NCBI GenBank assembly: GCA_034780895.1
Contig: JAUZTB010000127.1
Span: forward strand, 51,128,997 to 51,191,326
DNA length: 62,330 nucleotides
From: Rhynchobatus australiae
Lineage: Eukaryota
Direction: 5' to 3'
A program made the position numbers and the translations under genes. The notes beneath the pieces were generated by a model that had not been told where the DNA came from, did no database searches, and was given only the letters and a program-made list of their open reading frames with translations. This document shows, one piece after another, positions 1 to 62,330 of this stretch; the first letter of the stretch is position 1, and each line of letters opens with the position of its first letter.

Positions 1-660
1 TGAATGTGAAGGCTGGTATGCTGGAAGGTGAGGACAAGGGATGAACTTTCCTTAATATGGATTGAGATGGGGGTGGGGGGGGGCGGTGTGGGAGAGTAGA
101 AGTGTGGGAAATAGATGCGGTTGAGAAGCCCTTCCACTCTGGTAGAAGGGAAGTGAACTCTAAGAATGGAGGACATCTTAAAGGCATCAATGCAGAAGCA
201 GTGGAATTGGGAGAATGGAGTCCTTACAGGAAGCATTAGTGGGGTGAGATACTTTCAAGATAAGCGAGGAAGACATTGGTCTTAACACGGATGTGGGTGT
301 CAACCTATCCCCCAAGCTGGAGATAGAGACGACAAGAAACGAAAGGAAGATTCGAACATCGACTGTGAAAGGGAGAGCAGCCTCGAAACTGGACACAAAG
401 CTAAAGGAATTTTCAAGGTTTTTAAATGTGCAGAAAGCAGCAAATGTATGTTCATTAATGTAATGGAAGTTGAGGGAAGGATATAATAACGTTTAAAACG
501 TTACCCAAACGTTACATGTACCCAATGAATTGAAAGGCATAATGTGCATCTACGCGAGCTCCAATAGCTGCATATTTGACTTGCATAAGTGAGTGGAGTT
601 GTTCAATGTAGTAAAATATTTAGACAGGCAAAGTAGAGCCGTGGTGAAAGTGCAATGGTT
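1..660 (-). mobile_element. Degenerate Penelope-like retroelement RT fragment
   Basis: Minus-strand peptides ...SISSLGDRL...SHPTNASCKDSI... and ...TLNN... resemble the Penelope RT C-terminal region. Frameshifted; boundaries approximate. Confidence 0.65.
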
Positions 661-829
661 TGGTCCCTGTTTACGTAAGCAATCGGCTCCAAGGCCCCCT
701 TTTTCTGGAACGAAGATACAGAATATTTTGCTGTCCATGCTGAAAACGAGTTGGGATACGAAAACCAGAAAGTATTGCACAAATTTCATATTTCACGAAT
801 AACCAGAAGGAGGTTATCAATCCCATCGA

Positions 830-1150
830 GTCTATGCTGCCTCTTATATTAATCTATTCATTTCCGTCCTTAAATTTATTTCCCATATCCTAGAGATATG
901 GTTATTAGCACACCCTGACCTTGCATCCCATCCCCACGATTTTCCTTCGATCTGCATAAACTGACATTAAAATATAGAAGCCAATTAACTCGTCAACCCG
1001 CAGAACTTGGGGATGTGGAAGGAAACCAGAGCAACTGAGGGAAAGGCACGCGGTCACAGGGTGAAAGTGCGCATTCCACATGGATTGCACCCGAGTCAGA
1101 ATCAAAGCTTGGTGGTTGGAACGATGAGACAGCTGCATTAACTATGGCTT
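830..1150 (-). mobile_element. tRNA-derived V-SINE-like element
   Basis: GATGTGGAAGGAAACCAGAGCAACTGAGGGAAAGGCACGCGGTCACAGGG is a diverged reverse complement of the V-SINE core. Boundaries approximate. Confidence 0.65.
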
Positions 1151-2189
1151 CATTGTCAAAGTAGCAGTAAGCATCCAAGATGCGTTGGATGTAAATTAGA
1201 AGAAACTGGACAGTGGTGGAAAGAATGACGTTAAGATGAAGGAATTATTATGTGGGGAAATGAAGGCGAAGACAGTACATCTGCCCTGTGTTCTGCCCCT
1301 GGATCTTGGGGAAGGGCGAGAAGTGGATTGAGGAGCTGTGAGACTCCGAGTCTGGAGGCTGTGATAGAAAGACATCCAGAAGAATTGTGTTCAGTGTCGT
1401 CTGGAAGACATTGGCCTGATGTTCAGATATGGGAATGGTCGAGTGAGTGGCATGATGAGGTTTCCGGTTGCTTGTGTTCCGGTTTTGTGAGTTAGAGCCA
1501 ATTCACCATACCACAACAGCTCCGCCATTGTCAACAATTTTCATGATATTGAGGGGGTCCTTAGTGATTGGAGTGATGCAGGTTCAGAAGGGGGTAGGCT
1601 AGAGAGACACGTACAGTAGACATCAACATTTAGAAGTGGATAGGAGTGGAGAGGAAAGAAGCAGAAAAGCAGTGGTACAGTTGGATCGGGAATTCTGGAT
1701 CCAATTATAGAGAAACAAGGGGTCCTTAGTCTGACGTAGGGACTCCTGGGCAAAACTATAGGCACAGAGGAAAATGCTTGGAAAGAAGAGCTCAAAATCA
1801 AAAACTTACGAAGAAGGAGGTGAAGCTGATACCAGTTGCAATTCGAGGGGAGGGTGGGGGAGTGAAAACACAACAACTAATAGGACTGTTGGAGAGAGAC
1901 GTTTAGAAGGAAGTGAATATGGGCGGGGGTGGATACAGAGCAGTGCTTGAATTCAAGAACTGTTCAATTGGAAGAAAAAGTCACGTTTTTTGTTGAAAAA
2001 ACGGATAACGTCGACATGCAGACAAGACAATTTGAACATAGTACTACTTGGCATTTTTGCCGAGAAAGGTGAAGAACATGAAATTGTCAATGAATGGCAT
2101 TAAGCGGAGAAAGAGGTGTGGCCGTGAAAGCAAGTTTTCGCTGACAGCTTCTCAGAAACAAGAAGGAAAATAGACACTATTGAGAGTGA

Positions 2190-3250
2190 GCAGGATCTAA
2201 AAAAAACATAAATGCAGGGAAATGCACAGCAGCTCAAACGGCATCTGGGGCCTGATATTTCAGGACGAAGACATATCATCAGAAATCGCGAACTGAGAAA
2301 ACAAACGTTTTTCGTGTTGCGTAAAAAAGGGGTGGAGAGAACAGAGGGAACGTCTGTGACTGGATGTAGTTCAAGATTGTCAAGGGAAGCATTACTTTAT
2401 ATATAAGGAAGAACAATCAGAGAAAACCGAGGAAGAAGAAATACATCGCAAATGGAAGGTAAATAATGTTCAAAGAGAGGAAAACAGATGCTTTTTCCCC
2501 CCAATTCTTGAATTAAGCATTGGGTACCGATGGTTATTGTGTGTCCAAGGCTGTTCCTGAAGCTTCAATTAATTCAATACAGGTGGCTGAAGATTGGGAA
2601 ATCAGATTGAGATTGGTCCAGAGAACTAAACCGGCAATTGGAATCTCGGGGTTACTCTTTGGGATTTAAATGTTGGAGCTCCCAAACGATTGTTTAGCTG
2701 CTAGATGGTGAGAAGAGAAGAGGACCACAATAGTAAGTTTAACATCTTCTGCGGTTTCATGGTAATCTGCCAGGAGGAATGGAGTAGATGGTGGACTCTG
2801 AATTCTATGTTTTCTTTCTCCTACATTGATCCAAAGGTGCCCAGCATAAAGTTGAAAAACAGCAGCTCATCTTCCATTCAGGCATATTACACAGCCCTCA
2901 GAATTAATGCTGAATTTAACATTTTCAGGTATTCATCCTAAATGTCGGTCTCCATTGGTCTGACTGTACGATGCGGCTTCATTTCGTTAACTTTTTACTT
3001 TCACTCTGTCTGCAATTTCTGTTCTTTTATGAGCATAATTCTCACTTCTGCAACTTTTTTTCTGCACCAGGCCACTGAAACTCACTTCGTTCCCTCCATC
3101 CTTTGTCCATTTTGTAACTTAAAACGTGTTTCTCAGCTCACTTTTCAGTTATAATTCCGGAACCTGAAATGTTGATCATTTTTGTGTCCCCATGGATGCT
3201 GCTTGACCTGCTGGATGCTTCCAGCATTTTGTATTGTTTTCTTAAATTCA
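2190..3250. mobile_element. Penelope-derived element with inverted termini
   Basis: A Penelope 3'-end-like segment on + at about 2850-2940, and mutually inverted degenerate terminal motifs at about 2210-2250 and 3195-3240. Confidence 0.4.
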
Positions 3251-3689
3251 GAATAAGAGTAACGCCTGGTCGAACATTTTCACTTCACTCTTAGTATCAC
3301 CCCCATGGCCACAGTAATTTAGTGTTAAAAGCTAGTGGTGAAAGCTCCTTCTGCACAGTTTTCGGATGCTCTCCTTCTTCAGCTGATTTCTCTCAATTCC
3401 CCAGCGAAAAATGTGCTCTTGGCATCTTGCCAACTTTCGGATCGTTGCTCATGAACGCACAGAGCAGAGACCTCGGTCCAATTATTCATGGAATCCTTGT
3501 AAATATTTCAGACAGAAGGAGGTATTTTGGGACATGACTAAGGAAAAAACGACGGAGACGGATTGTGTCTTCCAGCAATAGGTTCATGGCCCTGTAGGCC
3601 ATAACTCTTCAACAACATACTGAAATAATAACATCTAAACGTGAGGTAAAATTCTGACTCTGTCATTCTCTCAGATTCTTTTTAAAATC

Positions 3690-4050
3690 CCCACCTTCCA
3701 GGCTATGTCATCGCAGCTACCACTGCGTAGGAAGTACAGAAGCCTGAAGTCCCACACCACCAGGTTCCAGAACACATATTTCCCTTTAACCATTCGGTTA
3801 TTGAATCAAGGGCAAAACACTAATCACTGCTTTTTGCAGCACTATGATCACAATGATCACTGCTCTAAAATGTACTTAGATTATTCTTTATTCTAATTGT
3901 GCTCTTTTATGCAATAAATGTATATGATTTATGTTTAATTTATGTTTAACTTGTGAATGATGCCTATATGATAACATGTTCCTGTGATACTGCTGCAAAT
4001 AAGTATTACATTGGACCTGTGCATACAAGCACTTGTACATTTTGCAGTAT
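3690..4050 (+). mobile_element. 3' end of a Rex1/Babar-like LINE
   Basis: Peptide LPLRRKYRSLKSHTTRFQNTYFPLTIRLLN followed by a 3' UTR. Confidence 0.65.
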
Positions 4051-4959
4051 ACTCGATTTTAACCTACAGCTCAAGATCTCCAGATACCCTCAACCATTTG
4101 GCTGAACCTGCACATCTAGAACCAGGTCAAGCAGTTAATCCCGAGCCCCATCAGTCAAATGTTTCACGCCAGTAATTTCTAGAGGTGAGACATTTATGTG
4201 AACTCTGCCAAAATCCATTCACATTCTATTTTCTTCAGTGGTGACACAAGGGGACAAATGCCTTCACAGTCTGACCTACTGACCTACAATCACTATTTGA
4301 GTAACAAAGTGAAATAAATGTTGTAATATATACTGCAGAATGGCAGGCAGAGACTAAGAAACTGCAGACATGGGCTAAAACTGCTGGAAAATGAAGTGTT
4401 ATCTCAATCAACAGTAAGAATCCAATTTGACCTCTGAGTATTTGGTCCAATGGAACAGATCGGGATCCACAATATAAAGCTAATGATAAAGGCGGGGTCC
4501 AGCACTTTCACCAACATTATTCAAACCATTCAAATGGAAGCACACACTTTACACATAATGCTGGACAAAGAGACATGTTAGATTTGCATAACCTGGTGTG
4601 TTCCTGTTGCTCTCAAGAGAATAGAAAAATGGTGTGCCTCAGTGTTGGAAGTGAAGTTGCTGCAGCTGTTAATTTTGGTGCCATGTCCAGATCTTGTAGT
4701 CTTTCATAGACTTCCTGCCCAGTATAATTTCCTGCATTTGAGGATCACAGCAAACAAGGAGACACCCTTTGTGAAAAAAAAAGTAAGATTCAGATGTTAC
4801 TCCCAGACATTGTCAGTATGGGATACATCATTTCACTCACATGACAGCAGAGCATAGGATGTGCCTGATTAATTGAGAAGGACCTCAATTGGGTGGGTTA
4901 GCAAGCATATGGATGCCACCAAGATTTGTGGAATTGTGGAATTGCCAAAGAATACAGTG

Positions 4960-5430
4960 GTATAGAGATCAGTTACAAATATGGGCAGAGATGGAGATGG
5001 AGAAAGTGTGAAGTGTTGCAGCGTGTGCATTTGTGGTCGCCCCATTATAGGAAGGATGTGGAGATTGTAGGAAAGGTGCAGAAGAAGTTTATCAGGATGC
5101 TGCCTGGAATGTAGGGAATGAGCTATAAGGATAGATTGGACAGACTTGGGTTGTTCTCATGAGAGCGTCGAAGGCTGAGGGGAGATCTGACAGAAGTTTT
5201 TTTTAATTGTCAGACACACGGTAGACAGTCAGAATCAGTTCTCCAAAGTGGAAATGCCAACCACCAGAGGACATGCTTTCAAGGTTGGGGTTGTGGGGTT
5301 AAAGACGAGCAGAGAGACAAATGTTCTTGTGCAGAGACTGGTACTTGATAAGAATGAGTTACCAGGGGTAATTGTGGAACCAAGCAGTTTGGTGGTGTTC
5401 AAGAGGCTTTTAGATAGACACATAAGATAA
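4960..5430 (+). mobile_element. CR1 LINE 3' fragment; its tail resumes at about 5696-5734 and 8299-8385
   Basis: WSPHYRKDVEIVGKVQKKFIRMLPGM and TRGHAFKV motifs. Tail GCACAACATCGTGGGCCGAA after the LTR element. Confidence 0.8.
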
Positions 5431-5695
5431 TATATCTTTATTAGTCACATGTACATCGAAACACACAGTGAAATACATCTTTTGCGTGGAGTGTTTTGAG
5501 GGCAGCCCACACGTGTTGCCAGGCTTCCAGCGCCAACAGAGCATGCCCACAACTTCCTAACTCGTACATCATTGGAATGTGCAAGGAAACCGAAGCACCC
5601 AGAGGAAACCCATGCAGGCACAGGGAGAATGTACAAATTCCACACAGACAGTGGCTGGAATTGAACCTGGGTCGCTGGCGCTGTAATAGTCATTA
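5431..5695 (-). mobile_element. V-SINE inserted in CR1
   Basis: GGAAACCGAAGCACCCAGAGGAAACCCATGCAGGCACAGGGAGAATGTACAAATTCC (V-domain, reverse complement) plus a B-box-like TTGAACC. Confidence 0.8.
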
Positions 5696-5773
5696 TGAAT
5701 ATGAAAGGTATGGAGGGATATGTTTGATAAATAGTGTTATGGACTAGGTTACTATCAGTGAGGGTCCCTTTTA

Positions 5774-5823
<50 letters not shown>

Positions 5824-6511
5824 CGTTCTTACATCAACAGAAGATAAAGAACGTCATGACGTTGTTGTTGAAACAACCAGAGTCAGTCTGAAGAAGAGAG
5901 ACAGAAGAACAATGAAGAGAGAGAGAGAGAGAGACCAGCCTGCTTGTTTTCTGTGTTGATGGATGAGAAACAATAACTGTGACTGTCCCTGCAATCCACG
6001 TATGGATTGTTGAGAGTAATCCGGTGGAGTTCACTTTGTCGGTAACCTGTGGAGGAAAACAGGTAGTTGGTGTGGACGGCCATGGCACGGATGCTCTAGG
6101 GTGTGGCAGACACGTTGAAGTGAAGAAGTGGAGTTCACTTGGTTGTTGACCTGTAGAAGGAAACAGGTAGTTGGTGTGGACGGCCACGGTACTCTCTATT
6201 ATCTCTCTGCATCTATGTTTTATCTCCAGACGACGGTGGTTGTTGAAGAAGCCTTTACTCATGTTTCACCTTATGGCCTACTGAAGTGAACTTTAAGAAC
6301 CATTCCTGAACGTGGAGTTTGGGAATTTGCCACACACACACGACAAGTTTAGTTAGTTTTTTGGGAGTTAATATTCGGGGCTTAACATTTTTGCTTCTAA
6401 CATTCTAACATTTTTACTTTTATTTTACTCATTAACATAAGTGGTTATTTATAAAGTAGTTTTTAACACCTGTTATCGGTGTGTTTCTTTTGTTGCTGGT
6501 ACGTAACAAAT

Positions 6512-6529
6512 TGGGGACTCGTCCGGGAT
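6512..6529 (+). promoter_or_regulatory. Primer-binding site complementary to tRNA-Pro
   Basis: TGGGGACTCGTCCGGGAT is a 17/18 match to the canonical TGGGGGCTCGTCCGGGAT and lies 3 nt downstream of the 5' LTR end. Confidence 0.9.
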
Positions 6530-6613
6530 CAAACCCACAGATCGACGAGATTTGTCCGGGATCAAATCCACAGATTGACGAGTGTTGTCCAGGATCCAAT
6601 CCAAAGATTGACG
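6521..6613 (+). repeat. About 3 x 33-bp tandem repeat beginning inside the PBS
   Basis: GTCCGGGATCAAACCCACAGATCGACGAGATTT / GTCCGGGATCAAATCCACAGATTGACGAGTGTT / GTCCAGGATCCAATCCAAAGATTGACG. Confidence 0.85.
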
Positions 6614-6898
6614 ATGGTGGTTTGAAGTTGAGCTCAAGACTGGAAGTCTGAATTTGGTCAAATTGGGGTCTTAGTGGATGACTGATTATGGTCGGTCTGA
6701 ATTTTTTTTGTTTGGCTTGTGTGTGTGGAAACCAGCAACAATGGATACGTTTTTTTAAAAAAAAACACTCCTGGGGGATTACAGGGGATGAGGAATCCTG
6801 ATTTGCAAACAACTGCTGCAGAGTTACATCTTGAGGCAGGAACGCGATTTATGAGAAATGCAGATATTCAGAGACTGGTCGCTGGCCATTAAAAGAAA

Positions 6899-7629
6899 GT
6901 GATTGAGGAGGAGGTGTTAAAACGGCTTTCTGGCAGTGAACGAGTGATTTCTGAGGCACAGGTGCAGCTGGCAAAGATAGAGTCTGAACGAGAACAGAAG
7001 AGGCCAGAGGCTGAACGAGAGCAAACTCCGTTAAGGTTAGAGGTTGAACAGGAACGGGAAATGACTGGATTAAAGTTTGAGGCCGAGGCAGAGGAAAGGA
7101 AGGCCTATCTCGAAATGATGAAGATGGAGCTGGAAATGTAAGAAAAAAGGATGGAGATGAAAATGAAGCGATGGAGTTGGGAATCGGATTCTTATGATGG
7201 GTTTTAAGACAGTAGGGAGGTTCAATTCGTCCCTCCTTTTGTGGAAGATCAGGTTCAAGAGTATTTACAACGTTTTCAAAAGGTTGCTGTGAGTTCAAAC
7301 TGGCCAAAGGAAAGATCGGCTCTGATGTTGCAGAGTGTAATTAAAGGCAAAGCTTATTCTGCTTTATCTGTTGAGGATGCAGCTGATTATACCAAGGTGA
7401 AAAAAGCTGTGTTGAAGGCTTACGAATTGGTACCTGAAGCTTACAGACAAAAATTTAGAGATTGGAGGAAGTCTGTGGATCAGACGTTTATAGAATTTGC
7501 CAATGGAAAGAGAATATGTTTGGAACGATGGTGCATGACTAAAAATGTAGTTGGGGATTACAATAAACTGATAGAATTGATTTTAATAGAAGAATTTAAA
7601 AGATGTGTCCCAGCTGAAATAACAGCCTA
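6899..7629 (+). pseudogene. Degenerate Gmr1-like gag: coiled-coil followed by a SCAN-like capsid region
   Basis: E/K/R-rich coil, then ...WPKERSALMLQSVIKGKA...YELVPEAYRQKFR...LIELILIEEFKRC. In-frame TAA at 7139; truncated by the gap. Confidence 0.82.
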
Positions 7630-9775
7630 NNNNNNNNNNNNNNNNNNNNNNNNNNNNNNNNNNNNNNNNNNNNNNNNNNNNNNNNNNNNNNNNNNNNNNN
7701 NNNNNNNNNNNNNNNNNNNNNNNNNNNNNATTGTTGAGAGTAATCCGGTGGAGTTCACTTTGTCGTTAACCTGTGGAGGAAAACAGGTAGTTGGTGTGGA
7801 CGGCCATGGCACGGATGCTCTAGGGTGTGGCAGACACTTTGAAGTGAAGAAGTGGAGTTCACTTGGTTGTTGACCCTTGGAAGGAAACAGGTAGTTGGTG
7901 TAGACAGTCACAGTTCTCTCTATTTTCTCTGTGCATCCACTTTTTATCTCCAGACAATGGTGGTTGTTGAAGAAGCCTTTACTCACGTTTCGCCTTATGA
8001 CTTGCTGAACTGAACTTTAAGAACCATTCCTGGACGTGGAGTTTGGGAATTTGCCACACATACACACACACACAGACACACACACACACACACACACAGA
8101 CACACACACACACACACACACGCGACAAGTTTAGTTAGTTTTTGGGAGTTAATGTTTGGGGTTTCACATTTTTACTTCTAACATTCAAACATTTTTACGT
8201 TTATTTTACTTATTATCATGAGAAGTTATTAATAAAGTAGTTTTTTACACTTATACATGTCTCGGTGTGTTTCTTTTGTTGCTGGTACGTAACAATAGGA
8301 GGACATATAGTATAAATCTGCATCAAGATCCGCACAACATCGTGGGCCGAATGAGGTGTCCACTGCTGTAATATTGTCTATGAGGCCTTCAGTGGTGATT
8401 CTTTATTCTCTGTCCCTGAGGCATTTGGGCTGACGTGCCAGCCCTCCAACTCAGCAAGAGGTAACAGGCTTGGTAGCAACGCCGCTAGTGCAGGAGCACA
8501 GCGATTATAGGAAATGACACTGGCGTGGTGAAGAACGGAGATTCATATGTTGCATGTCGTGTGAATATCATTCATGATCATCCAGGAAAAGGAAACAGAA
8601 TCTTCCATTTGTTTATGGAGACATTAGCTGTTTTTTCTCCAGAATTTATTCTGTCCTATTCTTTGTTGTCCTTCGGCTGGACGGGTCGCAGACAATGTTT
8701 ACCAGTGACTGCAGACTGACTGCTGGAAGTTACTCTGTTCGCTGCGGGTCTCGTCAGATTTCCTTCATAACCCAAAATAAGCTCTTGTCCTAGATGGATC
8801 AGCTATACACCGCCATCCCAGCTGGCTGAAGGGGGCGGGGAGTGAGGTTGGAGTGACTGGCCGAACCCAGAGTGACGAACGGTGCATATGCTGCCGAAAC
8901 GATGCGATGGGACGTGAATTCTGTGTGCCTGAAGGGGGCATCAGTGTCTTGAAACTGGAAATCCATCAACGGACGGGATGGAGACAGATGCAATGACTTA
9001 CTGGCACCCAGGCTGCAAGAGCCTCATTGAAATCTTCAGAACTGGAGTCGAGGCGGCTGATAGATCCCGACTCACAGATATATGGTCCCGAATGTGCTTA
9101 CTCATCTGCTTAGAATCTGCTCTCTGCACTACGAGGCGGGATTCCTGTCATGGTGGAGAAAGATGTCGGAGGTGAGGCGAGTCTCTACTTCAGTGTAAGA
9201 GAGGAGATCTCATGCGTCATATTCCTGAATCTGCAGGGGAGCAGTTTTTCGTGTGTGCCCCCTTACTGTTCACGCAGGAAAGACATCTTCTCACATAGAA
9301 CAGCCAACACCACCACCCCCCTCCCCCCTCCGTTTCATGGAGAGCAGCCCAAAGTTCACATGCAGAAACGCTGTGTCCCTCGGTTTGAAACAGGAGTGTA
9401 ATGTCGGTAGAAGGAACAGAGTGCACATTCTGGCCGGTTACTTTTGGGCCCATGTCATCTTGAAGGTATCAAATCCATTCAAATTGGGATGGGCGAGCAT
9501 TGGACAGGAAGTTAGATATCCGTCGTTGTTGTAAAAATCTGCGATAAATCAAGTTAATATGATGCGACTTTCGTCCTGTTTTTCTTTTATTCGTGCGGTG
9601 GAGTCTGAAACGAAAAGGGACATAAGGGACGTTTAACTTTATAATGGACATCGACGCTATGAAGCACGGTGCAATGCTGAGAATGGTGAAAAGGTCGAAA
9701 GTGAGGAATGACAGACGAATCCTCAGCCCCAACTCTACTCCCTATACGCTCGTGATTGTGTGGCCGGATTCATCT

Positions 9776-10690
9776 CTAACTCCATACACACGTTTGCAGG
9801 CGATACCACCTTAGTAGGCTGTATCTCAAGTAACGATGAGTCAGAGTACAGGAAGAAGATAGAGAGCTGAGTAACAAGATATCATAACAACAACCTTTCC
9901 CACAATGTAGTCATAACAAAAGAGCTGGTCATTGACTTCAGGAAGGCGGGGTGGTGCACATGCTTCTGTCTATGTCAACGGTCCTGAGGTCGAGAGGGTT
10001 GAGTGCTTCAAATTGGCAAGAGTGAATATCACCAAAAGCCTGCCTTGTCCAACCATGTAGACGCCATGGCCAAAAAAGCTCAACAGCGCCTCTACTTATC
10101 AGGAGGCAAAAAAAAATGTCATGTCCCCTCCAATTTGTGTCGATGTACTGCAGAAAGAATTCGATCTGGGTGGGTCACGGTTTGGTATGGCAGCTGCCCT
10201 GCCCGTGACCGCAAGAAACTGCAGAGAGTTGTGGACACAGCTCAGCACATCACGGAAACCAACCTCCCTCCATGGACATTCTATACTTCTGCCTGCCTCG
10301 GTAAAGCAGTCAGCATAATCAAAGACCCCACCCACCCCGATCATTCTCCCTTCTCCCCTCTCCCATCGGGTAGAAGGTACAAAAGCTGAATGCAGTTACC
10401 GCTGGCTCAAGGACAGTTTCTATCCCACTGTTATATATTGAACGGTTCCCTAATACCATACGATGGACTCCTGATTTCACAATCTATTTCGTTGTAATCT
10501 TGCACCTTATTGTCCACTTGGACCGCAATTTCTCTGTAACTGTTACACGTTATTCTTCATTCTGCATTTTTACCGTATACTACCCCAATGCATGTTTTAA
10601 CCCTAACCCTAACCCTAAGACATGCATGAACAGCATGCAAAACAAGTTTTTCACTGTATTTCGGTATAAGTGACAATAATAAAACCAGTT
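9776..10690 (+). mobile_element. Rex1/Babar-like LINE, 3' portion (RT end and 3' UTR), degenerate
   Basis: FAGDTTLVGCISSNDESEYRKKIE, KELVIDFRK, KKAQQRLY, WYGSC..RDRKKLQRVV, LPSGRRYKS. Confidence 0.85.
10598..10618. repeat. Short interstitial telomeric repeat (TAACCC)3TAA
   Basis: Read directly from the sequence. Confidence 0.7.
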
Positions 10691-13600
10691 CCAACCAATT
10701 CCAATTTTGCATTGAAGTTTAGTGAAAGTGTGTTCGAATGTTTTTTTATTAATATTTAAATGCCTTAGGATAGTTCCTGGGTCATGTTTCTAAGTGAGCA
10801 GCACACAATATTCTGTTCAGAAAATAGTTATTTGCGCTTGCCATGTTTCACTTGATTATATTTCACACGCCTGCACCCAAAGGATGCAGGATAGTAAAAG
10901 CAGGAACAGTAGTTTATTCCTTCACCCACAAGTGCTATTTCAATTCGCCCTCCTCAGTGAAAAAGTTAATATCGTATCTTTATTATTAACGTGCACGTGC
11001 ATGCAACAAAAATATGGTAACTATTGACATTCACCCTGTTAAGACCCCTCAGGCTCTCATATACCTCATTTAGCACCCTCCGACGTTTCAGATTTCTGTT
11101 GTGTTCATCGTTCTTGTCCAACCTTTCCTGTCGGAAAAAAACAGTTTGGAAAAAAAAGTCTTTTGATTCCATCCAACGCATTAAATTCCTCCCTTAAAAG
11201 GATGGATAACCAAACTATCCACAGGTTTCCTCCAGGTGCTCCATTTCTACATTATCCAAAAGATGTTAAGTGACACTATTAATTGTCCCCAGCGTATAGG
11301 TGAATCGGGGGGAGGGCTCATGAAAACGTGGGAAGATTAAAATTATCTTAGTGTATGAATAGTGTTATTTTTGTGGTTCATGGTCGGTACGGATTCGGTG
11401 TGTGGAGGGGTCTGCTTCCATGCTGTATCTCTCCATGACACGATGACTGATGACAGTTGACATGGGGACAGTTTACATAGTTGGATGTCCCAAGATTCTG
11501 TAACTAGAGCAAGAGCGTTTCAGGTGTGCCCAGCGCCAGAAATTACATTGCAAACTGTGGAAAATAACCTGGAGTGCAGTAAGGGTAATCTGTGATTGAT
11601 GACTTCTGAAAGGTTTTGCACTGGAAGCAAACAGCGGGACTGAGTCAACGTATAATTGCAAATTACACTAAGCATATATTAATCACATTTTTATTCTCTC
11701 CACGTTCTCATGAGCTCTGAGTCCCTGATTATACCACTCACCTCCACACTAGAGACCATTTATCGCAGCCCAGTAACCTAGCAACCCACACATCTTGGGA
11801 TGTTGGGGCCTATCCGCGATGAAATGACAATGTCAAGTAGACATGAGCAAATGGAAATTGACGAAGATAATAGTGCTGGAGGGAAGGAAAAGCCCTTTGA
11901 TGCAAAGTGACTGACCGTATTCCACTGGTTCGCTCCACATGCAAAATGGTCCAAAGTCATAAATGCCATAATTCTGTCGCAATGATCTTGAATCTGAGGG
12001 GATGGGTATGACCCGGTTGTGTACATAAGAGATCCAGCTCCACGTCAGAGGATATGCTTTATTCTTTTGCTTAATTGCCTCAAGGTGGGCATTGAGGGGA
12101 AAGGCAGAAATTATTGCCCTTCCCTGCGTTACATTCAGAAGGTCGAAGAAAGTCACCTTCTTACATTGTTACACAACGTCTGCTGAAAGTGCTCCTGCAG
12201 TGCTATTGAGTATTGCGTTCCAGTATGTAGACCCAACCAAGATGTGGAACCGTGATATAGTAGGATCGTGTGTCACCCGGATGTACCTGTTGTCCCCGTA
12301 CATTTTGAAGGCAGAGATCATGGATTTGCGAAGAACTGTCAAAGTAGCCTTTGATCGTAATTATAGGACCATGGTGATTTGTTCTAATCCCATGGTTGTG
12401 AAATTGTGCAGCCCTGTCCATTTGATTCTATTTTATTTCTGTCCATCAGCATGAGATGTTGCAGCTCCCTGAGGCTGGCATCATTAGGTAGTGGGTTGCT
12501 GCTCCCAGTCTGCCTTTCTGCACTCCACGTTTAACTTGAATTCAGCTCCTGGCGTGACTGTGATGAGGATCACCCATGTTCAGTAGGCAGGAGTGGCATT
12601 GAGCTTCCGGTTCTCTGCTATTTTAATTCATCACCTTAGTCGGTTTCTGGCATTTCTTTCTGTGGCATCATGCTCTGTTACAACAAGGCCCAATCCGAGA
12701 CTGAGGAGCAACATCAAATCTCCGGTCAATTTATGTTGCAACCAATGGGGCTCAATATCGAATTCCCTAACTTTAGATAACTCACTCTTTCTGTCTGTTT
12801 CTGTCAGATCTGTGCATTTCATCCTGTTGTAATTTTTTCTGTTATGTTTTTATATAAAGTATGGCCCGTTGTGCCTGTCCCGTATTCTTGCATTTTGCAA
12901 CAAATTTCACGGGCAGATCGGTGTTACGTGATTTCAGTTGCAAAAGTAGTTCATCTTGTCTTTTCCTGTCAGAGATATATCCCCCGTCCACACTCCTAAC
13001 CCTCACTTTCTCTGCTGCCTAAACTAACTCACTTCCTTTCTTTCAAATGAAGATTAGCGGACGTGAGATGTTAACTGTTTCTCTTTCCGCAGATAACTCC
13101 TGACCTGCTGAGTGTTCCCAGGATTTTCTGTTTCTTTTTTTATGTCATGTCATGACATGCAAACAGCAGGAATGTGATGGTTCACAGCGCCTCCTGGATG
13201 TCCAGTTTTGAACTAGCAAATTGTTCCAAATATACCCGAAGTAGTATTATTGCTATTCTACACACTAAATTAGTCTTTGGCTTGAAGGCGGAATTTTTCT
13301 CTCCCACATGACTGTGTGGCGATCAATTCGACATATGCCAACATGGACAGACGTACCTGCCACAGGTAGTCAGATAAGTATGATGTCAAGTCGGTCAATC
13401 TCCGATGATGTTACATCCACCAGGTGAGGCAGACCAGTTTGGCAGGTAGGCACTTCAGGATTGAACCATCTATGGTGGATGGCGGTACTGTCAAGACCCA
13501 GGTCGGAACTCCACCACCATGAGTACATCATGTGGCTTCACTATTTTCATGTATTTCTTCCATGTGTTATTTAGCTTGGCGGAGGGATGATGCATCATGT

Positions 13601-16600
13601 GAGTGAAGACGGGAGATGTGAATCTCTAGGGTGTTTACTTGCCCATGTTTAATAATAGCAGGAGATTTCTGGAGATCGGAAGGCAATGTTGGGGATCCCA
13701 ATTTCACTCCATCGTGGTTGTCTACCACAGTGCTATCAATTCTAATGGATCTGAGTGGCTGATGGAATAAAAAATAAACAAGCATTGTGATAGATGGCTC
13801 TTCTGCATTGTTTGAAAGGTATGATTCTGATTCTATGTTTGTGGTTATGTCGGTCTGACGCCTGAATAATCAGTGGGACTGTTCTTCCCACAGGGTCAAT
13901 GATCATCAGATATTTGTCAGGAGAAATTTGAATAGTTGACTGGGCTTGGAGAGCCTTTCCCGCACCAGTGAAGCATATGGGGTTTAATTGGGTTGCTGAT
14001 ACTCAGTTTTAATTTTTGGTTATTTGTTGTTTTGAATGGTTTTCACACCCTTGGGTGAGACATTCCAAGCATCTCGCCACTGGCTCAGCAAAATAACCGC
14101 TCTGGTATGACACGGATAATCACTCGGCAAAAAGATACATCAGCAAAAGACAGGCGTTAATACAGTCATATTAATGGAAACAGGAATATACATAGAATAT
14201 TGTGGTCCGTTATTCATTGTGTAAATATAGTTAACTTCCAGAAAATAATGACTGATCTGAATTGTTGAGAGATAGCAAAAACACTGGGTGGGTATTGCAG
14301 AGCAAACAGGCGCACCCAAAAAAAGGAACTGCAGTGGAAATTCCCATATAATAAATTATTAAGTGTCTGAAATACGTTTTGGATCAACAAGTTTCAGTCT
14401 CAGAACCGAGCGTGGCACTAAAACAAGGCAAAAATAAAACTGAATGTTTCAGGAGAGCAGGCAAGCAAAACATGAACCTGACAAATACCGCAACTGCAGG
14501 TGTTTCCTGTCAAGTGAACGAGAAAATCAAACTAGCCACAGCATTTCTGTGCCCCTGCAGCCTGTAACAAGCAGATTCCACGGAGATATTACTGAATATT
14601 ACACGCGATATCATCTTCAGCGAGGCTGCTTCCTTGACATTCGTCGGAAAGCATCGTGTCTCTCCCGGCGAGGTTCATTAATGTCAAAAATTTACAGTCT
14701 TCCCAAGCGTCTGAGCGATCGCAGGATACTTCCTTAAATCATTGTTCAGTTGCCTAATCAAAGATTACATCGGGTGCTGTTGCAAAGCATTTCCGCACGG
14801 CACAGCTGAAAGAAATCCCAACACTGCAGGCAAAAACAGAATTACTGCAATCAGTTATGAGAGGAAAAGTATGTTCGGACGCAACACAACACGCGGCAAT
14901 GAGCAAATGGTTCATACCGGATAAGTGCGCAATACTGGGCAGTAGAAAATAACGTACTTCTAGACTGTGCAAACAAGTATAAAAGCATATGAGTTCAGAG
15001 GAAGAGCAGGCCGCACACACCTTGGGCCGACTCGGCCATTTAATAAGATCGTCGCTGCTCTGATTCCAACATCTACTCTGGATTTTCTTCCAGCCGTGAC
15101 TTGGAAAGAGTCTCTCTACTATTTCTTATATGTGCATTCCCGGACTTTAAAGCAGTAATGCCTGGTTCCTCGTTCTGCCTCAATGGAAACATTCTCTCCA
15201 TATCTGCTCTGTGCAAATCTCTCTAGATCATTTTGCCTCAGTCAAGTTCGCTTTCTCGCTTTTATCCTGCAGCATATGCAAGCCGAGTCGGTCCAACTGT
15301 TCCGCAAAAGTAATTTCCAACTGTTCAACTCACACAAATTCTCAAAGTTCCTTCTAACACAGCAGAGTTAAGCCCAGAGAAGAACTTAACAATTAATAAG
15401 CAGCTCCCCGTAGGTGGGTTAATGCAGCAAAACGGGGCTGCATTAAAATAGTAACCTATCAGAATTCGGTCAGATGAAGCTTCTGGATGAAACAGATACA
15501 AGATATAAATGTATGAAAAACACTGCAGCAGGGAATGATATTCATAAAACAATTTATTAGTGATCTGACAACTAAACATAAGGGAAAAATACAAGTCTAA
15601 ATAAATAAACACTCAGGCCTGGAATTCCTGAGACTGTAAATGCATTGGATAGAAACACATCCTTTGAAACACTTCGAACTGTCCATATTCCTTATTTTGA
15701 AGGATATTCATCTTAACATTCCTTTATCTCGTTCTTTGTTCATTCAAAATATATAAATAACATTGTCTTGATGATTTTTCATTCCCTTTCTCAATTGATC
15801 TTAGTACATCGGTTTGGAAATTTGCAGCCTAACCAACTTCTGATCCAGATTCATTTTTATGTAACTTTGCAGATCTACTTGTTTCTTTATCCAAGTAGCT
15901 TGCTATGAAATGATTAGGTCGCTTCCTCGAATGTCCAACATACATGTATCATCTTAATGTTTGCCTCTTTAACTTTGAATTACCGTTGCTCAACGGAGGA
16001 TATGAAATAATTAAAGTAAACAACAACAAAAGTGAGTCTAATTGAAAGTAATACTAATATCTTCGTTTAGATGGTTACAGGTGTTCAAATATCGTGTGCT
16101 GCCTCTCCTGCACTCCTATTAGGTATGCGTAATGGGAGGAGTATGCAGAGAATGGGATGTTCCATGTCTCAATCGGATTATTTTCGATGATACAGCAAGC
16201 CCCTGTCAATTATTTACAGGGCGAGTCTCAGCAGTGTCCATTTCCAGATGGCATATGATATTTAAGTGATTTGATGAATGGATAAATTAGCGGAAAGCGA
16301 AACAAGTGGGATGCTTGGTTTTGAAAGGATCTGCAATCATGCAACAACACGCACACGCCCAGTAACATGGGTAAAGTTGTTTCTTGTCGACGGTGGAAAT
16401 GAGGGGGGATGATATGCCACAGGGGAAGACAGTCACACATACAGACATTGGCCTGCTCTTTACCTGTGCGACAGATTCAGTTGCATTTCTGGACATAGGT
16501 CATTCCAAGAATACTGAAGGTGGGGAATGAGCAATTGATTTCCCAGTGAATGTGTATTTAATACGGGTTGACTTTGTCTGGAAGTGTTTTTTTTTGTCAC

Positions 16601-17549
16601 TGTGTTTTGTTAAACCCCTTAGCCAATTCTCAGTTTATGACAGCACATAGACTTGGTCTTAATCCATTTATTCATGGAATGTATTCGTTTTTTTCCTGAA
16701 GGGCTTGGAATGGATTTTTCTGTAATCATCTGCGAATAATCTCACTTCTGAATTTATGATGAAAGTAACTGTAGTTGATAAAGAAGCTGAGAATGTTTCC
16801 ACTGATGATACAAATGAAATCTTGCAATGATATTCTGGGACTGAGGTAGTTGACCTTCAAATATTATTCTTCGTGCAAGATGCTACTGCGATCACAACGA
16901 CTGGAGAAAATTTTCCCGAGCTGTAAGGAATCAGGAGCAGGTTTTCAGCTAAAAGGTAGAGAGAAACTGAGCTGGAGGCTCTCAGCACTCTGATCGAACT
17001 TTTCCTCGCCATATTTGCGAGCCATAATGCTGAAGCTCGAGGATTGTGAGTGACGACGGGAAAAAAAACAGGGAAGGCCCTCGCGTATCCTGAATTAAAA
17101 CAAAAACGCCGAAGCACTCGACAATTTCAGTTGGAACAAGTCTCCTGAATTCCCTGTTCAGTCAACTGATGCCTTATTTCAACTTTCAGTTAACATTTCT
17201 GGAGACGAACCTGGAGAAGCGGACAAACACTGCTTATGAACGCATTTCCAAGGCAGCATCAATCAAGCTGTTGATGGCTAAACGCAACCTGATAGGTCTT
17301 GAATTATTTGGAGTAGATTTGTTCTGCTTTTATGTGGAAATAACATAGATCGGTTAGTATCTATATTTTTGCTACCAGTGTTATAAATATTCTAAAACAG
17401 TTTAGCTGGCGATGCCACTTATTCTAGGGACCTGACCAGTACTTCAGAAAGGTTATAATATTCGTGGAAACTTAGCCTAAAGATCTGAATTCCAGAGGTG
17501 AGGGGAGAGTGACGACCTTTGCTATCAGTGCAACATTTGACTGAGTATT

Positions 17550-18330
17550 ACATCAAGATATCATAATAAGTGAAGATCAATGGCATCAATGTGGTTGGAT
17601 TCATAACTTGCTCAAAGCAATATGCTTTTAATTGGCACTGTCAACTGCCAGAGTACCAAGGCATTACTGCAGGAGCAGACTCCAAGAGCCAACCACATTC
17701 AGCTGCTTTTTAAATGGCCTTTACAGTATAGAGGGGAATTTTCACTGATGAGTTCACAATGTTAAATTTCATTGACAAATCCTCAGCAAATGTAGCAACC
17801 CATATTGGCAAGTAACAAAGATCCAGATAACATCCAGGCTTGGGCTGAGAAGTCGTAATTTACATTCGAAATTCAAAAAATGTACGACAATGACCAACTC
17901 CAAAAATAAATTGTCTGAACCCACCCCTTGAAATTAAATGGCAGTGGCATTGCAAAATGCCCCGCATTCATCATCCTGGGTCTCGCCATTGAATAAAACC
18001 TCAACTACGAAATATTGTGGCTGGAAGAAGATTTCAAAGGCAATTGATTCACCTCACGAAACCCTAATGCTTCCACTATCCCAAAGGCACAAGTCAACAG
18101 CCTGAAAGTATAATCTCCACTTGGTTAGGTGAGTGCAGTTTCAACAATTCTCAGGAGGCTTGACAGCATCCAGGATAAAGCTCTCTGCATGACTACAAGC
18201 ACACAAAGTATTAATTTCTCTTCCCCGTGTATAATGTGCAGCCTGTGAAGTATTCACTGCATGTACTCACCCAACAGCATCTCCCAAACACGTGTCATGC
18301 TCCCCAAAGACAGACAATTCCCATGTTATA
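17550..18330 (+). mobile_element. Old CR1/L2-group LINE RT fragment (paralogous copy at about 18721-19390)
   Basis: Degenerate PT.FSCF.N.L and DNIQAWAEK motifs; many stops. Confidence 0.55.
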
Positions 18331-18339
18331 TACATGCAA

Positions 18340-20691
18340 TGTTACGGACCAGCAACAAAAGAAACACACAGAGACATGTATAAGTGTTAAAAAATACTTT
18401 ATTAATAACTACTTATGATAATAAGTATAACAAAAGTAAAAATGTTAGAATGTTAGAAGTAAGAATGTTAAACCCTGAACATTAACTCCCAAAAACTAAT
18501 TAAACTTGTCGTGTGTGTGTGGCAAATTCCCAAACTCCACGTCCAGGGATGGTTCTTAAAGTTCAGTTCAGCAAGCCATAAGGTGAAACATGAGTAAAGG
18601 CTTCTTCAACAACCACCGTTNNNNNNNNNNNNNNNNNNNNNNNNNNNNNNNNNNNNNNNNNNNNNNNNNNNNNNNNNNNNNNNNNNNNNNNNNNNNNNNN
18701 NNNNNNNNNNNNNNNNNNNNCAGGAGTAGACTCCAAGAGCCAACCACATTCAGCTGCTTCTTAAATGGCCTTTACAGCATAGAGGGGAATTTTCACTGAA
18801 GATTTCACAATATTAAATTTCATTGACAAATCCCGAGCAAATGTATCAACCTATATTGGCAAGTAACAAACATCCAGATAATATACAGGCTTGGGCTGAG
18901 AAGTCGTAAGTAACATCCGAAACTCAGAAATGCACGACAATGACCAACTCCAGCAAGAAATTGTCTGAACCCACCCTTTGAAATTAAATGGCAGTGGCAT
19001 TGCAAAATGCCCCGCATTCATCTTCCTGTGTCTCGCCATTGAATAAAACCTTAACTACGAAATATTGTGGCTGCAAGAAGATTTCAAAGGAAATTGATTC
19101 ACCTCACGAAACCCTAATGCTTCCACTATCCCAAAGAAACAAGTCAGCAGTCTGAAAGTATAATTTCGATTTGGTTAAGTGAGTGCAGTTTGAACAATTC
19201 TCAGGAAGCTTGACAGCATCCAGGATAAAGCTCTCTGCATGACTATTACGCTATCAAGCACACAAAGCATCAATTTCTCTTCCCCGTGTATATTGTGCAG
19301 CCTGCGAAGTATTCACTCCATGTACTCACCCAACAGCATCTCGCAAACGCGTGGCATGCTCCCGAAGACAGACAATTCCCATGTTATGTACGTACACTAC
19401 CACCTGAAGGTTCGGCACCAAGTGCTCACCGTGTTGACTTGGAACTATCTCCATTGTACTTCATTATTGTTGCTGTTAAATCCAAGACGTCCCTCTCCGA
19501 CGGCAGTTTAGGTGGCTCTCCACCGCATCGCATGCAGAGTTTCAAGAAATAGACTGGATAAAAAGTGATGGACAATAAATTTGGGACTTGCCAGTATATA
19601 TATAAATATATATATTTAAGTACCCTCTTCGAGTATACTGTCTACGAAATACTAATTTGAATCTTTCTATGGAATTTCTCTTAGTTTCTTCATAAGAAAC
19701 CCTGCAACTTCCAGAGGAAAAAAAAGCAATGGACCCAATTCCTGAAGAATCATGACAAATTTGAGCCACAACAAAAAGTTGAAGACACCCACGCGGCGAA
19801 ATGTTTGAATAGCAAATTCGGCATTTCCTTTATTTACCTTTTTTAAATTTCATATTTCCAGCATCTGAGTTTTTTAAAAGTTTTCCGGCTATATAATTGT
19901 TTGAATGCCTCGCTACAGATTAAACATTAAAAGTTAGAAGCAAAACATTCTGTAGTGCATTTTGTTCTGTTGATTATCTCCGTCATTATTTTTGCAATAC
20001 GGCATCGACCGCCATTCTGCAGGCTTTAACAGGGCACAGCAGATTTCATTTGTATTTGTGACAACTTGATGAACTTCTGTTAAACGTGATAAATATTATG
20101 ACTTACAGTAGACAGTGTAAGCTATGTGCTCTCACAGGTTTCACGCTGATTATAGTCATGATGTAGATTTGATAAAGCGCACATTCTCTTCAAATTGCAG
20201 TGCTCGAAAATTAAAGCATGACTTTTTCAGAAAACATCTATTTGCCCACGTGAGATAAGATATTTATATTCATGGTTAACGTAATATTGTTGCAAGAACG
20301 CACTGAGCGATGCTTGTGTCCTTATTGCTCTATTTCCAGCGTCACGTCCCTTCATCATTGGACTGACACTTGCTCGCTGGAGAATAGTTCCACAATTACC
20401 CTCNNNNNNNNNNNNNNNNNNNNNNNNNNNNNNNNNNNNNNNNNNNNNNNNNNNNNNNNNNNNNNNNNNNNNNNNNNNNNNNNNNNNNNNNNNNNNNNNN
20501 NNNACTCTCAACAATCCATTCGTGGATTGCAGTGATAGTCAGAGTTTTTGTTTCTCATCCATCGATAGAGAAAACAAGCAGGCTGGTGTCTCTCTCTCTC
20601 TCTCCCTTGTTCTTCTGTCTCTCTTCAGACTGACTCCGACTGGTGGTTTCAACAGCAACGTCATGACGTTCTTTATCTTCTGTTAACGTAG

Positions 20692-20733
<42 letters not shown>

Positions 20734-20770
20734 TTGAAGGAACACTCACTAATAGTCCTAGTCCGTAACA
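18340..20770 (-). mobile_element. Second LTR of the same Gypsy family (probably solo), split by gaps into 18340-18620 and 20504-20770
   Basis: Reverse complement of the LTR 3' end at 18340 and of the LTR 5' end at 20770. 4-bp TSD GCAA at 18336-18339 and 20771-20774. Confidence 0.85.
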
Positions 20771-23039
20771 GCAATACCACCTGAAGGTTCGGCTCCAAAG
20801 TGCACACCATGTTGACTTGGAACAATTTCCATTGTACTTCATAATTGTTGCTCTTAAATCCGAGACGTCCCTCTCCGACAGCAGTTTAGGAGGCTCTCCA
20901 CCGCATCGAATGCAGAGTTTCAAGAAATGAACTGGATAATCAATGGTGGACAATAGATTTGGGACTTGCCAGTGACATATATGTATATTTAAGTACCCTT
21001 TTCGAGTAGACTCCGTCTTCGAAATACTAATTTGAATTTTTCTATGGAATTTCTCTTGGTTTCTCCATACTGCACCTTCTAGAGAAAAAAAATGCACCGA
21101 ATTCATGGAGATTCATGATAAATTTGAGCCATAAGAAAAAGTTAAAGATACGCACGCGACGAAATGTTTGAATAGAAAATTCGGCATTTCCTTTATTTCC
21201 CTTTTTTTTTCATTTCAGATTTCCAGTATCTGATTTTTTTTATATAGTTTTCCGGCGATATAATTGTTTGAATGCCTAGCGTACAGATTAAACATTAGAA
21301 ATTGGAAGCAAAACATTCTGTAGTGCATTTTGTTCTGTTGATTATCTCCGTCATTACTTTCGCAATACGGCAGCGACTGCCATTCTGCAGGCTTAAACAT
21401 GGCACAGCAGATTTCATTTGTATTTGTGACAACTTGCTGAAATTCTGCTAAACGTGATAAACATTGTGACTTATAGTAGACAGTGTAAGCTATGTGCTCT
21501 CACCGGTTTCACTCTGATTATAGTCATGATGTAGATTTGAAAAAGCGCACATTCGCTTCAAATTGCAGTGCTCGAAAATTAAAGCATGACTTTTTCAGAA
21601 GACATCGATTTGCCCACGTGCGATAAGATATTTATATTTACGATTAAAGTAATATTGTTACAAGAACGCACTGAGCGATGCTTGTGTTCTTATTGCCCTA
21701 TTTCCAGAGGTCACGTCACTTCATCATTGGATTGACACTTGCTCGCTGGAGAATAGTTCCACAATTACCCTTTGACTTGCAGAGGACATTTCTTTCTCAT
21801 TCCTGCCCCCTATATACTACAGTTCTCATTATTTATACCCTATAATAGCTCTTTACAGTTGATGATCCTAGACCATTCGAAGGCACCACTATGTTTTGTG
21901 GATGCTCGCTGTTGGCGCGTTAAGCTCACTGGCGGAAAGGACCCCGACTCAAATCAAATCTCTTGATGGAGGGTAAGTATTCCCATGTTTCTGGTACACA
22001 CATGGTTCATCACAGAATATCAATCTTCAATGAAGAATTCAGCATAATCCTTTTAGAACCGTCCATTTATTTCTCCCATCTGAGAAATTCTCGTTGTTGC
22101 ACGAATCGCCCTCACCCGCGTTCGGTGCTGCTTAGACGACTGTGTTTCTCACTTTCTCAGTGTTGATGAAGAGTCCGAGAACTGAAACGTTTTATCTCTC
22201 TTTTCACCTACTCAGACTGGCTTGCTTCCCCCCGCCACCACCACCCCACCCCCCCACCGACCCACCCCAGCATGTTCTGTGTTAGTATCAGAATTCCAGC
22301 GTCCGTATTCTTTTATTTCCATTCATGGAGGGGCATATTTTCAATTTCTCCTTGGAGCTTATCATACAGGCCGCCAAATGTAGGTAAATAGAATGGCATT
22401 GAAAACATTTGTTTTTCTTCAGTTTAATGCTTGATGGTGTGGAGAGAAATTGAACGCCCAATTTGACAAGGCGCCAAACGTACAAGTTAAATGTCTTTTT
22501 CAACATTATATTTTTGTAGTTGAAAATTGCTGAGAATTTTAATAATACCGGAAGATTTTCTTCCACCCGTTTTTTCTGCTGTATTTCTAAACGCCAAGTT
22601 CAACTCTTCTCATCTGGTTTCAAACTTAATTCTGCTTTTTTTGTGCGTAAGATATGCTGGAGAAGAATGATTTACACTACACGAGGTATCAATATTTTCT
22701 GAATCACAGCATCAAATTGAAGAAAGTTGAAATTTACTGTCCACACTTCCTCCTCTGGGTAATACTAGTTCTATGACATTATATGAATGTGGAGATGTAT
22801 GCAGAACCAGAATTCGTAGACTAAAAGCATTTGGGGATAGAGATGGTCATTGTGGAACCTTGAGGAATGAGGTAACACGTTGCGTCAGAAGTCCGTAAGC
22901 TCTAGAATGCACAACCTGAAAAAGACGGAATAAACTCGTTCGCTTCTTTGAATCGGATACCGATTCGATGATTCACTTTCTTGCGAGACTCACTGGAAAG
23001 AATGCAATGCGGTGTTCATTATGGGGCAGGTTCATGCTC

Positions 23040-23095
23040 ATTGGTTTATTTGATGAGACTGCAATTGACGCCTCACCTCTGAGAAAACCTATTGG
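23040..23095 (+). promoter_or_regulatory. Candidate proximal promoter: two inverted CCAAT boxes (ATTGG at 23040 and 23091) and a TGACG half-site
   Basis: The motifs lie 160-210 nt upstream of the predicted ATG. They are short, so the evidence is weak. Confidence 0.25.
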
Positions 23096-23251
23096 TTGTT
23101 TGGTGGCACGGTTTGGTTGCTGAAAGAAAAGTCAATAATTCACTTCCAAATGGTTTGGAGTGTTAGAAGACGTCTGAAGGACAACTTGATAATTACAGAT
23201 AGGGAGTTCGGCTAAAGTTCTGGTCCATTTGCAATAGCTGTTTGTTGAGAG

Positions 23252-23297
23252 ATGTCGTTGTGCTTCCTGACGTTGATTCTACTGCAGTTATGGAACT
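23252..23297 (+). CDS. Exon 1: signal peptide [15 protein letters not shown](C)
   Basis: ATG at 23252, hydrophobic Leu-rich core, strong phase-1 donor T|GTGAGT at 23298. Too short to appear in the ORF track. Confidence 0.72.
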
Positions 23298-26200
23298 GTG
23301 AGTTACTTATCATAAAATTATTCGGTTATCTCTTGAGAAGTTGTTTAGTTTCAATGCTGTAATGAAGAATTGACTGATATTTCGAGGCGACGTATCATCG
23401 TTTTGTACATTGAGATCTTAATCTGAACGCACAGAGTGAAGTTTTAACCCCATTCGTAAAATATAAACTACTTTTAGAAGAGAAGGTCTGTCATAAAGCC
23501 TAGAGTAGAGCATGGCGAACAAAAGCATTTATTTTTCAAGTTTGTCTTTACTTCGGAATCCAGAAAGCGAACAATGAAATGAGATTTCTAACATGCACAT
23601 TTATTGTTGTCAGTACTTTGGAATGCGTGCTTATTTCCGTTTTCATTCCATATCAGTAAAAGCGATTGACAGAGTTTGGAACCGAATGAATTCCCATTTC
23701 AGATTTTGCTCAAACAGATTGAATTTGAAATTATAACAAATGAAAGTGGGGGTTATGTGATTTAATTTTTGCGCTCGTCGCTCTTGTAATCTCAGTTCTA
23801 GATGGATTGATAATTGGAGCCTGTTCGAAGTGCAATATCGGCAGTTACATTTTTGCGTTGAATATAGCACAAGCTCCTTAGTTCTTTTTCATTTCAGAAC
23901 ACGGACTGGTTAAAGAAAACTTGAAATGTCCTTTTTTTGTCCTGAATCCGTTTGATCAATCACACGTTTTCAAAGTTGCGATATATATAGATGTTCAGTC
24001 AGCCGACAATGCAACAGAAGCCAAACAGTGAGCCTTTTTTGTCCTATTAGAGAATTTTTGAGATATTTCCACAGAACATTTGTGTTTTTCTAAGGGATAT
24101 CGGAACTGACGAGTGTGTCCTCGCGCAGGCTCCCAATGTTTGGGTTTTCTGTTGTTCATTTTTAACCCTCCTCATTTATTCTCCATTTCTCGTGGACTTG
24201 TGCTTGTTTTCATTGACTTCAATAACAAGAGCTTTTTTTTTGTTGAGCTGGAGAAATTATTGACCAGTCAGCAAGATGACAAATTAACTAGCATTTTCAG
24301 CTTCTGAATCGGAAAGAGCAAACTGAAGTTGAACTTACAGTCAGTTGGTTTGCATTCTGCTTGTCGAAGTTAGGAACAGAAATAATGGAATTCGATAATT
24401 AATTCTTCTCCATTTAAAGAGTGCAGCGCTGAGTGAGTCACAGGTCGGAGGGGATGGAAACTTAGTCAAAGCTGCATATGCTACCGATTGAACGTGCACA
24501 CACAGGTCTCTCACCGATGCTGATCATTCACAGCGCTGTTTACCCTGCAAATTTTGTCGTAAAGTACATTGTTTTAACAATCCCATTCAGTACTGTGTGA
24601 TTTATAGACACTCTACATAATCTTATCAGACGTGAAGCAAAATCTGTTTGAATTAATATTCACACTGGCAAATGTATTTTGACAATCTTGAAATAATCTT
24701 GGTGCCGACAATTCGAAAATAAATGTGGTAGTTACAGTTACCAATTGGCAAGTTGCGATCCCTTCTAAGTTCAGGACGTTTTATATTCAATAACACCAAT
24801 TCGTTATTTTTTATGTGTACTTTCATATGTTCAACTCTAATTATTTTCGAATGTACTGAGTATTCGAGCAGGTTTTTAAGAATATTTTCTACTTCTATAT
24901 GCCAGTTGAACGGTCCAACAAAAATTAAATTTAACAACAAAACTCTCCAGATGTTCTCAGTTGGTCACGAAGCGTCTGTGGAAATAGAACCTGTTCTAAG
25001 TTTTCATGTCGATGACTCTTCTTTCGAACTGCTTCAGCATCTGCAACTTTTCTTTCGTTTTCAAAAACTGAGTCTTAGATTGGAGTGGATTTATAGTCTG
25101 ATTGAAAATGTTCCATCCTGCACACACGCAATCTCACTGTCAGGTCACTATTTTACACAGAGACCGGTTTTTATTCCTCATTGCCTTTCTATTTTGCTTT
25201 CCGCGAAGTTTCTTAGTTCAGTTTTCCACTGCTGGCATTTTGCGTTTGGTTGCATTTCGTTATAAAATAAAGATCAAGAGCAAAAATAATCTGGCCTGCA
25301 ATTATTATTTCCCAAATGAACGTCTATTTATGCGAATAACAAAGCATAAATATGCTGTTTTATTTTCAGAATATGCTTTCGTTTTAGGACCATGGTATAT
25401 GTAATAACAGAAAGATGAATTTGCTTTGCAAATCACAGAGAGATAAAAATAAAACCCGGGAGTCTGCAGATGCTGGAATCTGGAGCAAACACCAAAAAAA
25501 ATGCTGGAGGAGCTCAGTCAAGCAGGCAGCATCTTGGGGAGAAATAAACAGAAGACGTATCGGTTCGAGAGCCTTCGTCCAGTCCCAATGAACGTTCTCG
25601 ACCTGATGACGACTGTATTTCTCTCCATAGTTGCTACCCGACTTGCTGAGTTCCTCCAGTATTTTGTGTGAGAGGAGAAATGAAACGCGTGTTATTGTGA
25701 TGCAACTGCACAAATATATTAATGTCAGATCATGATATTTTTGTAGGTTTAAAATTACGAGTCATGCATCAACATCCATAGAGTGTGTTCAGTCTTCAAC
25801 ACCATATAATTGAGCCATGCACTTGTACATTTCTGTTGCATATGAGCATTTTTATGAGATACCGAGTGGTGTTTCAATTTCCTTCTTGACATGCCATTCT
25901 TGTTGCTGAACTTTTTTTTGCTGTTGATGACTTTTACATTTATTGATCGCGCGTTTGGGTTTGGTGATGTGTGTTTTGACGGTTTAATTTCTTTAAATAA
26001 AAGGATATTCGCATTTTGTCATATACAGCATGTGTTCTTTCTTTGTAATCAATTAATTGTCTTGAGAAGATTTAAAGAGTGCGCTGTCGATTAATTTGAT
26101 TTGTAGGCCCATACATTAAAAAATAACTTTGATATTTGTCATGCTTTCTCTCAGTCCAGCAATTAATATTCTGACGTTTCTCATTTAATATTGATAAAAC

Positions 26201-29200
26201 GGTAACCACTTTTGAAATATTACCTCATCAAACCCACGGATGTGCTAAATTTCAATGTATAATTTGCAGCCGGTTTGCAGTAGATTAGCGCCATTACGAC
26301 TTAATTTCGGGGTGACAGGAATCCAGCCAAATGTGATGCATGAGCGGGAGTTCAGGAGATACGACAGAGGTCACAGAAGATTAGCTCAATTGATTTTAAT
26401 GGCGGAGAGAAATACGAATAACAGGGCTTCGCCTTTTTCAGCACAGTTTCTCTGGCCATCAAAGAATTCGAAAAGGAGTGACTGTGAAGTAATTTTCATA
26501 ATGTACAGGGAACATCAGGAAACTTGGGGTGGACTCCCGTGAAATGATCCTTGTTATCCAGAGATGAGGTGGTTGGACATTTCGAGCTAATACATTACTT
26601 GTGGCTGCCATCACTATTTGTTTATTGTGGATTACCCATTGCGAGGGAGGGCACAGGAGTTCTGGGGAGTGAGCGGAACCCAGGAAAAGCGTTAATGACT
26701 GAATGGGAAAAACATTTCCCACTGAGGAATGAAATAATCAGAAATACTGAAATATATACTTCGAGAAAAAACAAGCTCAGGTTTCTTATCAACAGAATTC
26801 GACTGCCTTTACTAAGTGGAGGTCGTTATTTGTCCTTTTGAATAATTACCATGTAAATAAAGACAACGAACTCAACTTCTTTAGAAATATTTATCTGCGT
26901 CTTGAGTTATAAACACTCCAACGAGCTCCTGAAAATGGTCAATGCCCGTTCTCCCTTTGCTAATTCACTCCAATACCCGATCATCTCTGTACACCGGTGC
27001 TTTGAAAATCGACGTCAACTATGTGAACATACCGCCATTTTTCAAGTTACTTAATAACCTCACAGATTCAGCCCAGGTGTCAGCAATCGATCAAAGCACT
27101 TTCCGTTGCACATTGCGCATGTTGTAACTTCATTGCAGCCCAGAATAAATTTTCGGTTTCGTATGAAACCAAGAGTTAAAGGAGCCCAGCTTCACTCTTC
27201 TGCAACGGTCCAGAAATGCTCCCCGAGCAAAAGAATGCAACATTGAGTTTGCTTATTTTTATGACTTGTCTTTTTAACAGTTAGATTCATTTCATGGCGG
27301 GCAGCTTCAGCGAATACTAATNNNNNNNNNNNNNNNNNNNNNNNNNNNNNNNNNNNNNNNNNNNNNNNNNNNNNNNNNNNNNNNNNNNNNNNNNNNNNNN
27401 NNNNNNNNNNNNNNNNNNNNNGAGTTTGCTTATTTTTATGACTTGTCTTTTTAACAGTTAGATTCATTTCATGGCGGGCAGCTTCAGCGAATACTAATTC
27501 TAAATTTCTCCTTTCAGGCAGCCCCGTGGATTGTCAGGCTGACCCAGCAGGTAATACTGAGTTATATTCACTGAGATAATGTTTGGTGAGGAGCGATTCA
27601 TTGTAAAGAAAGATCCTTATTTTTAGTTAGGATGCTGCTGCTGCCTTCAAACCTCATTGAGGTCCCTGAGTGAACAACACCAGTCGCACTGTTGTTCGGA
27701 GCGCAAAGACGCTCACTGCTCAACTTAACAGTCATTGCTGTGGTGGAGATCGCCTGTGAAACCAACCTGGTTCTTCCTCATTGACCTGAAGGTTTGGAAT
27801 GTCATCCACACCATTCAGTGGCTGGGCACTCGCTGACAGGTCACTCATCACACGTTAACTAGGCTTTCATTTGTCGTCCCTCGCCCACTCTGTCCTCGGT
27901 GGAACGCCTATGGTGCAGAAGATCACCAGCCGACTCCCGATTTCTTGATGTTTGCGTAGATCGCGATGTATTTACGTTTCATTAGGGGTTTGGCCACACA
28001 CGGATATTACCGATGAACATCCCATGCCCGCGTTCACTGCGGAATATGGAGCGTAAGCTCACTGACACCTCAATACAATATAACAGACTTTTCTGCTATT
28101 TTCCAGAAAGCGTCGAGTTGCGGCTGGTGAATGGGGGCAGTCCGTGCGCCGGGAGACTGGAGATCCGATACAAGGGACAGTGGGGAACTGTGCAAGATTC
28201 GTCATGGGACCTGCCGGATGCCACTGTCGTTTGTCGAGAGCTGGACTGCGGAATTGCACTGGCCGCACCGCTCAAGGCTCATTTTGGGGAAGGATCAGGA
28301 CCCATTATGACAGGGAATGTTCAGTGTGATGGGAGCGAGGCCGCTCTTCGGGAGTGTGTCTCAGCAACATGGGAGCACTATGGGGCTTCGCACACGCGTG
28401 ATGCTGGCGTCATCTGTGCAGGTAAAATTCTGCATTTTGTTTCTTTCCCCCGAATTTGCTGGATTCCGTGAATTTTCGGAAGTAAAATATCCCGAGCTTA
28501 GAAATGGATGTGAGAATCAGCCACACCGACTGCGAACGAAATCAGGCGGCATCTATGGAGAGAGCAACAAAACTAACGCTTCAGATCTACGAAATTGCAT
28601 CAGAAATGGTAGCGATGTTTTCATGAAACACGATCGATATCGACTCTTTTCCCTCTTTGCAGATGCTACACTATCTGCCGGGTGTCCCTTTCTGTTTTTC
28701 TTCATAGTTCTAATATCTGCAGCGAATATCCTAACCAGCAGGAAATGTTATCAGCTCCATCCAACATCCCATTCTCAAATAAACAGCATTTACCGGACAT
28801 GCGCATTGAGCTCAGATTGGACCCGAATTCGTAACTATCTTGGGGTCATGAAAAATCCTGTATTAATAATATATGCCGGCTTTCCCGGTGGCAGCCGGAT
28901 CCTTACTTTATTAAAATTTCATAATAAAGACCTCAACTCGGTGATGGCACATTTCGTGTCTCCTGTACGTTCCACGAAGTATTTCCCAGTTGATAACAGA
29001 TAATTAGCTTTATCCAGGCTGCATGTTGGTTTGTTCTCCTAAAACTACAAAATGACCAGTGCGACACACATCCAATCTCCTGACAAATGCAGCACGAAAT
29101 ATCACAATAACTATTTGGTAGTTTATAAATAACTCCAACGAATATTTTCTGCGTTTTCGTTTTTATCAGGACTATCCTCAGTTGATTCCAACATTGCACC

Positions 29201-32200
29201 ATGATCGGTAATGTCAAGATAATTTCATAATACTGCACAATCGTCTTCCTTATTAATCGCAATATTACCGCATTTTCCTTTTACCATTCCGTCATTTTCC
29301 TTCCATTTGTGTCATTTATGTTTTCACCTTGTTGGAAATGTATACATTCAAACACAGCGACCTTCCTTTTGATAGCTTAAGATTGTTTATTGTATTTTCA
29401 CACTCTGTTGTTCAACGTTGTTTCTTTTTTCGTCTGTTTATTTTATTCGCTGCTTTCCTCAATTCCTTATCTTGGTTTCATTCTCATTCCTGAATTCAGT
29501 TTGGGATTCCTATTTATCTGCAAAGCTGGTACAAAATTTCCCAAATACATTGGTAAACTCCTCGGCAAGTATCTTGCTCTCGGCCCGGTAGAGGTGCAAC
29601 TTATCAGCGTTTTACATTTTATACTTGCTCTGTTACAGTTCCAGTGCCTCGGAAATGTAAAGCCCAGTGACCTGAGCTTTCTCTCCAGTTATACATTCCC
29701 TTTAGCTATCGTCTAATTTGGCTGCCTTGTAACACATCCTGTTTTAGGGTTCTGTTTTTCAAGCTCTGTCCTAGGTATTGGAACTATACCTGTAAGACAT
29801 CATCCCTTTTGCATTGATGCTTTGATAGTGATATGTACGCAGTCATCTGGCTGTTCGCTTTTACTTTCCAGGACTCTACATTCAGTCATTGATACCCTTG
29901 GTCCTAACACGAGTGAAGTTGTGTGCCATCCTGGAGCCTAGTTTGGGCCATAAAAACGTCCACTTGTCCTTGAAATCATTAATTCCCTGTGAGAACTTCC
30001 AGCAGCTTTTTCCACTCCAGTGCAGCTGACCCACTCACGGTGTCATGATGCAGCTTCTGAATACGTTGAATTGGGGAACCATCACCACCTTTGAATGTTA
30101 CCCAAAAACAAATATGTGTGGAAATTAATTAGGCTAGAAGGCCCTTCCAATATATCTCCCCATAGTATGTATGATCGTCACCTATGACTTTCTACCTTTT
30201 GAAGCTTATGCTCTTGAGCGACAAACTCCCTAAAGGTATTATCCACGAATTTGTCAGTCTCAGGGATACTACAGAGAGTTTCTGGCACCACTCTAGCTTC
30301 AAAACACGCAGCTACGTTCTCCCAGACGCTGAGGTATGCACTAACACCCACATACAGGAGGTGTATTCCTGTCGGAAAAAAAATCATTAATGGCCTACAA
30401 ACGGTAAAGTATCAATAACTATAATGTTACATGCTTCAAGATCTTTCAAGAAACTGAAATGTACAATCAACCGAACGCTTCTAATGATTTAATATTTGCA
30501 ATCAATTGAGAAATTGTGTAGTCACATTAAAGCTTACTATGGTTTTTTTTTGCTTCACCCCCAATTTACGAACCATTGTCACCATGGAACACCACAGGTA
30601 CCCTCATGGGACGGAGGGAATTTTGGTCGGATTTATTTGTATGCTATTTAAGACAAATATCCTCTAAAACTAAAAGGGTCTCCTCCCTGAGCCGGACACT
30701 TCTGGTCACACCCATCTCCAACTCCCTTCATCCCCGAGTAGGGTATCCTAGACGTCTCCTGAAATTGGACACAGAGCTGAAATTAAAAGTAAAACCGAAC
30801 ACTTGGTAAACGATCCAGATTGTCTCCATTTTTGAAATCCCCCAGAATAGAGCAGAGATTGAGAATATTCAGAAGCGAAATATTTTGTTGGAGGGCACTT
30901 TATTGCCATAATTAACGAAGGGACGGAGTGTTTTTTTGTCCCGTTTACAAAGGAGGCGGATTGAGCCGCAGTGACCAGAGTAAGCGAACAGAGTAGGCTC
31001 ACTGAGGGGTTGGTTATGAGTTCTCTTAAAATGAACAGTTTCCAACTGTGGCTCTCTAAAAATATTGCTTCAGGACATATAGCGGCGTTGCAACGTCATT
31101 CCATCTCTTGCTAATTATTTGACCTATTGTGAAGTTGCGAGTGCTGGAAACATCAGAAATGTCCCAGCCACTCCCACCCCGCCCAGAGGCAGCAATGGGA
31201 ACAGCCACAGAACAACATGTCTTGAATGTTTCATTTCTTTGACACTTCAAGAGATATTTCAAAAATAGAAATTCGGAGGGAAGATAAAAGCGGGGATGTT
31301 CTGATATATGTGTATAATCCCAGGAAAATATTGCTTATAAATCTTGGATTTTGCACGCGGGCAATCGTCGTTTGATACGGTTATCAAGTATTTAGTTTGC
31401 ATGTCTCCTATTCTGGCGTCATTATTTTCTGATCTGCAATGTCTGATGAATGAACATTAATGCTCCTGGAGAAATCTTTTGGACTACTTGTACCCGATCG
31501 GGAGGGCTTACAAGAGTGTTTTGCAGATATCCTGAATATACAGCGTGTCTGCCGTTCCTTGATAACCCACGTATATGCAATTAAATTTCGACACGCCAAT
31601 ATCTGTCACCGGGAATTTTCAGAAATTCGCAGATTCATAACTGATGAAGATCTTTTAAGACGCAGATAGAGTTTGTTGTACATGTCACTTCAAGGTTCAC
31701 AACCATTAAGAAACAATTAACCCATCTAAAAGAAACCGCCATTAACTATGCAGCCGAAAACACAAGCTGGAAATGCCCACTTTTTCCCAAAGAAGCTTCC
31801 AAAATTGCACCTCTCCCCTCATCAGCACACATCCTAAACACACTCATTTAAGGATTACTTCCTTGGCTGGAAACATTTGACGAATGGGATTAAATAGTAA
31901 TGTTTTGACGTTGAGTTCACAGTCATTTTTAAGATTGAAAATGCTGACTGATTTTTGTCCAATTCACAGAATCTCGAAAATACAGGCTGGTGAATGCAAG
32001 CAGTCCGTGTGCAGGCAGGCTAGAGGTTTATGCGAGTGGAAGCTGGAGGACAATTTGTGGTCATAAGTCCTGGTCCGGACCGTTTAGTGACGATGTCTGT
32101 AAGGAACTGTCATGTGGCTCTACAACAGTTGTTTCACTCGCGACTCACTTCGGTAAAGGTTCAGGGCCAGTCATTGGTCCAACTGCGTGCGGACACCAAC

Positions 32201-35200
32201 AGGACCTTGAAATCGTCTGTTCAGGTACAGTCTCTGTTGTTTTCAAAACAAAAAACATTATTTTGTTAGCAAGAAAGTATCTGCGCCCGCCTCTACATGG
32301 ATAGTAACATACAGGAAAGATGCACATCTTCATGAAAAGTAGGGTCTCAACCGGGAATTTGGGTTGAAATTTTGTCAATTATCTAGAAGTTAATGCAATT
32401 TCAAACTGAATATTTGTTTAAAATCACCGCAGAATTTACTTTTGGTGTCATTTCGCGATTCTGTGGGAGGACAAGTAGCTCACCGAAACAGAAATATGAA
32501 GCAGATAGTTGATCTGGATTTCACGTCTAAAATAGATTGATTAGCAATGAGGATTATTGTCTTCCTGAGAGATGACACTTTGCTGATATCTGCTGTCTCA
32601 GCTGCTCATCAGACTCTCACTGAACAGGTTACAGTGGTGGGGGTTTGGGTTGGGAATGGATATTTCTAAGCGTTGCAAGTGAATATCAATGAGGTTGTTG
32701 TCGAACGAGCTTTGACTGAGGAAATTCAGTAAGTTCAAGTACTGTTCTGCTTGAGCTAATTTGCTGTCCTTCCATTTCATCGTTTAAAAACTTGCGTTTT
32801 TGATGTTATTTTGGATTTGCGTGACACAAATACTTGATTGTTTCCCACCAGTTAAGGATATTATCTTCTTTTCTATCTTTTTTTTCATAGTAGGGGAACG
32901 AAGGGTAACGGGGAGGCAGGTGGAGTTGAGTCCACGGCCGGATCAGCCATGGTCTTATTGAATGGCGGAGTCGGCTCGACGGGCCAGATGGCCGACTCCT
33001 GCTCCTAATTCTTATAATATAATGTTATCTATCACATGCCAACTTCGTTCCAATTCTCTTGAACGTTTTGCATCTCTATATTTATTTTCTCAATTTTCCA
33101 TTTGGCTTCCTCCAACCAGCAAATTAATAGATTGCATACAGTGGTGACCTCATGGAGGTTTATGAAATGATGAGGCATAGATCAGGTGAATAACCAGCAT
33201 ATTTGCCAGGGTAGGGGAGTCCAAATCTAGAGGGCATAGATTTAAAGGGAGCGGGGAGAGATTTCAAAGGGACCGGAGGGCAACATTTTTCGCAAAGGTC
33301 GTAGTGCATCCATGGAAGAATCTGACAGAGGAAATGGTAGAAGCGGGGAAACTTATGATATTTAAAGGACATTTGGAGAACTTCATACAGATGAAAGGTT
33401 CGGAGCGATAAGGGGCAAATGCAGGCAAACTGCATAAGCTCACTTGGGCAACTTGGTCTGCATGGACAAGTTGGACCGAGGAGCTTGTTGTCAGTGCTGT
33501 ACAAATCTGTGCTCTGTGATTATATCCCTCTTGGTTCAAGATGACCAATTTTTTTTTCTGTTAGCTACTGCAACAACAGCATCCTCGCAACATGAAAACT
33601 TTTTTTTACTCTCAAATGCATGCTCATATTTTACAACAGACTGCGGGGTGACTTATTTTGTGCAACAAACTTTGGTGTGGCATCATCTTGATCACTTTGT
33701 GGAACATACCGAAATATTAAAAACTTGTTTTCATTCAGCAGAGGGGAAATGCTCTAATGTTTCCAGGAGTTAAAGGTAATTTCTCAAAAGCTTGCTAAAT
33801 AATTACTGGGCAAGACATAGTGGGTGGAACCATGACCTTTCTATTTCTCAGAATATCCAGAAAGAGGGACCATAACTTCGAAATACGGATTAGTTAATTC
33901 GGGTCTGTGGTGAAACGAAATTTGTTCACTCACTGTGGAGTGAATCTTTGAAATTCTTGATCCAATTGGTGTTTCTATACCCAGCCGTTGAATTTTTTTC
34001 AATAGAGAGATCCATCAGTTTTTGGTTTGACAGGGAACCAAGCGAAGTGAGTTCAGTCGAGGAAACTGGTACTGAGATTATTTTTAAAATCGCCATGGTT
34101 TTATTGGATTGCTGAGAAAGTGCGAGGTGCTAAATTCCGATTTCTTTTGCCATGCTTATGTTACTGGCCAGTGACATCGAGAACAACTTTCAGCATGGTC
34201 ACATATTTTCTTTTCCCTCCGAAAAAATAAATAACCTATCCCGCCATCCTTTCTGGATTCCAAGAATTTCCTGACAGCGATTCAGTTGGATTCTCATCTG
34301 TCAGCGTGACTTTATATTTAAGTTCACCTACTATGCTGTTACTGCAAAACGCAAATTTTCTTGGTAATTATACGCGGGTAATTATACGAATAACAATAAA
34401 TGAAATGGAATCTGACATTTGACAGTTGCAGATGTTTCAGGATCTTTAAAGAAATTGGTTCGATTTGGAAGGTTATCACTTACAGCGGCTGGCACAGCAG
34501 CAACTACTTAAACATTTTGGATGCAGGCCATCAGATCTGATTGATATGTTGACTGCATATCAAATCATATCTTAAGTGTTTTCTTTTGCAATGTTTTAAC
34601 TAACATGTTCCTNNNNNNNNNNNNNNNNNNNNNNNNNNNNNNNNNNNNNNNNNNNNNNNNNNNNNNNNNNNNNNNNNNNNNNNNNNNNNNNNNNNNNNNN
34701 NNNNNNNNNNNNTCTGATTGATATGTTGACTGCATATCAAATCATATCTTAAGTGTTTTCTTTTGCAATGTTTTAACTAACATGTTCCTCACTCGACAGT
34801 ACTTGAAAAATGCGAAGTCGTAAAATGTTATGTTTTTACTTTTTTCAACATCAACTGTTTTCTAGTGGAAAATCTATGATAGTGTTTCTGAAAAATGTTT
34901 GATGCAGTTTTTCGGCTGGGAAATTTCTTAATATGATCAGGACCTCTTTTAATGCCTCAGCCATCTTTCCTCCGTTTTTCCTGCGAGATTTGTGCATACA
35001 ATACTGAAAATAAATGCAACTACACACAATGGCGTGCAAACATATCGAATTGTTAGAAAATCACGGCATTAAATGTTGATACCTTTTATTCACTTGGAAT
35101 TCAGCATTTCAGAGAAACCTTTTGGTATGTTTTAAGTGAGGCCACATATTTTTAAAATGTAGGCACCATTTGCCTGGTCCATGTTTGGCCAATTCCTTCA

Positions 35201-38200
35201 ATTTTATTGTACTCATTACGTTCCCATAGTAAACAGCAGATTGCAGTAGATTATTTTATCATTTAACGAGGTATCTCTTTCTCTATTTTAATGAATTTGC
35301 ATATTCCAGAAAATATATTTGAAGCATCGTTTCAGTGAGCACACATTATTGAGTTTTCTGTTCCTGTGGTGTCGTTGGAAACGTTTTTATCAGCATAATA
35401 ATATTTGACAACGATACATAGGAAGAATTTCTAATATGCAGTCTCTTTTACTGCTTGAATTTAGTTGCAGACATTGATCAGAAACCACATTGTCAGAGAG
35501 AAACGTAATGCAATGGAAATTAGGTTTTGAGTGCAAGTTCACGGAGTACTGAATATTCAGTATTACAGTTGATGCAGAGAAAACAAAACTTGTTTTATTT
35601 TTACCTCAGGTCCAGACATTATTAACTCCAGAAACGTGCCTCTAATATTGAAAACAATTTTGTCTGCAACCCCACTGATGCGAATATTTGATAGACCTAT
35701 GATTTGCTGTAGACTAGAGTCAAAGGCGAAACACCCTCTAATTATTTGATTGACATTATTTCACTTTAGACAATAGGATCACTAAGATTGTTGTTATATA
35801 TAACCACTGATCCAACGGATGTGAATATTTGAAAGCAATTGTATCGGCGTATTTCCTTTGGATCTTCAAGTTTATTTTCAAAAGCAACNNNNNNNNNNNN
35901 NNNNNNNNNNNNNNNNNNNNNNNNNNNNNNNNNNNNNNNNNNNNNNNNNNNNNNNNNNNNNNNNNNNNNNNNNNNNNNNNNNNNNNNNTCTGATTGATAT
36001 GTTGACTGCATATCAAATCATATCTTAAGTGTTTTCTTTTGCAATGTTTTAACTAACATGTTCCTAACTCGACAGTACTTGAAAAATGCTAAGTCGTAAA
36101 ATGTTATGTTTTTACTCTTTATAACATCAACTGATTTCTAGTGGAAAATCCATGGTAGTGTTTCTGAAAAATGTTCAATGCAGAGCTTCGGCTGGCTGAT
36201 TTCTTAATATGATCAGGACCTCTTTTAATGCCTCACCCCTCATTCCTCCGTTTTTTCTGCGAGATTTGTGCATACAATACTGAAAATAAATGCAAATGCA
36301 CACAATGGAGTGCAAACATATCGAATTGTTTGAAAATCACGGCATTAAATGTTGACAACTTTTATTCCTTTGGAATTCAGCATTTCAGAGAGACCTTTTG
36401 ATATGTTTTAAGTGAGGCCACATATTTTTAAAATGTAGGGGTCACTTGCCTGGTCCATGCTGGGCCAATTCCTTCAATTTTATTGGACACATTTCGTTCC
36501 CAGAGTAAACAGCAGATTACAGTATATTATTTTAGCATTTAACGAGGTATCTCTTTCTCTATTTTAATGGATTTGCACATTCCAGAAAGTATATTTGAAA
36601 CATCGTTTCAGTAAGCACACATTATTGAGTTTTCCGTCCCTGTGGTGTCGTTGGAAACGTTTTGATCAGAGTAGTAATATTTGACAACGATACATGGAAA
36701 GAATTTCTAATATGCAGTCTCCTTTACTGTTTGAATTTAGTTGCAGACGTTGATCAGAAACCACATTTACAGAGATAAATGTTATGCAATGGAAGTAGGG
36801 TTTTTGAGTGCTAATTCACGGAGTACTGAATATTCCGTATTACAGTTGATGCAGACAAAAAAACTTGTTTTATGTTTACCTCAGGTCCGGTCATTATTAA
36901 CTCCAGAAACTTGCCTCTAATATTGAAAACAATTATGTCTGCAACCCCACGGATGCGAATAGTTGATAGACTTATCGCTTGCTGTAGACTAGAGTCAAAG
37001 GCGAAATACCCTCCAATTATTTGAGTGACATTATTTCTCTTTAGACAATAGGATCGATAAGATTGATGTCATATGTAACCGCTGATCCAACGGATGGGCA
37101 TATTTGAAAACAATTGTATCGGCGTATTTCCTTTCGATCTTCAAGTTTATTTTCAAAAACAACTTCAAATTTGTCAGAGTACAGATTTAGGACACAGGAG
37201 ATTTACAAGCTTTGAAATGTATTTAAATACTGGAAATACTCTAACAAAAATGACTTCCTTTGAGATACAAAGGTTTTAAGTTTATATTGCACCATGCACT
37301 GATGAGATTTCATCCCATGTGATCGCTCCCTTTTAATATTTACCCTGGATCGCAGCCCCCCTGTCGCATCAGGAACAATGTAGCCCATACCATGTCCATT
37401 TTGGAGCAAGGTTTCATAACAAACCTATGAAAGAATGACATATACATAAGCAGAGGACGGGTAAACATTAAAAAGAGCATTCTAACTGTAAATGGGGCCT
37501 TGTGATTGTATTGCCTACCGGCCAGACGTTTTCAGTCTCGCACGATATGACGATACAATGTCCTCTGTAATTATTTCTACCTGATGGAGCAGAATGCATT
37601 GTATCTGTTATTAAAGCCATTATTAATTGCTTACCAATCGTAAATGGTGATTTGCATTTGGCAGTGCAATGGTGTTACCCTAGGGAAGGCTGCTGCGTCC
37701 ATGCCAGCTCACAGTTGAGCTCCCAGTCGAACAAGCCCATCAGCATCATTCCATCTGTTATTTCATTTCGACCGTCAAAGTCTTTCTCTCTTATATTCTT
37801 GTTAACTACCTTCAGATTCTTTATTGAAACTTCTCTGCATTGGAAGTAATTTACATTGACCTGTGAAAATAACAACACATATATTGGGTTCATGGAAGTG
37901 CGATGGGACTAGGTGGTATTTCAAATATCTGGGACAAAAATACCGTTGGAGGGAGAATGTGCAAACTCCGCACAGTCAACACCTGAGATCAGGATGGAAC
38001 CTGGGTTACTGGACCTGTGAAGCAGCGGGACCATCTGCTGCGTCATAACACAGTGCTGGCCGTACTTGAAATTATCGTCATTTTTATGCTGAGGCCACAC
38101 CTCAGTTTGATTGGAAGAATGATGTTGGCTTTTGAAAACATGAGATTTCCAACAACCGTTTGGAAAGGGTTGTGACATTGCTACTCAGAAGCACAAAAAC

Positions 38201-41200
38201 ATGTTGCTCACTGAGGTTGTGCTATGCGTTTTCCCTTCGTTGAATAAACCCATTGTTTATACATCCGGCATCTATTTTCTATTGAAACAAATGTTTTTTT
38301 TTCTCGCGTCTATCAAATTTGTTTCTATTTCATTTCATTGCTTATCTCATGCCTCGCGCACATCACATTTTGCGGAGCTCTTGTTCCCAAAATATGGACT
38401 TAACAGACCTGTTCTTTCCGGTGAGATTCATGCTCGGGACAGAATAAAATACCTCGTTAAATGCTAAAATAATATACTGTAATCTGCTGTTTACTCTGGG
38501 AACGAAATGTGTCCAATAAAATACAGGGTTGACTTGCTAGTTTCTATTTCTATTTAAATTAACCACCAATTTAATTTGAAAACTACACACATTGAAGACT
38601 TGAAGTGGATCTGAATAGTTTGTAAGTTAATTGACTGTGAACTTTCAGAGATATCGTGAGATTCTGTTCCGCTAAAAAAACGATAATTTTGGGTTTCTTA
38701 CCCAAGATGATGTCCCGCAGCAGTATTGCTTCATGGGTTTGTCCATTGGAAATATTGCTCTCCAGACCATATGTTTATTTTATGTACTGAATCAGTTTTC
38801 AATATTTTGGAAATGTACAGCTAATGTTTAAATAATTGACAATATTTTTATTTTTAAGATTAAACGATTAATATTTTTCAAATTATTTTAAAACATTTCT
38901 ATCGCTTCATTCCCTGAGCATCAGGGACATTGAAAAACAGTGGTAAATGGATTTCTTCACATATTTTGTCAGAAGACCATGAGATTCCTGGGCTCTGTTG
39001 CAGGGGGTGAGAGCCGGCGGGTATGATGTTGGCGGGTTGATGATTGATGAAATTTCTTCACCTGATCACCAGACGCCACCTATGGACTGCAGTGCTTCAT
39101 GAGATGCGTGAACAGATACAAATGGAACATTGAAATGTAAGAAGGGAATGTGAGTCACCGAAAAGATTAGCATGATTCAGCAAGTATTTGAAACATCTTT
39201 CCGTGCACCATATACATGCTGGGAATGTCCCAGTGTTCAGATCGATGTGCACAATTCCTAAGGGTAACTACTTCACGGAATCTAGTAGTTTTTGAAGAAC
39301 TTGATGACGACGACCCATAAGGAATTGTACACGTATGCGTCTGAAATCTTGACATGGTGCCGATGTTGCATGTGATGTAATTACAATGTTCTCATTAAAC
39401 ATATTTAAATATAATGGTGATTTTTGCCACATAGATCACAAGACTCTGAGACTCGCATCTGGGGAGAGCCGGTGCTCCGGCCGTGTTGAAATCCAGCAGG
39501 GAAATACGCTGGGGACGCTTTGTGGCGTTTACTTTGATTTTGAAGATGCGGCAGTGGTCTGTGAACACCTTGAGTGCGGAGCAGTAACCGCAACCCCGAG
39601 AGGAGATCCCTTTGGAAAAGGAACCGGTCCATTCTGGAAACATAAATACTCGTGCCGCGGGAATGAGTCCCTATTATGGGATTGCCCTATTTCATCCTGG
39701 GAACAGTTCAGCTGCTTACATGGAAGTGTCGCCAACGTCATTTGCTCAGGTGAGTCCTCTTCATCTTTTCAGCTGAAGTGAAATGTTGGAGATGCAAAAC
39801 TGGAAAACACGAACACATGCTCTCAGTGCACAATATCCGTGCTGGTCAGCAGGTGGCTATCGACATGAACTTCATTTGTCCTTTCGCATATCCATGTACT
39901 ATGCTGCTGATTTGCCTATCGCTCTGATAGCCAAGGGACAAATCACATTCGCCAATTAACCTTTACATTGTTGGCATGGGAAATAAACTGGTGCAGCTAG
40001 GGGCACCTTGCACAGTCAAAGTGACAACGTGCAGGTTCCAAGCAAACTGCAGCCAGTTCAATGATCGTACGTTCTGCATCAACAGTCCTTTCCTGCCATT
40101 TCCCCCATTATTTTTAATTCTCATTCTCTGTCTTGAGTATATCAGGCAGCGGAATCTACGTCGCCATCAAGGATATAGAATTCCAAAGATTCACCATCCT
40201 CCGACTGAGGAACTTTATGGTCATTTCAGTCTGAAGGGGTTAGCTTTTATATTGACACTATGACCTTTTGTTCCCGACTCCTGAACTAGGGGAAACATTC
40301 TTCACATTACTATACTGTCAAGTCCTCGATGAAAGTCGCGTGACGCTTATTTTTGTAAACTGCATGGAATAAGGACTTCGTCATGTTGTTCTCTCATCAG
40401 ATGACAGACCTAGAATCTCAGGATGAAAATGTTAAACATTGCTGAACACAATTTCTGGAAACCTCATCCTTCCTTTCAATACATTATACTTGAGATATGG
40501 CTTCATCAAGGCTCTCTCCGATATTAGGAAGTGAACACGACTACTGTAGGCAATCCTCTGACAACAGAACCCATAGCAGTTTGCCTTTTTATTCCCCCAG
40601 TCAACTGCATGTAAGATTACAGGGCTTTGTATACAGAAACGCCCAGGTACCTCGAAACGTCAATACTCCCCAATCCCTTTCATCTAAAAACCTAAGCAGT
40701 TCTGTCTTATTTCTACCAAATTCTACAAAGTAACTTTTCTCTTTATTGAAATCCATTCACCACACGGTTGCTCACTTAGTCACCTTCTGTACGTTGATGC
40801 TCCATCTGTGATCATTGTGTCAAAGGCCGAAATTTAACAGCATCGATGTTTCATATTGTATCCACACCATCGCTTGAGTGTCCATGTAGTTTCATGACAT
40901 CAGCGGATTTAAGAATATCTAATTTGCTTCCCTCTGTTAACTCATCAAATTGGATTCCAAATGAATACGTCTGAAGCACGGCTACCTAAGGCATTCCAAA
41001 AGTTTTCTGCTGACCTGAGAAAGACCCGCACGCTCCTATTTATTTATGACTGGGAACAAATGCTAAATCAAGATTTAGCTAATACATTAGAGAAATTTCA
41101 CATTCTCTGATCTTTCTCGGCAGCCACCTATCCAGGAGCGCAGCACATGCCTTCAGGTAATCCGCACAGTCCACGTTCACTCCACCCACTCACCAAGTGC

Positions 41201-44200
41201 ATCAGAACCGCTCTCAAATGCATCAACATATTGTAGAAATATTACTTCTCTTTCACAATTTTAAATCGACTTTTCTCAGTCATATGGTTAATTTAATTAT
41301 GTCCTGATATCAGATAGCTTATCATAGACCTCAGTCGTTTGATATGAACTACCAATTTCAGGCTGCAGAGTGTCGCCCCTTTTCTTATGCAGAGGAGTTA
41401 CATTTTCTTTCCCACAATTTACAGGAAATAATCGAAGCTGCCTCTTTCAGATTGATATTGATAGTGGAAAAAAATATTAATTGTGTTAAAATACACAAAT
41501 CATTTGCAGATAATCTAAACGACAGCAACTGTGGCTGCCTGTGAAGTGAAATATTGTTTTGGGTGTTTGATGGACAATTACCTGGGATACTTTGATTTGT
41601 CTGCATTCAAGCTTGTTGCAAGTGTTGGAGTTGCACTTAGTGAGGTGAAAGTTTTCCATACTACTCTTGAAATGGGTCTCATCAATGACTCGAAAAAATA
41701 AGGTGTCAGAAACTGAGATTTTTTTCTGAAGATGCCCAGCTTCTGGCCTGCTGGGCTATTTCCGTGGCTGATCCAGATGAATTTCTAATTAGTAGTGATG
41801 CTCATAATATTGATGAGGAGTGTGAATGATTCGAAAATTGTGCGACAATCACTGAATATCCCCAGTTTTGAATATAGGATGGAAGGACGGCTGGGGCTGA
41901 TGTAGCTGAATATGGTTGGGCCTGGGTCACTGTTGCAGTGACATCCTGAGATTGGTGATTGTGATCGTTCAAATTACGGCCATTTTTTTTGTGTGAGAGA
42001 TGTAACGCCAGCCTTGGTTATATGTATCCTTCGGTGCCAATTGCTTTACCAGAGTCCGTTGTTTGCAGGCGAAGAAACAGACTAATCAACTTTCATGTAA
42101 ATGACAGATAGACTGGATGCAGTCCTAGCTGTAGGATGCAGGATCCTCATCTAACTATTTCAGCCTCGACGACTGAATGGTACGGGTTTAGCATAATTTT
42201 ACACGTAATTCTTCAATTCTATCCCTTTTCATTTCCCGGCACCTTGCATGCAGGTCTTACGTGCTGCAGCTGGGACACTGAGTCTCCACTAGCGCCTGCT
42301 CTGTCATACATTTTGAGCCAATAATTCTGACCACATTGAGTGGATAAAGCTGGCGAACACCTCTTTCTGTGATGCTCAGGCGCTCTGTAATGTGCTAGGG
42401 TTTTCCTGGATGCACTCAATATCCAAATCTCAAACGGAAACGAAAGACTATGAGAAACATCCCACCAACTCCATTATACCAAAACACAATTTATCACTCT
42501 CTTTGAATTAGCTATTGTGTTCATCATTCCAGAGATTAACATATCGGCTGGTGCGAGAAAAAAACATGTGCGCAGTCAAGCAGCTCCACCATTCTAAAGA
42601 TTAAGGCTCGTCTGATTTTGATTTCATTTTCCCAGCTAACGATGACAACCGTTCACCACCTTACATATTAGGGCGGCACGGTAGTGTAGCGGTTAATGCG
42701 ACGCTATTATAACACCACGATCGGGCTAAGGAGTTTTTACGTTCTCCTGTGTCTGCGTGGGTTTCCTCTGGGTGCTCCGGTTTCCTCCCACATTCTAAAG
42801 ACGTACGGGTAGGTTAATTTGGGGTNNNNNNNNNNNNNNNNNNNNNNNNNNNNNNNNNNNNNNNNNNNNNNNNNNNNNNNNNNNNNNNNNNNNNNNNNNN
42901 NNNNNNNNNNNNNNNNNNNNNNNNNCCCGAGAGGAGATCCCTTTGGAAAAGGAACCGGTCCATTCTGGAAACATAAATACTCGTGCCGCGGGAATGAGTC
43001 CCGATTATGGGATTGCCCTATTTCATCCTGGGAACAGTTCAGCTGCTTACATGGAAGTGTCGCCAAGGTCATTTGCTCAGGTGAGTCCTCTTCATCTTTT
43101 CGACTGAAGTGAAATGTTTGAGATGCAAAATTGGAAAACACGAACACATGCTCTCAGTGCACAATATCCGTGCCGGTCATCAAGCGGCTATCGACATGAA
43201 CTTCATTTTTCCCTTCGCATCTCCATGTACTATGCTGCTGATTTTCCTACCGCTCTGATAGGCAAGGGACAAGTCACATTCGCCAATTAACCTTCACATT
43301 GTTGGCATGGGAAATAAACTGGTGCAGCTCGGGGCACCTTGCACAGTCAAAGTGACAACGTGCAGATTCCAAGCAAACTGCAGCCCGTTCAATGATCGTA
43401 CGTTCTGCATCAACAGTCCTTTCCTGCCATTTCCCCCATAAATTTTAATTCTCATTCTCTGTCTTGAGTACATCAGGCAGCGGAATCTACATCGCCCTCA
43501 AAGATATAGAATTCCAAAGATTCACCATCCTCCGACTGAGGAACTTTATGCTCATTTCAGTCTAAAGGGGTTAGCTTTTATATTGACACGATGACCTTTT
43601 GTTCCCGAATCCTGAACTAGGGGAAACATTATTCACAATACTGTCAAGTCCTCGATGAAAGTCGCGTGACGCTTATTTTTGTAAACTGCATGGAAGAAGA
43701 ACTTCGTCATGTTGTTCTCTCATCAGATGACACGCCTAGAATCTCAAGAATGAATATGTTAAATATTGCTGAACACAATTTCTGGAATACTCATCCTTCA
43801 TTTCAATACATTATACTTGAGATATGGCTTTATGAAGGCTCTCTGCAATATTAGGAAGTGAACACGACTCCTGCACACAATCCTCCAACAGAACCCATAG
43901 CAGTTTGCCTTTTTACTCCCCCAGTCAACTGCATGTAACATTACAGGGCTTTGTATACAGAAACGCCCAGGTACCTCGAAACGTCAATGCTCCCCAATCC
44001 CTTTCATCTGAAAAACTGAGCAGTTCTGTCTTATTTCTACCAAATACTACAAAGTAACTTTTCTCTTTATTGAAATCCATTCACCACACAGTTGCTCACT
44101 TAGTCACCTTCTGTACGTTGATGCTCCTTCTGTGATCATTGTGTCAAAGGCCGAAATTTAACTACATCGATGTTTCATATTTGTATGCACNNNNNNNNNN

Positions 44201-47200
44201 GTGGACTTAAGAATATCTAATTTGCTTCCCTCTGTTAACTCATCAAATTGGATTCCAAATAAATTCGTCTGAAGCACGGATACCTAAGGCATTCCAAAAG
44301 TCTTCTGCTGACCTGAGAAAGACCCGCACGCTCCTATTTATTTATGACTGTGAACAAATACTAAATCAACAGTCGTACATTAGAGAAGTTTCACATTCTC
44401 TGATCTTTCTCGGCAGCCACCTATCCAGGAGCTCAGCACATGCCTTCAGGTAATCCGCATATTCCACGTTCACTCCACCCAATCACCAAGTGTATCAGAA
44501 CCGCTCTCAAATTCATCAACATATTGTAGAAATATGACTTCTCTTTCACAATTTTAAATCGACTTTTCTCAGTCATATGGTTAATTTAATTGAGTCCTGA
44601 TATCAGATAGCTTATCATAGACCTCAGCCGTTTGATATGAAATACCAATTTCAGGCTCACAGCTTAGTTCTTCCTTGGAGAGTGTCGCCCCTTTTCTTAA
44701 GCAGAGGAGTTATATTTTCTTTCCCACAATTTGCAGGAAATAATCGAACCTGCCTCTTTCAGATTGATATTGAGAGTTGAAAAAAAACATTATTTCAGGG
44801 AGGGACCATTGTAGCCAAAGTGCACACAACAGTGACGAACAGCCGGAAATCTTGAACTTGAGCCATTATTCTAACGAGGATGCCCCTACAGCGGTCTTGG
44901 CGGTGGAGGTGGGGGTGTCCCGAATTTATATCCCGTGAGAATCAACAATAGGTAATATATTTCCAAATAAAAAAATGGAGTGTGACTTGGAAGGGAAGGT
45001 GCAGATCATGCCATCTGCTGTCTCTCTTGCCCATTCCATTTCACTGATAAAAATCGTAGNNNNNNNNNNNNNNNNNNNNNNNNNNNNNNNNNNNNNNNNN
45101 NNNNNNNNNNNNNNNNNNNNNNNNNNNNNNNNNNNNNNNNNNNNNNNNNNNNNNNNNNNGATCGTACGTTCTGCATCAACAGTCCTTTCCTGCCATTTCC
45201 CCCATTATTTTTAATTCTCATTCTCTGTCTTGAGTACATCAGGCAGTGGAATCTACATCGCCCTCAAGGACATAGAATTACAAAGATTCACCATCCTCCG
45301 ACTGAGGAACTTTATGGTCATTTCAGTCTTAAGGGGTTAGCTTTTATATTGACACCATGACCTTTTGTTCCCGAATCCTGAACCAGGGGAAACATTCCTC
45401 TCATAACTGTACTGTCAAGTCCTCGATGAAAGTCGCGTGCCTCAATGCGTGACGCTTATTCTTGTAAACGGCATGGAATAAAAACTTCGTCATGCTATTC
45501 TCTCATCAGTGACACACCTAGCATCTCAGGAATGAAAATGTTAAACATTGCTGAACACAATTTCTGGAAAGCTCATCCTTCCTTTCAATACATTGTACTT
45601 CAGATATGGCTTCATCCAGGCTCTCTGCAATATTAGGAAGTGAACGCAACTACTGTACGCAATCCTCTGACAACAGAGCCCATAGCAGTTTGCCTTTTTA
45701 TTCCTCTGGTCAATTGCATGTAAGGTTACAGGGCTTTGTATACAGAACATCCCAGGTACCTTGAAAAGTCAATACTCCCCGATCCCTTTCATCTAAAAAC
45801 CTGAGCAGTTCTGTTTTGTTTCTACCACATCCTACAAAGTAACTTTTCTCTTTATTGAAATCCATTCACCACATGGTTGCTCACTTAGTCAACTTCTGTT
45901 TGTTGATAGTCCATCTATGATCACTGTGTCAAAGGCCGAAATTTAACAGCATCGATGTTTCTTTTTGTATCCACCCCATCGCTTGAGTGCCCATGTAGTT
46001 TCATGACAGCATCGGATTTAAGAATATCTAATTTGCTTCCCTCTGTTAACTCAACAAATTGGATTCCAATTGAATTGGTCTGAAGCACGGATACCTAAGG
46101 CATTCCAAAAGTTTTCTGCTGACCTGAGAAAGACCCGCACGCTCCTACTTATATATGACTGGGAACAAATGCTAAATCAACAGTCGTACACTAGAGAAAT
46201 TTCACATTATCTGCTCTTTCTCAGCAGCCAGCAATNNNNNNNNNNNNNNNNNNNNNNNNNNNNNNNNNNNNNNNNNNNNNNNNNNNNNNNNNNNNNNNNN
46301 NNNNNNNNNNNNNNNNNNNNNNNNNNNNNNNNNNNAAGAGTTCGGCTTTGGTATCTCCTGCGTGTTGGGAGGGGGGGAAGAGGGAACATCACGGGTGGGT
46401 GGGGTCTTTGATTATGTTGGTTGCTTTACCAAGGTGGCGAGAAGTGTAGACTTGTTTCCAGGGTCCCAGTTTGTTTCCAGGGATGGCAGTTTTGCAGTAC
46501 GAGGAGAGAAAGATGAAAGGAGATCGCAACACAATTAACAAAAAAGCTTGACAGACTGGGTGCAGGGATGATATTGGCCCAGGCTGGGCAATCTCAGACC
46601 AGGGTACAGTTTGAACATTAGGGGTCACCAGTTTAGGATTATGTTGAAGAAACTGTCTTCACTCAGAGGTGTTCGATCAGGGTCCAGATTATTGTTTTTA
46701 TTGTGTTTTTCCTTGTAGTTTTAGCTTTCCTTACGCTTGCTTATATGTCTGTAAACTTTCAGTAACGTGTAGCATATTTGGTTCTATACTTCTGTGGTTT
46801 ATTTGTCTGCAAAGCTGAAGTGTGACTCAGTCAGTACCTGTTCACCAGTTTGCAGTATAAAGGGAGAACATGTGCTCAAGTTTCTTTATTAATTCTTTAC
46901 TTGCCTCGCCTGCTGGCACAGACTGACTCTGTCTGGCCTGTACTATGACGAACATCGAATAAAACGGCTGTAACCATAAGATTTTTGCCTCATTCTTGAC
47001 TTTTGAAGAACTTCGGGACAACATCGTCTCCAGATCTAACAGACAGTAGTGAATCTTTAGAATTCTCTACCCCAAACAGCTGTAGGAACTCAGTCATTTG
47101 GTTCATTCAAAGATTGAGAGATTTCCGGGTGGTAAGGGAAAGAAGATGAATGGGAACTGTGCTGGAGAATGGTGTTGAGGTAGATCAGCCATGATCCTGA

Positions 47201-50200
47201 TGAAAAGGGAAGCAGGCTTGAAGGAAGGCCTGTTCTTGCTCCTATTTCCTGTGCTCCTATGTTTGATTCTGTCAGATTTGATAGGGCAGGTTCTGCTGGT
47301 TCTGCTTTGAGAGCTAAGGAACTACGTCTTTGCAATGCTGCCAATATGGGCAGATTTTACCAGAGGCAATTCTCCTGTCACTTTGGACAATCTCATAAAC
47401 ATAACAACAGAAGGGGGTGTGATACAACAGTGCTCATATTTCCATTTGTGCTTATGTTTTTATAAGTGCTTCTATTTTTCATTTCCCAGCATCTTGCATG
47501 CAGGTCTCAATTGCTGCAGCTGGGATACTGAGTGTCCACTAGCGCCTGCTCTGTCATACGTTTTGAGCCAATAATTCTGACCACATTGAGTGGATAAAGC
47601 TGGCGAACACCTCTTTCTGTGATGCTCAGGCGCACTGTAATTTGCTAGGGTTTTCCTGGATGCACTAAATATCCAAATCTCAAACGTAAACGAAAGAAGA
47701 TGAGAAATACCCCACCAACTCCATCATAGCAAAACAAAATTTATCACTCTCTTTGAATTAGCTATTATGTTCATCGTTCTAGAGGCTAACATATCGGCTG
47801 GTGCGAGAAAAAAAACATGTGTGCAGTCAAGCAGCTCCAACATTCTAAAGATTAAGGCTCGTCTGATTTTGATTTCATTTTCCCAGCTAACGATGACAAC
47901 GTTTACTGCCTTGCGCAGTAGGGCGGCACGGTAGTGTAGCGGTTAAGGCGATGCTATTATAACACCACGATCGGGGTAAGGAGTTTGTACGTTTCCCTGT
48001 CTCTGCGTGGGTTTCTTCCGGGTGCTCCGGTTTCCCCCCACATTCTAAAGATGTATGGGTAGGTTAATTTGGGGTTTAAAATGAGAGGCGCGGACTCGTT
48101 GGGCCGGAAGGGCCTGTTGCCACGCTGTAAATAAAATTTAAAAAATAATAAAAAATAAAGTTCCTACCTATCCAAGTATAAAATATGCATAATGGCTACT
48201 TGTAAACCCTTTGCAGAGAGCACTTCAAAGACTTCAAGGCCCTGTGGAAAAAAAGACATGAGCTCATCCCTGTTCGAAATGGGTGAAACTCTTATGTTTA
48301 AACAGTGACCCACCCAGAGTTCTAGATTGTCCAACCTGACAAAACGTTCACTTTAACGTAAACGTTCAATCGTCCTGGCCCTCAAACGAACATTCCAATA
48401 ATTGTGGTGTGAGGGGGAAGGAATGAGTGTTTGGAGTCGTAAGTCGTGTTAAGTAAAATAGTTCAGGTTGCGTAAGTCAACTGTGCCACTCGAGGTCTTC
48501 AGTACAGAGTTCTGCAGGGTAATGCCCGAGACCCAGTCTCCTTCAGTTTTGCTTCATCAATAACACACCCAACATCATAATTGAGGGATTCAATGATAAT
48601 TGCAAATGTTGAGTTTAATTGACAACCTGTCGACCACGAAACAGTCCATATGTCCACACAGCCTGTCGCAAACAAATTCAAATATGGGCTGTTAAATGAT
48701 GTGCAACAATACGAGGTTACGGTCAGCTCAAATAAGAGACAGCCAAGACACATATCGTTGAAATATAATGGCTTTCACCATCACTGAACACCAGTGCATC
48801 AACATTGCGTGGTCTTTGTTGAGCAGAAATCCAACTGGAGTACCCAGGCAAAGCTGTGGCTACGACCTTTTGGTATCCCAACCCCATTGCAACAGCTGAG
48901 TCGCAAAAGTGACATATGTAATGAAATGCCGTCCGCTTGACCGGCTGTGTGCAGCTTCAACAACATTCAAGAAGCATGAATCCCACCAGGGCAAACAACC
49001 GACTGAATTAGTACTCTTTCAACTGCTCTAAACATCAGTTCCTCCCCTTGCTGGGCACTATTAATACACGGTATATTAATTACAAAATTATTTGCAGTTA
49101 GACATCTTGGTTACTACAGCAGCATCTTTCAAAATCTACCAACAAGCAGGCAAAGGGAACTTTACCAGCTGCAAGTTTCAATTCAAGTCATAGTTACCCT
49201 GACTTGCATATTTGTTGCTAGTCTTTCATGTTCCTGTATTCGTCACCCTGAAATTCACTATCCAGCTCGTTATCCGTCGACCTAAATCACAAATGCCGTA
49301 CTTCAAAGGGGTGGCGTCCTCCACCTTCACAAATATAACTGGGAATGGTCAATAAATGCTGACGTCGCCAGCGATGCCTTGATCCATCTATTGAATAAGG
49401 AGCAGAATGATAAGTCCCCGGATTCTTTTTGGTTTCAGAAAAGTTTCCTGTCATTCCTCCAGGTACCAGAACATAGAAAAAGTTTGTTCAAACATTCGCG
49501 ATTAGACAAGCAGATTAGTGCAGGACAAAAAAAGTCTTGTTGGTTTCCTTAGCGAGGGAGACCCGATACTCTCACCGGTAATCCAGGTCTAGTCTCAGAA
49601 AGTTCTAACTCAACAGTGACATTGCTTCCCTAAATTTGAATTTAGTCCCTTTCTCATAAAGTCTCTTCGTGCATTCATCCAAGACGTTTCTGTAAATTCT
49701 AAATCATCGAGGCGCCAGTACCGATTCCTGTGGTAAACCAATCATTACTTTTGCTAATCAATAAAATTCCAATTTATTCTCAATTTCTTTACCCGATAAC
49801 TAATCAAGCGTCGATCCATCCAGACCCAGTGTAAAGGTGTGTTATGTGAATCATTAACTTTGTTTATCTTTCCACAGATTCTGTCAGAACTGCTGCGTGT
49901 TTCTAGAATTAAATTTCTGCTTTATTAATATCCATGCAATTTTGTTGCATCTGATATAATAATCATTTTCGGTTACGACCTTTTCAAACGCCTTCACAAA
50001 TTGCAATATATGTTAATACAACTGATAAACATGATTAGTTCCAGTTCCTCTCCTTGCAGAGCACCAAAATGGAAAAAAAAACAGTTGCCCCTCACTTTGC
50101 CCTCATCACTTGCCCCTCATCCATCTCTGTTGCATGGTTCCCTGGTACCATCAGCAGATCATTGCGTTCCAGTCCACTCCAAATCAGATCCACATGGAGC

Positions 50201-53200
50201 ATCGAAATTTAGGCAGCTGGTTTGGAGAGGGGCAGTTGTAATTTACAGTGTGTGCCACTGCAGGTTCACGTGTGCGCAACCATGAAAACTTCAGAAGTTT
50301 CGCAAATAAATTACAGAATCCGCTTTTCCACTGCCCGATGTTCATGCAACCTCTTCAAACATTTAACAATGGTCATTCGAGCTTTATGTTTCCTTTGGAA
50401 ACCATGCCGACCATTCAACTTGTTGCTTTTATGGATATTCTTCTGCTCCTCTTTTTACGAACGATTCCAATCTCTTTTACTCTCCTGACATCTATTACTC
50501 ATTTTACACGTTCCTATTCACTCTTTGAGTATTTGTAGCCTGAAGGGAATAATCGAATATCTTTAAACTTCACCCTTAAAAGTTCGAATACCCATCAATT
50601 TAATGATAGGAAGCACTTCTGCCCCATTTCCATTTTCGTTATTATGACTGCAGGTGAAAATTGGATTCCGAGACTGACGAATGGGGAAAGCCGCTGTGAT
50701 GGCACAGTGGAGATATATCACAACCACAGATGGGGCAGAGTTCACGATCATTTCTGGGACCTTAATGACGCCAACGTGGTCTGCAGAGAGCTCGACTGCG
50801 GTGATGCGATATCTGCATATGATTCTTCGAAGTATGGAGAGAGTGCACGGCCCCTGTTGGTGAATGGCGTTCACTGTAACGGAAGTGAGTCGCAGCTTCG
50901 CAACTGCAGCTTAAAGACGTTTACATCATTTCCCAATGTCAGCAGTGGCGTTGGGGTCTTGTGTTCAGGTACATAAATAGTGTTAATGTGATAGATTCCT
51001 CATGCAAGTTTCTAGTTCATTAAGAAAATCTCTGTCTCTTGTCGGGAGAACAAGATATTAAATTCTGGAATGCATTCTGTTGCAAACTGCCCCACTTATT
51101 TTACTTCGTTTTCCTTCATTTCTCATATTTTCTCCTTCATGTTCCTCTCTTAAACCGCATTCCATCTCTCTTTGATACCTGCACACCTTTTCGCACTTCC
51201 CACATTGCCGTTCCATCGATCTCTGCGTATTCCACCCACTTCTTGTATGATCCGCTTCGTATTTCACTACTTTCGTTTTCCGTCTGTCTGAGTCTCCAGC
51301 AGCCTTTCTAATTTCCATCTCCCCCCAGCAATACCTCATTTCTTCCCCCTCAACCATCTTTTTTTCCTTCCGGTTGCCTCGTTCCATCCACAGACCTTCC
51401 GCCTTCCATTCCTCTCCAAAACAGATCCAAGTGGAGCACTGATATTTAGGCAGCTGCGTTGGAGAGGGGTGGTTGTAAATTTCAGTGCTGGCTACAGCAG
51501 ATGCACCAACATACAACAATGTTCTGTCATCCATCGTTCAAATTGACGTCCTGTGGTTTATAACTGTAAGCAGGTGTTTCGAGGCGAAACACGATGAAGT
51601 TGATGAGATGATTTCTCAGTTTTGACAGGGGTTCTGGAATCTTGCTGAAAAACCAGAACGATGCAATATTTGTGCAGTGTCATTATTCCAGGATTCAGCT
51701 TACGTGATTCATATGTTATCACAAGTACTGCAGCAGCGGGAAGCAACTCAGTTATGTCACGTCGTCCAAGTGCACCGGCGTGAGTGTTTGACTGTGGTTG
51801 TGTGCTCTGGACCGATAGTGGGAGTGGTTGGGCTCCGAAGGATTTCCATGTGAGTGAAGGAAATTAGTTGTGGGAGAGTATATCTGACACAGATGAAAAT
51901 GATGAAGTATTTGTGAGGTGAAAGTGCGCGCCATCTATAGTGAGAGATATGTGCAAAATCAGTGTCGGATAGATTATACGAGCGGGTATAAAATAAATGC
52001 AAAATAAAGTAGATTAAGACTAATAAAGAAATTGAAGTAGTTTCTATCGTGATGTGCTGTGCGATGAGAATATGTGGTGCTGATAATGGATTTCCGCTGA
52101 ATGAGGTGTGTTAGAGATAGCGGAGAGATGGACGGCATTGAACCCGAGGAACTGAATAGAATATCGTGAATAACTGATCTGTGAAGAGGTCGACGAAGAG
52201 TATAGAGCATCAATACTGCAGCGGTATTTATTGTCCTACTTAACAGATTCTGTGTTGATCTGTTCAGATATGCCCGTTCAAACTGCAAGCAGCAGCAAGA
52301 TTTCACGTCAGACCTGAATGTCATTGCGAAGCTGGAAGAAAATGTTTTCCTTCAGCTGATCAAACAAAAAATCCTGACTTGATCAAAGACATCACCAAGT
52401 CGAGTCGAGTTGAAAGTGTAATTCACATTTGTTTGTTGACCAACAGAACACCTGAAGTTAAGGCTAACCGACGGTGGAAGTCCATGTGCTGGACGAGTGG
52501 AGGTGTATTACGCTGGAGCGTGGGGCTCAGTTTGCAGCGATTCCTGGGATATGGTTGACGCTGGTGTGGTTTGTCGACAACTGGGTTGCGGAAATGTTGT
52601 GAAGACAAGTCGCGCTGGTTATTGCGGACAAAGCCCAGGTCCAATATGGTTGGATGAAGTGACCTGTTTGGGTAACGAATCTTTCCTCTGGCAATGTCCT
52701 TCAGCACCATGGGGTAAACACGACTGTGCTCACAAAGAAGATGCAATGGTTATGTGTTCAGGTAAAGATGCCATGAATCCGTTCGTTTTTTGAAGTGTTG
52801 TCTGTCGAATTTGACACAGGAAATCCAAGAAAACATCTTGTTGAAACAGCTGTTCTGCACATATTCCTGTTTCAACAAACAACACTTCTATTAACATTCC
52901 CCCCTGGCCTTCTCTCGATTCATCTAAATGACATCGATATAATGTCCCTTTGCTCTGTTTTGACAAGATCCACATTCAAACATCTCCTAATGTAAATGGT
53001 ATTGCCCTCAAATACGGATGAGGTATATTTGAGACGATAACACTTATGACACTCCTGGCATTGAAGAGCTGCTTTTGCTAATCATTAACGCCAAGAAGAT
53101 TTGAGATACAGATAAATCAAGTATTCATTCGATCGATACGATCATGCAAGGAAGAATCTCTGATAACCGTCTCCCGGCTTGCCAGAGTACACTGATTTAT

Positions 53201-56200
53201 TTCCGTATTTGAAGCCAAGACAATGATTTTAATATAACAACATGTGTCCTTTAGATAAATTCGTATTGTCGGTAGACATGAAAACACTTCATCGTACCCT
53301 TGTGGCCTTCCATGTGATTGAACGAATCCTAGAGGTATCTGGAACAGTATATTTGTTCTTCCAATCACATCCCATCTTGAAGAGATCCATGGCGTTCCCG
53401 GTTACCCTTACCAACCGAAAGTCAACGTGACAAAGAAATACTCCTATTATTCCTGTCCAAATTTGCTGCCACTATCTGGCACATTTTGAACAGAGATAAT
53501 GTAGACACTGAGATAATGTAGCCTTCCCCTTGTTCCTGTCCTTCCCAAAGGGTTCCAGGAACTCCAGCAACATCTGGAAGGTTATTTCCCTGATTTTCCC
53601 AGTGCCAGATTATTGTCAAAATATTAGCTTGAATATTTCTCTTAGTTTTATGATACCACAGGTGTCTTTTTTTCATTGTCCAGGAACATGCGCGCGCACA
53701 CACACGCACACACAATTTAGCTGTAATATTCAAATTCACCAGTAATGTCATTCTCCTTGATACAACAGCATCACCAATCAACAATGTACTGAAGCAATAG
53801 ATATAATGCTTGCACCCTCTCTGTACTTCCATAGCTATTTCATTTTATATATTCCTATCTCTCTTTGATATTCCTGCTCCGCCCCGAGTTGACTCTCCAT
53901 TTTTATTGACTGCAATGCAGTTAGCAGGACTGCTGGCACAAAAGCGTACATTGAACAACCCAGAAATATTATAGACAATAGACAATAGGAGCAGAAGTAG
54001 ACCATTCGGCCCTTCGAGTCTGCACCGCCATTTTGAGATCATGGCTGNNNNNNNNNNNNNNNNNNNNNNNNNNNNNNNNNNNNNNNNNNNNNNNNNNNNN
54101 NNNNNNNNNNNNNNNNNNNNNNNNNNNNNNNNNNNNNNNNNNNNNNNCCTAACTTCCTCTACACATGTCACACTGCCACCCAACTTTGTATCATCAGCAA
54201 ACTTGCTAATGTTATTCTCAATGCGTTCATCTAAATCATTGACATAGATCGTAAACAGCTGCGGTCCCAGCACCGAGCCCGTGTTTGTGATTTCTGCAAA
54301 TTCCTAAATTTATTCACTATTCTTTTACAATTTTATATATTTTTTTCCTGAGAATCACAGTTTTATTTCATTATGTTGAGATTCCAGATATTTTAATTAT
54401 GTTTCTGCAACCACTAAAAATCATCGCTGAATGCAATGGTTACCAGATGCAAGGTGAATTGTGAAATTGCACGAGAACGCTGCCGAAGACTGATATTTAT
54501 TTCCCATTTCATTTACAGAGCACAGAGAAATTCAACTGGTGAATGGAGTGCATCGCTGTGAGGGGAGAGTGGAAGTGTTCTATAATGGGTCCTGGGGGAC
54601 AGTGTGCTCAGAAACACTGGAGCCGATTGATGCAAAGGTGATCTGCAAACATTTGCAGTGTGGTCCCCTCCAAAGTATTCGATATGACACCCAGAAATTC
54701 GGACCGGGATCAGGACCCATTTGGCTTGATGGTGTGGCCTGCATGTCACACGAGTTAACCCTTTGGCAGTGTCAATCAAAACCCTGGGGTGAACACAACT
54801 GTCAACACTCAGAGGATGCAGGTGTTATTTGTGCAGGTAATTTCGCGAATAAATCAGCATGATCACATCATTTCAAATAACATTATCGAATGAATAAAAG
54901 TGAATAATTTCCATTCTCGACAGACACCAAAATGCAGGATCGATCTCAGGGTTCAAAGGGCTGTTTTCGCGATTCGGATTCTGTTCCTTACAACTCGCCA
55001 GGTACATTTATTTCTCTGTTGTCTGCAAATTGAAACTGTTCCTGTTTCCTTCTTTTGACACGAAATAATTAATAAATTATTCTCTTTGATAGAATCCGGT
55101 GGACAGGTGCGAGTGGTTGGAAATGACAACAGCTGCTCAGGGAGGGTTGAAATATTTTCCAATAACAACTGGTCCACTGTGTGTGATGACTCCTGGGACA
55201 TGGCCGATGCTCATGTGGTCTGCAGGCAACTGGGTTGCGGACCCGCTCAATCGGCCCCAGGCGGTGGAGCTTTTGGTCAAGGTGATGGTGTGATCTGGCT
55301 GGATGAGTTGAAATGCACGGGAAGTGAGTCCTTTCTTTCCGACTGCGCTTCTTCGTCGCTGGATCGGCATGACTGTGATCACAAGGAAGACGCCAGTGTG
55401 ATTTGTTCCGGTGAGTGTCTCAGAAATCCGCTTCACCGACCGTTGATTATTTTTGCAGGTGTTGCATTTTTTGTGCAAATTTTCAGAGAACAAAGATCTT
55501 GAAATGCCTCTGATGTGACTTCCACAGATCCGGGCTTGTCTCCGACTGAGGATTCTGCATCAAATTTTGTAAGTGATCAGCAATGATAAAGTCTTAGTCT
55601 TATTATTAGAAAAAAAATGCCCTGGGCTTCACCAACATTTTATGTGGCAATGTGAACAGTATGCAACATTCCAGGGCACTCCGGCCCTCCCATATTTGAA
55701 AATTGCAGTTAAACTCATTAATTTCATTTAGTATTACGCTATGATTATCCACCAAGATTATCGGGTACATGATGTAGGTACACGGCACTTTCCCTGATGC
55801 TATGTACGCAGCAATTCTGAGGGAATGTTTAGCCAGCACTTTGTGCACAAGATGCGGTTATGAAACTGATGAATTCATTTCCAGTTTTTGATAAAGACAA
55901 GACACGGAGTTGGCCTTAAGTAGTATCTGTTCTTATTATGGACAGGGGCGAGAGACCGTCTCCATTCCGGTGGCTGTCTGTATTGTACTTGGTGTCCTTT
56001 TCATTTCTGGCCTGGTCTCCTTGTTTGCCGTAGCGAGGAGCAAGACAGCAAGAAGAGGTGAGACTCCATTTGTGCAGCTCAATTTATGTTGCCACTCAAA
56101 AATGGTTTCTTATGCAGTGGCTTCTCCGAGTTCTTTGCACGTTTTCAAAACAAAATGCGCCCTGAGGCGGCTCTATCCATTCACGTTATCTGAGCACCAC

Positions 56201-57527
56201 GAGCTCCATGCACCCCTTGCAAACTAATGACTCCAGAAAAGATCAGTTAATGTCACTCAAATTTGCTTCATTTAAATTGCCCCGTGTTTCTATGTCGTCA
56301 GGCGGCGGACGTGCATTTTGTTCTCCGAAAACCCCGTATTTGCACTCACAGCAAAGTTCCTCCACATACAGCCGATCTGAATATAGTACCAAACGTTGAC
56401 CGTCTCTTCGATTGCTGATAAACGTACATCAAAGCTTAATTTCTCAGACCTTTCTCTCTCTCTCTCTCGCTCTCTCCAACAGACTTTGCAAGTGGCGGAT
56501 GGGGTTACGGTGCTGATTTGTATGAAGCTGTTTACGAAGAGGTTGAAAATAATCCCTATAGTCAATATTATGTTCCGAGAAATTGTTCAGGTTCGCTTTG
56601 CATTTGATGCCGAATATTTACCGCATAATTACTATATCTCTTTATTAACCCTCTTAATCTCTGCACTGGTTGGTCACGGACAGCGATCCCCCCGATATAT
56701 TCATCCGGCGAACTGCCTTAAAATCTGTAAAATCAGAGTGTCATATGTGTTGGAATGCTTGCAAAGATTCCGGGATATTTCGCGTTGATAAAGCATTAGA
56801 TTCTTTTTGTTTGACATTTTGTGGAAACGTCTGCCTGCAAATCGTTTCCTGCTAATTACAGACTCTCATTGACGTGCGACCACGGAAGTAAGAGCCAGAT
56901 TTTCTGAAATAATCTTTCACGTATGGATTATCGACCCTAATAATGTCTTGTTATTTTCTGTCAGCTTGGATTTGTGAATCTAAAGCAGGAAAGAAACTAC
57001 CTCGGAAGATCTTGGGTAGAATACTCTATAGCAATATGTTCCTAAGTTCCAATGTAATGTCATTATGAAGTTCAGGCATCTGCATGCATTTTCCGTGAAA
57101 AATACTTTCTCCCACTTCCAGGTTCCTTTTCTGACAATTACGACGAAGCGGAGCCTGGAGAAACTGACACATTTGGAGGTGATTTGCTGACACGAGGTGA
57201 TAATGCCAACGAAGATCTCTCCAAACCAGGTGAGTTGAGATAATTACATTTCCTCATAGTATTAGGCAATGATGAACAGATCATGTTCATTGACAGAACA
57301 TGCTGCGATAGTATTTAATGTGCAACTAACGTGACATCTGCATCATCCCGTCTTCAACTCGTTATGGGTCTATTATCTGTCTTCCCACAGAGTGTGTCAC
57401 TTGGACCCGAGGGAACTCAGGTAGTCCGGTTACATATATACATGGTGGCGATCTTTCCTTTGACATCTTGCCCCAGTGCTCCGACAGACCAAGTGAGAAT
57501 ATTAATTTACCACCATGTAGCGGGTAA
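23252..57527 (+). CDS. Multi-exon CD163/WC1/SCART-like group-B SRCR transmembrane receptor. Model: join(23252..23297,27518..27550,28107..28421,31970..32224,39435..39749,50654..50968,52447..52761,54519..54836,55093..55410,55528..55568,55946..56057,56483..56590,57122..57229,57391..57527), about 911 aa
   Basis: Hand-spliced. All introns are GT-AG, phases are compatible, and the total of 2736 nt is divisible by 3 with no internal stop. Architecture: signal peptide, 7 SRCR domains (one per exon, the group-B hallmark), stalk, TM, Tyr-motif tail. Additional exons may be hidden in N-gaps, and exact orthology is not assigned. Confidence 0.85.
25460..25670. mobile_element. Short palindromic non-autonomous repeat
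   Basis: ATGCTGGAGGAGCTCAG...GCAGCATC pairs with GTTGCTACCCGACTTGCTGAGTTCCTCCAGTATTT. Related motifs at about 13090-13135 and 60610-60730. Confidence 0.6.
27518..27550 (+). CDS. Exon 2: 33-nt micro-exon (C)[10 protein letters not shown](E), completing the leader/N-terminus
   Basis: Acceptor TTTCTCCTTTCAG|, donor CAG|GTAATA, phase 1-1. Joins exon 1 to SRCR1 in frame. Confidence 0.65.
28107..28421 (+). CDS. SRCR domain 1 exon (6-Cys variant lacking C2 and C7)
   Basis: [20 protein letters not shown]...[10 protein letters not shown]...VVCRELDCG...DAGVICA. TTCCAG| acceptor, G|GTAAAA donor, 315 nt. Confidence 0.95.
28930..29330 (-). mobile_element. Degenerate CR1 endonuclease-region fragment
   Basis: [10 protein letters not shown] resembles the CR1 APE motif GVxYRPPNS. 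Confidence 0.45.
31970..32224 (+). CDS. SRCR domain 2 exon (short, 85 aa, C5-C6 loop deleted)
   Basis: [21 protein letters not shown]...ICG...VCKELSCG...[30 protein letters not shown]| acceptor, G|GTACAG donor, 255 nt, open frame. Confidence 0.88.
33145..33520 (+). mobile_element. CR1 3' end
   Basis: CTAGAGGGCATAGATTTAAG (RGHRFK) and tail GGCAACTTGGTCTGCATGGACAAGTTGGACCGAG...GTGCTGTA. Confidence 0.75.
34713..37165 (+). repeat. About 1.2-kb diverged direct duplication (34713-35888 versus about 35989-37165)
   Basis: Collinear throughout, with scattered substitutions and indels; separated by a 100-N gap. Confidence 0.9.
38449..38522 (-). repeat. Perfect 74-bp inverted copy of 36477-36550
   Basis: Exact reverse complement, checked base by base. 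Confidence 0.92.
39435..39749 (+). CDS. SRCR domain 3 exon (resembles the CD163/WC1 'c'-type domain)
   Basis: [20 protein letters not shown]...[26 protein letters not shown]...VANVICS, 8 Cys. CATAG| acceptor, G|GTGAGT donor, 315 nt. The type assignment is recalled similarity. Confidence 0.95.
39595..48075 (+). repeat. Multi-copy SRCR3 exon/intron unit. Copy A about 39435-42825; copy B about 42926-44790; copy C about 45160-46234; 47476-48075 repeats 42226-42825
   Basis: Direct collinear matches with copy-specific substitutions and indels. Confidence 0.9.
42926..43080 (+). CDS. Second copy of the SRCR3 exon (3' part only; 5' part lost in the N-gap)
   Basis: [31 protein letters not shown]...VAKVICS. 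Two substitutions versus 39595-39749; intact G|GTGAGT donor. Confidence 0.75.
47921..48158 (+). mobile_element. V-SINE with a CR1-type tail (paralogous copy at 42671-42825)
   Basis: A-box-like GGTAGTGTAGCGG head, GCGTGGGTTTCTTCCGGGTGCTCCGGTTT core, GGGCCGGAAGGGCCTGTT tail, A-rich end. Confidence 0.8.
50654..50968 (+). CDS. SRCR domain 4 exon (6-Cys variant lacking C2 and C7)
   Basis: [21 protein letters not shown]...[10 protein letters not shown]...VVCRELDCG...GVGVLCS. TGCAG| acceptor, G|GTACAT donor, 315 nt. Confidence 0.95.
52447..52761 (+). CDS. SRCR domain 5 exon (canonical 8-Cys)
   Basis: [22 protein letters not shown]...[11 protein letters not shown]...[18 protein letters not shown]...[17 protein letters not shown]| acceptor, G|GTAAAG donor. 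Confidence 0.96.
53971..54280 (-). mobile_element. Well-preserved 5'-truncated CR1 spanning a gap
   Basis: [32 protein letters not shown] (RT core) and a CR1 3' tail at 53971-54047. Confidence 0.88.
54519..54836 (+). CDS. SRCR domain 6 exon (canonical 8-Cys)
   Basis: [30 protein letters not shown]...[18 protein letters not shown]| acceptor, G|GTAATT donor, 318 nt. Confidence 0.96.
55093..55410 (+). CDS. SRCR domain 7 exon (membrane-proximal, canonical 8-Cys)
   Basis: [21 protein letters not shown]...[11 protein letters not shown]...[17 protein letters not shown]| acceptor, G|GTGAGT donor, 318 nt. Confidence 0.96.
55528..55568 (+). CDS. Stalk micro-exon [14 protein letters not shown]
   Basis: TTCCACAG| acceptor, |GTAAGT donor. 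It converts phase 1 to phase 0, which the phase-0 TM exon requires. Confidence 0.8.
55946..56057 (+). CDS. Transmembrane exon [37 protein letters not shown]
   Basis: About 23 hydrophobic residues followed by a basic stop-transfer segment. CAG| acceptor, G|GTGAGA donor. Confidence 0.9.
56483..56590 (+). CDS. Cytoplasmic exon 1 [36 protein letters not shown]
   Basis: Long CT tract plus CAACAG| acceptor, phase 1, WC1-like AVYEEV motif. The donor G|GTTCGC is weak. The frame differs from the ORF-track prediction here. Confidence 0.8.
57122..57229 (+). CDS. Cytoplasmic exon 2 [36 protein letters not shown]
   Basis: CCCACTTCCAG| acceptor, G|GTGAGT donor, 108 nt, acidic NYDEAE motif. Confidence 0.8.
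57391..57527 (+). CDS. Putative last cytoplasmic exon [45 protein letters not shown]
   Basis: CTTCCCACAG| acceptor, open in phase 1 to TAA at 57525-57527. A GTAAGA donor overlaps the stop at 57524, so the exon could instead splice onward. Confidence 0.55.
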
Positions 57528-59319
57528 GAGTACATTTTGAACATATTTCANNNNNNNNNNNNNNNNNNNNNNNNNNNNNNNNNNNNNNNNNNNNNNNNNN
57601 NNNNNNNNNNNNNNNNNNNNNNNNNNNNNNNNNNNNNNNNNNNNNNNNNNCAGTGCTCCGACAGACCAAGTGAGAATATTAATTTACCACCATGTAGCGG
57701 GTAAGAGTACATTTTGAACATATTTCACACAATGGCGGGAGTATCCAAGCCGCTGAATTTTCTCTTAGTAGTGGAAGGTTAGTCAGTTAGTGACGTTGAT
57801 ATGTGGTAGTAAATATTATCTAATTACAATTGAAGCATCCATATATTGTGTGTGATAAAGGTCGTTAATGTCATGAACAGTATCACGGAATGGGAACACA
57901 TGTCAAACGAATGCAAATCTTGTGCTAAGAAGCAACACCAGGACCATTCCCGTGTCCTGGATAACCCAGTTGCAAGGACTGTCGTCGGCTGGAGGAACTC
58001 GATCTCTGGGTAGTCGGTCCTCAGAAAAGCTGGCATCACTGCAATCCATCGAATTTACTCCAAGGAGGGGAAAAAAACACACGCAGTCTGTTATTTCAAC
58101 AGGCATTTGAGGACATCTCGCACTCTCACTGCAATTCGGTTGTGAATATTAACAGTTGCGTGAGGTGCATAGGGTTTGCCAGCGAAACCAAAACAAACAA
58201 TCAGGGCCCAGAGGTACATTGGGAAAGAATTAAGAAGGTAAAGAGAGCAAAATTAATAGATGATAAGACAAATTGAGGAGAGCTTACACCATTCTGCATT
58301 TGAAGGAAAGTCTTTTGTATCCACGTGCTTGGTCAGAGGTTGTTTAAAATTAACCTGTCAAGAGGATGGGAATTTGAACAGAGAATATGATGGGAGAAAA
58401 TAAAGTTTGCAAGGGAGACAGCAAAATCATTGAGTAAGTTACAAAGGCATGGAATGAAACCGGAAGGATTGAGAACATGAACCCTCTTTTGCTCAACCAG
58501 TGCTTGACTGCAGAGTAACTAGTGAATTGCAGGAAGTGAGGACATACACGCGCTTACCAAGCCTGAACGCGGCTTATACCGGCTGAATAAGGAGCTCAAC
58601 ATTCTTCCGCAGGTTTTCCAATCTGGAGGCACAGGAGTTTACAAAGGATAAATTGTACTGGTAATGTTATATGACGAGTGATTAAATTAATTTGAAGATT
58701 CAACAAATGACGAGATTGGGTTTAAATTTAAGGAACGAAGGAGGAGCAATTAGACCGATGATGTTGCCCAAAACACAGAAAGCTCTGAAAGAAAATTTCA
58801 GATACATTTGTGAAAAGTGCAAACAAAAATAGTCAATGATAGCTGGGATTCCAGTCGCGCTATTACTGACTGGAATTGTAACGAGGGTGCAAAATCCCTA
58901 AGATTGGGCACACCAAACACAGAAGGGTGTCAAATGCCAGATTTATTTTTAGTGAAAGAAGCTGTGCATCAGGAAGGACTATCAAAGAGATAGCTGTTGT
59001 GGAGTTGGCGATCAATGTCAATTAGATTCGGCTTTGTTATGGAAACGAACAATGATGAGTTAGATTTAAAAAAATATTCATTAATGATAAAGGAAAATGT
59101 TACAATGATGAAAATCGAATTAGCAAAAATAAAATCTGGAAACAGTCTATCATGGTAAAGGTAGCAGAAAAAATGAAACAATTCAAGAAGCCGTTTCAAA
59201 GCGTTCCACGGATGCTTTTACCACAGAGTAAAATTGCGAAACTAACAAACGTAGAATATAGAAGTTTATCAGCTTGTAAGACATGATGGGGTGTACTAAT
59301 TGCATAATAGATTTATAAA

Positions 59320-59880
59320 GTTATGGAGCTGGACGGCGAGGAATCAGACCGTTCAGCCCAAATTGCCCATGCCACCCGAAGTTCATTCCTGAGGTCGTTC
59401 GAATTGCCTACCTTTGGCTCTTCTGTCTCTCAGTTTTCCCATGCATTTATATATCTACATTACTTTTAAATGTTGTAATTGTGTCGCATATACTCTTTTA
59501 TTCTGGCATCTCATTTAGGATAGTCGTCACACTCTGCAGGAAAATATTGCTTCGCTGTTACCGTTGAAACCTCTTCAATTTCACTTTAAACCTATGCCCT
59601 CCAGTTTTAGACTTCCATTCCCATGGAAAAGTCTGCAACTGTCTACCCTATCTGTGTCCCTCATGATTTCATAAACCTCTAGAAGATCACCCCTCATCCT
59701 CCTTCACTCCATTCAAAACAGTCCCAGCCTATCCACTGTCTCCTGACAGCTAAAGTCCTCCAGTAGCAGCAACAAGCTTCTGATTTTTCTTCCTGCATTC
59801 TATTTATTTTAAGTACTTCCTTCCAATAACAAGGAAACCAGAACTACACGCAATACTCAAAGTGCGGTCTCGTCAACAAA
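59320..59880 (-). mobile_element. CR1 3' fragment
   Basis: AACCTATGCCCTCCAGT (RGHR motif, reverse complement) and GAACTACACGCAATACTCAAAGTGCGGTCT (RPHxEYCVxF-type, reverse complement). Confidence 0.7.
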
Positions 59881-62330
59881 AAAAAATACAGGAAGCTATG
59901 AGGGCAGCAAGAGTTTAATAATCCACACAGCCCAGAAGACTACAAAACAAATACAGGTGGCATTATAAAGGATTCGATATCTACAGAATGAGAATATAAA
60001 ATCAATGCTTCTGGGAAGTAATATAAAAGACCGTACTACGACATTTTGTAACTGCATAAAAACAGCATGATAAACAATGCAAATTAAAAAAAGTTAAATA
60101 TTGGGAAATATTGTGTGGACTTGGAGGATGCTAGTTAAATTAGAAACAAATCCCATTTGCCAGTTCCCTTACCTTCAGTAGTGAACAATGCTTTGGAAAG
60201 AATTTTTGGGGTTGTACAAACATCAGTTTGGAGAGGTACAGCTTAATCAAGAATAGTGAAAGCTGTTCTATCATGAGATGTTAGTATCGCAGTGATCTGA
60301 TACAAGACATGCAGAATAGAGGAACATTGATCCAAGCTAAAAAAATATCATGTGATACATTTGGAGAGATGCCATACATCGGGGGATAAATAATAAATCG
60401 AGGTAGAATGAGAGATGGAGCGTATATGTGCACGTAAAAAAAATATTGATAAGGTCGTAAACGCCAGTTCGGCCAATGTAATATTACTGCTGAATATCCT
60501 TCTCACTACATTACTTGAGAAAAATGCGTGCAGAAGGAGAACACACGGAAATTTACGAAGGTTTTACTAAAAGTGTAAACATTTGGGTTCGCGGGAAGAC
60601 AAAAAAGCCCCCGGTTGCTGGAACCTGGAACAACAAACAATCTGCCAGAGTAATTCAGTGGGCGGTGAAACAGTGATAATTCCATTCCTGTAGAAATGCT
60701 GCTCGACCCGCTGAATTCCGTCAATAGATTGTTATTTTGAGGGACGATTCGATTATCCGGTGTTGCTTTTTCTGGAACAATGGCATTTCAGGGGAGGCCT
60801 CACTGAAGGGAATACACTGAAGTAGAGTTCATGTGAAGCAATAACTGATGTAATGGAGAGTTCAAAAGTCAGGAAATGTAATGAATGTGGGTGTGTTAGT
60901 TTTAAAATAACGAACAGCAAGATCGGAGCGGAATGGCGGACGTTTCCACGCAGAAGACTTTACTGGTCTGGATCTCACAGTTTGAAAGGATAGGGGATCT
61001 CATATAAAAATATATGAACGTTGACTTGAAAGTATCTCATGTACAGTGACAAGGCATGCTGCAGTAATTGAAGGTGCTGGGCGGTTCTTTTGTGACTATC
61101 ACGGACAAGTTGGTCAGAGTGCCTTTTTATAAGTTGTGAATGTTCTCCGATTCCACTTCATTTATTTCTGTGATTCCGGTAACTGCACTTCTACAATTCC
61201 TGTAACTTCCAAAGGTAACGTGCTGTTTTCGCATTAATGTAATCATTGTTAGGAACAGATGGAGAAAGTATATTGAATATGCGATGAAGATATATTTCCG
61301 TGGGTTGTGCCTTTAAAATACCGATTAAATTATTCTATTTTCTNNNNNNNNNNNNNNNNNNNNNNNNNNNNNNNNNNNNNNNNNNNNNNNNNNNNNNNNN
61401 NNNNNNNNNNNNNNNNNNNNNNNNNNNNNNNNNNNNNNNNNNNAGTATATTGAATATGCGATGAAGATATATTTCCGTGGGTTGTGCCTTTAAAATACCG
61501 ATTAAATTATTCTATTTTCTTATCAGGTAAACATAAACATGCAATCCAGAATATGATTTTTCCGAGTTGCGCCACAGATCAGCAAAAATATTTTATATCA
61601 TACCAGAAGAGATGGTTCATTTTGCTTATTTCTCGGCTGTCTGAATATGCTGATGATGCATTCCGTCACAGTAGAATCATCACTTTATTCATGTCTTCAT
61701 CCTATTCCCTTTTGCCTAATTCATTTGCCCGTGCTCATAAACAAATTGCATTGAAAACAATTTTATTTTGTGCCAAATGAAGAAGATCAAATAAAAGTTT
61801 GTTTCAGAGTATTGTTCTGCTTATTTAGTTACTGCTAAGCTGAAAGCCGGGTAACAAGGAGTAGCAATCGTCCAACTTGCCCTTCGAAACTTCTTGCTAT
61901 TGTATGCTATCGTGACGGATCAACAATCCAATACGACATTTGCACTCTCTCCAAATTCCGTAATCTTTTTGGCTTCTATTAAGTTTCTCTCTATATAACT
62001 CCGATTTGAATATAATACACGATCTGACTTCACAGTATTTTGTGTTAGTGAATTCCTCAACAGCACCACTCTCTGCTTGCCGAAACCTCGCTTCAGCTTT
62101 GTCTTAATGTTGGTCCTGTACTTGAGGCTATGAGCACCAGCGCGTCCTCCCATCACCACCCCGTCAACACAGCCAAACAAGAAGTAGGAGACACATTCTT
62201 CTCACGTTCAGTCTCTTTATATCTTTCTGATTTATGCCAGACAATCTTCTGAACTGAATACAATGCATATCGTGTCGACCTACTCTCCTAGGACAGCTCT
62301 ATGAGATCGGCAATAAATCTGCAGATCCTA

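Follow-up and report, generated by a model that had tools for sequence, protein, structure and literature searches.

The question raised by this locus of Rhynchobatus australiae is which kind of receptor is encoded by a run of SRCR exons within a 62,330-nt stretch of genomic DNA (the window): a signalling receptor of the WC1/SCART type, an endocytic scavenger receptor resembling CD163 or a DMBT1-like agglutinin. Six-frame motif scans found SRCR signatures on the plus strand only, between 28 and 55.4 kb, and on this strand a gene can be followed from an ATG at 23252 to a stop at 57527, comprising 15 exons, 14 GT-AG junctions and an open frame of 937 amino acids (Table 1). The 14 exons that were read first from the sequence have AG/GT intron ends throughout and, when joined, encode 911 amino acids with a single terminal stop. 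A 15th exon of 78 nt (54924-55001, phase 1), located between SRCR 6 and SRCR 7, raises the model to 937 amino acids; it escaped tblastn and was found by reading the intron after comparison with other sharks. All exons implied by the 13 junctions of the initial annotation are present, but the 78-nt exon had been missed there, so that 14 junctions are now predicted from sequence and homology.

The encoded product consists of a leader, seven group B SRCR domains, a stalk, a membrane helix and a tail of about 125 amino acids with eight tyrosines. Of 12 translated pieces searched, eight matched Pfam SRCR (seven full exons and one partial copy, E 4.8e-11 to 6e-35), while the membrane exon and the three tail exons matched no Pfam family. 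The domains have the size, cysteine number and exon structure of group B (100–110 amino acids, six to eight cysteines, one exon each), domain 2 being shorter with 85 amino acids and six cysteines. The linkers between domains measure 0–4 amino acids with one exception, and Ser/Thr/Pro-rich spacers are absent from the protein. As a single skate protein (Amblyraja P0041) can be aligned, in the same order, to the exons for leader, micro-exon, stalk, membrane and first tail segment, these small exons are not chance picks. A tblastn search of 27 chondrichthyan proteins against the window yielded neither an additional SRCR exon nor the I-E-Y-Y-T tail exon. The possibility of a pseudogene was rejected because the frame is open across 15 exons, and the locus is almost certainly a real gene. 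The AG/GT introns, the single stop and the colinearity with the skate protein bear out the earlier description of a complete, phase-consistent gene with leader, SRCR domains, stalk, membrane helix and multi-tyrosine tail.

Table 1. Features of the SRCR receptor gene, in positions of the window
Feature	Position	Strand	Evidence
Exon 1: start codon and hydrophobic leader (residues 2-16)	23252..23297	+	exon end matches skate P0041
Exon 2: 33-nt micro-exon, leader end and probable cleavage site	27518..27550	+	aligns to skate P0041
SRCR 1: six cysteines (C2 and C7 lost), position of WC1 domain a	28107..28421	+	Pfam E 3e-29
SRCR 2: shortened, 85 aa, without C5-C6 pair and loop	31970..32224	+	Pfam E 4.8e-11, profile 2-61
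SRCR 3: b/c type	39435..39749	+	b/c clade 99/98
Partial second copy of SRCR 3 exon, 5' half in gap	42926..43080	+	2 differences in 155 nt, both amino-acid changing
SRCR 4: n type (C2 and C7 lost), diagnostic of SCART/CD163c-alpha	50654..50968	+	clade with bat SCART1 domain 5
SRCR 5: d position, typed by position	52447..52761	+	Pfam E 6.4e-35
SRCR 6: e type	54519..54836	+	clade with WC1, SCART1 and CD163 e domains, 100/99
Interdomain exon, one cysteine	54924..55001	+	78 nt, AG/GT, frame kept
SRCR 7: d-prime type	55093..55410	+	d-prime clade 91/92
Stalk exon	55528..55568	+	AG/GT ends; aligned to skate
Membrane exon: helix residues 792-812 without charged residue, basic stop-transfer stretch	55946..56057	+	
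Tail exon 1: six tyrosines including conserved A-V-Y-E-E-V motif (Y838)	56483..56590	+	
Tail exon 2: acidic, Y-D-E-A motif (Y863)	57122..57229	+	aligns with Heptranchias P0018
Tail exon 3 and stop	57391..57527	+	aligns with Heptranchias P0018

The gene had also been called intact, which has to be taken with caution in view of the gaps and the repeated domain-3 module in the 5' half. The window contains 13 N-runs, ten of them inside the gene, and four of the 13 gaps are flanked on both sides by exact 77-base overlaps, which are a mark of short-read assembly. The gap behind the stop hides nothing, since 57473 and 57651 are connected by a DNA contig. From 34.5 to 48 kb stretches of intron are repeated with 86–92% identity, the intron behind domain 3 being present three times and a stretch before it twice, and the 3' part of another domain-3 exon follows on a gap and agrees with the first at 153 of 155 nt. 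Because of these gaps and the repeated exon the true number of SRCR domains may be seven, eight or more. In the best DNA read set, which may be the source sample, single contigs span 52545-53643 and 55545-56746 without added depth, which makes a local repeat of the domain-3 module more likely than three whole genes; alternatively, alleles or pieces of paralogues may be present in this region. The read set X1 covers introns and has no exon joints and was therefore treated as DNA; it carries no information on expression.

A search with domain 3 gave 84 protein matches out of 146 candidates, 27 of them from 12 shark and ray species. All 27 carry the automated names DMBT1-like or M130-like, as the initial annotation had thought possible of automated pipelines, and its assignment of the DNA to a cartilaginous fish agrees with the closest proteins, which come from skate, sawfish and sawshark. 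The 'M130-like' protein P0041 of Amblyraja radiata is the probable orthologue: it is colinear and identical at 561 of 853 positions (66%), the colinearity extending to the leader end, the micro-exon, the short domain 2, the stalk, the helix and the first tail exon. Its seven domains correspond in kind and order to those of the window protein, and for six of the seven the partner in the tree described below is the skate domain of equal rank, which points to a batoid as the probable source; in contrast to the window gene, this automatically annotated model has no spacer exon and a shorter tail.

Among 35 proteins that were typed, two main elasmobranch layouts could be distinguished, which differ at position 2 in having either a full b/c-type domain or a short one. 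The short form was seen in skate, sawfish, sawshark, sevengill and zebra shark proteins and only in elasmobranchs. Judged from these sequences, domain 2 is a conserved shortened SRCR domain, and it is the one unusual trait of the window gene; a single-sequence fold of it gave a mean pLDDT of 55.8, which is too low to be used. Six proteins each were found in Mobula birostris, Heptranchias and Heterodontus, some of which are possibly fragments or isoforms, and in the white shark one member already bears the name 'antigen WC1.1-like'. The window gene is one of several paralogues in a multigene elasmobranch family labelled DMBT1-like, M130-like or WC1.1-like, and as relatives occur across jawed vertebrates its uniqueness had been overstated.

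For typing of the domains, 131 SRCR domains were analysed over 102 columns with IQ-TREE, using sheep WC1.1, bat SCART1, opossum CD163 and automatically named DMBT1-like or ZP-bearing proteins as references. Domain 4 joins the n domain of SCART1 (95/94, and 99/96 in a second tree), domain 6 lies inside the e clade together with WC1, SCART1 and CD163 (100/99), domain 7 inside the d-prime clade (91/92) and domain 3 inside the b/c clade (99/98), where it is nearer to b (94/79). Domain 1 belongs to a clade of sharks, rays and tarpon (91/90) and did not group with domain a of sheep WC1 in either tree; a forced grouping of the two, which have the six-cysteine pattern in common, was not rejected (AU p 0.30). 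Domain 5 was not joined to the tetrapod d domains in the 131-domain tree, and in the same tree no window domain grouped with m or l of bat SCART1 and none of the seven is an h, i, j or k domain of CD163. The features of the CD163/WC1/SCART family, i.e. membrane-proximal e and d-prime domains, a b/c-type domain and an interdomain exon, are all present. The per-domain phylogeny had been proposed as a check on a DMBT1-like origin, and none of the seven domains grouped with the 22 domains that represented DMBT1-like or secreted proteins, in a tree without mammalian DMBT1, SSC5D, SSC4D, CD5 and CD6. Pairwise comparison of five of the seven domains with solved structures gave DMBT1 a higher score than any CD163 domain for three of them (116.9 versus 109.3, 80.6 versus 76.6 and 116.2 versus 107.1 bits), the other two being about level; such a search cannot type SRCR domains, since generic domains score best, and these scores would explain the database names.

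The spacer between the e and d-prime domains was compared in 18 proteins. It measures 17–30 amino acids in the window protein, WC1, SCART1, turtle, owl, echidna, amphibians, tarpon and five shark or ray models, 4 amino acids in two elasmobranch models and 1 amino acid in CD163 and CD163L1. For the membrane-and-tail region, a first profile of ten shark, ray, turtle and bird stretches had 127 matches among 1.84 billion representatives, of which 98 bear SRCR domains, the remaining 29 being apparently fragments of membrane or tail regions; 110 of the 127 contain the motif Y-(Q/E)-(D/C/E)-(I/L). Of 29 matches looked up, 28 have names, which comprise sheep and camel WC1 and rodent, tenrec, wallaby, platypus, bird, turtle and amphibian proteins, and likewise coelacanth, sturgeon, gar, teleost and shark proteins, among them the white shark 'antigen WC1.1-like'. 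The word search with the tail profile gave mostly turtles and a few birds among the 120 of 445 matches listed.

A second profile was made without tetrapods from 14 rows (the window and 13 shark/ray-type proteins) and scored against 24 tails with 200 shuffles each, several of these tails having first been found by the profile that included sharks. Scores above all 200 shuffles were obtained for sheep WC1 (30.9 bits), camel WC1.1 (44.9), platypus (34.4), turtle (72.3), coelacanth (75.4), tarpon (40.6) and bat SCART1 (18.5), and 14 WC1-like tails from mammals to sturgeon, sheep included, reached 30.7–75.4 bits, above every shuffle; the tail is homologous to theirs. The opossum CD163 tail scored 0.3 bits, a value reached by 24 of 200 shuffles, and some shuffles also reached the scores of macaque CD163L1 (5.0), of the DMBT1-like tails of chicken (-1.7) and alligator (1.0), of two unrelated teleost SRCR proteins (0.2 and 4.8) and of the helix-less second bat SCART1 end (1.7). 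The CD163L1 tails of rhinoceros (18.3 bits, about as SCART1) and elephant (13.9) lie above every shuffle without having the motif, which counts against a clean split of tails.

The motif of the window protein reads YEEV and, ending in V, falls outside the published I/L pattern; YEEI is found instead in the skate orthologue and in most paralogues, V recurs in two caecilian proteins, and from sharks to sheep the acidic Y-E-E-I/V surroundings are conserved. Other sharks and turtles have an I-E-Y-Y-T tail exon, of which this paralogue contains no recognisable copy. Y834 and Y838 both fit YxxPhi, which is the pattern of an internalisation signal. A canonical ITAM or ITIM receptor was rejected since the eight tail tyrosines fit neither of these generally known patterns.

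Several domain layouts have been described in the accessible text of the family study (Herzig 2010, PMC2906472), namely a-b-c-d-e-d-b-c-d-e-d' for WC1, m-l-b-c-n-d-e-d' for CD163c-alpha and h-i-j-k-b-c-d-e-d' for CD163A, together with domain n, the above tail motif and a...c-n-d-e-d' hybrids of the chicken. With SCART1/CD163c-alpha the window protein shares the n domain without C2 and C7, the d-position and e domains, the spacer, d-prime, the helix and Y-E-(D/E)-(I/V), but it differs in its N-terminal domain and its short domain 2, and for lack of m or l it is not SCART1 itself. Its tail is encoded by three exons besides the membrane exon, compared to two exons in all for bovine CD163c-alpha in the text at hand (PMC2906472) and four to six tail exons for WC1 (in the accessible part of PMC2681482). 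With ruminant WC1 it shares the homologous membrane and tail region, the A-V-Y-E-E motif followed by Y-D-(D/E)-A, the e-spacer-d-prime end, the separate membrane exon, the multi-exon tail, the six-cysteine domain 1 and the membership of a multigene family. WC1, however, has 11 or six domains and no n, and its domain a is not grouped with domain 1; a direct WC1 orthologue was rejected because of the seven domains including n and the lack of the WC1 layout. The closest described layout is that of the chicken and turtle WC1/CD163c-alpha hybrids, from which the shark domains at the b/c positions differ in forming subclades of their own. The same seven-domain order is found in turtle P0037, Xenopus P0289, Bombina P0287 and tarpon P0282, suggesting that domain 1, two b/c-position domains, n, d, e, spacer, d-prime, membrane helix and tyrosine tail look like the ancestral plan of jawed vertebrates.

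With a probability of about 0.7, we explain the locus as a type I membrane group B SRCR receptor of the WC1/SCART (CD163c-alpha) branch, being one of several elasmobranch paralogues. That it belongs to this branch at all is highly probable, although it is an orthologue of neither WC1 nor SCART1, because domain 1 and WC1 a do not form a group and the motif is YEEV. The initial annotation had preferred WC1/SCART over DMBT1 or CD163, and the domain tree, the tail profile and the spacer position point the same way. Phosphorylated Y-E-E-I is a classic ligand of Src-family SH2 domains. The SRCR domains of bovine WC1 bind Leptospira, and when WC1 and the TCR are co-crosslinked, Src-family kinases phosphorylate tail tyrosines, whose mutation blocks the response (Gillespie 2021, PMC8356672, in the part of the paper available). 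By analogy, the SRCR array would bind microbial or cell-surface ligands, the receptor would cluster with an activating immunoreceptor on a leukocyte, Src-family kinases would phosphorylate the conserved Y838, and phosphorylated Y838 would recruit SH2 proteins and amplify activation. Signalling of this kind by a tail tyrosine on leukocytes is probable in the light of bovine WC1. The weak step of the proposal is the cell type, and an expression mainly on gamma-delta T cells is only a tentative suggestion; a cluster of cod T cells that has putative TCR gamma and delta expresses a gene labelled CD163-like (accessible text of PMC9276791). It is equally tentative to propose, all taken together, that the receptor arose with the TCR in the first jawed vertebrates as a diversified co-receptor and pattern receptor of gamma-delta (or NAR-TCR) T cells, that elasmobranchs have retained it in the form of a multigene array with variegated expression, that mammalian WC1, SCART1 and CD163 are rearranged descendants of this receptor, that the short-domain-2 subfamily has its own ligand specificity and that paralogues with an acidic membrane residue pair with a partner bearing a basic one.

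The main competitor stays within the same family and assumes an endocytic scavenger or pattern receptor of myeloid cells, like CD163, whose tail tyrosines would be internalisation signals rather than kinase sites. The fit of Y834 and Y838 to YxxPhi and the b/c, e and d-prime domains common to CD163 agree with it, as does the finding of bovine CD163A in both macrophage tissues and gamma-delta T cells (PMC2906472, accessible text), which indicates that expression is loose in the CD163/WC1/SCART family. Against it stand the lack of h-i-j-k domains, for which a CD163A orthologue was rejected, the opossum CD163 tail that the profile does not recognise, the spacer placed as in WC1 and SCART1 and elsewhere than in CD163 (M130) and CD163L1 (M160), and the acidic Y-E-E-I/V context, a motif absent from the four CD163/CD163L1 tails tested; apart from the three shared domain types, only some CD163L1 show a weak similarity in the membrane region. 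We consider this endocytic reading unlikely.

Somewhat less likely still is a scaffolding mosaic of close paralogues or alleles in the 5' half, in which case the exact 15-exon chain would not be one gene. Such a mosaic would agree with the ten internal N-runs, the 77-base overlaps, the recurring intron stretches around domain 3 and the several paralogues per species, but the skate protein with its identical domain order and six same-rank pairs speaks against it, as do the two single contigs of even depth, if the read set is taken with the reservation given above. By far the least probable is a membrane-anchored mucosal agglutinin like DMBT1 or SSC5D, as the automated names and three of the five pairwise scores would have it. 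DMBT1 consists of near-identical SRCR repeats with spacers and of CUB and ZP domains. The gene model contains no CUB or ZP exon and ends in helix, tail and stop, spacers of the DMBT1 kind are missing, and since no domain joined the DMBT1-like references either, this identity was rejected and is largely refuted.

The WC1/SCART-type receptor of the preferred explanation has, as a family, been studied in mammals, platypus and chicken, covering about 300 million years (PMC2906472, accessible text). Our literature search, from which subscription papers were mostly excluded, found no description of WC1/SCART-type genes in cartilaginous fish, though Redmond et al. 2018 (haptoglobin, CD163) may treat shark domains of the CD163 family. 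Term searches of a nurse shark spleen atlas (text and one PDF supplement) and of the main text of three chicken single-cell papers gave no match; marker tables in other supplements may bear on expression.

Taken alone, the window gene adds one more paralogue to a family that is already in public annotation. Sharks, rays, tarpon, coelacanth and amphibians, however, have the n domain, the e-spacer-d-prime end and the signalling tyrosine, and this pushes the WC1/SCART plan back to the jawed-vertebrate ancestor and suggests that the WC1/SCART-type family has the age of the jawed vertebrates themselves. Its members would provide a candidate marker and co-receptor of gamma-delta T cells in sharks, to be recognised in existing single-cell data after correction of the DMBT1-like and M130-like names.

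The short SRCR form of the receptor's second domain is kept in both sharks and rays and therefore predates the split between them. Its cysteine pairs and the other features of the window are collected in the table.

Features of the window around and within the receptor gene
Position	Feature	Observation
6893-7870	Open frames	SCAN-like match, E 1.6e-7; probably a retroelement gag remnant
31970-32224	Domain 2, short SRCR	C1-C4, C2-C7 and C3-C8 pairs retained; C5-C6 pair and ~20 residues missing
34536-37163; 39595-48075	Intron blocks around domain 3	Recurrent, 86-92% alike, split by gaps
45060-45159	Gap	Could hold a third copy of the domain 3 exon
53970-54280	High-copy repeat, intron preceding domain 6	Depth >14,000 in two DNA runs
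56591-57121	Intron	Faint, unconvincing trace of the (I/L)-(E/Q)-Y-Y-T tail segment

The Hemitrygon gene model (P0024) contains a fused-in piece that resembles the SCAN-like frames. Several long elasmobranch models (P0007, P0414, P0438, P0450 and P0022) repeat the whole domain series and look like tandem neighbouring genes joined by the predictor, which points to the existence of gene clusters.

The tail segment (I/L)-(E/Q)-Y-Y-T, whose place corresponds to the last intron listed, is found in other shark paralogues, turtles and the coelacanth; neither the gene in the window nor the skate model carries it. Alignment of 14 elasmobranch-type membrane segments revealed an acidic residue (E or D) within the helix in 11 of them, namely those of the Heptranchias protein P0018, P0007, P0038, P0024, P0046, P0042, P0040, P0438, P0414, P0195 and P0196, and none in the remaining three, i.e. 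the window gene, its probable skate orthologue (P0041) and P0065. In these 11 proteins the acidic residue might form a pair with a basic one in a partner receptor.

Among mammals, degu, gundi, ground squirrels, tenrec and wallaby have proteins that are WC1-like by database name (P0265, P0249, P0221, P0269, P0378 and P0380), and four of these six are also recovered by our membrane-and-tail profile of shark, ray, turtle and bird stretches. An earlier study gives the range of WC1 as artiodactyl (Herzig 2010, PMC2906472); judged by database name, WC1-like proteins span a wider range.
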